Source of the DNA: Minisyncoccota bacterium | GTDB taxonomy: Bacteria; Patescibacteriota; Minisyncoccia; Phycocordibacterales; DATDWN01 | NCBI GenBank assembly: GCA_036517295.1 | Contig: DATDWZ010000016.1 | Span: forward strand, 1-50,783 | Reading direction: 5' to 3' | DNA length: 50,783 nucleotides | Part shown: positions 1 through 50,783 of the stretch, in pieces | Layout of the letters: each line of letters begins with the position of its first letter | How positions within the stretch are numbered: the first letter of the stretch is position 1 | The notes under the pieces: model-generated | The model's input: only the letters and a program-made list of their open reading frames with translations | What the model was told of the DNA's origin: nothing | Database searches by the model: none | Program-made: the position numbers and the translations under genes

Positions 1-1353
1 GGTCTCGTCGGTGCTTTGTATGTGCTGGATGAGCCAACCATTGGACTACACTCTCGTGATAACGACCGACTTATACAAACCCTACTCAAGCTTCGCGACC
101 TCGGTAACACTATTATTGTCGTTGAACATGACGAGGATACAATATTCGCTTCTGACTACATTGTAGATATTGGCCCGGGAGCCGGAGTGCATGGGGGGCA
201 TGTCGTTGTGGCGGGGGATTTGGATGAGCTCATTACCGCAAAGAAAAATACTTCTGGCTCTGTAACGCTCGACTATTTGCGAGGTGATAAGGTCGTGGAA
301 GTTCCGGAGGAAAGACGCGAAAGTCCAAAGGGCGAACTGCAGATTCGTGGCGGAAAGATATTCAATATAAAGAATATGAATGTGGATATTCCGCTTGGGC
401 GGTTCATTTCGGTTACAGGAGTATCTGGCTCTGGTAAATCATCTTTTGTGTATGAGATTTTACACAGGAACTTGCAAGCGCGATTTGAGAGAAAATATCG
501 TTCTGCAGATATATACAACTGCACATCTTTTACTGGTACGGAATATCTTGGTCGCTCCATCCTCATTGACCAGTCCCCAATAGGTCGTACTCCGCGCTCC
601 AATCCTGCCACATATACAGGTTCATGGACTTTTATCCGCGACTTATTTGCCGAATCTGCCGAAGCTCGTGCTCGTGGCTGGAAAGCAAATAGATTTTCTT
701 TCAACGTTAAAGGCGGTCGTTGCGAGACCTGTCAGGGCAACGGCATGATTGAGGTAGAAATGCACTTTTTGCCGACCGTTTATGTTCCGTGTGATGTTTG
801 TAAAGGTAAGCGGTTTATGAAAGAGACTCTAGAAGTACATTATAAAAAGAAAAGTATATATGATGTTTTGAAAATGACAGTTGAGGAGGCGCTTAAGTTT
901 TTTGAGGATATTCCATCCATATATGACCGCTTGAAATCAATGGACGATGTTGGTCTCGGATATTTAGAACTCGGTCAGTCGGCTACAACACTTTCCGGCG
1001 GTGAGGCACAGCGTGTGAAAATATCCTCGGAGTTGTATCGTCCGCATTTACAAAAAACTATTTATCTTCTTGATGAGCCGACCATAGGTCTTCACTACGA
1101 AGATGTGAAGAAGTTGATCGAAATATTGCAAAAGCTAGTGAATAAGGGTAACACAGTGCTTGTTATTGAACATAATATGGACATTATAAAATCTTCGGAC
1201 TATATTTTAGACATTGGTCCTGAGGGTGGTGACGGTGGCGGGCAGTTAGTGGCGAAGGGGACTCCGGAAGAGGTAGCGAATAATGAGAAGAGTTATACGG
1301 GGAAATATCTGAAAAAGGCTCTGAAACAGTATAGAGCTTACAGAAAAGAGTAG
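1..1353 (+). CDS. uvrA: Excinuclease ABC subunit A, 5'-truncated by window
   Basis: Walker A GVSGSGKS, LSGGEAQR signature, two LDEPTIGLH motifs, CxxC zinc finger. Confidence 0.97.
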   Translation, partial: GLVGALYVLDEPTIGLHSRDNDRLIQTLLKLRDLGNTIIVVEHDEDTIFASDYIVDIGPGAGVHGGHVVVAGDLDELITAKKNTSGSVTLDYLRGDKVVEVPEERRESPKGELQIRGGKIFNIKNMNVDIPLGRFISVTGVSGSGKSSFVYEILHRNLQARFERKYRSADIYNCTSFTGTEYLGRSILIDQSPIGRTPRSNPATYTGSWTFIRDLFAESAEARARGWKANRFSFNVKGGRCETCQGNGMIEVEMHFLPTVYVPCDVCKGKRFMKETLEVHYKKKSIYDVLKMTVEEALKFFEDIPSIYDRLKSMDDVGLGYLELGQSATTLSGGEAQRVKISSELYRPHLQKTIYLLDEPTIGLHYEDVKKLIEILQKLVNKGNTVLVIEHNMDIIKSSDYILDIGPEGGDGGGQLVAKGTPEEVANNEKSYTGKYLKKALKQYRAYRKE

Positions 1354-1411
1354 GTGTAACCCCGTACCGAGCTCGGCGGAGGTACTGGTGTGGCAGATAA
1401 TTTAGATACAG

Positions 1412-1440
1412 AAATGGGCGCCCGACTTACGGCGCCCACG
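1412..1440 (-). terminator. GC hairpin after the small minus-strand ORF
   Basis: TGGGCGCC/GGCGCCCA stem followed by TTTCT on minus strand. Confidence 0.5.
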
Positions 1441-1458
1441 ACTGAAAGAACACGACGG

Positions 1459-1572
1459 TTACTTTTTCTTGAGTAGCCTCTCGATCTCCACCAACCTGAT
1501 GTAGTTGAGGAGGGTGAACGAGAGGATGAAACCGAGCGAACCAAAGAGCATAACCGTTTCTACGTAAGTCAT
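1459..1572 (-). CDS. 37-aa hydrophobic peptide MTYVETVMLFGSLGFILSFTLLNYIRLVEIERLLKKK, candidate type I toxin (below ORF-track cutoff)
   Basis: Hand translation; AGGAG 8 nt before ATG; one TM-like segment plus KKK tail; GC hairpin downstream. Confidence 0.6.
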   Translation of the reverse strand: MTYVETVMLFGSLGFILSFTLLNYIRLVEIERLLKKK

Positions 1573-1609
1573 AGCAGGGTCTCCTGCTTGCTATAATATC
1601 ATACATATT

Positions 1610-2899
1610 ATGAATAGTCAATACATTGAAAAAATAATACCGAAACTGCCTGATACACCTGGTGTGTATTTGTTTAAGTCTAAAAAGCGAAAGGCTAAAG
1701 GCCAAAGTGAAATACTCTACATCGGAAAAGCAACCTCTCTTCGTGATAGAGTCAGGAGTTATTTTCAGCCAGACATATCAGACACTCGGAGCCCACTAAT
1801 TTCCAAAATGCTAGGTCAGTTCAGCGATATTGATTTTATAAAAACAGATTCGGTTTTGGAGGCTCTGGTCCTGGAAGCTCACCTCATAAAAAAGTATCAG
1901 CCGGAGGCCAACATAAAAGAAAAAGATAATAAAAGTTTTAATTTTGTTGTTATTACCAATGAAGATTTTCCGCGGGTGCTTACGATGCGTGGCAAAGAAT
2001 TACTGCAGGACTCTCTTACCAAGAACTCATCTCTTTCGATATATCGAAGGAAATCAAAAAAGGCGGCTATAAAGATTGCATATTCGTTTGGGCCTTTTCC
2101 GAATGGCAGCCAACTGCGAGAAGCTTTAAAAATAGTTCGTAAGATGTTTCCGTATCGGGATACCTGTGCGCTTTTGTCCGGCAAACCATGTTTCAACAGG
2201 CAAATCAGATTGTGTCCGGGGGTTTGTACTGGTGAGATAAGAAAAGAAGAATACGCCGAGATGATCAAGAATATAATCCTGTTCTTTGAGGGCAACAAGA
2301 AGCGTTTGATGAATAACCTTGAGAAACAAATGAAAACATTCTCAAATTCTTTAGAATTTGAGAAAAGTAATATAGTCAAAGGCTCGTTGTTTACTTTGAG
2401 ACATATTCAAGATATATCTTTGATAAAAGAAGATGTGTCAAAGAGTCCCTTTGACACAGGGTTTAGAATCGAGTCGTACGATATCGCTCACATGTCGGGG
2501 CAAAATGTTGTCGGGGTAATGACTGTGGTGGAGGATGGAGAGGCGAAGTTGTCTGATTATAGAAAATTTAAGATAAAAGACGATATCAGCCATGGCGTAA
2601 ATGATATTAAGTCACTGACAGAAATTTTGACTCGTCGGTTGGGACATATAGAATGGCGATTACCTGATTTAATTGTGGTGGACGGTGGAACAGCTCAAAA
2701 AAGAGCTGTCGAGAAAGTTCTGCACGATAACGGTCAGAATATTCCGGTTGTCTCGGTTGTAAAAGACGAGAGGCACAAACCTCGAGAAATACTTGGGGAT
2801 AAGAAATGGTTGGTGCACGAGCGAGAGATCCTACGTTCAAATGCTGAGGCTCATAGATTCGCTATAGCTTTCCATAAAAAACTGAGAAGAATTTTATAA
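1610..2899 (+). CDS. uvrC: UvrC (GIY-YIG, UVR and RNase H-like domains; C-terminal HhH apparently absent)
   Basis: LPDTPGVYLF...YIGKA, IESYDIAH, PDLIVVDGG, EAHRFAI; next to uvrA. Confidence 0.93.
   Translation: MNSQYIEKIIPKLPDTPGVYLFKSKKRKAKGQSEILYIGKATSLRDRVRSYFQPDISDTRSPLISKMLGQFSDIDFIKTDSVLEALVLEAHLIKKYQPEANIKEKDNKSFNFVVITNEDFPRVLTMRGKELLQDSLTKNSSLSIYRRKSKKAAIKIAYSFGPFPNGSQLREALKIVRKMFPYRDTCALLSGKPCFNRQIRLCPGVCTGEIRKEEYAEMIKNIILFFEGNKKRLMNNLEKQMKTFSNSLEFEKSNIVKGSLFTLRHIQDISLIKEDVSKSPFDTGFRIESYDIAHMSGQNVVGVMTVVEDGEAKLSDYRKFKIKDDISHGVNDIKSLTEILTRRLGHIEWRLPDLIVVDGGTAQKRAVEKVLHDNGQNIPVVSVVKDERHKPREILGDKKWLVHEREILRSNAEAHRFAIAFHKKLRRIL
2434..2458. repeat. Coding palindrome, copy 1 (inside uvrC)
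   Basis: TGTGTCAAAG-AGTCC-CTTTGACACA; 21-nt core identical to 20416-20436. Confidence 0.8.
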
Positions 2900-2995
2900 T
2901 TTTTGAATTTTTAATTTTATAAATAAATCTTAATTCTTAATTTTTAAACATTGATTCATTAGAAATTATTTAAAAATTACAAAATTAAAAATTTG
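2898..2995. repeat. AT-rich heptad-period imperfect palindrome, diverged copy
   Basis: AATTTTT-like units then AAAAATT-like units; shares ACATTGATT with the 6037 copy. Confidence 0.6.
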
Positions 2996-3026
2996 TGGAA
3001 CATGAGAGGGGTGTTATACTTATCAT

Positions 3027-4004
3027 ATGCAAACTCTTCCTCGTTCATTAAAAATAGGTGTACTTCGCGGAGGGCCGTCTCCAGAGTATGATGTGTCACT
3101 CCAGACCGGGGCAAATGTTTTACGACAACTCTCGGAGACGCACAACCCTATCGATATTTTCATTTCCAAAGACGGCAAATGGCACATCCAAGGTATCGAG
3201 CGGTCCCCCGAACGGATTTTGAAAAATGTGGATGTTATTTTTAATGCTATGCACGGCGAGTATGGCGAGGACGGTCAGGTACAGGCGGTTTTGGATCTCT
3301 ACGCTGTTCCGTATACCGGTTCCGGAAGGTATGAGTCGGCCATCGCCATGAATAAATGGTTGACGAAGGAAAAGTTAAAATCAGCCGGGATAAAAACTCC
3401 AGTTTCTTATCTCGTTCGGCAAACCGATTCGATTTCGGCAAAAGCCAAAGAAATTTTCAGTTCACTTCCTCATCCGCTTATCGTCAAACCGGCCTGTGGC
3501 GGTCCATCTGTCGGTTTACAAAAAGTCGATTCATACAGCGAATTCCTCTCTGCGCTTGAAAGTGTTTTGTCTGAGCACGGCTCGGCTATTGTGGAGGAAT
3601 ATATTGTCGGTAGAGAGGTAACCTGTGGGGTTGTAGATGGTTTACGCGGACAAGAAACATATTCTTTGCCGGTTGTTGAGATAGTTCCTCCGAAAGGCAA
3701 GTTATTTGATTATGAATCAAAGTATAACGGTAAGAGCAAGGAAATCTGCCCCGGCAATTTTAGTCAGGCCGAAAAAAAAGAAATAGAAAGAATGTCCGCT
3801 CTTGTCCATAAGAATCTTGGATTACTCCACTACTCTCGTTCCGATTTTATTGTGTCGCCACGCCGAGGAATATATTTTTTGGAAGTTAATACACTGCCTG
3901 GACTTACAAAGGAGTCCCTTTTACCGAAATCCCTAGAAGCCATCGGAGTTTCGGTTAAGGATTTTTTACATCATGTTATCGGTCTTGCTTTGGAGAGAAA
4001 ATAA
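3027..4004 (+). CDS. ddl: D-alanine--D-alanine ligase
   Basis: GGPSPEYDVSL, HGEYGEDG, FDYESKY, LEVNTLPG. Confidence 0.95.
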   Translation: MQTLPRSLKIGVLRGGPSPEYDVSLQTGANVLRQLSETHNPIDIFISKDGKWHIQGIERSPERILKNVDVIFNAMHGEYGEDGQVQAVLDLYAVPYTGSGRYESAIAMNKWLTKEKLKSAGIKTPVSYLVRQTDSISAKAKEIFSSLPHPLIVKPACGGPSVGLQKVDSYSEFLSALESVLSEHGSAIVEEYIVGREVTCGVVDGLRGQETYSLPVVEIVPPKGKLFDYESKYNGKSKEICPGNFSQAEKKEIERMSALVHKNLGLLHYSRSDFIVSPRRGIYFLEVNTLPGLTKESLLPKSLEAIGVSVKDFLHHVIGLALERK

Positions 4005-4034
4005 TGTAAAATAAGCCAATAATAGCCTCAAGGT

Positions 4035-4107
4035 GGGCCCTTAGCTCATCTGGTAGAGCACCTCATTTGCAATGAGGGGGTGGCAGGTTCGAGTCCTGTA
4101 GGGTCCA
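4035..4107 (+). tRNA. tRNA-Ala(TGC), CCA not encoded
   Basis: GGGCCCT/AGGGTCC acceptor with G3:U70, CCTCA-TTTGCAA-TGAGG anticodon arm, GGTTCGAGTCC T arm. Confidence 0.96.
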
Positions 4108-4194
4108 CCTTGGTGCTATTGTTTAAAGAAAAAATCAATCCGCTTTTGTTGATTGGTTTTTTCTAAAAATGATTTTATAATCAGTTAGTTAAAA

Positions 4195-4228
4195 GGACCT
4201 ATAGTTAAGTGGTATAATGACCACCTAC
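4195..4228 (+). pseudogene. 5' half of a tRNA, possibly Arg(ACG), ending in the anticodon loop
   Basis: GGACCTA-TA-GTTA-AGTGGTA-TAAT-G-ACCAC-CTAC; no T arm or 3' acceptor follows. Confidence 0.5.
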
Positions 4229-5196
4229 TTCCACCTCGTCTTTATGTATTCCTCCGTTTCGCTCATAGAGAACGGTTGAGTTGAGTTGCCGACGCGGACG
4301 AAAAAATCTTCTTTATTATCGCCGTTTCGGAGGTAAGCCGGTTTATGACTTTCTCCGACCGAGACCAAACAAACTTCTTTTTCATTTAACCTTTCGAATT
4401 TAATACTGATGTATTTTGCGAAGGGTAATCCTATCATGGTTTTCACCAACATACTGATGTGGTTTTCAAATCCGTCATGGTTTTTTCGCGGGAGAGTTTT
4501 GAAATCGTTTTCAAGCCCAACCACTTGTCCGGCGTCGTTCACTCCGATTAGAAGCGTTCCACCGTCCGTGTTCATAAAAGCCACTATTGTTTTCATTACC
4601 ATTTTTTCCATATCACGACCGACCTCGCGTTTTCTCGTATCCCATCGCAAAGTCTCTTTGAATTCCACGAACCTACCTTCACCTTCACGAATAAACCTAG
4701 AAACATCTCCCGAATCCGAGTGAGTTTTGTTACGGGTCAGTTGTTTCAGGATGTGAACATAGTCGTCTGCGTTTATGATATTTTTTATTTTTGTAATTCT
4801 CTCCGTGCCGTGGTGAAGGATGATGGTGGAATGATGCATCATCCGACTCAAAGGGGATTGGTATGTTTCAACCCCGACAACATCCGAAAGACTGACGGAT
4901 TTTCTATGACGGAATAAAAGTCCTGACTTATGAGTTATCTCTTTGTCGGTCACTTCAAAGTGAGAAAAATACCAATCTAAGAAAAGTAGAGAAACATATA
5001 CCAGTTGAAAGATTGAGAAACCGACAATCAAAAATATATCGTAACGAATTAATTTGGCGATTCCCCATATGACATAGAGAGTTTGCCAGTTTTCAAGAAA
5101 AGATATAGCATAAAGCGAAAATCCGAGAATTAATTCCATTACTAAAACATTCCGCAGGAATACCAGAGGGCCTTCTTTTATTATCACTCGGCGCAT
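4225..5196 (-). CDS. 2-TM + bacterial PH domain + AlbA_2/Schlafen-like domain protein
   Basis: Two N-terminal hydrophobic helices, FEVTDKEI..SGLLFR PH-like segment, EGRFVEFKETL and AFMNTDGGTLLIGVND AlbA_2 motifs. Confidence 0.8.
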   Translation of the reverse strand: MRRVIIKEGPLVFLRNVLVMELILGFSLYAISFLENWQTLYVIWGIAKLIRYDIFLIVGFSIFQLVYVSLLFLDWYFSHFEVTDKEITHKSGLLFRHRKSVSLSDVVGVETYQSPLSRMMHHSTIILHHGTERITKIKNIINADDYVHILKQLTRNKTHSDSGDVSRFIREGEGRFVEFKETLRWDTRKREVGRDMEKMVMKTIVAFMNTDGGTLLIGVNDAGQVVGLENDFKTLPRKNHDGFENHISMLVKTMIGLPFAKYISIKFERLNEKEVCLVSVGESHKPAYLRNGDNKEDFFVRVGNSTQPFSMSETEEYIKTRWK

Positions 5197-5224
5197 ATTT
5201 GTATGTTAGCACACCTTCTCTAGG

Positions 5225-6019
5225 TCAGTAGTACCTCTCTATGTTTCTTTTATGTTCCTCGTAGGTTTTTGAGCAATGGATCCTTCTCTTTTTATCGTGC
5301 AGATAGAAGATGCAAGAGGTTTTTTGTGGGTTGTATGTGGCATCAATAGCAGCAAATCCGGGGTTTGATATGGCCGATGGGGGTAATCCGGCATGAGCAT
5401 ATGTATTATAAAAAGAAACTATTTTTTTATCGGCCGGAGTGACCTGGCTCCACCAACCATCTTCCTGGCTACCTTTGGCGTATTGCAAAGTGGCATCAAC
5501 CTGTAGTTTCATACCCTTGAATATTCTGTTCCAAAGTATTCCAGATATCAGTTTCATATCGCTTTTGCCACCGGCTTCTCTTTGGATAATTGAGGCGATG
5601 GTCAAAGCCATCTTGGGGTTTATTATTTGGGTCGATTTTGGTTTCTTGATTTTACTTGTCTCATTTGCATATTCGTGGAACATTTTACTAGAAACCCCGA
5701 CAGGATCCTCGTCTTTGTGAATCATGTAAGTTTTTGGGAAATATCGGCCTTCCAGATTATCCGTATTTAGGGCCAAATGCATGTTGATGAAAGCGTCTTT
5801 CTCGGTCTCGTCCCAGGCGAGTTTTGTAGCCATGATATTGGCGATTTCTTCTTTACGCAGGCCTTCCGGAACTCTGATTATACGAACAGAAGGATTGGCC
5901 AGGGCTTCATAAAATGACAGGCTGGCTAATAGAGTCGGGTCGAGGTTGTAGTATTTGACGAGACCAACGAGGATACCTAGAGAGAGAAGGAATAAAATGA
6001 TAAGATACCGAAGTTTCAT
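5225..6019 (-). CDS. mltG: Short MltG/YceG-family endolytic transglycosylase
   Basis: IASIIQRE, LQVDAT, YNTY..GLPP..ISNPG. Confidence 0.85.
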   Translation of the reverse strand: MKLRYLIILFLLSLGILVGLVKYYNLDPTLLASLSFYEALANPSVRIIRVPEGLRKEEIANIMATKLAWDETEKDAFINMHLALNTDNLEGRYFPKTYMIHKDEDPVGVSSKMFHEYANETSKIKKPKSTQIINPKMALTIASIIQREAGGKSDMKLISGILWNRIFKGMKLQVDATLQYAKGSQEDGWWSQVTPADKKIVSFYNTYAHAGLPPSAISNPGFAAIDATYNPQKTSCIFYLHDKKRRIHCSKTYEEHKRNIERYY

Positions 6020-6036
6020 GAGGGAATTATAACATA

Positions 6037-6149
6037 CAAATTTCTAATTTCTAATTTTCAATTTCTAAACAATTTCCAATGAGCCAATTTCTAAATATTG
6101 AAAATTAAGACATTGATTGTAAATTGCAAAATTGAAAATTGAAAATTTG
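6037..6149. repeat. AT-rich heptad-period imperfect palindrome
   Basis: (AATTTCT)n ... (GAAAATT)n; ATTGATTGTAAATTGCAAAATTG shared with 42130-42231. Confidence 0.8.
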
Positions 6150-6166
6150 TTTGTTACAATTTAGAC

Positions 6167-6742
6167 ATGACTAGAAAGGTATTTATTCTTGCGGGACATC
6201 CTGACACAGACAGTATGTGTGTAGAACTGTGTGACGCTTATGCAAAAGGCGCCAGGAGTTCGGGGTACGAAGTAAAACGTACTAACCTCGGTGATATGAA
6301 GTTTGACCCAATATTACACAAAGGATACAGAGTTATACAGGAACTTGAACCGGATTTGAAACAGTTCCAGGAAGATGTTAGGTGGTGCGACCACTTGGTT
6401 ATAGTCTATCCTTCATGGTGGTCAACAATGCCAGCTTTACTCAAGGGATTGTTCGACCGAGCCTGGCTTCCAGGTTTTGCATATAAGTTTTTGCCGAGCG
6501 GTTTGGGTTGGAGGCGACTTCTCAAGGGCAGAACGGGGAGGGTATTCGTTACGTCCGACTCAGCACCTTTTCTTGCCAGGTTTTTGTTTGGCGACAACAC
6601 TAATGAGATACAAGATGGAATACTTTGGTTTTCCGGTATTCACACGAAAATGAAAAAATGCGGACCGATGAAAAAAATCTCTCCCGAGCGTCGGATAAAG
6701 TGGGTAGAGAAATTTATAAAGTTTGGTCAAAGAGCCTATTAG
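6167..6742 (+). CDS. Flavodoxin-fold NAD(P)H-dependent oxidoreductase (MdaB/KefF-like)
   Basis: GHPDTDS, YPSWWSTMPALLKGLFDR..PGFAY. Confidence 0.88.
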   Translation: MTRKVFILAGHPDTDSMCVELCDAYAKGARSSGYEVKRTNLGDMKFDPILHKGYRVIQELEPDLKQFQEDVRWCDHLVIVYPSWWSTMPALLKGLFDRAWLPGFAYKFLPSGLGWRRLLKGRTGRVFVTSDSAPFLARFLFGDNTNEIQDGILWFSGIHTKMKKCGPMKKISPERRIKWVEKFIKFGQRAY

Positions 6743-6831
6743 ACATTTATAGGTTCGATATGGTATAAAACACTACGAAAGGTGGATGCTCATCCATCGT
6801 AAGTACAAAAGTTTTCTGGGAGGGTAATCGT

Positions 6832-7125
6832 ATGTTACATCGCAGTTGGACCAGGACCGATGACGAGGGCCGGGAGGTCATCGAATCCGTTGGGCTCTAC
6901 GAACCCAATCTCGGTGAGTTCCGAGTCGGCCAGGATGTTCGTGTCAACGATAAGGCGTATGCTCGCGCTGGCTTTACTGCCGGACGCGAGGGCAGAATCG
7001 CTAGGCTCGAGAAGCCCAGTGTGGATGTGTTCATCTGGGTCGGGTTTCCTGGCGACACCCAGCAGTGGAATCTCCGCCCAGGCGAGCTCGATCTTATCTA
7101 TCCGGACGACGGCATCGAGAGCTGA
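6832..7125 (+). CDS. GC-rich orphan, possible SH3/KOW-like fold
   Basis: GGGAGG SD; FRVGQDVRV...GREGRI...LRPGELDLI pattern. Confidence 0.6.
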   Translation: MLHRSWTRTDDEGREVIESVGLYEPNLGEFRVGQDVRVNDKAYARAGFTAGREGRIARLEKPSVDVFIWVGFPGDTQQWNLRPGELDLIYPDDGIES

Positions 7126-7145
7126 GCGTCTGATTGGAGGTTTTC

Positions 7146-7346
7146 GTGCGACAGAAACAGTGGCAGAATTACACCGGCGCTTGCATCTACTGCGGGGCCA
7201 TACGACGGCTTCGGCGGGACGGCTTCGTTCCAGTCCATCTCTCTCCGCGTGGGTGTCCGGTGGAACATCGGGTTTCGTGCGAGCCCTACTGGCCGAAGTT
7301 CGGTACTATTCGTCGGATCCGGCCAGTACTACGCGCGGCGTTGTGA
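7146..7346 (+). CDS. GC-rich orphan with CxxC...H...C motif (GTG start preferred over 7134)
   Basis: GGAGG 5 nt before GTG; terminator follows. Confidence 0.5.
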   Translation: MRQKQWQNYTGACIYCGAIRRLRRDGFVPVHLSPRGCPVEHRVSCEPYWPKFGTIRRIRPVLRAAL

Positions 7347-7367
7347 GCGGTGTTCGTGCGACCAAGG

Positions 7368-7401
7368 GTCGTGGCTGATGGTAGCCACGATCTTTTTTTT
7401 T
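7368..7401 (+). terminator. Intrinsic terminator
   Basis: GTCGTGGCT/AGCCACGAT stem plus T run. Confidence 0.8.
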
Positions 7402-7413
7402 ATAAAAATCAGG

Positions 7414-7488
7414 TTGACCCGGTAGTGAATTTTGGCATAGCGCTTCGCGCAGGCAATCTTGCAATGCCAAAATTCACTACCGGGTTGA
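7414..7488 (+). mobile_element. Family B inverted-repeat element, copy 1, flanked by TTGA direct repeats
   Basis: Perfect 21-bp IR 7418-7438/7464-7484; second copy at 39434-39509. Confidence 0.75.
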
Positions 7489-7512
7489 TAATTTCTATTT
7501 TATATCTATAAT
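7485..7512 (+). promoter_or_regulatory. Sigma70-type promoter
   Basis: TTGATA-16 nt-TATAAT. Confidence 0.6.
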
Positions 7513-7566
7513 CACGTACAGGGTGAGCGATCGCTCACATAGTTCGTAATGTGGAGGAGTGTCTGT

Positions 7567-7854
7567 ATGACCGACAAGGTCAGTCTCGAAGGGAAGGAAT
7601 ACTCGGTCGGGCAGAGTCTCCGGCTGAAGGGTTTTGTGGCGATGGGGATTCCGGTCGGACAGCGGATCAAGGTGGCGGAGCTCCGAGATCCGAAGGAGCG
7701 TCTGGAGTTCATCGGTGCGGACCTCGACTGGATCGACGAGAGGCTGTGGTTCACAGCTGGGGACATCCTGGAACTCCCGTCACCGGCCTACAACGACTTT
7801 GGCGGGACGGGTGATCCGCAATTCTTTCCGGCCCGCACGGGGGGAGGACTCTAG
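7567..7854 (+). CDS. GC-rich orphan, possible SH3-like fold
   Basis: GGAGGAG SD before ATG 7567; hairpin with T run at about 7871-7924. Confidence 0.6.
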   Translation: MTDKVSLEGKEYSVGQSLRLKGFVAMGIPVGQRIKVAELRDPKERLEFIGADLDWIDERLWFTAGDILELPSPAYNDFGGTGDPQFFPARTGGGL

Positions 7855-8011
7855 GGTCTGATGGTGGGTTAAAAAGTTCTGTGGCACACGGGCAAGACAC
7901 GCCCCGACTGCCGCAGAACTTTTTGTGTTTACGGGCTATTTTTATTAAATACTGATAGACTTTAAGTAGAGACATTTCATAATGAGATGTCAGTCCTTTC
8001 AAGGGGGCCTC

Positions 8012-9421
8012 ATGAACCGAGAAATAATTCAAGGTGGCATGGGGATTTACGTATCAAACCCCCATTTGGCCAAGATGACCTCAACGGCCGGTGCACTCGG
8101 CACGGTGTCCGGGACCGGTTTCGAGCGGATCCTTCCGCACCTTCTTCAGCTTGGAGATATCGGTGGCCACTACAGACGAGCGCTTGCTCATTTTCCGTTT
8201 CCGGAAGTTTCGGAACGGCTCTTGGCCAAGTATTTCGTTGAAGGTGGCAAACCTCTCGACCAAGACTTCAGGCGGGTACCAGCGTTCAGCATGACGCCGA
8301 GTCGTGAACTCATCGAGTTCACGGTTGCCGCTAGTTTCTGTGCCGTGTGGCTTTCGAAAGAAGGTCATGACGGGCCGATTAGCGTCAATTATTTAGAGAA
8401 ACTCCAGATTCCGCACATCTTCCATCTCACAGGGGCAATGCTCGCGGGCGTTGACTATGTGACCATGGGTGCGGGGATCACTCTCCAGATTCCCGGGGTT
8501 CTTGACGCCGTCACACAAGGCGGAGTTCTAAACTACCGCGTCTCGGTTGAGGGAGGTAATTCTCCAACCCAGACGATTAGCTTCAATCCACGCGAGTTTT
8601 TCGGGGAGAATTTCCCACGAGAACTTAAGCGACCGGGGTTTCTGCCGATCGTTTCGACCGACGCACTGGCTGGATTGATGGTCCACAAACTACCGGCCGG
8701 AAGCGTCCAGGGGTTCGTTGTGGAACTGCCGACCGCCGGTGGCCACAACGCTCCGCCACGAGGGCGAGAGAAAGTCTTCGACGACAAAGGTCAGCCCGTC
8801 TACGGCGAGAGAGACGAAGTGAACTTTGAGAAGCTGAAAAACCTGGGAATTCCTTTCTGGATTGGCGGCTCGTTCGCTTCACCAGAGGGTATCGCCAAGG
8901 CCCGGTCTCTTGGAGCGGTGGGGATTCAGGCCGGTTCGATTTTCGCGCTGAGCGAAGATTCCGGTTTGGACCCACACTATCGCCGGGAAATGCGTCGACT
9001 GGGATATCGAGGTGAACTCATTATTCACACCGACCCGACAGCGTCACCGACCAATTATCCGTTCAAGGTGCCACAACTCGCAGGGACGCAATCCGACCCG
9101 GTGATTTACGAAGCCAGAAAACGGATATGCGACAGGTCAGCGCTGACGGTGCCATACGCACTGCCCAACGGCAAAGTCGGTCTGCGGTGTTCAAGTGAAC
9201 CCGTGGCCGACTATGTCCGCAAGGGTGGGAAGATCGAAGACACCGTCGGTCGCCGTTGCCTCTGTAATGTTCTCTTCTCGGCGGTTGGGATCGGAAATCC
9301 GAACGAGCCCCCGATGTTTACACTGGGGGATGACGCAAGCTTCCTGTCTCATTTGATGAAGGATGAGGACGACTCCTACACAGCAGTAGATGCCATCCGG
9401 TATCTGCTGTCGCAAAAATAA
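8012..9421 (+). CDS. Nitronate monooxygenase (2-nitropropane dioxygenase)-family flavoprotein
   Basis: IIQGGMG, AGGHNAPPRG, GIQAGSIFA; GC-rich relative to flanks. Confidence 0.85.
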   Translation: MNREIIQGGMGIYVSNPHLAKMTSTAGALGTVSGTGFERILPHLLQLGDIGGHYRRALAHFPFPEVSERLLAKYFVEGGKPLDQDFRRVPAFSMTPSRELIEFTVAASFCAVWLSKEGHDGPISVNYLEKLQIPHIFHLTGAMLAGVDYVTMGAGITLQIPGVLDAVTQGGVLNYRVSVEGGNSPTQTISFNPREFFGENFPRELKRPGFLPIVSTDALAGLMVHKLPAGSVQGFVVELPTAGGHNAPPRGREKVFDDKGQPVYGERDEVNFEKLKNLGIPFWIGGSFASPEGIAKARSLGAVGIQAGSIFALSEDSGLDPHYRREMRRLGYRGELIIHTDPTASPTNYPFKVPQLAGTQSDPVIYEARKRICDRSALTVPYALPNGKVGLRCSSEPVADYVRKGGKIEDTVGRRCLCNVLFSAVGIGNPNEPPMFTLGDDASFLSHLMKDEDDSYTAVDAIRYLLSQK

Positions 9422-9612
9422 GAAATGCGGGCTTGTCCGCGCGGGGCCTGATATGCTCCATAAAACTATCAAGCTCGGGGAAACTCGGGCTTTAACGTTT
9501 GTAAATTTATTTTACTTCTCTCTGTTTTTTCGCTATCTTTAACAATAATTATATGTATTGTGGTATAATATTTATGTCAAAATTCTATTACAAATTATAA
9601 ATAATAAAAAAT

Positions 9613-11082
9613 ATGAAAGAAATTTTAAAAAAGAAAAAAGTTCACATTATCACGACATGTGGTGCGGTTGCTATCGCTGGGATAATATTATTCCAAGGTG
9701 CTATACCAAAAGCGGAAAGCTCAGTGAAAATTAATTCAATTTCGCCAAACCAGGGCGCCGATGGAACGGAAGTTGTCATAACCGGTTCTGGATTTTCATC
9801 TTCAATTCAAGGAATCACCGGTACTCAAATAAACGGAAAGGTGTACGCCCCAGGCAATTACATTTTAATTCAAAGTGATGTTCTCGAACAACCCATCCTT
9901 TCGCCTGACGGTAAAACGTTAACGTTCCATGTTAATCTTATTTCCGACAAAGTTAAGGCGGACTGCGCGGCCAGCTTAGCTAAAATAAAGCCCGGGTCGT
10001 GTAAAATACAAATCAAGGTGGTGAACGCCTATGGTAAGATGAGCCTTGGTCAATATTTTACTATCACGAGTCTCGTGAGTAAAAAACTTACGTACACAAT
10101 CGAAAAACTTGATATGCCAGTACCAGCAATTGTTCATGCGGTCGTTCCAGGTCAAAGTTGGGACGGTGATGATGTCATGCGTATTCGAGTTAGCGCGCCG
10201 GCAACCAATGGAGACACCATAACCGGTATAATATTTTCTATGGCAACGAACCCAGATGCTTTGGGTAATGGTTTTCAGCAATGTGCCTATTTTTATCCCA
10301 CAAGTTTACCTGACAGTTCTCTCGCAACCGATGGGACCAGACTACGAATGCGGGAAGAACCCTCGACAGGTTATTGGGGCGGGTCGCTTGGTATAGATGG
10401 CGGGGTATTCATATGGGATCCACAGCCGATTCCAGTAGGTTGCTTAGCATATATCGGCGGTTTCCCCCTAGCCCCCGGCGAGCATAAGGACTTCACCGTA
10501 AACATGAAGATGTTTGCTCAAAATTACGCATTAAAGGCAGATGGAACATACACACCTCCAGCGGAACAATCAAAGACATTTAGTCTCATGGTTAAAGCTC
10601 GTGCATTATATTTCGGAACTGGTGGTTACGTTATAGATAATTCTCCGGAAAACGGCTATGACAGTACTTTTGATTATTCTGCCGGCTATGGCGGTAATGA
10701 AATGCGTAGGAGTTTAAGCACATTAATCACAAGCGACCCAATCCAAATAATTCCTCAATCAATACCAACACCAGCCGAATATTTTATGACAGTTGCGGCA
10801 ACGCAATACACAGCAACAGGTACTAATCCTCGCATTATGTATTGGTGGGGGAAAGTAAATCAACATACTGACGCAAACGGAAATTGGCTTACTGACCCCG
10901 ATGGCGTTTCCGGAGCAGATCTAGACAAACTCACATACTGTAAAAAGTTTTATCCAAACACTACCGGCGTGGAAGATTATATGCTAGAGACTACAGATAC
11001 CTGGCGTGATCGCGGGAATGTTGGTGGGCCGTATACTTCAATTAAAATGTCTACAAAGTGTTTGCAACCAAGTCAATTCTAG
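9613..11082 (+). CDS. Secreted/surface protein with IPT/TIG-like domain and Cys-containing C-terminal domain
   Basis: Signal/TM segment; INSISPNQGADGTEVVITGSGF. Confidence 0.7.
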   Translation: MKEILKKKKVHIITTCGAVAIAGIILFQGAIPKAESSVKINSISPNQGADGTEVVITGSGFSSSIQGITGTQINGKVYAPGNYILIQSDVLEQPILSPDGKTLTFHVNLISDKVKADCAASLAKIKPGSCKIQIKVVNAYGKMSLGQYFTITSLVSKKLTYTIEKLDMPVPAIVHAVVPGQSWDGDDVMRIRVSAPATNGDTITGIIFSMATNPDALGNGFQQCAYFYPTSLPDSSLATDGTRLRMREEPSTGYWGGSLGIDGGVFIWDPQPIPVGCLAYIGGFPLAPGEHKDFTVNMKMFAQNYALKADGTYTPPAEQSKTFSLMVKARALYFGTGGYVIDNSPENGYDSTFDYSAGYGGNEMRRSLSTLITSDPIQIIPQSIPTPAEYFMTVAATQYTATGTNPRIMYWWGKVNQHTDANGNWLTDPDGVSGADLDKLTYCKKFYPNTTGVEDYMLETTDTWRDRGNVGGPYTSIKMSTKCLQPSQF

Positions 11083-11154
11083 ACAAAGAAGATTCTGTTT
11101 GAAATATATATTGTTTAGATAGTAAATTTCTCGAAAAACTGATATATTGTCTCC

Positions 11155-12258
11155 ATGTTAAGTATTGGGATTGTGGGACTTCCTAATGTCGGGAAATCGA
11201 CACTGTTTAATGCACTAACTAAAAAGTCAGTACCTGCAGAGAATTATCCTTTTTGTACCATCGACCCGTCAGTCGGTATCGTTCCTGTACCAGACCCTAG
11301 ACTTGCTAAATTGTCAGAATTTAGCAAGTCAGGCAAGACCATACCGGCGGTTGTTGAGTTTGTGGACATTGCCGGCCTCGTTAAGGGCGCGGCTGAAGGA
11401 GAAGGGCTCGGAAATAAGTTTTTGACTAATATTCGTGAGACGGATGCGATATTGGAAGTTGTGCGTATTTTTGAAGATGACAAAATTATTCATGTTCACG
11501 GCGGGATAAACCCAATTTCAGATATTGAAGTAATAAACTATGAACTTGTACTGGCCGATAACGAAACAGTGACCAAGCGACTGTCTAATTTACAGAAAGA
11601 AGTCAAAGCCGGTAAGAAAGAAGCTGTTTATGAAAATGAAATTCTACAAAAGGTGGATGCGTGTATAAAAGCCGGAAAGCTAGTTAACTCACTAGTGTTC
11701 GATGAAAAGGAAAAAGCTGTCGTAAAGCAATTGAACCTACTCACCGCAAAACCTATTATGTATGCTCTCAATAAAAAAGCCGGAAATAAAAACTTAGGCG
11801 ATATATCGCCCAACATAGATGAACCGTGGGGGAAATTAATGGATTTTTTTGAGCAAAATAAAAGTCAGTATGTGGTGATTGATGCCGGAATAGAGCACGA
11901 ACTGAAGGATTTGGCCGGAGAAGAAAAGGAAATGTTTCGTACGGAACTTGGCGGGGAAGACGACGGGATAGATAATTTAATAAAAGGAGGATATCGGTTA
12001 CTCAATCTGATTACATATTTTACAACAGGTGAAGATGAGACGAGGGCCTGGACAATATTACGCGACTCAACTGCGCCTGTTGCTGGACAGGCGATTCACA
12101 CCGATTTCAAAGATAAATTCATTCGTGCCGAAGTGGTTTACTGCAACGACCTACTTTCATCCGGTTCGTATGCATCCGCGCGTGAAAAAGGTCTAGTACG
12201 AACAGAAGGAAAAGATTATATTGTGAAGGATGGTGATGTAATAGAGTTCAAGATTTGA
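11155..12258 (+). CDS. ychF: Redox-regulated ATPase YchF
   Basis: GLPNVGKST, NYPFCTIDP, DIAGLVKGA, EGKDYIVKDGD. Confidence 0.97.
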   Translation: MLSIGIVGLPNVGKSTLFNALTKKSVPAENYPFCTIDPSVGIVPVPDPRLAKLSEFSKSGKTIPAVVEFVDIAGLVKGAAEGEGLGNKFLTNIRETDAILEVVRIFEDDKIIHVHGGINPISDIEVINYELVLADNETVTKRLSNLQKEVKAGKKEAVYENEILQKVDACIKAGKLVNSLVFDEKEKAVVKQLNLLTAKPIMYALNKKAGNKNLGDISPNIDEPWGKLMDFFEQNKSQYVVIDAGIEHELKDLAGEEKEMFRTELGGEDDGIDNLIKGGYRLLNLITYFTTGEDETRAWTILRDSTAPVAGQAIHTDFKDKFIRAEVVYCNDLLSSGSYASAREKGLVRTEGKDYIVKDGDVIEFKI

Positions 12259-12270
12259 TATAATCGGTTC

Positions 12271-12672
12271 ATGAAAAAAGGCTATAAAGGTGATATTGAA
12301 AAACTTACGCTTGAGAACGATAATTTTAGAAAAGTACTTTATACCGGAGAGTATAGCCAGTTGGTGTTGATGAGTCTCTTACCGGGAGAAGAAATAGGAA
12401 GTGAGGTGCATGTCGGTAACGACCAATTTTTCAGGTTTGAGGCCGGGGAGGGGATGGTTTATATAAATGACGCCGAATATGTCGTCAAAAATGGTGACGC
12501 CGTAATAGTGCCAAAAGGGGCCAGGCATAACGTCGTAAACACCGGTAAAACAGAATCACTGAAACTCTACACAGTATATAGTCCGGCTCACCATAAAGAT
12601 GGTATAATCAGAAAAACAAAGACGGAAGCCGAGGTAAACGGTCCGGAGTTTGACGGTGTAACGACGGAATAA
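12271..12672 (+). CDS. Cupin-domain protein
   Basis: EVH...DQFFRFEAG, VPKGARHNVVN. Confidence 0.88.
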   Translation: MKKGYKGDIEKLTLENDNFRKVLYTGEYSQLVLMSLLPGEEIGSEVHVGNDQFFRFEAGEGMVYINDAEYVVKNGDAVIVPKGARHNVVNTGKTESLKLYTVYSPAHHKDGIIRKTKTEAEVNGPEFDGVTTE

Positions 12673-12693
12673 TTATTAATTAAAAATAAAAAT

Positions 12694-13611
12694 ATGAATC
12701 CACAAAAATCAAATGCTAAGGATGTGTTTTTGAACCTCGGGGCAACGGTTGCCCTGTCGGTATTCGTCGGTTATTTGGTCAGTCTTTTATTTACGATAAT
12801 AAACAAAGCTTACCCGGCTATTAACAGTTATTATTATGGCTCTTACTCGATTAGTTTTCCTGTGGCCACATTGATAATCGTCTTTCCGATTTACATTTTA
12901 CTAATGTGGCTTTTGGAAAAATCCTATGCGGTTGCTCCGGAAGACAGGAACGCCGGAATCCGTAAGTGGCTGACCTATATCACTCTTTTTGTTTCAGGTA
13001 TCTGTCTCGCTGGAGACTTGGTTTATGTTGTCTATTACTTTATCGATGGTCAAGAAATGACGGCTGGTTTTCTAATGAAAGCACTCTCTGTTTTAGTTAT
13101 CTCGCTTGGTATTTTCTTCTATTATATTTCCGATGTCAGAGGGAAACTAAACGGTGCCTCAAGAAAGGTTTGGACTTTGGTGGCGACCCTGGTAATTCTA
13201 GGCTCAATAGTCTGGGGCTTTTCGGTTCTCGGTTCTCCTCGTACACAACAGCTTTACAAATATGACCAGGAGAAGGTTTCTCAGTTACAGAGTATAAGTA
13301 GCGAAGTCAGTTATTATTGGCAAAGAAATAACAAGGTACCGATGAAATTGTCGGATTTATCCGAGTCAAGCTACTACACCGTACCTAATGATAAACAGTC
13401 CGGCGCGCCGTACGAATATATCAAGAGTACGAATACCACCTACCAGCTTTGTGCCGAGTTCAACAAATCATCGGAAGAAGCCAATACTATCAGATATGAA
13501 ACATATCCAAGTAAGGTCGGGACATGGAACCATCCGGCTGGCCGTTACTGCTTCTCTCTATCAGCAGATGCAAACCTATCTCCTAAATCCGTACCGATTC
13601 CTCTAGAGTAG
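12694..13611 (+). CDS. Multi-pass membrane protein (DUF5671-like)
   Basis: About five TM segments, IRKWLTYITLF, soluble C-terminus YQLCAEF. Confidence 0.65.
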   Translation: MNPQKSNAKDVFLNLGATVALSVFVGYLVSLLFTIINKAYPAINSYYYGSYSISFPVATLIIVFPIYILLMWLLEKSYAVAPEDRNAGIRKWLTYITLFVSGICLAGDLVYVVYYFIDGQEMTAGFLMKALSVLVISLGIFFYYISDVRGKLNGASRKVWTLVATLVILGSIVWGFSVLGSPRTQQLYKYDQEKVSQLQSISSEVSYYWQRNNKVPMKLSDLSESSYYTVPNDKQSGAPYEYIKSTNTTYQLCAEFNKSSEEANTIRYETYPSKVGTWNHPAGRYCFSLSADANLSPKSVPIPLE

Positions 13612-13681
13612 TAAACACTCACAATCTTTCTTATTTGGTGCTCCTCTTTGCTTTACCGGGCTATTTGTCTATACTTAATTT

Positions 13682-16252
13682 ATGATGCGAAAAAGCAATA
13701 CTCAAGTTAGTAAAAGTACAAATACATATAACCATTTGGAAATCGAAAAGAGATGGCAGAAAGAATGGGATAAGAAAAAAATCTACAAGACTAGAGAAAA
13801 AGGTGGAAAAAAATACTATGTTCTAGACATGTTTCCGTATCCTTCAGGCAAAGGGCTTCATGTTGGTCATCCAAAGGGTTACATAGGTTCTGATGTTTTC
13901 GCGCGCATGAAGCGAATGCAGGGATTTAACGTACTTCATCCTATGGGTTATGACGCTTTCGGTTTGCCGGCCGAACAATATGCTCTCGAGCACAACATCT
14001 CTCCACGTAAGGCAGTAATAGAGAATATAAAGACTTTTGAAAACCAGCTTTCTATAATCGGTCTTTCGTACGACTGGAGTAGGCGAGTAGATACCACTGA
14101 CCCCGATTTTTATCATTGGACTCAGTGGATTTTCTTGAAACTTTATAACTCTTGGTATAACAAAGAAAAAGATAAGGCCGAACCGATAGAGGTTTTGATA
14201 AAACAATTCGAAAAATCCGACCCAGCATGGAAATCAAAAACAGCAAAAGAAAAACAGGATGTCCTAATGAAATATCGCTTGGCCTATGAGGGTTATAGTG
14301 AGGTGAACTGGTGTCCTGTACTCTGCACAGTTTTGGCCAACGACGAAGTTCTAGACAGTCCAAAAGGGCCAGTATCCGAACGGGGAGGTTATCCGGTGGT
14401 GAAAAAAGAAATGCGTCAGTGGTTTATGCGAATCACAGCATACGCGGATAGATTACTTTCAGGGCTGGAGGATTTGGATTGGTCGTTACACATAAAAGAA
14501 ATACAGAAAAACTGGATAGGAAAAAGCGACGGTTTGGTTTTTAAGGCAAAAGTTAAGGATTCTGATATTGTAATAGAAACTTTTTCTGCTCACTTTGAAG
14601 CTTGTTATGCTGATACATTTTTTGCTATTCCGCCAGACCATCCACTTTTGGAGAAACTTCTAGAGAATAAACCGGAAAAAGAAAAAGTTTTAAAGAAAAC
14701 GAAAGAAATTTTGGAAAAAAGAGATTCCGCCGGCGAAGGGGAATATAAAAATGTGGACGGCATTTTCACTGGCTGTTATGCCGTAGATCCGCTGGGTAAT
14801 GGTGATTTGCCAATATGGGTTGCAAGTTTTGCTCTGAAAGATTACGGGACGGGAATAGTAAAGTGTTCGGCTCACGACGAGAGAGATTTTGCTTTTGCTA
14901 AAAAATTTAATATTCCATTAAAAGTGGTTTTACTTCCATCCGACAAAGAGTTGGGTAAAAGGGTTATGGCTCAAGAAGTTTGTTTTACAGATATGAAAAG
15001 TGGAATATTGACCGAGCCAACGGAACTCATGGGACGAATTGCTGGGGAAGCTAGAAAAGATGTGGTGAGGTATGTAACTTCCCGCGGATATGCTCGGGTT
15101 CACACTACATACAAAATGCGCGATGCGGTCTTCGCCCGCCAGAGATACTGGGGTGAACCTATTCCTCTATGGTATGACAAGAACGGTATAATACACGAAG
15201 TTCCTCTGAGTAAACTCCCACTGAAATTACCGGAAGCCAAATCTTATCAACCGACAGGCACGGGAGAATCTCCTCTGGCCGGTGTTTCTTCCTGGGTCAA
15301 GAAGGGTTTCGAGACCAATACTATGCCGGGTTGGGCTGGTTCGTCTTGGTACTTCTTGCGATATATGGATCCAAAAAACAAAAAGGCTTTTGCCGACAAG
15401 AAGGCTATACAATATTGGAAAAATGTGGACATATATGTTGGAGGAGCCGAACACGCAACCGGACATCTGCTTTATTCAAGATTTTGGCATAAGTTTCTAA
15501 AGGATTATGGTTTGGTTGTGACGGAGGAACCGTTTAAAACTCTAAAGAATCAGGGGATGATTCAAGGAGCCGATGGTCGAAAGATGAGTAAGAGATGGGG
15601 AAATGTTATAAACCCGAACGATGTGGTCAGAGATTATGGTGCGGACACTCTTCGTTTGTATGAAATGTTCATGGGACCTTTTGAAGGGTCACTTCCGTGG
15701 AGTACGGACAATATAATGGGGTCAAGACGCTTTCTTGAGAGAGTGTGGAGGTTATCGGAGCGAGTTTCCAGCAAGGTTGAGGGCGATAGAAATGTCGAAG
15801 TGCTTTTGAATAAGACAATAAAAAAAGTTGGAGATGATATAGAAAGTTTTGCTTTTAATACCGCAGTGTCCAGCATGATGATACTGGTCAATGAGATGGA
15901 AAAATACGAATTGATTCCGAAAAAATATTTCGAATCATTTTTAAAGATTCTCAGCCCCTTTGCTCCACATATAAGCGAAGAGTTATGGAAATCTTTGGGA
16001 CATAAAACATTTTTGGTTTTGGAAAAATGGCCGGAAGCCGACAAAACAAAAATGAGAGAGATGGAGGTCAAGATGGTAATTCAAATAAACGGAAAAGTGC
16101 GGGCCGTACTGCAGTCTATTATAGGATCCGATCAAGCAGAAGTGGAATCCCTAGCCAGAAGTTCTCTGGATGTGGAGAAGTGGCTCTTGAATAAGGAAAT
16201 AAAAAAGACGATTTTTGTGCCGGACAAACTTCTGAACTTTGTCGTCGCATAA
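13682..16252 (+). CDS. leuS: Leucine--tRNA ligase
   Basis: MFPYPSG.GLHVGH, KMSKRWGN, RQRYWGEPIP. Confidence 0.97.
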   Translation: MMRKSNTQVSKSTNTYNHLEIEKRWQKEWDKKKIYKTREKGGKKYYVLDMFPYPSGKGLHVGHPKGYIGSDVFARMKRMQGFNVLHPMGYDAFGLPAEQYALEHNISPRKAVIENIKTFENQLSIIGLSYDWSRRVDTTDPDFYHWTQWIFLKLYNSWYNKEKDKAEPIEVLIKQFEKSDPAWKSKTAKEKQDVLMKYRLAYEGYSEVNWCPVLCTVLANDEVLDSPKGPVSERGGYPVVKKEMRQWFMRITAYADRLLSGLEDLDWSLHIKEIQKNWIGKSDGLVFKAKVKDSDIVIETFSAHFEACYADTFFAIPPDHPLLEKLLENKPEKEKVLKKTKEILEKRDSAGEGEYKNVDGIFTGCYAVDPLGNGDLPIWVASFALKDYGTGIVKCSAHDERDFAFAKKFNIPLKVVLLPSDKELGKRVMAQEVCFTDMKSGILTEPTELMGRIAGEARKDVVRYVTSRGYARVHTTYKMRDAVFARQRYWGEPIPLWYDKNGIIHEVPLSKLPLKLPEAKSYQPTGTGESPLAGVSSWVKKGFETNTMPGWAGSSWYFLRYMDPKNKKAFADKKAIQYWKNVDIYVGGAEHATGHLLYSRFWHKFLKDYGLVVTEEPFKTLKNQGMIQGADGRKMSKRWGNVINPNDVVRDYGADTLRLYEMFMGPFEGSLPWSTDNIMGSRRFLERVWRLSERVSSKVEGDRNVEVLLNKTIKKVGDDIESFAFNTAVSSMMILVNEMEKYELIPKKYFESFLKILSPFAPHISEELWKSLGHKTFLVLEKWPEADKTKMREMEVKMVIQINGKVRAVLQSIIGSDQAEVESLARSSLDVEKWLLNKEIKKTIFVPDKLLNFVVA

Positions 16253-16313
16253 TTTGACCATTTTCGGTCAAGCCTTGACTCTTTATAGGGTTAATGATAC
16301 AACTAAAGTACAT

Positions 16314-17351
16314 ATGATGGAGAAAACACCAATCACATTTAAACCAAAACAGGTCATAAAGCGCCTGCTCTCTGTTTTAGGGGATAGGTCTCAAGATGTT
16401 TTAACCTCTCGTTTTGGCCTCGGAAACGACCCGAAACGGATGACTTTGGAAGCTATTGGTAAAAAATATAAAATTACTCGCGAAAGAGTCAGACAGATTG
16501 AAAACTATTCAGTAATCAACATCCGCAAATCAAAGGAATATGGTAAAGAAAAAGTGGTTTTTGATGAATTAAGAAAGATAATCGGAGACTTGGGAGCCAC
16601 AGTCTCGGAAGAAGTGCTTTTGAATCATATTTCCAAAGATAAAAGTACCCAGAATCAGATACATTTCTTACTTGTGGTTGGTGAGGATTTTACAAAAGAT
16701 AAAGAAGATTTAGAATTCAAGCACCGCTGGAGTATAGATAAGGATCTATCAAAAAAAATCCACACATCCCTCCGAACATTGTACTCAACCCTCTCCGACG
16801 ATGAAATATTGCTGGAGTCCGATATGGTGGCCAAGTTTTTGGAGCACCTGAAAGATGTTTCGGATAAATATAAAAATGATGAGATTGCAAAGCGATGGTT
16901 GACCCTGTCGAAACTAATAGATAAGAATCCTTTGGGCGAGTGGGGCAAGACCGGCTCTTCAAATATAAACGCAAAAGGCATGCGAGACTATGCTTACCTG
17001 GTCATCCGCCGACACGGCTCGCCGATACATTTCCGGGAAGTAGCCAAACTTATTACCGAACTCTTCAACAAAAAAGCTCATGTTGCTACTACCCACAACG
17101 AACTGATAAAAGACCCTAGGTTTGTTTTGGTTGGCCGTGGACTCTATGCATTGTCAGAATGGGGATATATGAGCGGAGTTGTTCGAGAGGTCATTAAGAG
17201 TGTTTTGGAGAAAAATGGCCCCTTGGCTAAGGACGAGATTATAAAAAAGGTTTTGAAGGAAAGATATGTAAAAGAGAATACTATAATGGTCAACCTACAG
17301 AACGGTAAATATTTCAAAAAGGCGAAAGACGGAAAGTATAGCTTGGTGTAA
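16314..17351 (+). CDS. Sigma70 region-4 HTH plus C-terminal winged-HTH (HARE-HTH-like) protein
   Basis: RFGL...TLEAIGKKYKITRERVRQIE; HNELIKDPRFVLVGRGLYALSEWG; start uncertain. Confidence 0.75.
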   Translation: MMEKTPITFKPKQVIKRLLSVLGDRSQDVLTSRFGLGNDPKRMTLEAIGKKYKITRERVRQIENYSVINIRKSKEYGKEKVVFDELRKIIGDLGATVSEEVLLNHISKDKSTQNQIHFLLVVGEDFTKDKEDLEFKHRWSIDKDLSKKIHTSLRTLYSTLSDDEILLESDMVAKFLEHLKDVSDKYKNDEIAKRWLTLSKLIDKNPLGEWGKTGSSNINAKGMRDYAYLVIRRHGSPIHFREVAKLITELFNKKAHVATTHNELIKDPRFVLVGRGLYALSEWGYMSGVVREVIKSVLEKNGPLAKDEIIKKVLKERYVKENTIMVNLQNGKYFKKAKDGKYSLV

Positions 17352-17504
17352 AATTTCCTGACCCGTATTCTTCGAAAGGCAATCTATCTAGCTCTGTTGA
17401 GCTAGCGAACTTCTCGTCGTTCAAGAAAATAATGGTCGGAATACCTTCTTTATTTTCTAAACTCCTACGAAAGGCCTTTCTCAAAACACGGGTCAGGAAA
17501 TTTT
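17350..17504. repeat. 155-bp structured element with 17-bp terminal inverted repeats
   Basis: AAAATTTCCTGACCCGT / ACGGGTCAGGAAATTTT plus internal stems. Confidence 0.7.
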
Positions 17505-17563
17505 TAAAGAGGGTGTGGTTAGGTTGGGTGGTTTTTTGTTGTCGTTACGATATAATATAGTCT

Positions 17564-18865
17564 ATGATTTGGTCATCTATATACGGATTGTCACCGAGCG
17601 TATTGGAGGGACTATATTATGTTTCCTACTTTTTTGTTCCGTTATTTCTTATCAATACACTGTGGGAGTTTTGGGTAAGGTATAGGAGGGCCTTGTACTT
17701 TGCCAAGCAGACCTATGTCTTGCTCGAAATAAAATTACCGAGGGAGATTTTTAAGTCCCCGAGAGCGATGGAGTTTTGTATCGCCGGTATGTGGCAGATG
17801 ATTGGTGAAGGTAACTGGTTTGAAAAGTATTGGAAGGGTATGGTCCGTGCCCATTTTTCTTTGGAGATAGTTTCGATAGATGGAGTGGTGCATTTTTACA
17901 TATACACGAAGAAGGGTCACAAGAATCAAGTAGAAGCAAACCTTTATTCTCAATACCCGGGAATCGAAATATACGAGGTGTCGGATTACTCGATTCCGTT
18001 CAGGCATGATCCGGAAGTCAGTACTTTTTGGGCATGTGAATTTGAGTTGTCTAAAGCCGATGCTTTTCCAATAAAGACATATATTGATTATGGCATGGAG
18101 AAAGATCCGAAAGAAGAATTCAAGATAGACCCCATGACGCCGTTTATAGAATTTATAGGCTCTCTTCCGCGAGGGAACAATGTTTGGCTTCAGTTTATTA
18201 TTCGGGCCCATAAAGCCGAAGAGAAGGATAGGAAAAAGACTTTTCGTACCTGGAAGATATGGGAAACTTGGAAAATGAAAGATGTTTGGGATTTTATGAG
18301 CAAGAAGGATTATAAATGGAAAGAGGCGGCGCAGGAGGAAATAGACAAAATAATTGCCGGGACAAAAGGAGAGAAAGACAAAGATGGTAAGTTTGTCCCA
18401 GGTACCGGTAGACAACCCACCGAGATAGAGAAAGAGACCATCGCTGCTCTTGGTCGAAGTATATCTAAAAACGGATTTGATGTCGGTATGCGTCTAATCT
18501 ATACCGCCCCTAAAGATGTCTTTGTTATAATGAATCTCGCTGGAATTATTGGCGGTATTGCACACTTTAATTCACACCTCAATGGCTTTAAAACCACTAA
18601 TGGGTCAGCAGAATACCATAAGCATTTCTTGTTGTCATGGTGGAAAAGGAGCGAAAGAGTTCGAAATGTGGAACAGCAGAATATGCTGGACGCGTATAAA
18701 CGACGAGCTTTCTTCTATTGGCCATACAAAAGAGAGAAGACTTTTGTCCTGAATTCCGAAGAGCTGGCTACAGTGTTTCATCTTCCTGGTGGTGTGGCAA
18801 GTACACCTTCGTTTACTCGTATTGAGTCCAGAAAAGCTGAACCGCCTGCGAATCTACCAGTATAG
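17564..18865 (+). CDS. Conserved hypothetical membrane-anchored protein (CPR type)
   Basis: 433-aa ORF, N-terminal TM, LNSEELATVFHLP and PPANLP C-terminus. Confidence 0.7.
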   Translation: MIWSSIYGLSPSVLEGLYYVSYFFVPLFLINTLWEFWVRYRRALYFAKQTYVLLEIKLPREIFKSPRAMEFCIAGMWQMIGEGNWFEKYWKGMVRAHFSLEIVSIDGVVHFYIYTKKGHKNQVEANLYSQYPGIEIYEVSDYSIPFRHDPEVSTFWACEFELSKADAFPIKTYIDYGMEKDPKEEFKIDPMTPFIEFIGSLPRGNNVWLQFIIRAHKAEEKDRKKTFRTWKIWETWKMKDVWDFMSKKDYKWKEAAQEEIDKIIAGTKGEKDKDGKFVPGTGRQPTEIEKETIAALGRSISKNGFDVGMRLIYTAPKDVFVIMNLAGIIGGIAHFNSHLNGFKTTNGSAEYHKHFLLSWWKRSERVRNVEQQNMLDAYKRRAFFYWPYKREKTFVLNSEELATVFHLPGGVASTPSFTRIESRKAEPPANLPV

Positions 18866-18871
18866 TCTTAT

Positions 18872-19876
18872 ATGGATATTAAAATAGACCAAATATTGCA
18901 GTGGTTTAGAATGAGGCGGGAGAAGGTCGCTTATTTTTTTATCGGCATTTTTATCATAGCCGTGATGTATCTTTTTTTTCACACACCTCCGGTAGGTTTT
19001 CCTATAGATCAAGTATTCACTGTTACTACAGGTGAGTCTCTACAGAATATTGCAGACAACTTATATGATAATAATATTATACGATCACCATTTTTCTTTC
19101 GGGCACATGTTATCCTCCAAGGAGCGGAAAACCGTGTTATGGCCGGGGATTATCTTTTGGATAGACGTGAAGGATCGGCAGATTTGGCTTACCGACTGGT
19201 TCATGGGCAGTTTAATGTGGACTCCATAAAAACGACTATTCCGGAGGGTTGGAATGTTTTTCAAATTTCCGACTACCTGAAGAAGAATCTGATTAACTTT
19301 GATCTCGTTCGATTTATTTTTTTGGCCAAAAGTAAAGAGGGTTATCTTTTTCCGGATACATATTTTCTTTCTCAAACTTCAAAACCGGAAGCCATCATCG
19401 CCTTGATGAGTAACAACTTTGATGCCAAGATAGCTTCGGTTTACGGGCCCGCAACATCTACACGAGTCCTCGGCGGGCAAAAACGCAATCTGAAGGACGT
19501 CATCACCATGGCCTCTATTTTGGAAAACGAAGCGCGCACGACGGATAGTCGCCGAATCATCGCTGGAATATTGTGGAAGAGGTTATCTCTCGGCATGCCT
19601 CTACAAGTCGATTCAACCTTTTCTTATATAAATGGAAAAAATACTTATGACCTGACTCTGGATGATTTGAAAATTGACTCGCCATACAATACATATATGT
19701 ATAGGGGCCTACCTCCCGGACCTATCAGTAACCCCGGGGTTGATGCTATAACCGATGCTATAACCCCGATAACTACTCAATACCTGTATTTCTTATCGAG
19801 CAGGAGTGGGAAAATGTATTATGCTACGACCTTTGAACAACATAAGAGGAATAAGGAACTTTATCTCAATAAATAG
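18872..19876 (+). CDS. mltG: Endolytic transglycosylase MltG
   Basis: TIPEG, EGYLFPDTY, ASILENE, LQVDS, SPYNTY..GLPPGPISNPG. Confidence 0.93.
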   Translation: MDIKIDQILQWFRMRREKVAYFFIGIFIIAVMYLFFHTPPVGFPIDQVFTVTTGESLQNIADNLYDNNIIRSPFFFRAHVILQGAENRVMAGDYLLDRREGSADLAYRLVHGQFNVDSIKTTIPEGWNVFQISDYLKKNLINFDLVRFIFLAKSKEGYLFPDTYFLSQTSKPEAIIALMSNNFDAKIASVYGPATSTRVLGGQKRNLKDVITMASILENEARTTDSRRIIAGILWKRLSLGMPLQVDSTFSYINGKNTYDLTLDDLKIDSPYNTYMYRGLPPGPISNPGVDAITDAITPITTQYLYFLSSRSGKMYYATTFEQHKRNKELYLNK

Positions 19877-19980
19877 TGCTTCGGGCTTACTTTATCCTCG
19901 TCTTTGTTTCCTAAATCACCCGCGAAGCCTCTAAAAAGTTATTGTTCTTCCATTTGTTGGATTTATGGTATAAAAGAGTC

Positions 19981-21120
19981 ATGATAAAAAAGCTGAAGGT
20001 ATTTGTCGGGGTTTCTGGTGGAGTAGACAGCTCTGTGGCTTTGGCGTTGCTTCAAAAGGCTACACCAAATAACTTCTCAAAGTTATTTGGTCGCCCAACC
20101 CCGGAGGGGTTTAGGGGCTACGATGTCACAGGAGTGTTTCTGAAGGTCTGGAATCCAGAGTGGTTACCCTGTAACTGGAAGGAGGAGAGACGGAGCGCCA
20201 TGCGAGTGTGTGCGACCCTAGGCGTTCCATTTCTAACATTTGATTTTGGGAAGGAATACAAGAAAGAGGTGGTGGATTATATGATACGAGAATACGGTGA
20301 GGGACGAGTGCCAAATCCGGATGTTTTTTGCAATAAATATGTGAAGTTTGGAGTCTTTCTTGATAAAGCGCTAGATATGGGAGTTGATTTTATCGCTACC
20401 GGTCATTATGCCATATGTCAAAGAGTCCCTTTGACATATGAGTTACGAGAAAGCGCGGATAAAAATAAAGACCAGAGTTACTTTTTGTACACATTGAGTC
20501 AAGAACAACTAAAACACACACTTTTTCCTGTGGGGCATCTGACAAAACCGGAAGTTAGGAAGTTGGCGAAACGGTTCGGTCTACCAACAGCTGAAAAAAA
20601 AGACAGTCAAGGTCTCTGCTTTATCGGTAAAGTTGATATGAAGGATTTTTTGGCACATTATATCGATATTAAAAAAGGTAACGTTCTCAATACAAAAGGT
20701 GAAGTTATCGGTTCACATGATGGAGCTATGTTTTACACTATAGGCCAAAGACATGGATTTATTATTATAGAAAAAACTTCTACGGATCCACGATTTTTTG
20801 TCGTTTCAAAAAATTTAGAAAAAAATACAATTACTGTCATGGACAAAAAGTCACACAAAGACCTACTTTACTCAACTAAAGCGGTGATACTTCGTGATTT
20901 ATTTTTTATATCCGGGGTGGAACCAAAATTACCCCTAAAGACTTCAGTACGAATTCGCTATCGTCAGGAAAAGCAAAACTGTACTCTTGAAAAGAAAGCG
21001 AACGATTACCAAATTATTTTTGATGAATTACAGAGCGGTGTATCTATCGGTCAATCTGCCGTACTATACGATGGAGAAGTCTGTTTGGGAGGTGGAATAA
21101 TAGAAAAAGTCGTGCAATAA
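19981..21120 (+). CDS. mnmA: tRNA 2-thiouridylase MnmA
   Basis: SGGVDS, PNPDVFCN, ATGHYA, KDQSYFL, DSQGLCF. Confidence 0.96.
   Translation: MIKKLKVFVGVSGGVDSSVALALLQKATPNNFSKLFGRPTPEGFRGYDVTGVFLKVWNPEWLPCNWKEERRSAMRVCATLGVPFLTFDFGKEYKKEVVDYMIREYGEGRVPNPDVFCNKYVKFGVFLDKALDMGVDFIATGHYAICQRVPLTYELRESADKNKDQSYFLYTLSQEQLKHTLFPVGHLTKPEVRKLAKRFGLPTAEKKDSQGLCFIGKVDMKDFLAHYIDIKKGNVLNTKGEVIGSHDGAMFYTIGQRHGFIIIEKTSTDPRFFVVSKNLEKNTITVMDKKSHKDLLYSTKAVILRDLFFISGVEPKLPLKTSVRIRYRQEKQNCTLEKKANDYQIIFDELQSGVSIGQSAVLYDGEVCLGGGIIEKVVQ
20064..20111. repeat. Double hairpin encoding an in-frame insertion in mnmA
   Basis: ACCAAATAACTT-CTCA-AAGTTATTTGGT then AACCCC-GGA-GGGGTT. Confidence 0.65.
20412..20440. repeat. 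Coding palindrome, copy 2 (inside mnmA)
   Basis: CATATGTCAAAG-AGTCC-CTTTGACATATG. Confidence 0.8.
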
Positions 21121-21127
21121 TAACCCT

Positions 21128-21961
21128 ATGTCCAATAAACTCATATATGTTTTAAAAGCCGATGGAACTAAAGAACTATTTGATGTGGTCAAGCTGGAGG
21201 AATCCCTGCTTCATTCCGGAGCATCACCACAACTAACTGCCGATGTGATATTACACATTATTCCCGAAATCGAGGACGGTATGACTACTCAGGAAATTTA
21301 TAGACACGCTTTCGAAATGCTCCACAAAGAGGAAAAGCCGGTGGCTATAAAGTATTCTCTGCGTCACGCCATCATGGAACTTGGGCCATCGGGGTTTCCT
21401 TTTGAAGACTTTGTGGCGGAGATATTTCGTGCCAAAGGTTTTCAGGCGGTTACGGATCAAACAGTAAAGGGGTTTTGTACCCAACACGAAATAGATGTTG
21501 TTGCTTGGAATGATAAAAAATTAATAATGGTAGAAGCTAAATTCCATAATGAACTTGGAACAAAGTCGGACCTGAAAGTGGTTTTGTATATTAAGGCCCG
21601 TTTTGATGATCTCAGAAAGATGAAATTTAACTATGGACGTGAGAGAGAAATTGACGAAGCTTGGCTTGTGACAAATACAAAATTCTCCTCTACGGCGATA
21701 GAGTACGGTTCCTGCCAAGGGGGATTGGTGATGGTTGGTTGGAATTATCCACCAGTAGGCAACTTGCACGATATGATTACGGAGAATAAACTGCATCCAT
21801 TGACCTGTCTTGTTAGTCTAAACGGCAGGGAAAAGAAAGAATTGCTTGGTCAGGGGATTGTTCTGTGTAAAACCATAAAAGAAAACCCAACTCTTTTGGA
21901 GGCTATAGGAGTCAAAGGCGAAGATGCGAGTAAGGTCATGGAAGAAATAAATAATTTATGA
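21128..21961 (+). CDS. ATP-cone plus Mrr-like PD-(D/E)xK nuclease protein
   Basis: VLKADGTKELFD ATP cone; GFPFEDFVAEIF, EIDVVA..VEAK, VTNTKFS. Confidence 0.82.
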   Translation: MSNKLIYVLKADGTKELFDVVKLEESLLHSGASPQLTADVILHIIPEIEDGMTTQEIYRHAFEMLHKEEKPVAIKYSLRHAIMELGPSGFPFEDFVAEIFRAKGFQAVTDQTVKGFCTQHEIDVVAWNDKKLIMVEAKFHNELGTKSDLKVVLYIKARFDDLRKMKFNYGREREIDEAWLVTNTKFSSTAIEYGSCQGGLVMVGWNYPPVGNLHDMITENKLHPLTCLVSLNGREKKELLGQGIVLCKTIKENPTLLEAIGVKGEDASKVMEEINNL

Positions 21962-22560
21962 AAAAAGAAAAAATAAGCAGTTCGAATAAGGCCATTGCCA
22001 ACTTCTTTTTCGAGGTAGGAATGCTCGCCAAGACTCCACGTAGCGGTTTTCATTTTCTCGGCACGGGCGAGCAATCCGTGGCGGAACATGTCAATCGGCA
22101 TGTATTTATCGGGTACGCGCTGGCTCAGATGGATGGGACGGTGGATATGCTGAAGGTCTTGAAGATGTGTCTTTTTCATGACATATCGGAGACCCGAATA
22201 TCGGATCTCAATCACATCCATCAAAAATATGTCAAACGCCGAGAACATAGTGCGGTAAAAGATATTTCTGATTCAGTACCGTTCGGTAAAGACATGTTTA
22301 ATACTTTGCATGAATATGAAGAGCGTAAATCAAGGGAAGCCAGACTGGTAAAAGACGCAGATACTTTAGAATGGATTCTGGCTTTAAAGGAACAATACGA
22401 TACAGGAAACACTCGAGCTTTGGAATGGATAAAGGTTGGAATGGATAAACTAAAAACTGCTCCGGGCAAAGAGATGGCTACCGCGATACTCGATACCAAC
22501 TCGAACGATTGGTGGTTTCCGGCCGATTCTGTGATCAGACGCAAAAAATATATAAAATAG
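21958..22560 (+). CDS. HD-domain hydrolase (YfbR/5'-deoxynucleotidase-like)
   Basis: PRSGF..QSVAEH, FHDISE, KDADTLE. Confidence 0.85.
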   Translation: MKKEKISSSNKAIANFFFEVGMLAKTPRSGFHFLGTGEQSVAEHVNRHVFIGYALAQMDGTVDMLKVLKMCLFHDISETRISDLNHIHQKYVKRREHSAVKDISDSVPFGKDMFNTLHEYEERKSREARLVKDADTLEWILALKEQYDTGNTRALEWIKVGMDKLKTAPGKEMATAILDTNSNDWWFPADSVIRRKKYIK

Positions 22561-22561
22561 C

Positions 22562-23170
22562 ATGCCACTTTCCACGGAAGATCGTTTTGAAGAGATGAGA
22601 AAGATCCGAGACGAACTTCTCGGGTTCAAAAAATCTCCACTTTATAAATACAGGGTTGAAAATAGATATTTCCCTGTGGTGGGCGAGGGGAGCCACAATG
22701 CCCATATAATGTTTATAGGTGAAGCTCCCGGGAAGAACGAAGCCGAAACAGCCAGACCTTTTTGTGGGCGTTCCGGTAAAGTATTGGATGAAATGTTGAC
22801 TTCTATAAATGTGAATCGTGAAGATGTTTATATAACCAATGTCGTAAAAGACCGTCCGCCGGAGAATCGCGATCCGTCACCGGAGGAAATTAAACTATAT
22901 ACACCATTTCTCAATAGACAGATAGACATAATACAGCCAAAAGTCATTGCTACTCTCGGTAGATTTTCTATGGAATACATCATGACCCTCTTAGGTCTAG
23001 GAGATCAATTGAAATCGATAAGTAATATGCACGGCCGAGAGTTTGAAGCGGAGTCGAGTTATGGTAAAGTGACCATCGTGCCCCTATATCATCCGGCCGT
23101 GGCTTTGTATAACGGTTCCAATAAAGAAACTTTGCTTAAGGATTTTAAGGTATTGAAAAAATATGTCTAA
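22562..23170 (+). CDS. Uracil-DNA glycosylase family 4-like
   Basis: GEAPGKNE, PFCGRSG, TNVVKDRPPENRDP, YHPA. Confidence 0.92.
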   Translation: MPLSTEDRFEEMRKIRDELLGFKKSPLYKYRVENRYFPVVGEGSHNAHIMFIGEAPGKNEAETARPFCGRSGKVLDEMLTSINVNREDVYITNVVKDRPPENRDPSPEEIKLYTPFLNRQIDIIQPKVIATLGRFSMEYIMTLLGLGDQLKSISNMHGREFEAESSYGKVTIVPLYHPAVALYNGSNKETLLKDFKVLKKYV

Positions 23171-24938
23171 AAAGATAAACACTGAATGGAATCTATCTCA
23201 ACTTTATAAGTCTCCAGATGATTCTCAAATAGAGAAAGATTTAGTTAGAGCGGAGAAGGCTCATGCCGCCTTTGCCTATAAATACAAAAAAAGTAATTTA
23301 TATCTAAAAAATGAGTCCGCTTTAAAAAAGGCTCTTCAAGAATACGAAAGGTTGGCTGACACAACTAATTTTAGCGGCGGGTTTTATTTAGGATTACTTC
23401 AGACAAAAGATAGCAGTAATCAAAAAGTTATTGCAAAAGCCAATCTTATCTCTCAGAGGATGCAACGAATTGGTAATCTCGTTATGTTTTTTGAGATAAA
23501 TATTTCTAAAATTCCGACCCATATTCAAAAAAAGTTTCTTGTGAGTAAAGACCTTTTTCGTTTCAGGTATTTGTTAAAAAAGTCGTTTGAAACCGGTAAG
23601 TATGTTCTTACGGAACCAGAAGAAAAAATACTTTCTCTGAAATCCCTACCTTCACATAGTTTGTGGGTTGATTTTGTTGGAAAGTTGGTGAGCAAGCAGA
23701 CCGTTACTCATAAAGGTAAGGAAATCTCTGTTTCTGAGGCTAATTATCTTATACCAAACCTACCTACTCAAAAAGAAAGAAAAGAACTTCATAATCAGAT
23801 CGTGGAGAAATATTGGGCGATAGCTGACTCTGCTGAAAGCGAGATTAACGCCATTGTCATCGATAAAAAGATTAATGATGAGTTGCGGGGATTTACTGAG
23901 AGCTATGACGCAACGATTCAGGGTTACGACAATGATAAAAAGAGCGTCTTGAATCTTGTTCGGACTGTGACTGAGAACTTTCATGTATCACAACGATTTT
24001 ATAATCTTAAGGCCAAAATGCTTAAATTAAAAAGACTGTCCTATGCTGATCGTGGGGCACAAGTGGGTAAAACAAATCAAAAGATAACATTTGGAAAGTC
24101 TTATGAGGATTTGTGTCGCATCTTTACATCAGTCGAGCCTGAATTTGGTAGTATATTAAAACGTTTTGTTGTTAATAAACAAATAGACGCCTATCCTAAG
24201 GTGGGAAAAAGAGGTGGAGCTTTCTGTGCGTCTCACCACAAGGCTCCAACTTTCATCCTACTAAACCATGTAGATACCCTCGATTCTCTTATGACGTTTG
24301 GGCATGAGATGGGCCATGCAATCCATAGTGAGTTTTCCAAATCACAACCTGTATTTTATCAGGATTACTCTATGTCTACGGCAGAAGTGGCCAGTACTCT
24401 GTTCGAGTCATTTGTTTTTTATGATCAGCTAGAAAAACTTACAGAAAAAGAAAAGATCGTCGCTCTTCACGACAAGATCCAGGATGATATCGCGACCATC
24501 TTTCGCCAGATCGCATGCTTTAACTTTGAGGCGGAAATGCATAAAACCATACGAGAGAAAGGAAATATGTCCAAAGAAGAACTGGCTTCTTGTATGAATC
24601 GGCACATGAAGAGTTATTTGGGTAATGTTGAGTTAACTGACAAGGACGGATACTTTTTCGTTTCATGGATGCATCTTCGTACTTTCTTTTATGTATATTC
24701 CTACGCCTTCGGTCAGCTCGCAAGTAAAGCTATCTATAAAAAATACCAGGAGAACCCAGCTTATATAAAAGAGATCAAAAAATTCATGTCGCTTGGATGT
24801 TCGATGAGTCCGGAGGATATATTCAAATCTATAGGTGTGGATGTGAAAAAACCTGATTTTTGGAAGAAAGGATTGGAAAGTATAGAGGAAGATATAACAC
24901 TACTTGAATCTTTAGTTAATAAACCCAAGAAAAAGTAG
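23163..24938 (+). CDS. pepF: M3B oligoendopeptidase F
   Basis: WNLSQLY, GKRGGAFC, HEMGH, AEVAS, YVYSYAFG. Confidence 0.9.
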   Translation: MSKKINTEWNLSQLYKSPDDSQIEKDLVRAEKAHAAFAYKYKKSNLYLKNESALKKALQEYERLADTTNFSGGFYLGLLQTKDSSNQKVIAKANLISQRMQRIGNLVMFFEINISKIPTHIQKKFLVSKDLFRFRYLLKKSFETGKYVLTEPEEKILSLKSLPSHSLWVDFVGKLVSKQTVTHKGKEISVSEANYLIPNLPTQKERKELHNQIVEKYWAIADSAESEINAIVIDKKINDELRGFTESYDATIQGYDNDKKSVLNLVRTVTENFHVSQRFYNLKAKMLKLKRLSYADRGAQVGKTNQKITFGKSYEDLCRIFTSVEPEFGSILKRFVVNKQIDAYPKVGKRGGAFCASHHKAPTFILLNHVDTLDSLMTFGHEMGHAIHSEFSKSQPVFYQDYSMSTAEVASTLFESFVFYDQLEKLTEKEKIVALHDKIQDDIATIFRQIACFNFEAEMHKTIREKGNMSKEELASCMNRHMKSYLGNVELTDKDGYFFVSWMHLRTFFYVYSYAFGQLASKAIYKKYQENPAYIKEIKKFMSLGCSMSPEDIFKSIGVDVKKPDFWKKGLESIEEDITLLESLVNKPKKK

Positions 24939-24950
24939 TACAATATATAG

Positions 24951-26759
24951 ATGTTGACATCCAACGAAGTTCGAGAACGATTCCTTCAATTTTTCCAAAA
25001 ACGCGGACACGCCGTTATTCCGTCGGCTTCTCTTGTGCCAGAAAATGACCCCTCTGTGCTTTTCAACACTGCTGGGATGCAACCTCTAGCGCCGTATTTA
25101 CTTGGACAGAGACATCTTTCCGGACAACGATTGGTTGATATTCAGAAATGTGTTCGTACGGTGGATATTGATGAGATTGGAGACAACACTCACGCGACAT
25201 TTTTTGAGATGATGGGGAACTGGTCTCTTGGAGATTATTGGAAAAAAGATGCTATAGAATGGAGTTATGAATTTTTGACATCTACGACAGAAGGTCTGGG
25301 ACTTAACCCTGAGCACCTATTCGTTACTTGCTTTGAAGGTGACGATAATGCTCCACGAGACACGGAATCAGCCGAGATATGGAGAGAAATTTTCAACAAA
25401 AACAATATTAAAGGCGAGAGAATATATTTTCGTCCGGCAAATAAAAACTGGTGGAGCGCCGGAGATAACGGCCCATGCGGACCAGATACGGAAATGTTTT
25501 ACGACCTTACTGGAGACCTGACGAAAGGTATGAATTTAGAGGAATATCTAAAGGCTGATGACGAGCAGAGAGTGGTTGAGATTTGGAATGATGTATTTAT
25601 GGAATATCTGGCAAAGGATGGTAGGGTTGTAGAAAAGTTAAAAACGAAAAATATAGATACGGGTTCCGGTTTTGAGCGAGTTTTGGCTGTTGTTCAGGGC
25701 AAAACAAATATTTTTGATACCGATTTGTTTTTAGAGGCCATAACCTATATTAGGGATAATTCTGTAGTGGGGAATATTAAATCCGAGCGTATTGTCGCCG
25801 ATCATATACGAACGGCTACATTTATGATTTGTGACGGCGTAACTCCATCCAATACTGATAGGGGTTATATACTACGCAGATTATTGAGACGAGCTATTCG
25901 CCACGCCGACATACTTGGCCTAAAAGATCACCCGGAAATCGGTGCCAGTCGCCTCGTGTCCCTTTCTCATATATTCGTCACAAAATATAAAGATGTGTAT
26001 CCTGAAATAATAATCAAATCCAAGATAATTGACGCTGAAATCGAAGAGGAAGACAGGAAATTTAAAAAAACGCTTAGCGAGGGTCTGAGACAACTTGAAA
26101 AATTTACAAATAAAGCCCTTGTTATTAATGGAAAAGATGCATTCGTTCTGTTTTCAACATACGGATTTCCTTTAGAAGTTATACTGGAGATTTGTAAAGA
26201 AAAGGGTGTCTCTGTCGATGCGGAAGGGTTTAATCTAGAGATGAAAAAACATCAAGACCTGTCTCGTAGTGGTGCGGAACAAAGGTTCAAGGGCGGGATG
26301 GGGGATACGAGTTCGGAGTCCATCAAATACCATACAACTACACACTTACTTCACCAGGCGCTTCGCGATGTTTTAGGCGATTCGGTTATACAAAAAGGTA
26401 GCAACATAACCGCCGAAAGACTTCGGTTTGATTTTACTCATGATACAAAAATGACCGATGAAGAAAAGAAGAAAGTTGAAGATGTTGTAAATCATAAAAT
26501 AAAAGAAAACCTTACGGTTAATAAGGTGATAATGAATAAGGAAGAAGCCGAAAAAACCGACGCTACGCATCTATTTGGAGAAAAATACGGGGATGAAGTT
26601 AGTATTTACTATATCGGCGACTCTCTGGAGAATGCATACTCAAAAGAGTTTTGTGGCGGACCTCATGTGGAAAATACGGGAGTGTTAGGACATTTCAAGA
26701 TTGTGAAGGAGGAGGCGATATCTGCCGGCGTGCGGAGAATTAAAGCAATACTCGAATAA
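24951..26759 (+). CDS. alaS: Alanine--tRNA ligase (short form lacking C-Ala domain)
   Basis: DPSVLFNTAGMQ, FEMMGNWS, HTTTHLLH, EFCGGPH. Confidence 0.96.
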   Translation: MLTSNEVRERFLQFFQKRGHAVIPSASLVPENDPSVLFNTAGMQPLAPYLLGQRHLSGQRLVDIQKCVRTVDIDEIGDNTHATFFEMMGNWSLGDYWKKDAIEWSYEFLTSTTEGLGLNPEHLFVTCFEGDDNAPRDTESAEIWREIFNKNNIKGERIYFRPANKNWWSAGDNGPCGPDTEMFYDLTGDLTKGMNLEEYLKADDEQRVVEIWNDVFMEYLAKDGRVVEKLKTKNIDTGSGFERVLAVVQGKTNIFDTDLFLEAITYIRDNSVVGNIKSERIVADHIRTATFMICDGVTPSNTDRGYILRRLLRRAIRHADILGLKDHPEIGASRLVSLSHIFVTKYKDVYPEIIIKSKIIDAEIEEEDRKFKKTLSEGLRQLEKFTNKALVINGKDAFVLFSTYGFPLEVILEICKEKGVSVDAEGFNLEMKKHQDLSRSGAEQRFKGGMGDTSSESIKYHTTTHLLHQALRDVLGDSVIQKGSNITAERLRFDFTHDTKMTDEEKKKVEDVVNHKIKENLTVNKVIMNKEEAEKTDATHLFGEKYGDEVSIYYIGDSLENAYSKEFCGGPHVENTGVLGHFKIVKEEAISAGVRRIKAILE

Positions 26760-26780
26760 AATTTATGCTAAAATAGACGC

Positions 26781-27971
26781 ATGTCGTTCTTATCTTTTTT
26801 AGGAAGGAAAAAGGAAGGAGTCTCTCTACTTATTGATATAGGTAATGGAAGCATTACCGGTGCTTTCGTCCTGTTTTCGGAGGGAAAGAAACCAAAATTT
26901 CTCTATTCTTTGAAAAAGACTTTCACTGTCAGTGAAAAACCGAATGCTCTACGACTGATAGACGGCATGTCTTTATTACTGGATTCTCTTATAGAAATTA
27001 TGGTAAAAGAGGAACCCCAAAAGATCCACTCTGTGGTAGTTTCTCTCTCTTCTCCTTGGTTTATCATAAAAACAAAAGAGATAAAAATATCCGAAAAAGC
27101 CCCATATACTGTAACTGCAGGATTTTTGAATGAAATTTTATCAGAAGAAGAGAAATTATTTATATCGGAAATTATAACCAGTCTTGATTCTGAAGAAGAA
27201 AAAGATTTTGTGGTAGTGGAGAAATCTATAATTCATTCAAAAATTAACGGCTATCCGGTATCGGATATTATAGGTAAAAAAACAAAAACTTTTGAAGCAA
27301 ACCTCTCTATGTCGGCCGTATCACGAAGTATAGAGGAGAAGATAGTTTCTATAATATCTAAGAACACACACTTATCTCGGGATAAAATATTAATGCGCAC
27401 TTTTCCAACAGTTCTGTTTTCCACCATCCGAGACAATTTTGCTAAGGAATCAGATTTTATCTTGATGGATATTACAGGAGAAATAACCGATATAATGGTG
27501 ATTAATAATGATGTCATAGTGAAGATGGCTTCATTTCCGCTAGGTAGGAATTTTGTTATCCGCCAGATCTCCAAAGCTCTTAGTATTTCAACTGAAATAG
27601 CCCTATCCGATATTTCGATGTATATCAAAAACAAAACCCACAAAGAAAGTTCGAATAATATTCAAGGAGTTCTGGAGAATATAGAAAAGGAATGGGCTAT
27701 ATACCTTGAAGATACACTGAATTCTCTATCCGAAGACATGGTGTTTCCGAGAACTTTGTATATAACAACGAACAGTGATACCGCTCCTATTTTCATAGAA
27801 TTTTTAAAACTACCAAAATCCGACACAACATCCGAATTTAGAAAAAATACAAATATAATACATATAAATAGCAGTAGTCTTTCGAACTTTTATGATAGTT
27901 ATTCCGTAATACCGGAGGATGAGTTCGTTGCTTTGTTGGCAGTGTTTTATAACAAGATTGTTCAGGGATAA
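26781..27971 (+). CDS. Divergent actin-fold FtsA/PilM-like protein
   Basis: LLIDIGNGS and ILMDITGEITDI phosphate-loop-like motifs. Confidence 0.6.
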   Translation: MSFLSFLGRKKEGVSLLIDIGNGSITGAFVLFSEGKKPKFLYSLKKTFTVSEKPNALRLIDGMSLLLDSLIEIMVKEEPQKIHSVVVSLSSPWFIIKTKEIKISEKAPYTVTAGFLNEILSEEEKLFISEIITSLDSEEEKDFVVVEKSIIHSKINGYPVSDIIGKKTKTFEANLSMSAVSRSIEEKIVSIISKNTHLSRDKILMRTFPTVLFSTIRDNFAKESDFILMDITGEITDIMVINNDVIVKMASFPLGRNFVIRQISKALSISTEIALSDISMYIKNKTHKESSNNIQGVLENIEKEWAIYLEDTLNSLSEDMVFPRTLYITTNSDTAPIFIEFLKLPKSDTTSEFRKNTNIIHINSSSLSNFYDSYSVIPEDEFVALLAVFYNKIVQG

Positions 27972-28020
27972 ATCCACTTTCGCTTGCAAACCGGGCAATT
28001 TGATATACAATAAAGAGGAA

Positions 28021-28134
28021 ATGAATCCCGTTAGAGATAACGGAAATCGAAAAAGACTATGGTCGAAGCATTAAAACATAATCAGTATAGGAATCATTAC
28101 AAAGTATGTGTGATTTCCTATCTCTAACGGGATG
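28021..28134 (+). mobile_element. Family A start-codon element, copy 1
   Basis: ATGAATCCCGTTAGAGATA...TATCTCTAACGGG-ATG; 15-bp perfect IR. Confidence 0.85.
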
Positions 28135-29466
28135 AAGAAAAATGTTACTCAAGATATTATTCCTCCAAGGAGATCTATCCAAAACATAGATTTTCCGTCC
28201 AGGTCAAAGCGTTTTAAAGAAAAAACCATAAAGGTCGAGTTAAGTAAACCACACACACCTCCTCCACAGGTTCCGGTTGAACCGGAGTTATATCAGTACG
28301 ACGAGCCACCGAAATATTCTAGAAAATTACTCTATATCGCTGCAACTCTTTTAGTTTTAGGTATCGCTTTTGCTATTTCAGCTTTATTCAAAAGCGCGGA
28401 GATTAAAATTGCCCCAAAACAGGAGATTCGTGTTCTAAATTCCGATTTCACAGCAAAGAAGAATGCGACTGGTACCAGCTTGGCTTTTCAGGTTGTGACA
28501 ACCACAAAAGATATAGAGAAAGTAGTTTCAGCAAGCACAGAACAAAAAGTCGACATAAAAGCTCGTGGCCAGATAGTTATATATAACAACTACAGCACCC
28601 AATCTCAGAAATTGGTTGCTACTACGCGCTTTGTCACCCCAGAGGGGCTGATTTTCAGACTGGTTAGTCCTGTTACGGTTCCCGGGCAACAAGTAAAATC
28701 GGGTAAGACGGTTGCCGGTAGTGTAGAGGCAACCGTGGAAGCCGATACTTCGGGAGAATCATATAACATAGGACTGAAAGATTTTACCATCCCGGGCTTC
28801 AAGGGTGATTCGAAATACACAAAAATCTATGCCAGATCAAAAACCGAAATGACGGGTGGATTTCAAGGACTACAAAAGATAATAACCAAGGAGGCTCTCA
28901 TAGTAGCCGACGCTCAAATGGAAAATGATCTGAAAGCTGGGTTGGCCAAAGATATAACTTCCCAGATTCCAGAGAACTTTATTTTATACGAAGAGAGCTT
29001 GTCTTATAAACTTGATCCAGCGACGCAAGTAAGTGCCGGTGTCAAGGCATCGGATCCGACCCAAGCCACTCTGAGAAAGAAGGGTAGAATCAGCGGTATT
29101 ATATTTGACAAAGGAGCTTTGTCACGCACTATTATTGCCAAAATATTACCCGATACTGCCGGAGATATGATAAAAATAACCAATCTAAATAAGCTTAATT
29201 TCACGATTAATCAAGCTGGAACTTTTGACTCGAGTACGAGTATTTCACTCGGTTTTAGCCTGAGTGGTGACGCTAACTTAGTTTGGATTTTTGATGAAAA
29301 CAAGTTAAAAGCCGATGTTCTGGGGTTATCAAAGAAAAATGCCATGGCTGTTATTAGCACCTACAAAACCATCAAAGAAGCATGGATTGAAACCAGTCCG
29401 TTCTGGAACAGCACCATACCGAAGGAGGCTAAAAAGGTTACCCTAGTAAATACCTTGACGAAATAG
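28132..29466 (+). CDS. Single-pass membrane protein with baseplate-J-like beta domain (CPR type)
   Basis: TM segment; KARGQIVIYN..QKLVATTRF..GESYNIG. Confidence 0.65.
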   Translation: MKKNVTQDIIPPRRSIQNIDFPSRSKRFKEKTIKVELSKPHTPPPQVPVEPELYQYDEPPKYSRKLLYIAATLLVLGIAFAISALFKSAEIKIAPKQEIRVLNSDFTAKKNATGTSLAFQVVTTTKDIEKVVSASTEQKVDIKARGQIVIYNNYSTQSQKLVATTRFVTPEGLIFRLVSPVTVPGQQVKSGKTVAGSVEATVEADTSGESYNIGLKDFTIPGFKGDSKYTKIYARSKTEMTGGFQGLQKIITKEALIVADAQMENDLKAGLAKDITSQIPENFILYEESLSYKLDPATQVSAGVKASDPTQATLRKKGRISGIIFDKGALSRTIIAKILPDTAGDMIKITNLNKLNFTINQAGTFDSSTSISLGFSLSGDANLVWIFDENKLKADVLGLSKKNAMAVISTYKTIKEAWIETSPFWNSTIPKEAKKVTLVNTLTK

Positions 29467-29532
29467 GCCTTTTTCTGCTACCATGCTATCTGTTATGCCA
29501 ATATGCCAATACAGAGTATTGGTATTAATATA

Positions 29533-29754
29533 ATGCAAGATCAGAACAAAAAAGATACTGCGATAACAGCACAAGTTACAGAGGCTCTACCAAACACTTT
29601 TTTTAAGGTAAAAAGAGACGACAATGGTGAGAAAATGTTGACATATCTTTCCGGGAAGATGAGATTGCATAGGATTCGAGTTTTGATAGGAGACAAAGTG
29701 ACCGTTGAAATCGACCCTTATGGGGGCAAGGGTAGGATAGTCAAAAGAATTTAA
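29533..29754 (+). CDS. infA: Translation initiation factor IF-1
   Basis: VTEALPN, LSGKMR..IRVLIGDKV; start could be 29503. Confidence 0.93.
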   Translation: MQDQNKKDTAITAQVTEALPNTFFKVKRDDNGEKMLTYLSGKMRLHRIRVLIGDKVTVEIDPYGGKGRIVKRI

Positions 29755-29758
29755 GGGA

Positions 29759-29894
29759 ATGAATCCCGTTAGAGATTATCGGGTTGATTTATAACGGATT
29801 AGGTGATATAAAGATGTGGTCTAAATTAATCATTTTATAAACATAAACTACGGAAATGCCTCTTCAGGAGGGATTTCCTATCTCTAACGGGATG
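29759..29894 (+). mobile_element. Family A start-codon element, copy 2 (before rpmJ)
   Basis: ATGAATCCCGTTAGAGAT...ATCTCTAACGGG-ATG; interior closely similar to copy 3. Confidence 0.85.
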
Positions 29895-30008
29895 AAAGTA
29901 AAATCTTCGGTCAAAAAAATTTGCGAGCACTGTCAGGTAGTGCGTAGAAAGGGCTATGTATATGTTGTTTGTAAAGCTAATGCCCGACATAAACAGAGGC
30001 AAGGATAA
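29892..30008 (+). CDS. rpmJ: 50S ribosomal protein L36 (not in ORF track)
   Basis: Hand translation [38 protein letters not shown]. Confidence 0.96.
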
Positions 30009-30028
30009 AAACTGACCAAACAAATAAA

Positions 30029-30406
30029 ATGAGAATACTAGGAATAACATTACCAGAGGAAAAAAGAATAGAAATTGGACTGACGGTCCTTTATGGTGTT
30101 GGACGATCACGAGCACATACCATTCTTGATTCGGCAAAAGTATCTTATGGTTTGAAGCCAAAAGAGGTCAGTGTAGATCAGGAAAATGCCATTCGAAAAA
30201 CAATAGAGAGTTTGAAGATTGAGGGCGACCTGAAACGAGAAGTTGCAGGGAATATAAAGAGGTTGAAAGATGTGAAGTCATACCGAGGTAGCCGACACTC
30301 AAAGAATCTACCATCTCGTGGCCAGAGAACAAAAACTAATGCCAGAACAAGACGGGGTGCACGAAAGACTATGGGTACTGGACGCAAGATAGCTGATAAG
30401 AAATAA
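30029..30406 (+). CDS. rpsM: 30S ribosomal protein S13
   Basis: YRGSRH..LPSRGQRTKTNARTR. Confidence 0.97.
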   Translation: MRILGITLPEEKRIEIGLTVLYGVGRSRAHTILDSAKVSYGLKPKEVSVDQENAIRKTIESLKIEGDLKREVAGNIKRLKDVKSYRGSRHSKNLPSRGQRTKTNARTRRGARKTMGTGRKIADKK

Positions 30407-30456
30407 CCAACAATTTTAAATTTAAAATTTTAAATTTAAAATTAAATCAAAAAATC

Positions 30457-30888
30457 ATGGGGAAAAAACGAATAGTAACATCAGGAAAGACAGAAGAATC
30501 AAGCTCAAAGGCCGCTACGGTTCCTGCTGTTTCAAAGAGAAAGGTAGAGGTTGGCGGACTTTATGTTGAGTCAACCTATAACAACACAAAAATCGTTCTG
30601 ACAGACAATAAAGGTAATGTCTTGGCCACTTCTTCGTCAGGTTCTATAGGTTTCAAAGGGGCAAAGAAAGGCACTCCTTTCGCTGCAGCAAAGGTGGGTG
30701 AGATCCTCGGCGCAAAAGCTTCTACTATGGGCATGAGAGAGGTTGCAGTAGTGGTAAAAGGTGTCGGTTCGGGTCGGGAATCTGGCATCCGAGGTTTTAT
30801 ATCAAAAGGCATAAACATTACTTCCATAAAAGATGTTACTCCGGTTCCTCACAACGGCCCAAAACCAAAGAAACCCAGACGAGTATAG
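30457..30888 (+). CDS. rpsK: 30S ribosomal protein S11
   Basis: STYNNT, KKGTPFAA, DVTPVPHNG. Confidence 0.97.
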   Translation: MGKKRIVTSGKTEESSSKAATVPAVSKRKVEVGGLYVESTYNNTKIVLTDNKGNVLATSSSGSIGFKGAKKGTPFAAAKVGEILGAKASTMGMREVAVVVKGVGSGRESGIRGFISKGINITSIKDVTPVPHNGPKPKKPRRV

Positions 30889-30967
30889 AACAAGTCGAAA
30901 GTGAAAAGTTAAAAGTATAATACTTAAGACTCCCATCACTTTCAACCTTTAACTTTTAACTAAAATT

Positions 30968-31576
30968 ATGATCATCGGACCAAAATATAGAATAGCGCGA
31001 CGCCTCGGGGCACCAATATTTGAGAAAACTCAAACACAAAAGTATGCCCTTCATTTAGAGCGTAAAGGAAAGAAACGAGGATTTTCCAAACAAAAAACGG
31101 AGTTCGGTCTCCAACTTAACGAAAAGCAGAAAGCTCGATTCACATACGGCTTAGGTGAAAGACAATTTGCAAACTATGTTAAAGAAGCATTAGCAAAGAA
31201 ATCAAGCAACACCTCACAGACGATATTCGAGTTCCTTGAATGCCGTCTTGATAATGTGATTTATCGATTAGGCTTCGCCTCAACTCGCAGTGGTGCACGA
31301 CAAATGGTCTCGCACGGCCATATTTCCGTAAATAGAAAGAGGGTGAACATTCCTTCTCTACGAGTAGTTGTTGGTGACAAGATAGAAATCACTGCCAGAT
31401 CACTACAAAAACCTCTCTTTGCCAACCTAGATGAAAAAATCAAAACCGTTACCGTTCCGTCATGGATAAAGTTTGACGCCGTGAAGAAGAGCGCCGAGAT
31501 TCAGGGGATGCCGAAACTGGTGGGGACGGAGAATATGTTTGATTTGAACACAGTTGTTGAGTTTTATAGCCGTTAG
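30968..31576 (+). CDS. rpsD: 30S ribosomal protein S4
   Basis: QLNEKQK, LECRLDNVIYRLGFA, ARQMVSHGH. Confidence 0.97.
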   Translation: MIIGPKYRIARRLGAPIFEKTQTQKYALHLERKGKKRGFSKQKTEFGLQLNEKQKARFTYGLGERQFANYVKEALAKKSSNTSQTIFEFLECRLDNVIYRLGFASTRSGARQMVSHGHISVNRKRVNIPSLRVVVGDKIEITARSLQKPLFANLDEKIKTVTVPSWIKFDAVKKSAEIQGMPKLVGTENMFDLNTVVEFYSR

Positions 31577-31669
31577 AGTAGGAGGCAGTGGTAAGTGGGC
31601 TTGCTACTAACTGCTAAATAGTGTATATTATTATCCGCGTTTATTTATTAATTTTTTAACTTACCCTAC

Positions 31670-32620
31670 ATGTCTGACTACACAATAGTATTACCATCAA
31701 AGCCTAGGATTGTCTCGGAAGTGGACTTCACCGGCTCATACGAGATCGACGGTTTATACCCCGGCTACGGTCATACATTGGGCAATTCTTTGCGACGCAT
31801 AATTTTGTCTTCTCTTCTGGGTTCTGCTGTAACTTCGGTCAAAATTGCCGGTGTTGCTCACGAGTTTTCTGTGATTCCCGGTATAAAGGAGGATGCCGTG
31901 ACAATTCTTTTGAATCTAAAGAAGGTGCGATTTAATATAGTAGCAGATGAACCTCAGAGACTAAGCCTAAAGGCAAAGGGTGTAAAAGTTGTCACTGCCG
32001 GTGACATAAAACTACCTGGAGGAGTGGAGATACTAAATCCTGACCTCATTATCGCTAACCTGACGGACAAAAATGCCGACTTGGACATGGAAATCACTGC
32101 GGAAAAAGGCCTCGGTTTCGTTCCAAAGGAGGTGTTACAGAAGAATCGAGTGGATATAGGCGCTATCACTCTTGATGCTATTTTCACACCTATCAGACGA
32201 GTCAGTTACGAAGTGGAAAATATGCGAGTCGGAGATAGAACTGACTTCAATAGACTAAAGATTTTTATAGAAACAGATGGAACAATCACTCCCAAACAGG
32301 CTCTTGAGAAATCAATCGAGATGATGATTCACCAACTAAAAGCTATAGTTGGTTTCAAAGAAGAGGAAGTCGTTGTGTCGTTACACAAAGAGGAAGCCGA
32401 TTCAAAAGTAGCCGTTGACGAGGATTCTCTAAAAACCCGCATAGAGACTCTGGATTTGTCTGCTCGAACTCTAAATGCTCTTTCAAACGCAAATATCAGA
32501 ACGGTCGGAGGTTTAGCTCGAAAGAAAGAAAAAGACATCTTGGAAATCGAGGGCCTAGGGACAAAAGGCTTAAACGAAATCAAGAAGATGCTTGAAACAT
32601 TTGGTATAACGCTAAAGTAG
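31670..32620 (+). CDS. rpoA: RNA polymerase alpha subunit
   Basis: GYGHTLGNSLRRIILSS, DAIFTPI, alpha-CTD. Confidence 0.97.
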   Translation: MSDYTIVLPSKPRIVSEVDFTGSYEIDGLYPGYGHTLGNSLRRIILSSLLGSAVTSVKIAGVAHEFSVIPGIKEDAVTILLNLKKVRFNIVADEPQRLSLKAKGVKVVTAGDIKLPGGVEILNPDLIIANLTDKNADLDMEITAEKGLGFVPKEVLQKNRVDIGAITLDAIFTPIRRVSYEVENMRVGDRTDFNRLKIFIETDGTITPKQALEKSIEMMIHQLKAIVGFKEEEVVVSLHKEEADSKVAVDEDSLKTRIETLDLSARTLNALSNANIRTVGGLARKKEKDILEIEGLGTKGLNEIKKMLETFGITLK

Positions 32621-32621
32621 C

Positions 32622-32760
32622 ATGAATCCCGTTAGAGATCACTCAGTTGATTTATAATGGATTAAGTGATATAAAGATGAAGCTTAAATTAATTATTATA
32701 TAAACATAAGGTACGGAAATGCCTCGTATTTTCGAGGGATTTCCTATCTCTAACGGGATG
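32622..32760 (+). mobile_element. Family A start-codon element, copy 3 (before rplQ)
   Basis: ATGAATCCCGTTAGAGAT...ATCTCTAACGGG-ATG. Confidence 0.85.
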
Positions 32761-33105
32761 AATCACCACAAAGCAACCAGAAAATTCGGTCGGGTAAAAA
32801 AGGTGCGAGATGGACTTATGAAATCCCTTGCTTTGTCCTTGGTGTTGAAAGAAAAGATAAAAACAACCGATGCAAAGGCTCGGGAATTACGACCTATGGC
32901 TGAAAAATTAATCACTCTTGGACGATTAGGAACTGTGGCCTCACGAAGACTTCTTGTCTCTAGAATTGGCGTTTTAGGTGCGGAAAAAATTGTTAAAGAC
33001 TTGGCTCCAAAATATAAAGGTAGGGCCGGTGGATACACCAGAATCACAAAGTTGCAGGCCCGTCTTTCAGATGGTAGTCTTATAGCCGTGATAGAGTTCG
33101 TCTAA
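32758..33105 (+). CDS. rplQ: 50S ribosomal protein L17 (track start 32719 lies inside the element)
   Basis: MNHHKATRKFGR, IKTTDAKA, GGYTRI. Confidence 0.95.
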   Translation: MNHHKATRKFGRVKKVRDGLMKSLALSLVLKEKIKTTDAKARELRPMAEKLITLGRLGTVASRRLLVSRIGVLGAEKIVKDLAPKYKGRAGGYTRITKLQARLSDGSLIAVIEFV

Positions 33106-33134
33106 CTTTACGAACTTTATAGACTTTTAACTTT

Positions 33135-33485
33135 ATGACTAAATTATACACGCTAGACGCAGAAAATAAGAAAATCGGACGAGTGGCTACACAGGCTGCG
33201 GTTTATTTGATGGGTAAAAATGAGCCTCTTTTTGCTCGAAATAACATTCCCGATGTTCGAGTCGAGATCAAAAATGCTGGAAAGGCTTCTGTAGATGAGA
33301 AGAAAAAGGAACAGAAGACGTACAGCAGATACTCCGGATATCCGGGAGGATTGCGACAGCCTACCATGCAGGAGGTTATAGATAAGAAGGGTTACAAGGA
33401 ACTTTTCAAGGAAGCTGTTTCGGGGATGCTCCCAAAAAATAAACTTCGACAGAAAATGATGAATAATCTTATTGTTACAGAGTAA
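33135..33485 (+). CDS. rplM: 50S ribosomal protein L13
   Basis: LDAENKKIGRVAT, YSGYPGGL, GMLPKNKL. Confidence 0.95.
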   Translation: MTKLYTLDAENKKIGRVATQAAVYLMGKNEPLFARNNIPDVRVEIKNAGKASVDEKKKEQKTYSRYSGYPGGLRQPTMQEVIDKKGYKELFKEAVSGMLPKNKLRQKMMNNLIVTE

Positions 33486-33500
33486 CAATATTTCAAAAAC

Positions 33501-33923
33501 ATGGAAGCCACAATTACAAAAAAAGAGAAAATAGAGCGGTACATAGAAGCGGTAGGTCGCCGAAAGACGGCCGTTGCTCGGGTTCGCATAACCCCGGCCA
33601 CAAAGACCAGTGTTTTGGTGAACGATAGGGAATTGGATAAATATTTTACTGTAAAAGAAATGGCAAATATTGCCATGCAACCTTTTGTGGAAGCAAACGA
33701 ACCTCAGAAGTTTAAGGTTACTGTCATGGTTAACGGTGGTGGTATGCATTCAGGCGCTGAAGCCGTTCGACATGGTATCGCCCGAGCGCTTGTTCTATAC
33801 AGCGCCAACCTTCGAAAAACCCTCAAAAAAGCCGGTTACTTGAAGCGAGATCCTCGCGCAAAAGAACGAAGAAAGTTCGGTCTGAAGAAAGCAAGGAAGG
33901 CTCCACAGTGGTCGAAACGATAA
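33501..33923 (+). CDS. rpsI: 30S ribosomal protein S9
   Basis: GRRKTAVARV, ERRKFGLKKARKAPQWSKR. Confidence 0.97.
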   Translation: MEATITKKEKIERYIEAVGRRKTAVARVRITPATKTSVLVNDRELDKYFTVKEMANIAMQPFVEANEPQKFKVTVMVNGGGMHSGAEAVRHGIARALVLYSANLRKTLKKAGYLKRDPRAKERRKFGLKKARKAPQWSKR

Positions 33924-34108
33924 GAAAGAGCCCACCACTCTGAAAAGTTTTGTGCGTCACATTGGAGTAAGCGTTAAAACAAAAGCACCCCAGAGTTTTT
34001 CTGTTAATTCACTCCATTTTAACTTAACTAAGTCTTGCCCAGTTGACTAACTAGTCGGCTAACATCCATAATTTACTACAATATATCGTAGTAAATTATT
34101 TTATACTT

Positions 34109-34138
34109 TTACACTATACGATTAATCGTATAGTGTAA
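34109..34138. repeat. Perfect 30-bp palindrome
   Basis: TTACACTATACGATTAATCGTATAGTGTAA is its own reverse complement. Confidence 0.85.
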
Positions 34139-34224
34139 GGCTTATCCTTGATTTCAGTTCGGGGGTAATTTTACATAGGAAGACCGCCGATCGTGCCGGT
34201 TTTATCCGTAGTACGATGGGCGGT

Positions 34225-34470
34225 TCAGAGCTTCTTCCCACAGAAGGGACAGAAGTGAATCTTGACTCTTTTACTCACGGCCTCGCCAGACTTTGGCGCG
34301 ATGAGCGAAACCATGAGGTGTGCCCGTTTACCGACAATGGCCACCCGGCCAGTTTCTTGCTCTAAACTCCCCAGTTCTGTTCTTGCAACGGTGTCGGTGC
34401 GATTCCATGAAGGTCCTCCTAACAAATTATCGCATAATATATCACCAACAGCGAACTTATTTTGAGCCAT
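34225..34470 (-). CDS. Orphan with C-terminal FCPFCGKKL zinc-ribbon-like motif
   Basis: 81-aa ORF, downstream hairpin ACCGCC/GGCGGT. Confidence 0.55.
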   Translation of the reverse strand: MAQNKFAVGDILCDNLLGGPSWNRTDTVARTELGSLEQETGRVAIVGKRAHLMVSLIAPKSGEAVSKRVKIHFCPFCGKKL

Positions 34471-34498
34471 TTGATTTTCGTGTTAAAATAGCAAAACT

Positions 34499-35056
34499 AT
34501 GAAAAATATGGCTAAAAATATTGAGATTGAGCACAGAGCCAGGTTTTCTCTGAAGAAATACAGCGACCTAGGCCGGTTTCTAAAATCCAAAGCCAAAGAC
34601 CTCGGCGCAAACGACCAAAGAGTGTGGTTTTTTGTCATGCCAGACAAACTGCTCAAAGTCACACATAACATGACTAAAGGAAACGGCAAACTAACTCTTA
34701 AATTAACAAAAATCGGAAAGGGGAATCATTTCAAGGAAATAGAGTTTCCAATCGACGAGAAAAATATTGAAAAAGCGGTTGAGATGTTCAATGCTCTTGG
34801 TTACAAGTGTTTATATGAGCCAAAAATCCTGAGACATAACTACATGTACAAAGGTGTGGAGTTGGCGCTGAAGTATAGCAAAACTTGGGGTTATCATTTA
34901 GAATTAGAAGTGCTGGTCAATTCGCTAAAAGATAAGCCAAAAGCGGAAGAGAAAATAAATCTTGTGGCCGCGGAACTCAGAATACATGTTATGGCAGAAA
35001 AAGAGTTGTGGAAGTTTACACAAAATATAGAAAAGACATATAAAAACCCAAAATAA
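34499..35056 (+). CDS. CYTH-domain protein
   Basis: IEIEHR N-terminus, KEIEF, GYHLELE. Confidence 0.75.
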   Translation: MKNMAKNIEIEHRARFSLKKYSDLGRFLKSKAKDLGANDQRVWFFVMPDKLLKVTHNMTKGNGKLTLKLTKIGKGNHFKEIEFPIDEKNIEKAVEMFNALGYKCLYEPKILRHNYMYKGVELALKYSKTWGYHLELEVLVNSLKDKPKAEEKINLVAAELRIHVMAEKELWKFTQNIEKTYKNPK

Positions 35057-35057
35057 C

Positions 35058-35645
35058 ATGACAGATGATGAGAAAAATCTGAATACAGAGCCTGAGATAG
35101 ACACCGATGCCGGAGATGATGTCGTGTTTGAGGACAATACCGAGGTAACTGGGATGGATTATGCTGTAAAAACTGCCAAACTGAAGGTGCAAATAAAAGA
35201 CTTGCAAAAGAAGAATGCCGAACTCCTTGATTCATGGCAGAGAGATAAGGCCGATTTTGTAAACCTAAGAAAGAGAGATGAGGAAATAAAGAAAGAGTTC
35301 GTTAAATTCTCAAAATCCGAAATCATAGCCGAGATTATTCCTACACTAGACTCTTTCGATTCTGCTTTCAAAAACAAGGAAGCCTGGGAAAAAGTGGATA
35401 AAAACTGGCGAGTCGGTGTGGAATACATCCACTCCCAACTTCTTGCTATTCTCACCAATCACGGGTTAAAGGTTATAAATCCTTTGGGTCAGGTTTATGA
35501 TCACGCTCGCGACGAAGCAGTAGAAACGGTTAAGGTTGACAGTAAGTCCGAAGATGGTAAAATACTGGATGTGGTGCAAGTTGGGTATGAACTTAACGGT
35601 AAAGAGATACGGGCGCCGAAGGTCAAAGTCGGCCACTTGACGTAG
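35058..35645 (+). CDS. grpE: Nucleotide exchange factor GrpE
   Basis: ADFVNLRKR, VVQVGYEL..IRAPKVKV. Confidence 0.93.
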   Translation: MTDDEKNLNTEPEIDTDAGDDVVFEDNTEVTGMDYAVKTAKLKVQIKDLQKKNAELLDSWQRDKADFVNLRKRDEEIKKEFVKFSKSEIIAEIIPTLDSFDSAFKNKEAWEKVDKNWRVGVEYIHSQLLAILTNHGLKVINPLGQVYDHARDEAVETVKVDSKSEDGKILDVVQVGYELNGKEIRAPKVKVGHLT

Positions 35646-35646
35646 C

Positions 35647-35668
35647 TGATACACTTTTGATACACTTT
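35647..35668 (+). promoter_or_regulatory. Tandem 11-bp direct repeat, likely TA operator
   Basis: TGATACACTTT x2 ending 5 nt before antitoxin ATG. Confidence 0.55.
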
Positions 35669-35673
35669 ATACT

Positions 35674-35901
35674 ATGGCTACAATAAAACAAAGGATAAAC
35701 ATTACTGCAAACGAAAGTGTTGAGAAGATGATAAAACACTTGGCAAAGAGGGATAACATGCCTGTTTCTGCTAAGGCACTCGATCTTTTACGCCTAGCTT
35801 TAGATTTGGAAGAAGATATGATTTGGGCAAATATAGCAGACAAGAGAAAAGATAACGGCCCGTACATAGAGCATGAAAAATTCTGGAAAGGAAAAATATG
35901 A
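35674..35901 (+). CDS. Putative RHH-type antitoxin
   Basis: 75 aa, RINIT beta strand, acidic LDLEED, overlaps toxin. Confidence 0.72.
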   Translation: MATIKQRINITANESVEKMIKHLAKRDNMPVSAKALDLLRLALDLEEDMIWANIADKRKDNGPYIEHEKFWKGKI

Positions 35902-36166
35902 AGTTTTCTATCATAAGCTGGTTAAGGATGACATATTAAAAATTGACCAGCAAATGTTAAGAAAGATATACGCTGCTATCATAAGTAAACTTGTTTTAGC
36001 TCCAAATATATATGGTTTACCCTTACACGGAGTACTGAAAAAATACTGGAAATTTAGGGTCAGTGATTACAGAATAATTTATTTGATCGAAAATAAAAGA
36101 ATATTGATTAAAATAATAGGGCACAGGAAAGACGTGTATAATACAATAAACAGAAGAATTGATTAA
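35873..36166 (+). CDS. RelE/ParE-family toxin
   Basis: GLPLHG.L..YWKFRVSDYRIIY..IGHRKDVY. Confidence 0.88.
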   Translation: MKNSGKEKYEVFYHKLVKDDILKIDQQMLRKIYAAIISKLVLAPNIYGLPLHGVLKKYWKFRVSDYRIIYLIENKRILIKIIGHRKDVYNTINRRID

Positions 36167-36171
36167 ATAAT

Positions 36172-36462
36172 ATGCAGATAATACAGTCAAAAGGGAATAT
36201 TGTAGAAAAGGTTCTTCGGGACAAAGAAGGGCGACTTATTCGTGCTCGATTTTATGTGTATGAAAATGCTGGAAGAATAAAGGCGAGACTTATTGATTTT
36301 ACATATGTATATGAACTTGTCGGTCGCGGAGTTTCTGCTCTATCTGGATTTATAAAAAAAATAATAGTTTGGACAAGAGCACTTAACCAACCTGTTTTCT
36401 CTCAGTTTGTTTTTAAAAGTATTTATATGTCAGGCTCTAAACCCAGAGCACCCACTCTATAA
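36172..36462 (+). CDS. Hypothetical protein
   Basis: 96-aa ORF with host-like composition upstream of dnaK. Confidence 0.6.
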   Translation: MQIIQSKGNIVEKVLRDKEGRLIRARFYVYENAGRIKARLIDFTYVYELVGRGVSALSGFIKKIIVWTRALNQPVFSQFVFKSIYMSGSKPRAPTL

Positions 36463-36500
36463 TTTAATTTGTTTTTATTAAAAACTAATTAAATTAAATT

Positions 36501-38411
36501 ATGGCAAAAACTATTGGTATCGACCTAGGTACTACAAACAGTGCTGTTGCGGTCATGGAAGCCGGACAGCCTAAAATACTGGAAAATGCAGAAGGTGCAA
36601 GAACTACACCCTCTATCGTTGCTGTCTCAAAAACAGGTGAAAGACTTGTGGGGCTTTTGGCAAAGCGACAGGCAGTTACCAACCCAAAGAACACAGTTTT
36701 CGGTATAAAACGATTTATTGGTCACACGTTTGACGATGAAGCGGTTCAGAAAGACAAAAAAATCGTGCCTTTTGAGGTTATGAAATCAGCAACAAACGGG
36801 GTGAAGGTAAAAATCTCCGATAAAGAATATTCTCCAGAAGAGATCTCGGCCATGGTCCTCTCAAAGATAAAGGCTGATGTCGAAGCAAAGACCGGCGACA
36901 AGGTAACACAAGCAATCATTACTGTTCCGGCATACTTTAACGATGCCCAGAGACAGGCCACGAAAGACGCCGGTGCTATCGCCGGTCTCGAGGTATTGCG
37001 AATAATAAACGAGCCGACAGCCGCGGCACTTGCCTACGGCTTCGACAAAGGCAAAAAAGAGGAAAAGATCGTAGTCTTCGACTTCGGTGGTGGTACATTC
37101 GATGTTTCTGTTCTCGAAGTTGGCGATGCGGTTATAGAAGTGAAATCTACAGACGGGGACTCACACCTTGGAGGTAAGGACATCGACCAGAAAATCATAA
37201 ACTTCTTGGCAGATGAGTTCAAGAAAGAGTCCGGTATCGATTTACGTTCTGACACGCTCGCGTTACAGCGACTGGACGAAGCGGCAGAAAAAGCAAAGAT
37301 CGAACTCTCAACCGCGATGGAGTCAGAAGTGAACATTCCGTTCATCACATCAGACGCTTCTGGCCCACGACACTTGCTTATAAAAATCACTCGAGCAAAA
37401 CTTGAGGAGCTTACGGCAGAATTCATCGACCGTGCGATGTCTATCACAAAACGAGCGATGGAAGCATCAGGCTTCAAGACATCCGATATAAATGAAGTTA
37501 TCCTCGTTGGTGGCCAGACTCGCATGCCAAAGATGTCGGATGCTGTTAAAACATACTTCGGCAAAGACCCGAATAAGTCTATCAACCCGGACGAAGTTGT
37601 GGCTCTCGGAGCGGCTATCCAGGGTGGTATTTTGTCAGGAGATGTCAAAGATGTGCTTCTTCTCGATGTTATACCTCTGTCGCTCGGTATAGAGACTATG
37701 GGGGGCGTTGCTACAAAGCTTGTAGAGCGAAATACGACCATTCCGGCATCACGCTCACAGGTGTTCTCGACCGCAGCAGACAACCAAACATCTGTGGAAA
37801 TCCACATCGTTCAAGGGGAACGAGCAATGGCCACTGACAATAAATCACTCGGACGGTTTATTCTCGACGGTATTCCACCGGCTCCGCGAGGCATGCCTCA
37901 GGTTGAGGTTATGTTCGATGTCGATGCAAATGGTATTTTATCAGTCAAAGCGAAAGACAAGGCGACAAACAAAGAGCAATCAATCCGTATAGAAGCACGC
38001 TCATCTCTTTCGAAAGATGAGATTGAGAAAATGCAAAAAGACGCCGAAATGCATGCTAGTGACGACTTGAAGAAAAAGGATTTGGTTGAAGCGAGAAATA
38101 TCGCTGAGCAACTCGTTTACACAGCGGAGAAATCTCTTCGCGATGCGGGAGATAAAGTTCCCACCGAACTCCGTGCAACGATTGAAAATAAAGTCACTGA
38201 TGTAAAAACTGCGCAAAAAGGCGAAGATATGGAGCAGATAAAAAAGACTACGACCGAACTCTCGACTGAACTACAAAAGATTGGCGAGATAATCAATAAA
38301 GCTTCACAAGAACAAGCACAATCTCAAACCTCACCGAAAGAGGGAGACCCTTCGACTAGCTCAGGACAAGACGGCCCTGTTCGTGACGCGGATTTTGAGG
38401 AGAAAAAGTAG
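36501..38411 (+). CDS. dnaK: Chaperone DnaK
   Basis: [32 protein letters not shown]. Confidence 0.98.
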
Positions 38412-38435
38412 GGTACAGAAAAACCACTAAAGAAA

Positions 38436-38470
38436 CAACGCCTGGTCCCCATATTGGGAACCGGGCGTTG
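38436..38470. terminator. Hairpin between convergent dnaK and orphan array
   Basis: CAACGCCTGGTCCCC/GGGAACCGGGCGTTG imperfect stem. Confidence 0.65.
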
Positions 38471-38509
38471 CTGTCGTGCTTGGAACATTGCTTTGAACCT
38501 CTTGATGGC

Positions 38510-38770
38510 CTATTCGACCATGTCTTCGGGTGCGAGCTCCCGTCGCGGAGCCGGCATGGGCGCCGTTCCGGCCAGTTCCGGCACTTCCGGTGTCGTCACG
38601 TTCGCTTCGCGGGCCGTGGCGGCCTGTTCATGGTGATAGCGCACCACCCCTTGCTTGACTGCCTCGTCGACTTCCTGCACATCAAGTCGTCCGAGGGTTT
38701 GAGCGATTTTTTGCACGGCCTCGCCCAGTGTGAGCTGGGTGAGTGTTCCTGGTGTTCTGCCTCGATCCAT
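38510..38770 (-). CDS. GC-rich orphan; frame ambiguous, coding region may extend beyond this ORF
   Basis: GGAGG SD before ATG 38770; several overlapping open frames. Confidence 0.4.
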   Translation of the reverse strand: MDRGRTPGTLTQLTLGEAVQKIAQTLGRLDVQEVDEAVKQGVVRYHHEQAATAREANVTTPEVPELAGTAPMPAPRRELAPEDMVE

Positions 38771-38913
38771 TGGTGGGATCCTCCATGTGATCCAGTATCC
38801 ATATTGCCTGATTCTTGAACATTGTCAATCAGATACCTGAAAGGACGTGAGAGGTTGCTTGGTTCTGTGAACTTGCAACATCACGCCCTTTTGAAAAACT
38901 TTCTCGAGCCGTT

Positions 38914-39381
38914 CTACTTCACTCCGCCGTGGAAAGCGTCGCGCGATTTCCGCGCGATTTCCCTGACTCGTTCATCCAGTTGTCTACGAGTCATTACTCC
39001 GACGACGCCACCCTTGTGGCTTTGAAACAGAAGTGCTCGTCCGATCTTCGGACACCACATCGCCCAGAAGCGCCGACCCTTGAGACACACAGTGATTCTC
39101 GTACATCTCCCGCATGGGCAAATGTGCCAGGTCAGCCTCGGCGCTTTTGAGTACTCCTTGTACTCGTCACGAATTGTCTTGTTCACATCGACCACTGACT
39201 TGTGACTGAACTTCCCGACATGGAAACCCCAGCCGGCGTGCTTGGTGAAGAGGAGGTGTGGTCCAGCGCCCATAATCTGACCTCTCCAGAAGTATCGGCC
39301 ACGGTAGATGGTTTCCCAACCGGCACATCCGCAGTAGCAGAAGTGCCACAAGATTTGCTTATTCCGTCGCTGTTTTGGCAT
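38914..39381 (-). CDS. GC-rich orphan with duplicated WH.C.CG motif
   Basis: AAGGGG SD; WHFCYCGC..GRYFW and WHICPCGRC..GRRFW. Confidence 0.6.
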   Translation of the reverse strand: MPKQRRNKQILWHFCYCGCAGWETIYRGRYFWRGQIMGAGPHLLFTKHAGWGFHVGKFSHKSVVDVNKTIRDEYKEYSKAPRLTWHICPCGRCTRITVCLKGRRFWAMWCPKIGRALLFQSHKGGVVGVMTRRQLDERVREIARKSRDAFHGGVK

Positions 39382-39433
39382 AAACCCCTTTCGTTACTCT
39401 CTGTTATCCAGAATACTCCTTAATCTAAATCGG

Positions 39434-39509
39434 TCAACCCGGTAGTAGATTTTAGCATTGCAGGAATTACCTGCGCAGAGCGCTATGCCAAAATTCACTA
39501 CCAGATCAA
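39434..39509 (-). mobile_element. Family B element, copy 2
   Basis: Reverse-complement match to 7414-7488, flanked by TCAA repeats (TTGA on minus). Confidence 0.72.
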
Positions 39510-39558
39510 ATGCACAAAACCCGCCAGACGCAACGGATTCGGTGCGGGCGGGTTGGTC

Positions 39559-39879
39559 TTACTCGGGTGATTGCAAGTACACCCTTTCTCGACAGAGAAT
39601 GGTTGCCGCCGAAGCATACACGATGATGTTTTCACGGTACACTTCGGAGAGGCTTGTTGCCAGACGACTGACGACCTCGCTCATCCTCGCGATGATTGCG
39701 TCGCTGTCGAGGTCGGCCTCGACGCACTCCACGGCTGTGTCGTAGAGCACCTTCTTTATCTCCCTGTGTTCGACGAATACCGGCCACGGGAACTTCAGAA
39801 GGAAATCATCGAGCGACTTGCGGAGCTTGCAGGCATGCGGGTCGAAGTAGCGGAGTTCCTGTTGAGCTGGACTCGTCAC
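39559..39879 (-). CDS. GC-rich helical orphan, paralog of upstream ORF
   Basis: ATGA-coupled to 39876..40184; shared motifs. Confidence 0.6.
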   Translation of the reverse strand: MTSPAQQELRYFDPHACKLRKSLDDFLLKFPWPVFVEHREIKKVLYDTAVECVEADLDSDAIIARMSEVVSRLATSLSEVYRENIIVYASAATILCRERVYLQSPE

Positions 39880-40184
39880 TTCGACACCTGCGTAGCCTTG
39901 AACTCATCCCGACAAACAACGATTGCCGAGACCACATCTTCGATGAGGATGAGTCTTCTCGCTTCCGGCAGGGAAGTGAGAAGAAACTCCTCAACCACCT
40001 TTGTGATGTAGATTCGGATTTCCTTATCCGTCACCCCTTGCACCACAAGTAGGTGTGAATCCGTGTACAGCACTCTCCTTAAGGCCCAGAAGTGAGCCTC
40101 GATGAGATTGTGCTTTCTCATAGCACTCAAGACCTCTTCCCGCATCTCGGCGATCCGGTTGTGGAACGGGTTGATTCTGAGCAT
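39876..40184 (-). CDS. GC-rich helical orphan
   Basis: GGAGGT SD; TTGACG-17-TAGTGT upstream. Confidence 0.62.
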   Translation of the reverse strand: MLRINPFHNRIAEMREEVLSAMRKHNLIEAHFWALRRVLYTDSHLLVVQGVTDKEIRIYITKVVEEFLLTSLPEARRLILIEDVVSAIVVCRDEFKATQVSK

Positions 40185-40239
40185 GATACCTCCGTATCTC
40201 TGTCACCAACACTACCCATTTCACCACCATTCGTCAACC

Positions 40240-40337
40240 CAAAATTCATTCTGGTATTCACCACAGGAGTACTTCCAATCTCTAAATCGCTTTACTCAAG
40301 AGATTTAGGTCGCCGCAGAATACCAGAATGAATTTTG
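40240..40337. repeat. 98-bp element with perfect 20-bp terminal inverted repeats
   Basis: CAAAATTCATTCTGGTATTC / GAATACCAGAATGAATTTTG, inner CTAAATC/GATTTAG. Confidence 0.72.
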
Positions 40338-40393
40338 TTTAATTTTTTGATGCAGAAAAACCACGCCGACAAACGAAGCGTAGTTCGTCTGTC

Positions 40394-40663
40394 TTAGGCG
40401 TGGCTGACCTTGGAGACTTTCGCCGTCGGGAGTTCCACGGCCCGTTTCGGCTTCCAAACACTTTGGCGACCCACACGAGCAACGAGTCCTTCCGGATGTC
40501 GGAATATTTCTCCCGATCCGACAGCCAGTCCTTCGACGGACCAGCCCTTGGTAGCGACGACGAAGCGTCGTGCGTCGGCAAAGTTCTCGAACCGTCCATA
40601 CTCGGTCTGCCCAGCAACCTCACCGGGACCAAGTATTTTGATTACCCATCCTGGTTTTTTCAT
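40394..40663 (-). CDS. GC-rich orphan
   Basis: GGAGGG SD; hairpin plus T run at about 40356-40403. Confidence 0.55.
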   Translation of the reverse strand: MKKPGWVIKILGPGEVAGQTEYGRFENFADARRFVVATKGWSVEGLAVGSGEIFRHPEGLVARVGRQSVWKPKRAVELPTAKVSKVSHA

Positions 40664-40938
40664 GGCGCCCTCCGCTACTCGCTCGGCCCACTATGACCGG
40701 GGAAAGTCAACGAGGCCTGAATGAAGTTCGAGAATCCTCACTTGTGACCTGTCACTCTCTCTTTCGTAGGGACGGCCGATATTCTCTTTGAACCCAGCGG
40801 ACTTGAGCCAGTTCTCGATCCCCGTCTTCGAATTCAATCATGAACATTTTAGGTCTCTGCCTCCTAGTAATAGAAAAGCACTAAATAATATCAAAGTCAA
40901 GTATACTAAAAACCAAAAAACCTTATAATAAAATCCAT

Positions 40939-41043
40939 ATGGTCCCGTTAGAGTTTTACTCATTTCGGAGAAGCCATCTTAGGATTATCAAGTAAAATAG
41001 ACCTAATTTACTAGAATAAATAATCATAAACTCTAACGGGATG
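40939..41043 (+). mobile_element. Family A start-codon element, copy 4 (before dnaJ)
   Basis: ATGG-TCCCGTTAGAGTTT...AAACTCTAACGGG-ATGG; 14-bp perfect IR. Confidence 0.82.
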
Positions 41044-42123
41044 GCAAAAGACTATTACAATATCCTCGGCGTGGACAAGAGGGCTAATAAAGACGACATA
41101 AAGAAGGCTTTTCGGACTTTGGCCCACAAGTATCATCCTGACAAAAAAACCGGTGATGATGCAAAGTTCAAAGAGATAAACGAAGCGTATTCAATCCTTT
41201 CAGACGACCAAAAACGCGCCCAGTATGACCAGTTCGGTTCGGCCGGAGGAAACTCAGGAGGATTTGGTAGACAGGGACAGAGTGGTGGATTCGAAGGTTT
41301 TGATTTCTCACAGTTCACTCAAGGCGGAAACGGTTTTGAGTTTGATTTTGGAGATTTGTTTGGAAATGCTTTTGGCGGAGGTCGGGGACGCGCGCAGGCA
41401 AAACGCGGACGCGACATTTCTATTGATATCGAGCTCTCTTTTGAAGACTCTATTTTTGGTACGGAAAGAACGGTACTTTTGAATAAAGTTTCTAAATGTG
41501 AAATTTGTGCCGGTTCCGGTGCTGAAAAAGGTAGCGAGACTATCACTTGTCATACTTGCAACGGCAAAGGTCAGATCCGAGAAATGAAACGAACCTTCTT
41601 TGGTCAGTTCGAAACAACAACAACCTGCGAGACATGTCTCGGTAAAGGCAAAATACCGAGAGAAAAATGTCACGCCTGCCACGGCCAAGGAGTTCTGAAA
41701 AAAGAAAGTGAGATTAAGGTAAAAATCCCAGCCGGAATTGATAACGGCGAAATGATTCGACTCTCTGGAGGCGGAGAGGCGGTTGCCGGAGGCCAGACAG
41801 GAGATTTGTATATCAAGATTTATGTTAAAAAGCATCCAACTTTCCGAAAAGATGACCACAACCTCCTAACCGACCTAAATGTCAAACTAACCGACGCTCT
41901 TTTGGGTGGGGAAGTAACTCTCGTGACCCTAGACGGCGCCATAAAAGTAAAGATTCCGGAAGGAGTGACCCACAGCGAAGTTCTGCGCATAAAAGGCAGG
42001 GGAGTTCCGAACGAAAGAGGCTCTCGTGGCGACATTCTCATAAAACTCCACATCGCAATACCAAAGCGACTATCCAAAGATGCAAAGAAAGTGATTGAAT
42101 CTCTAAAGAAAGAAGGAATCTAA
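41041..42123 (+). CDS. dnaJ: Chaperone DnaJ
   Basis: HPD motif, G/F region, four CxxCxGxG repeats. Confidence 0.98.
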   Translation: MAKDYYNILGVDKRANKDDIKKAFRTLAHKYHPDKKTGDDAKFKEINEAYSILSDDQKRAQYDQFGSAGGNSGGFGRQGQSGGFEGFDFSQFTQGGNGFEFDFGDLFGNAFGGGRGRAQAKRGRDISIDIELSFEDSIFGTERTVLLNKVSKCEICAGSGAEKGSETITCHTCNGKGQIREMKRTFFGQFETTTTCETCLGKGKIPREKCHACHGQGVLKKESEIKVKIPAGIDNGEMIRLSGGGEAVAGGQTGDLYIKIYVKKHPTFRKDDHNLLTDLNVKLTDALLGGEVTLVTLDGAIKVKIPEGVTHSEVLRIKGRGVPNERGSRGDILIKLHIAIPKRLSKDAKKVIESLKKEGI

Positions 42124-42129
42124 AGAAAT

Positions 42130-42231
42130 AATTTTCAATTTTCAGTTCTCAATTTTCATTGAATTTCCAATGAATTAATTTCCAAACATTAAGAATTGAT
42201 TGTAAATTGCAAAATTGTAAATTGAAAATTT
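42130..42231. repeat. AT-rich heptad-period imperfect palindrome
   Basis: (AATTTTC)n...(GAAAATT)n, homologous to 6037-6149. Confidence 0.8.
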
Positions 42232-42249
42232 GTCTGTTAAACTTAATGT

Positions 42250-42738
42250 ATGTCTGAGTTATTAACAAAGGCTGTAAACCTCCTCACCGGCGACGGAGTG
42301 TTTCTGCTCGTGATTTTTGCTGTATTCTTTGTGTACGCAATGTACCTAGGGAGAGGAAGGATCATTTCTCTCATACTTTCTTTCTACCCGGCCACGCTTC
42401 TTTATAATGCCTTCCCGTTCATCGATAAACTGACCATGAGTAGTGAGAAGGGTCTGGTCTTGGGCAAGATCGGTATCTTTTTGGTCTTCTTGATCCCTAT
42501 AAACATAATCCTTAATCGGTATGTGTTTGCGGAATCTTTTTATACAGGGACTTCTCATATGATCCGAACCGGAGGGCTGGCTTTGGTCACGGTTATTTTG
42601 GTTATACTTTTCTCCTACAACACTGTTAATTTTGACGTCTTACACGACTTTTCACCGGGAATGGATATTATTTTTAGCGGTGCCAGTAGGGAATTCTGGT
42701 GGAATCTGACCCCTTTGGCTATTTTGGCTTTCTTATGA
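42250..42738 (+). CDS. Multi-pass membrane hypothetical protein
   Basis: Four to five hydrophobic segments. Confidence 0.7.
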   Translation: MSELLTKAVNLLTGDGVFLLVIFAVFFVYAMYLGRGRIISLILSFYPATLLYNAFPFIDKLTMSSEKGLVLGKIGIFLVFLIPINIILNRYVFAESFYTGTSHMIRTGGLALVTVILVILFSYNTVNFDVLHDFSPGMDIIFSGASREFWWNLTPLAILAFL

Positions 42739-43493
42739 GTAAAGAAAATCTCCCAAAAAACGTATTTTTCGATATAAACAAACTTCCCGGAGAGAAGGGG
42801 CTTCTTTTGTTCGGGCTTTCAATGAATAAACTTCAAAATAGACAGGACGCAGAACATTGTTTCGAAGACATTCGGCATATTGGCGGAGCCAAAGTGAGTA
42901 AGCCCCTCATCGGCTTAAATTTTATCTATAGTGACTTTCTATACTTATACAGTGATAAGCCGGCTCCGGAATTGAAGCATTCCTTCATGAACCAGGTCAT
43001 AGATCACCGAAATAGTATACAAAGATTACTCGAAAAGAGTCATATGGAATTCCAAATTCAGCACGCTTTTAATTACATGGTGTGGAATCAGTTATATGTG
43101 GGAACAAAAGACTTCAATAATCTATTCGAGAAACTAAAGGTTATATATAGAAATGACGAGAGGTTTCAAAAATATCTAAAGGATGACTGTCTGGTTTTCG
43201 GAAGGGAAATGGAGGACAATCAAGTAAACTTCTTTCTTGAAGAGGTATTGATGATGTACCTAATCAGTAAGAATGAGGTTAAGCTTCCAAACGAATATAT
43301 AGAAAACAATCAAACGTGGGTATTATGGTGCTATCCAGGCCGACCATTAAAGAGTGAGGTATACATCCACCAACTCAATCCATTCAAACTCGATTGGCCG
43401 GAAAACCCGTACCAAAGTTGTCAATATGACCTGGATGCCAAACTATTGATCGATTTTAACCGAGTGGACCTGGAAACATACGAGGTTAGGTGA
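42735..43493 (+). CDS. Putative tRNA-dependent cyclodipeptide synthase-like protein
   Basis: LLFGLSM, FFLEE, CYPG in CDPS-like order and spacing; ATGA overlap with upstream gene. Confidence 0.5.
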   Translation: MSKENLPKNVFFDINKLPGEKGLLLFGLSMNKLQNRQDAEHCFEDIRHIGGAKVSKPLIGLNFIYSDFLYLYSDKPAPELKHSFMNQVIDHRNSIQRLLEKSHMEFQIQHAFNYMVWNQLYVGTKDFNNLFEKLKVIYRNDERFQKYLKDDCLVFGREMEDNQVNFFLEEVLMMYLISKNEVKLPNEYIENNQTWVLWCYPGRPLKSEVYIHQLNPFKLDWPENPYQSCQYDLDAKLLIDFNRVDLETYEVR

Positions 43494-43652
43494 TCTAGGT
43501 CGCCTTTCCGGGCTATCTCTGGCTAAACCCAATGGTTCGGGTCGCCCGAACTTGATTTCATCAAGTTTTAGGGTGTAGTAAAAATACAAAATATAGGCCT
43601 AGAAAGGGCCATTTTTTAGCCCTTTTCAAAGGTCATTTTTTGTGGTATTTAT

Positions 43653-43681
43653 TTGACAAGTTTCGCTGGATATGATACTAT
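43653..43681 (+). promoter_or_regulatory. Sigma70 promoter
   Basis: TTGACA-17 nt-TACTAT with TGn extension. Confidence 0.7.
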
Positions 43682-43778
43682 ACACGTAACTCACTAGATG
43701 TGAGTTTTCCCGTCTGAGAAAGCAATCCAGAATTAATATCTAATTAAACTTGTTATTTTAAATTTCACAGCTATCAGT

Positions 43779-44231
43779 TTGTTTATGGTTATGTCGTCTA
43801 TTGCAGGCGTACAGTCACCAGTACAAGTGAAAGATGTGCCTAAGGTGGAAGAATCTTCTTATCAAACCGTTAAGCTGGCGTCAAATAAGGAAGTCGAGGA
43901 CATAATGAGTACCGAGGAGTATGTAAGACAGTACTTCGCGGACATACCTATTATGATTCAAATCGCAAGATGTGAATCACGGTTCCGACAGCTTGATAAC
44001 GATGGAGATATTCATCGAGGCAGAGTCAACTCATCTGATGTCGGTGTGATGCAGATTAACGAGCATTATCACCTGGACACGTCGCTTGAGGGAAACTTCG
44101 ACATCTACACTATAGAAGGTAACACTGCTTATGCCCGCGCTTTGTATGAAAGACAGGGAACTCAACCTTGGAGCTCGTCTAAGCCATGCTGGGGTAAGTA
44201 TGTAAATCGAGACCTCACAATAAACAAGTAA
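43779..44231 (+). CDS. Secreted lysozyme-fold lytic transglycosylase (SLT/Rpf-like); start uncertain
   Basis: IARCES, DVGVMQIN, GTQPW...CW. Confidence 0.72.
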   Translation: MFMVMSSIAGVQSPVQVKDVPKVEESSYQTVKLASNKEVEDIMSTEEYVRQYFADIPIMIQIARCESRFRQLDNDGDIHRGRVNSSDVGVMQINEHYHLDTSLEGNFDIYTIEGNTAYARALYERQGTQPWSSSKPCWGKYVNRDLTINK

Positions 44232-44249
44232 GCACAAATAAACTTTATC

Positions 44250-44277
44250 CACAAAAGCCCCTTCGGGGGCTTTTGTG
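44250..44277. terminator. Intrinsic terminator
   Basis: CACAAAAGCCCC-TTCG-GGGGCTTTTGTG. Confidence 0.88.
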
Positions 44278-44303
44278 TTATCTAAAGTGATACAATAATT
44301 ATT

Positions 44304-44921
44304 ATGAATGTAATTAGTATTCTTAAAAAAGTAGGGGCTATTATTACGGACGGTCACTTTGTTGGAACTTCAGGTAGACATATGTCAACCTATATAAATA
44401 AAGATCGTCTAATATCTCATCCAAAATATACAAAAGAAGTGGGGAAATTATTCGCAAATAAATTTAAACACAAAAACATCGAGGTTGTAGTTGCTCCGGC
44501 GGTTGCTGGAATTGCACTATCTCAATGGACAGCATTTTATTTGAGCAACAAGAAAAAAGAGGTTTTGAGTGTATATACGGAAAAAACTCCAGAAAATCAG
44601 CAAATCCTAAAAAGAGGTTACGATAATCTCATCAAAGATAGACGAGTGCTAATAATCGACGATATCGCTACCAAAGGTAGTTCATTGAAAAAAGTGATAA
44701 ATACGGCTAAAAAGGCGGGTGGGGAGGTTATAGCGGCATGCGTTATGGTAAACCGGGACCCAAAACTGGTAAATTCGAAAAGTATCCGTGTGTCATTTTC
44801 ATCACTTACAGTATTTAAAGTACCTTCATATAAAAAGAAAGATTGCCCGTTGTGTAAAAAGGGGATTCCAATTAACACTTTTTTAGGTCACGGCAAAGTT
44901 ATCCAAGATTATACCAGTTAG
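44304..44921 (+). CDS. pyrE: Orotate phosphoribosyltransferase-like PRTase
   Basis: GHFVGTSGRH..YINK, VLIIDDIATKGSS, CPLC tail. Confidence 0.82.
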   Translation: MNVISILKKVGAIITDGHFVGTSGRHMSTYINKDRLISHPKYTKEVGKLFANKFKHKNIEVVVAPAVAGIALSQWTAFYLSNKKKEVLSVYTEKTPENQQILKRGYDNLIKDRRVLIIDDIATKGSSLKKVINTAKKAGGEVIAACVMVNRDPKLVNSKSIRVSFSSLTVFKVPSYKKKDCPLCKKGIPINTFLGHGKVIQDYTS

Positions 44922-45216
44922 CATCTTTTCGTCACGGGGGAGTAATTATATGAGTGTCGCACAATATATCTTTTGACAACCTATTAAGGGAAAAATTGCG
45001 AATAGGTTTGGGTTGGATTCTAAACTACTCGGAGTCTTGGTGTACATTACTTATGTATATTTATATGCATGCGTCAAATCAGTCTACTTACTATGTAAAC
45101 TTATCCCCCATCACTCTATAAGTATAGACGGTGTTTGGTATAGAAAAAATTAATTCCCGACAGGGAAGTCCCCTATCAGCTAGAGTATAGACCTTAATAG
45201 ACATTCATAGGAAAAA

Positions 45217-45417
45217 CTATCTACCGACTAATGCTCGCACAACTTGATCCAACCAATCATAAATCGACATCACAAAAGACACGATCGGCTGAACCGCACT
45301 CTGGACATCGGGAGACCGGAGCCAAGCGATAAGATCAAAATCTAGAAAGTACTTGAGGGCCACAACAGCAACTATGAGTAAAATTATTCTGCCTATAAAA
45401 CCTTGGTTAGTTTTCAT
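45217..45417 (-). CDS. Small membrane protein
   Basis: NQGF followed by hydrophobic helix (pilin-leader-like); TATAAT 7 nt upstream. Confidence 0.6.
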   Translation of the reverse strand: MKTNQGFIGRIILLIVAVVALKYFLDFDLIAWLRSPDVQSAVQPIVSFVMSIYDWLDQVVRALVGR

Positions 45418-45437
45418 GAATTAATTATACAAATAAA

Positions 45438-46781
45438 CTATAAACTTGGGAAATAGGCTAAAGGATCAAGGTATGCCTTCGGGTCCGCCAGTGGCACCAT
45501 AGCTTGTTTACATCCAGTGCTACTGGTAAATAACTGAATGCTTATACCTTGGGTGGCATAGACGCTGACATGTAAATGAGGGGCTTCGGAATTGCCTGTA
45601 TTACCACTAAATCCGACCAAATCCCCCGTACTTAAATTTTGACCTTTTGAGACCGATATTACGGATAGATGCATGTATATACTAGAAAGTCCGTTGTTAT
45701 GGGTGACCATGACCCATTTACCGAAGCCGACGCAACCTCGATATACATCGGTGTTACCTACTCCAGCAACGACCCCGTCTAAAACACTCTCGATTCTGGT
45801 TCCTGTCGTGGCGCGAAAGTCTACACCGTTATGACCTTTATCTACAGTTTTACCATTTTTTATGACTGGTCTCCAAAATCCACGCACTATACAACTGATT
45901 ATTTTACGGTCCTTATCACAAGGTAATTTACTCGGAGAGATATTAAGGGGCCAAGACAATATCCCATGCTTTGGTGACGGATAGGCATTCCTGTCGATAG
46001 TGATATTGAGTTGAGCTTCGTAAGCATTTATTTCATCTTCAAACTGAGCTTTCAGTTCCTCTTTAGTCTTAACCAGTTGTTTGAAGGTTTCTTCTTTATT
46101 CTTTGTCTGTGCAAGCAGAACCACTTTTTCTTGGGCTGTAGCCACAACCGCCTGCGCTTTGCCGTTTAAATCTTGCTTCAGATTTACAAGATTCTTTTTT
46201 TGTCCCAAGAGAGAGGATTGTTTGTTTTCCATATCTTTCTGCAACACGGTCAGTTCCCTGGATTTATCCTGGATCATGTTTTGAACCTGCCTGACATCAT
46301 CTATCTCTTGCCAAACATCACTGATATTTTTACTAGACAAAAGAAGTTGGAGCAGGCCAATATCTTCCTGCGATTGGGCTTCCTTGATGGCGTTTATAAT
46401 AGCTTTTTTATTCGTGTCTATCAGTGACTTAGTTTTATCAATCTCATTTCCGGTTTGTTTTATGGTTAAGCTAGTCTTGTCTATCTTCCTATTGGTCAAC
46501 GTAATATCTGTAGTGATCTTCTTTTTTGTCAGATCTAGGGTTTTTAAGGTACTTTGGAGTGTTGCGCCTTGTTTACTAGCCTTATCAACCTCGGTGTTAT
46601 ATTGATTTATTTCGGTTTCCAGTTGTCTTATCTGATTATTTCTTTCCTCTATTTTTATCTTTATTTCCAGAGGGTCAACGTCCGTAGGGGTGGCATTTTG
46701 GGCATGAATAAAACCCGAGCTTCCTAATAAAGCCAGCAAAAAAAGACATATGAGACCGATGTATTTCTGGACATATTTCAT
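45438..46781 (-). CDS. Coiled-coil plus M23 peptidase (EnvC/MepM-like)
   Basis: Signal peptide, long coiled coil, HNGVD, YMHL, GNTGNSEAPHLH. Confidence 0.9.
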   Translation of the reverse strand: MKYVQKYIGLICLFLLALLGSSGFIHAQNATPTDVDPLEIKIKIEERNNQIRQLETEINQYNTEVDKASKQGATLQSTLKTLDLTKKKITTDITLTNRKIDKTSLTIKQTGNEIDKTKSLIDTNKKAIINAIKEAQSQEDIGLLQLLLSSKNISDVWQEIDDVRQVQNMIQDKSRELTVLQKDMENKQSSLLGQKKNLVNLKQDLNGKAQAVVATAQEKVVLLAQTKNKEETFKQLVKTKEELKAQFEDEINAYEAQLNITIDRNAYPSPKHGILSWPLNISPSKLPCDKDRKIISCIVRGFWRPVIKNGKTVDKGHNGVDFRATTGTRIESVLDGVVAGVGNTDVYRGCVGFGKWVMVTHNNGLSSIYMHLSVISVSKGQNLSTGDLVGFSGNTGNSEAPHLHVSVYATQGISIQLFTSSTGCKQAMVPLADPKAYLDPLAYFPSL

Positions 46782-46793
46782 CTGTATAACGGC

Positions 46794-48119
46794 CTAGAAA
46801 CTCATTATAGCATTATCAATGCGCCCCAAGACCTCATCCTTACCGAGGACGTACATAAGAGTAAACGGGTCAGGACTCTTTTCCTTACCGGATAGGGCGA
46901 CCCGAAGTGGCCACAGAACCTTTCCTCTTCCTTGTTCGGTCGCATAATTAAAGATACCAGCTTTTACAGTATCGACGCTTCCAAAATCGTTCGTTTCGCT
47001 TATTGTTGATCGTAACCACCCCAAATGTTTTTTAGTTTCGCTTTTATCAAGTTTATTATTTTGTAAAAGAAGAGAAACATCATATTTTGGAGCTTCAAAG
47101 TAGTAATCCAACTCCCCTGCCCCAGCCATTTCATCTATGTCACCCCATTTTGAAATATGGTCAAAGATAATCGGATAAACTTTTTCTGAAAGATTTTCTT
47201 TTCCTAAACTTTTTAGCCTTTCATAAATACTTTTGTTTCTCTCTTCGGTTGACATCATTTTTATGTATTCTTTGTTCAGCCAATCCAGCTTTTCTATATT
47301 GAATACTGCTCCCCCTTTTTGAATCTTAGTGAAATCGAAAACTTCGATTAATTCCGACAAAAAATAGAGCTCTTTGTTCCCTCCGGGATTAAAACCCAGT
47401 AAACCTAGAAAATTAACCATTGTTTCTGGTAGATATCCTGCCGTACGGAAATCCCGTATAGAATTCGCCCCATTTCTTGCCGACATCTTGCTTTTGTCAG
47501 GTGCAAGAATAAGTGGGACATGTATATATATTGGTCTTGGAGCGCCGATGGCTTCTTGTATCAGTATCTGCCTGGCAGTATTGACGATTCCATCATCACC
47601 TCGCATAATATGAGTCACACCCATTTCGAAATCATCCACGACCACCGATAGATGATACAAAGGGTCGTCGATATTTCTGGCTATGACAAAATCTTTTAGG
47701 TCTGTGGTGTCGACCGAAATATCTCCACGTAAAAGATCAGTAAATGTTACAACAGCGTTTGGGTTTTTAAAGCGAATAACTTCCGTGTTTGTTCCTTCGG
47801 ATTCTTGTGATAAATAGATTGCACCGCTATCCAACATCTTCTGCATATATTTTGAATATATATCTCCTCTCTCCGATTGGCGGAACGGGCCTTCGTCATA
47901 GCTTATTCCAAGCCATTTCAAGCTTTCAATAATATCTTCTTCATATTCTTTTTTTGATCTCTCTCTGTCGGTATCTTCAAGACGGAAAATGATCTTGCCG
48001 TCATTTTTTTTAGCAAAAAGGTAATTAAACAGAGCCGTACGCGCTCGCCCGACATGAAAGAACCCCGTTGGAGAAGGAGGAATTCGTACTACTATTTTTT
48101 GATTACTGTTTTCTTGCAT
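46794..48119 (-). CDS. gltX: Glutamate--tRNA ligase
   Basis: PSPTGFFHVG, RLEDTD, KMSAR. Confidence 0.94.
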   Translation of the reverse strand: MQENSNQKIVVRIPPSPTGFFHVGRARTALFNYLFAKKNDGKIIFRLEDTDRERSKKEYEEDIIESLKWLGISYDEGPFRQSERGDIYSKYMQKMLDSGAIYLSQESEGTNTEVIRFKNPNAVVTFTDLLRGDISVDTTDLKDFVIARNIDDPLYHLSVVVDDFEMGVTHIMRGDDGIVNTARQILIQEAIGAPRPIYIHVPLILAPDKSKMSARNGANSIRDFRTAGYLPETMVNFLGLLGFNPGGNKELYFLSELIEVFDFTKIQKGGAVFNIEKLDWLNKEYIKMMSTEERNKSIYERLKSLGKENLSEKVYPIIFDHISKWGDIDEMAGAGELDYYFEAPKYDVSLLLQNNKLDKSETKKHLGWLRSTISETNDFGSVDTVKAGIFNYATEQGRGKVLWPLRVALSGKEKSPDPFTLMYVLGKDEVLGRIDNAIMSF

Positions 48120-48153
48120 TTACTTTATAACTTCATGGACTTTTAACTACTAT

Positions 48154-49293
48154 CTATTTCTCGTGTTCCAAAGCAATAGCGATTATTTCTTGAGCTATCA
48201 ATTTAGCTGAATCTCCGCGAGCAAATGATTTGGCAGATTCGGCCATTTTTTGTCTCTCGGCGGGATTATCGAATATCCGGTTTATCTCAGAAACCAGAAC
48301 ATGCGGGGAAAGATTTTTTTCTTCTACCACGATTGATGCTCCCGATCGGGCATAAGCATAAGCGTTAGTTCTCTGATCGTGGGAAGTTGGCTCTGGAATC
48401 GGAATGATTATGGATGGTTTACCCCACAAGGCGATTTCAAAAATAGTCGACCCGGCACGAGAGATGACCAAATCCGCAACACCAGCAGAAGCTCTCATAT
48501 TCAAAATGTTTAGATAATCGAACGGTTTGTATCTATCTTTATTTGGATTACCGTTCAATATGACATCCCGAGTTTCTTCTATTACTTTTATATTTTTCTT
48601 GCCGGTTTGGTGAACTATCTGATAACGAGAAACCAAATCAGGTAAAGCGTCCATGATTATCTCATTTATAAAACGAGAACCTTGTGATCCGCCAAGTATC
48701 AAAAGCGTAGGTAACCCTTCGGTCAGATTGAGCAGTTTATAGGCCTCAACCGTCATTGGAACCTGGATTTCTTTTCGAACAGGATTACCAGTGTATGCAA
48801 CCTTCCTGTCCTTAAAAAATTTTATGGCTTCAGGATACGAGACGGCGATACGGCGAGCAAATCGTCCGGCCCAAGCATTTACTTTTCCCGGAGAACTATC
48901 CGATTCGTGTATAACAACGGGTATTCGTAAAATCTTTGCGGCAAACAAAGCCGGAAAACTGGCGTAACCACCTTTTCCGAAAATAACATCCGGATAAATT
49001 ATAAAAATCCTGAACAAGGCGCTGAGACAACCGATAAAAGTTTTTATCAAATCAGCCAAATTGAGGATTGAGTTTATCACGGATTTACTCCTGCGAATTT
49101 TTCCGGCACTGACTTCTTCAAACAAAATGTTGTTTTCAAAGAGAAGGGCCTCGTTATATGGCTCGGTCGACATATAAAAAAGTTCCGGCCGGAGTAGACG
49201 ATTGTCTTTTGCTATCTCATTTAATTCCGAGGCAATGGCAATTATGGGATAAAAATGTCCTCCCGTACCTCCACCTGTTAAAAGAATCTTCAT
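48154..49293 (-). CDS. murG: MurG glycosyltransferase
   Basis: GGGTGGHFYP, GKGGYAS, GGSQGS, SRAGS, DQRTNA. Confidence 0.95.
   Translation of the reverse strand: MKILLTGGGTGGHFYPIIAIASELNEIAKDNRLLRPELFYMSTEPYNEALLFENNILFEEVSAGKIRRSKSVINSILNLADLIKTFIGCLSALFRIFIIYPDVIFGKGGYASFPALFAAKILRIPVVIHESDSSPGKVNAWAGRFARRIAVSYPEAIKFFKDRKVAYTGNPVRKEIQVPMTVEAYKLLNLTEGLPTLLILGGSQGSRFINEIIMDALPDLVSRYQIVHQTGKKNIKVIEETRDVILNGNPNKDRYKPFDYLNILNMRASAGVADLVISRAGSTIFEIALWGKPSIIIPIPEPTSHDQRTNAYAYARSGASIVVEEKNLSPHVLVSEINRIFDNPAERQKMAESAKSFARGDSAKLIAQEIIAIALEHEK

Positions 49294-50783: not shown

What the first reader, a model, noticed from the sequence alone, without database searches (positions are those of the whole stretch)
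7414..39509. Sister element (family B) sits at duplicated TTGA of -35 promoter boxes
Seen: TTGA-CCCGGTAGTGAATTTTGGCAT...ATGCCAAAATTCACTACCGGG-TTGA at 7414-7488 and a diverged copy at 39434-39509, both in the same orientation relative to local transcription and both between a terminator and the next orphan gene. The right TTGA begins a -35 box with 16-nt spacer in both (TTGATA..TATAAT; TTGACC..TATTCT). The end CCCGGTAGTGA matches family A CCCGTTAGAGA at 9 of 11 positions. Inference: same superfamily, with target WTGA, one branch at start codons and one at promoters.
Basis: partly seen in the sequence, partly recalled or inferred. Interest (0 to 1): 0.78.

Follow-up and report, generated by a model that had tools for sequence, protein, structure and literature searches.

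The report
Tiny transposon sitting at promoter boxes
A 67-base palindromic mobile element of ultra-small groundwater bacteria inserts so that the four bases it duplicates rebuild the promoter's -35 box, and its full-length relatives carry nothing but a 90-residue nuclease gene.

Summary
Both copies are real: 7418-7484 and 39438-39505, with 21-nt inverted ends and flanking TTGA. On the gene-proximal side TTGA starts a -35/-10 pair.

Family B is a 62-95 bp MITE of Patescibacteria. I analysed 60 copies.
- 41 have an exact duplication of 4-5 nt, and 39 of these 41 read T...A.
- 28 sit at TTGA. Of these, 25 read TTGAC and 24 have TAnnnT 16-18 nt further on. The background for intergenic TTGA is 12% (p = 2e-18).
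- Three insertions seen in relatives have empty orthologous sites in this genome. No empty site was found for the two window copies.

Thirteen 313-328 bp elements have B-type ends around an 89-96 aa GIY-YIG-only gene. Eleven of them sit at start codons, for example ATGA|CCC...GGG|ATGA, and two at TTGA. Family A is the MITE of a sister GIY-YIG element.

So the superfamily link and the WTGA-like target hold, but the split 'one branch at promoters, one at start codons' is not clean.

My reading is a T..A/WTGA site preference combined with selection for insertions that rebuild the signal they split. That the nuclease moves the elements is inferred, not shown.

The parts
7418..7484 (+). Family B MITE, copy 1. 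It is 67 bp with perfect 21-nt terminal inverted repeats and two small internal hairpins.
   Evidence: I14; DNA fold -29.5 kcal/mol, z -10.6, three-way junction
7414..7417 (+). Left copy of the TTGA target-site duplication of copy 1.
7485..7488 (+). Right copy of the TTGA duplication. These are the first four bases of the -35 hexamer TTGATA.
7485..7512 (+). Promoter-like site TTGATA-16-TATAAT, reading away from the element.
   Evidence: 11 of 12 matches; shuffles give a mean of 0.4 sites
7364..7405 (+). Terminator-like hairpin plus T run of the upstream ORF 6860-7378.
7568..7854 (+). Downstream ORF with no Pfam family. I take the ATG at 7568 as the start because GGAGGAG precedes it. The ORF list starts it at 7549.
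39438..39505 (-). Family B MITE, copy 2. It is 68 bp. Its arms carry 2 and 3 mismatches to the 21-mer.
   Evidence: I2, I4; z -5.5
39506..39509 (-). Promoter-distal copy of the TTGA duplication (TCAA on the + strand).
39434..39437 (-). Promoter-proximal copy of the TTGA duplication. These are the first four bases of the -35 hexamer TTGACC.
39410..39437 (-). Promoter-like site TTGACC-16-TATTCT.
   Evidence: 9 of 12 matches
39518..39554 (-). Imperfect hairpin followed by UUUUGUG after the ORF 39559-39879 (-). It is a likely terminator, but the scan tool did not call it.
   Evidence: -21.7 kcal/mol, z -2.9; one search lists no - strand terminator
38914..39381 (-). Downstream ORF of 155 aa, Cys-rich, with no Pfam family.
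21101..21104 (+). Empty TAGA site. In a same-genus relative (L027, G004) a family B copy sits here, flanked by TCTA/TCTA on the other strand.

Best explanation
Family B is a non-autonomous transposable element (MITE) of Patescibacteria.

Anatomy. It has 21-nt inverted ends (CCCNGTAGT[GA/AG]ATTTTGGCAT) around two small hairpins.

Parent elements. It belongs to a superfamily whose full-length members are only 273-328 bp long. These hold one gene, an 89-96 aa stand-alone GIY-YIG nuclease. Family A is the MITE of the sister branch.

Insertion. Insertion duplicates 4 (3-5) bases of the form T...A. This fits two nicks, each 5' of a T, staggered by about four bases. Preferred sites are WTGA: ATGA/ATGNA at start codons and TTGA elsewhere.

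Which copies persist. The copies that persist are those where the duplication rebuilds the signal that was split.
- Gene-carrying copies and family A MITEs sit on a duplicated start codon. They are translated from the host's ribosome site and hand ribosomes on at an overlapping stop/start.
- Read from ATGA, family B meets TAG TGA at once (ATG ACC CGG TAG TGA), so it would uncouple the host gene there.
- At TTGA of a -35 hexamer the promoter-side copy restores TTGACN. The element then simply lies between the upstream terminator and an intact promoter.

Shown: the ends, the duplications, empty sites in kin, the excess at -35 boxes, and GIY-YIG genes inside B-type ends.

Inferred: that the nuclease is the mobilising enzyme, the cut geometry, that the promoters are active, and that selection rather than direct promoter recognition explains the promoter bias.
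For: Mobile element:
- Paired ends occur at unrelated loci in 11 of 41 related genomes. Among the 80 listed stretches of the genome-contig scan, all 17 with paired ends come from MAGs labelled as Patescibacteria lineages, or just 'bacterium'.
- Among the 60 copies, exact duplications are 4 nt in 29, 5 nt in 12, and 3 nt in 6. 39 of the 41 duplications of 4 nt or more read T...A.
- Empty orthologous sites exist in G000 for three insertions: TTGCA (L001/L047 against C11), TTCA (L022 against C43), and TCTA (L027 against window 21101-21104).

Promoter link:
- 28 of 60 copies sit at TTGA, while TTGA + TCAA make up 13% of intergenic TNNA.
- 25 of the 28 have C at position +5. There is no strong signal upstream.
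- 24 of the 28 have TAnnnT 16-18 nt on. The background is 164 of 1334 intergenic TTGA and 68 of 246 intergenic TTGAC in G000 (binomial p = 1.8e-18 and 2.4e-10).
- Where the duplication is imperfect next to a TTGA box (C40, L011, L086, L100, L214), the promoter-side copy is the intact TTGA.

Superfamily:
- A 278-bp family A element encodes a GIY-YIG protein (P0001).
- Such genes occur in 122 of 151 genomes of the order, with up to 10 matches per genome and many carrying stops.
- 13 elements have B-type ends around a GIY-YIG ORF. One lies directly beside a family B MITE at the rpsS promoter.
- In the genus, the closest B-type genes (61-69% identity to the G037 query) are in G046, G019, G010 and G042. 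All four also hold family B copies.
Against: - There is no biochemical or genetic evidence that a GIY-YIG nuclease can move DNA this way. These enzymes hydrolyse DNA and do not join it.
- Co-inheritance of gene and ends is expected for any element, so it does not show that the protein acts on the ends.
- G000 has four family B copies but no B-type GIY-YIG gene at E <= 1e-24. G029 has a family B copy but no GIY-YIG hit.
- No empty site was found for either window copy.
- Promoters are consensus matches only. No RNA run is on record.
- The intergenic background rests on my crude ORF calling (85% coding) and on G000 alone.
- The copies are not all independent. L001/L047 and L041/L133 are orthologous insertions.
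- An 86% promoter share is hard to separate from direct promoter targeting.
- 32 of 60 copies are not at TTGA.
Confidence: 0.65

Rival explanations
1. The element actively targets promoters. The insertion machinery recognises the -35 hexamer, or DNA held by RNA polymerase or sigma factor, rather than just TTGA. In this reading the promoter bias is a property of the enzyme and not of selection.
For: - 24 of 28 TTGA sites are promoter-like, against 12% of intergenic TTGA and 28% of intergenic TTGAC.
- C at +5 in 25 of 28, outside the duplication.
- Selection alone should allow any site upstream of the -35, yet the register is exact.
Against: - 32 of 60 copies lie elsewhere with other T...A duplications, and most of these show no promoter-like site in register.
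- Elements with the same ends sit at start codons in 11 of 13 gene-carrying copies.
- The exact register is also explained by a TTGA preference.
- The -10 spacing varies between 16 and 18 nt, as in ordinary promoters.
Confidence: 0.2
2. Family B is a MITE of an ordinary DDE insertion sequence. From recall, families with 4-5 bp duplications and CC ends include IS1380 and ISH3. In this reading the GIY-YIG gene is a passenger or an unrelated element with similar ends.
For: - Inverted ends plus short duplications are the classic DDE signature.
- G000 lacks a B-type GIY-YIG gene.
Against: - In the sequence searched, no longer element with B-type ends holds anything other than a GIY-YIG ORF.
- 13 of 13 B-type gene-carrying elements are 313-328 bp, which leaves no room for a transposase.
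- I did not scan the genomes for DDE families, so this rival remains open.
Confidence: 0.1
3. Family B is a REP/REPIN-type palindrome moved by the RAYT-like Y1 transposases of these genomes.
For: - GTAG lies within each arm.
- Four Y1_Tnp-like genes of about 233 aa are present in a 740-kb genome, each flanked by hairpins.
- The element folds as a long imperfect hairpin.
Against: - Clear duplications of variable sequence and empty sites. From recall, Y1 transposases make no such duplications.
- The Y1 genes are flanked by different palindromes (CCCAAAGG.., CCCTAGGG..), not by B ends.
Confidence: 0.04
4. Family B is not primarily mobile DNA. It is a conserved regulatory site, such as an operator, an UP-like element or an insulator placed upstream of promoters.
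For: - Its position immediately upstream of -35 boxes.
- Ends conserved across an order-level clade.
- Hairpin-preserving variation in the core.
Against: - Duplications and empty sites.
- Both orientations occur, 10 against 14.
- Copies inside coding sequence, in a 5' leader and at a gene's 3' end.
- Tandem arrays.
- Later co-option of individual copies is not excluded.
Confidence: 0.03

Closest known systems
Bacterial MITEs such as Correia/NEMIS elements of Neisseria (recalled)
   Same: Short, non-coding, with terminal inverted repeats and a short target duplication. Many copies near genes, with an effect on or neutrality toward promoters.
   Different: - Correia elements duplicate TA and carry promoter parts inside the element. 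Here the -35 comes from the duplicated target.
- The parent elements here hold a GIY-YIG gene, not a DDE transposase.
- The host clade is Patescibacteria.
REP/BIME/REPIN repeats with RAYT (Y1) transposases (recalled)
   Same: Palindromic, extragenic, with a GTAG motif. Y1 transposase-like genes are present in the genome.
   Different: - Family B has target duplications and empty sites.
- The Y1 genes carry other flanking hairpins.
Stand-alone GIY-YIG proteins of the UPF0213/COG2827 type (PDB 1ZG2) and GIY-YIG homing endonucleases such as I-TevI (the latter recalled)
   Same: The ORF in the full-length elements is a GIY-YIG catalytic domain (Pfam PF01541, E = 3.5e-18 and 3.3e-20). The nearest solved chain is 1zg2_A.
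   Different: - Homing endonucleases have added DNA-binding domains and spread by homing, without inverted ends or target duplications.
- Here the gene fills a 273-328 bp unit with inverted ends and duplications, and it has MITE derivatives.
Insertion sequences that form hybrid promoters with an outward -35 in their end (recalled)
   Same: A mobile element lies directly next to a -35/-10 pair.
   Different: In those cases the -35 lies in the element and creates a new promoter. Here the -35 is host sequence that is duplicated, so an existing promoter is preserved.
Rickettsia palindromic elements (recalled)
   Same: Palindromic repeats tolerated in frame inside genes. The C38 copy adds 24 residues after Met-Lys.
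   Different: Only a minority of family B copies are in coding sequence. RPEs have no known parent gene or fixed target.

Membership tests
MITE (non-autonomous inverted-repeat transposon) | Terminal inverted repeats | tested here: met
   21-nt arms, perfect in copy 1. They are conserved in 60 copies.
MITE (non-autonomous inverted-repeat transposon) | Target-site duplication whose sequence differs between copies | tested here: met
   47 of 60 copies have an exact 3-5 nt duplication, with 13 distinct sequences among those of 4 nt or more.
MITE (non-autonomous inverted-repeat transposon) | Presence/absence at orthologous sites | tested here: met
   Three empty sites were found in G000 for copies in relatives. 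None was found for the two window copies.
MITE (non-autonomous inverted-repeat transposon) | Too small to encode a protein, with a longer coding relative that has the same ends | tested here: met
   Copies are 62-95 bp. 13 elements of 313-328 bp share the first 12-16 nt of the end and hold a GIY-YIG ORF.
REP/REPIN with RAYT | No target duplication; the RAYT gene is flanked by the same repeat | tested here: not met
   Duplications are present. The four Y1_Tnp genes are flanked by other palindromes.
DDE insertion-sequence families with 4-5 bp duplications | A DDE transposase gene between the same ends | not tested
   No long pair of B ends with another gene was seen in the loci held or in 401 genomes for one spacing class. 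I ran no search for DDE families.
GIY-YIG homing endonuclease genes | GIY-YIG catalytic domain | tested here: met
   PF01541 at 66.1 and 72.6 bits against a cut-off of 22.6. This applies to the full-length relatives, not to the window copies.
GIY-YIG homing endonuclease genes | Added DNA-binding domain; location in an intron or as a free-standing gene without inverted ends | tested here: not met
   The proteins are 89-96 aa, catalytic domain only. The group I intron endonuclease model scores 19.5 and 22.9 bits against a cut-off of 56. The elements have inverted ends and duplications.
Known RNA families (Rfam 15) | Match at gathering score | tested here: not met
   The only hit in the window is a tRNA at 4035-4107.

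The most novel reading that the evidence does not exclude
The 273-328 bp units are autonomous DNA transposons whose only protein is a roughly 90-residue GIY-YIG nuclease. That would make them the smallest self-mobilising elements known and the first nuclease-only, cut-and-rejoin transposons in bacteria. They would survive in very compact genomes because the duplication they make rebuilds the very signal they split: a start codon or a -35 box. Family B would be their promoter-dwelling MITE.
Probability: 0.4. Interest if true: 0.92.

Novelty: new variant of a known kind. Interest (0 to 1): 0.8.

Why it matters
Patescibacteria have genomes of 0.5-1 Mb with almost no spare DNA. How mobile elements persist there is an open point.

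These elements suggest an answer. They insert where the duplicated target restores the host signal, so the cost is close to nil.
- At a -35 box the promoter stays intact.
- At a start codon the host gene is still translated.

If the small GIY-YIG protein is the mobilising enzyme, this adds a new enzymatic class to bacterial DNA transposition. It also gives a function to a widespread, unexplained family of stand-alone GIY-YIG proteins.

On the practical side, the copies mark promoters and true start codons in genomes of uncultured organisms with no transcriptome data. They also explain contig breaks in these MAGs.

Tried and rejected
Empty sites for the two window copies
- A DNA search with 6700-8300 in 41 genomes of the genus matched only the element itself, plus one short hit inside the downstream ORF.
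- A protein search with 38914-39381 found a 60% identical gene in G044. Its upstream region is not alignable. It has its own TTGATT-17-TATTGT site and no element.
- Metagenome scans with the two flanking proteins gave nothing or the same sequence as G044.

Sequencing runs
- No RNA holder was listed.
- Laying contigs of four DNA runs showed a 1263-nt contig of X6 spanning copy 2 unchanged, and contig breaks at the repeats. Among the joints shown there was no allele without the element. Contigs cannot show rare variants.

Long B-type elements by pattern
- One spacing class (235-265) searched in 401 genomes gave only nested or tandem composites.
- The three unpaired B-like ends examined in the genome-contig loci were one degenerate copy and two chance matches.

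Other checks
- tRNA genes downstream of promoters with long leaders: none in the 15 loci scanned.
- Rfam: no family.
- I rejected a cyanobacterial origin. GCGATCGC occurs only 3 times in 740 kb.

Literature
- I saw search listings only, except for one passage of PMC12455944, which mentions GIY-YIG proteins among transferred genes.
- The searches were: miniature inverted-repeat + Patescibacteria; GIY-YIG + terminal inverted repeats + target site duplication; MITE / 35 hexamer / target site duplication; GIY-YIG + Parcubacteria; insertion sequence + 35 region + target specificity + promoter + inserts; GIY-YIG + mobile + inverted repeats + start codon + bacteria; UPF0213 / COG2827 / YhbQ.
- None listed a description of these elements. 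Subscription journals and supplementary files were not seen.

Tools and rows left out
- Before the counts I dropped 10 of 70 end pairs longer than 100 bp (composites or long variants).


Full report
What is there

The window is contig C16 of a 740-kb, 46-contig, 42% G+C genome estimated to be 92% complete. It encodes ordinary cellular genes such as DnaK, DnaJ and LeuRS. Related genomes are 0.4-1.4 Mb. The public genomes that hold the same repeat are labelled as Patescibacteria lineages: Paceibacterota, Zambryskibacteria, Kaiserbacteria, Taylorbacteria and the like.

Copy 1 (7418-7484) has perfect 21-nt inverted ends and TTGA on both sides. Copy 2 (39438-39505) is the same element on the other strand, with 2 and 3 mismatches in its arms and TTGA on both sides. 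The scan tool finds TTGATA-16-TATAAT at 7485-7512 and TTGACC-16-TATTCT at 39437-39410. It also finds a terminator-like site at 7364-7395. For copy 2 the upstream hairpin is imperfect and was seen only by folding.

A family with target duplications

G000 holds four close copies: two in the window, C38:152-220 and C40:35380-35455. It also holds variants with the same outer core and other inner arms, including 30-bp hairpins.

The 21-mer, with up to 2 mismatches, occurs in 11 of 41 related genomes, always as + / - pairs some 20-45 nt apart. The reversed control pattern gave no hit. A scan of one genome per species gave 119 stretches. Among the 80 listed, 17 have paired ends, and all of those are in Patescibacteria-labelled or unlabelled MAGs. 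Single hits in other phyla lack the CCC start and are what chance predicts.

Pairing ends gave 70 elements. I dropped 10 that were longer than 100 bp (composites and long variants) and analysed 60, which are 62-95 bp with a median of 70.
- Flanks repeat exactly over 4 nt in 29 copies, 5 nt in 12, 3 nt in 6, and fewer in 13.
- 39 of the 41 duplications of 4 nt or more begin with T and end with A.
- TTGA/TCAA, with TTTGA/TCAAA, account for 23 of those 41.

Empty sites

Three insertions have empty orthologous sites in G000.
- L001 and L047 carry the element in TTGCA|...|TTGCAT-17-TATAAT. G000:C11 has a single TTGCAT-17-TAATAT.
- L022 has TTCA|...|TTCA in a leader about 15 nt after a TTGACA-17-TATACT promoter. 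G000:C43 has a single TTCA.
- L027 has TCTA|...|TCTA. The window has one TAGA at 21101-21104.

In the first case G000 instead carries a family A copy at the ATGA start of the same gene, and that site is empty in L001 and L047.

So the family is mobile and makes real duplications. For the two window copies themselves I found no empty site. Contigs of four runs showed only the filled form.

Promoter association

- 28 of the 60 copies have TTGA at the start of an outward flank.
- 25 of these 28 have C next (TTGACT 15, TTGACA 10 at the sixth base among all 28). There is no strong signal upstream of the site.
- 24 of the 28 have TAnnnT 16-18 nt after the hexamer, and by eye many have TG before it (flanks listed).

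In G000, with my crude ORF mask (85% coding), 164 of 1334 intergenic TTGA and 68 of 246 intergenic TTGAC meet the same test. The binomial p values are 1.8e-18 and 2.4e-10. TTGA + TCAA are 13% of intergenic TNNA sites, against 47% of copies.

Among the 32 other copies, 13 show TAnnnT on some side, which is near chance given two sides and two offsets. A few of them are clear -35 variants, such as TTGCAT and TGGACA.

The arm facing the promoter is of either type, 10 against 14. Where the two copies of the duplication differ beside a TTGA box (C40, L011, L086, L100, L214), the promoter-side copy is the intact TTGA. This is as expected if that copy is the working -35.

Caveats:
- These are consensus matches without expression data.
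- The background comes from one genome.
- At least two pairs of copies are orthologous.

Other contexts

- The C38 copy follows ATG AAA and is read through in frame, adding 24 residues.
- L030, L081, L132 (second copy) and L135 lie at ATGGA or GTGGA.
- L027 replaces the last codons of a gene and ends on the TAG of its duplication. I read this from the alignment and the frame.

The parent elements

By my pattern, 33 of 49 have a start codon duplicated on both sides, and most of the rest have it on one side.

A 278-bp family A copy (C22:19867-20144) holds a 95-aa GIY-YIG ORF. The ORF starts at the host's ATG and ends at a TGA overlapping the duplicated ATGA. A second copy is cut by the window's end (50532-50783).

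Such genes occur in 122 of 151 genomes sampled from the order, with up to 10 matches per genome and many carrying stops. Among the top 30 loci, 19 have clear CCC-type inverted ends spanning 273-284 bp. These include CCCGTTAGAG, CCCGTACGAA and CCCGATAGTGCT, nearly all on ATGAA-type flanks.

B-type ends also enclose such genes. G037:C12:53171-53489 is 319 bp, with arms CCCATTAGTAGAATTTCA and CCCCGTAGTGAGATTTCA. It is followed by TTGA, a family B MITE, TTGA again, and then CT...-17-TATTAT ahead of an S19-like ORF, which I identified by eye.

Searching with its protein (PF01541, 66 bits; nearest solved chain 1zg2_A) gave B-type ends in 10 of 14 loci from the order. It also gave three complete copies and one partial copy in the window's own genus. 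Together with the overlap of L200 and L215, that makes 13 distinct full copies.
- Eleven lie at start codons: ATGA|CCC...GGG|ATGA twice, GTGA once, and ATGAG, ATGGA, ATGCA, ATGAA, etc.
- Two lie at TTGA/TCAA.

The A-type and B-type proteins are 48-49% identical. In the genus, the four genomes with the closest B-type genes (G046, G019, G010, G042) all hold family B copies. Nine or so other family B holders, G000 among them, do not have such a gene.

How it most likely works

The T...A rule, on duplications of 3-5 nt, fits two nicks 5' of T on opposite strands. This is inference. WTGA is the favoured site for B-type ends.

Which insertions persist then follows from what the duplication restores.
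- At a start codon the upstream copy keeps the ribosome site and opens the element's ORF. The downstream copy restarts the host gene.
- Family B read from ATGA gives ATG ACC CGG TAG TGA, so it would uncouple the host gene. The few family B copies at start codons use other registers or stay in frame.
- At the TTGA of a -35 box the promoter is rebuilt, and the element lies in the gap after the upstream terminator, as in both window copies.

I cannot separate this from direct promoter recognition. The 86% promoter share and the C at +5 leave that rival alive.

That the GIY-YIG protein is the mobilising enzyme rests on one argument: it is the only gene in a unit that has ends, duplications, many copies and MITE derivatives.

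Structure

Each copy folds as a long stem with two small hairpins. The hairpin sequences differ between copies but remain palindromic.

57 of 60 copies have arms that differ at positions 10-11 (GA against AG). The core lies in either orientation relative to that asymmetry, 34 against 20. I have no tested explanation for this. Recombination within the inner arms would do it.

Known relatives and novelty

- REP/RAYT is rejected by the duplications and by the different hairpins around the four Y1 genes.
- No Rfam family matches.
- The listed searches found no paper on these elements.

As a MITE, family B is a new variant of a known kind. The gene-carrying units may be a new kind of transposon.

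Noticed in passing
window 28027-28131, 29765-29891, 32628-32757, 40944-41040, 49294-49420: Family A MITEs (97-130 bp, ends CCCGTTAGAG) sit on duplicated start codons (ATGAAT|...|ATGAA). G000 has 49 end pairs. Their inner ends match the 3' end of the GIY-YIG gene of the full-length element.
   Followed up: partly
window 50532-50783 and G000:C22:19867-20144: Full-length family A elements. The window copy is cut by the contig end and carries a GIY-YIG ORF on the - strand at 50576-50782. In the complete 278-bp C22 copy the ORF starts at the host gene's own ATG and stops at a TGA overlapping the duplicated ATGA.
   Followed up: partly
G000:C11:7430-7720 against L001 and L047: The same gene carries a family A copy at its start codon in G000 and a family B copy at its -35 box in two relatives. 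Each site is empty in the other genome.
   Followed up: yes
G000:C5:15645-16343, C4:12631-13344, C35:560-1261, C18:1347-2045: Four Y1_Tnp-like (RAYT-like) genes of about 233 aa are each flanked by their own palindromes (CCCAAAGG..CCTTTGGG or CCCTAGGG..CCCTAGGG). A copy of the palindrome appears to lie in frame inside the C4 gene (C4:12934), and a similar one inside the C5 gene as I read its protein.
   Followed up: partly
L202 (G180:C20:15017-18282), about 1497-1770: Four family B copies lie in tandem, separated by 4-nt spacers (TTGT, TTGT, TAAT). Similar back-to-back pairs share one duplication in L135, L222 and G037:C12. This suggests that the site next to an existing end is a hot spot.
   Followed up: no
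60 family B copies: The two arms differ at positions 10-11 in 57 of 60 copies. The two-hairpin core lies in either orientation relative to them (34 against 20), a flip/flop-like state with no tested cause.
   Followed up: partly
L078 230-362; L096 6318-6451: Longer family B variants (about 133 bp) carry an AT-rich core with a ribosome-site-like motif and an ATG that reads out through the arm into the flanking gene. In L078 this is into what looks, by eye, like the N-terminus of a methyltransferase.
   Followed up: no
window 6039-6172 and 42130-42255: An AT-rich direct repeat of about 130 bp (74-75% identity) lies just upstream of two + strand ORFs (6167.. and 42250..) (D1, D3).
   Followed up: no
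window 17350-17504: An inverted repeat with 31-nt arms (87% complementary, 93 nt apart) lies between two + strand ORFs (I8).
   Followed up: no
window 7523-7540: A perfect 18-nt palindrome centred on GCGATCGC lies in the leader between the -10 box and the start of the ORF at 7568.
   Followed up: no
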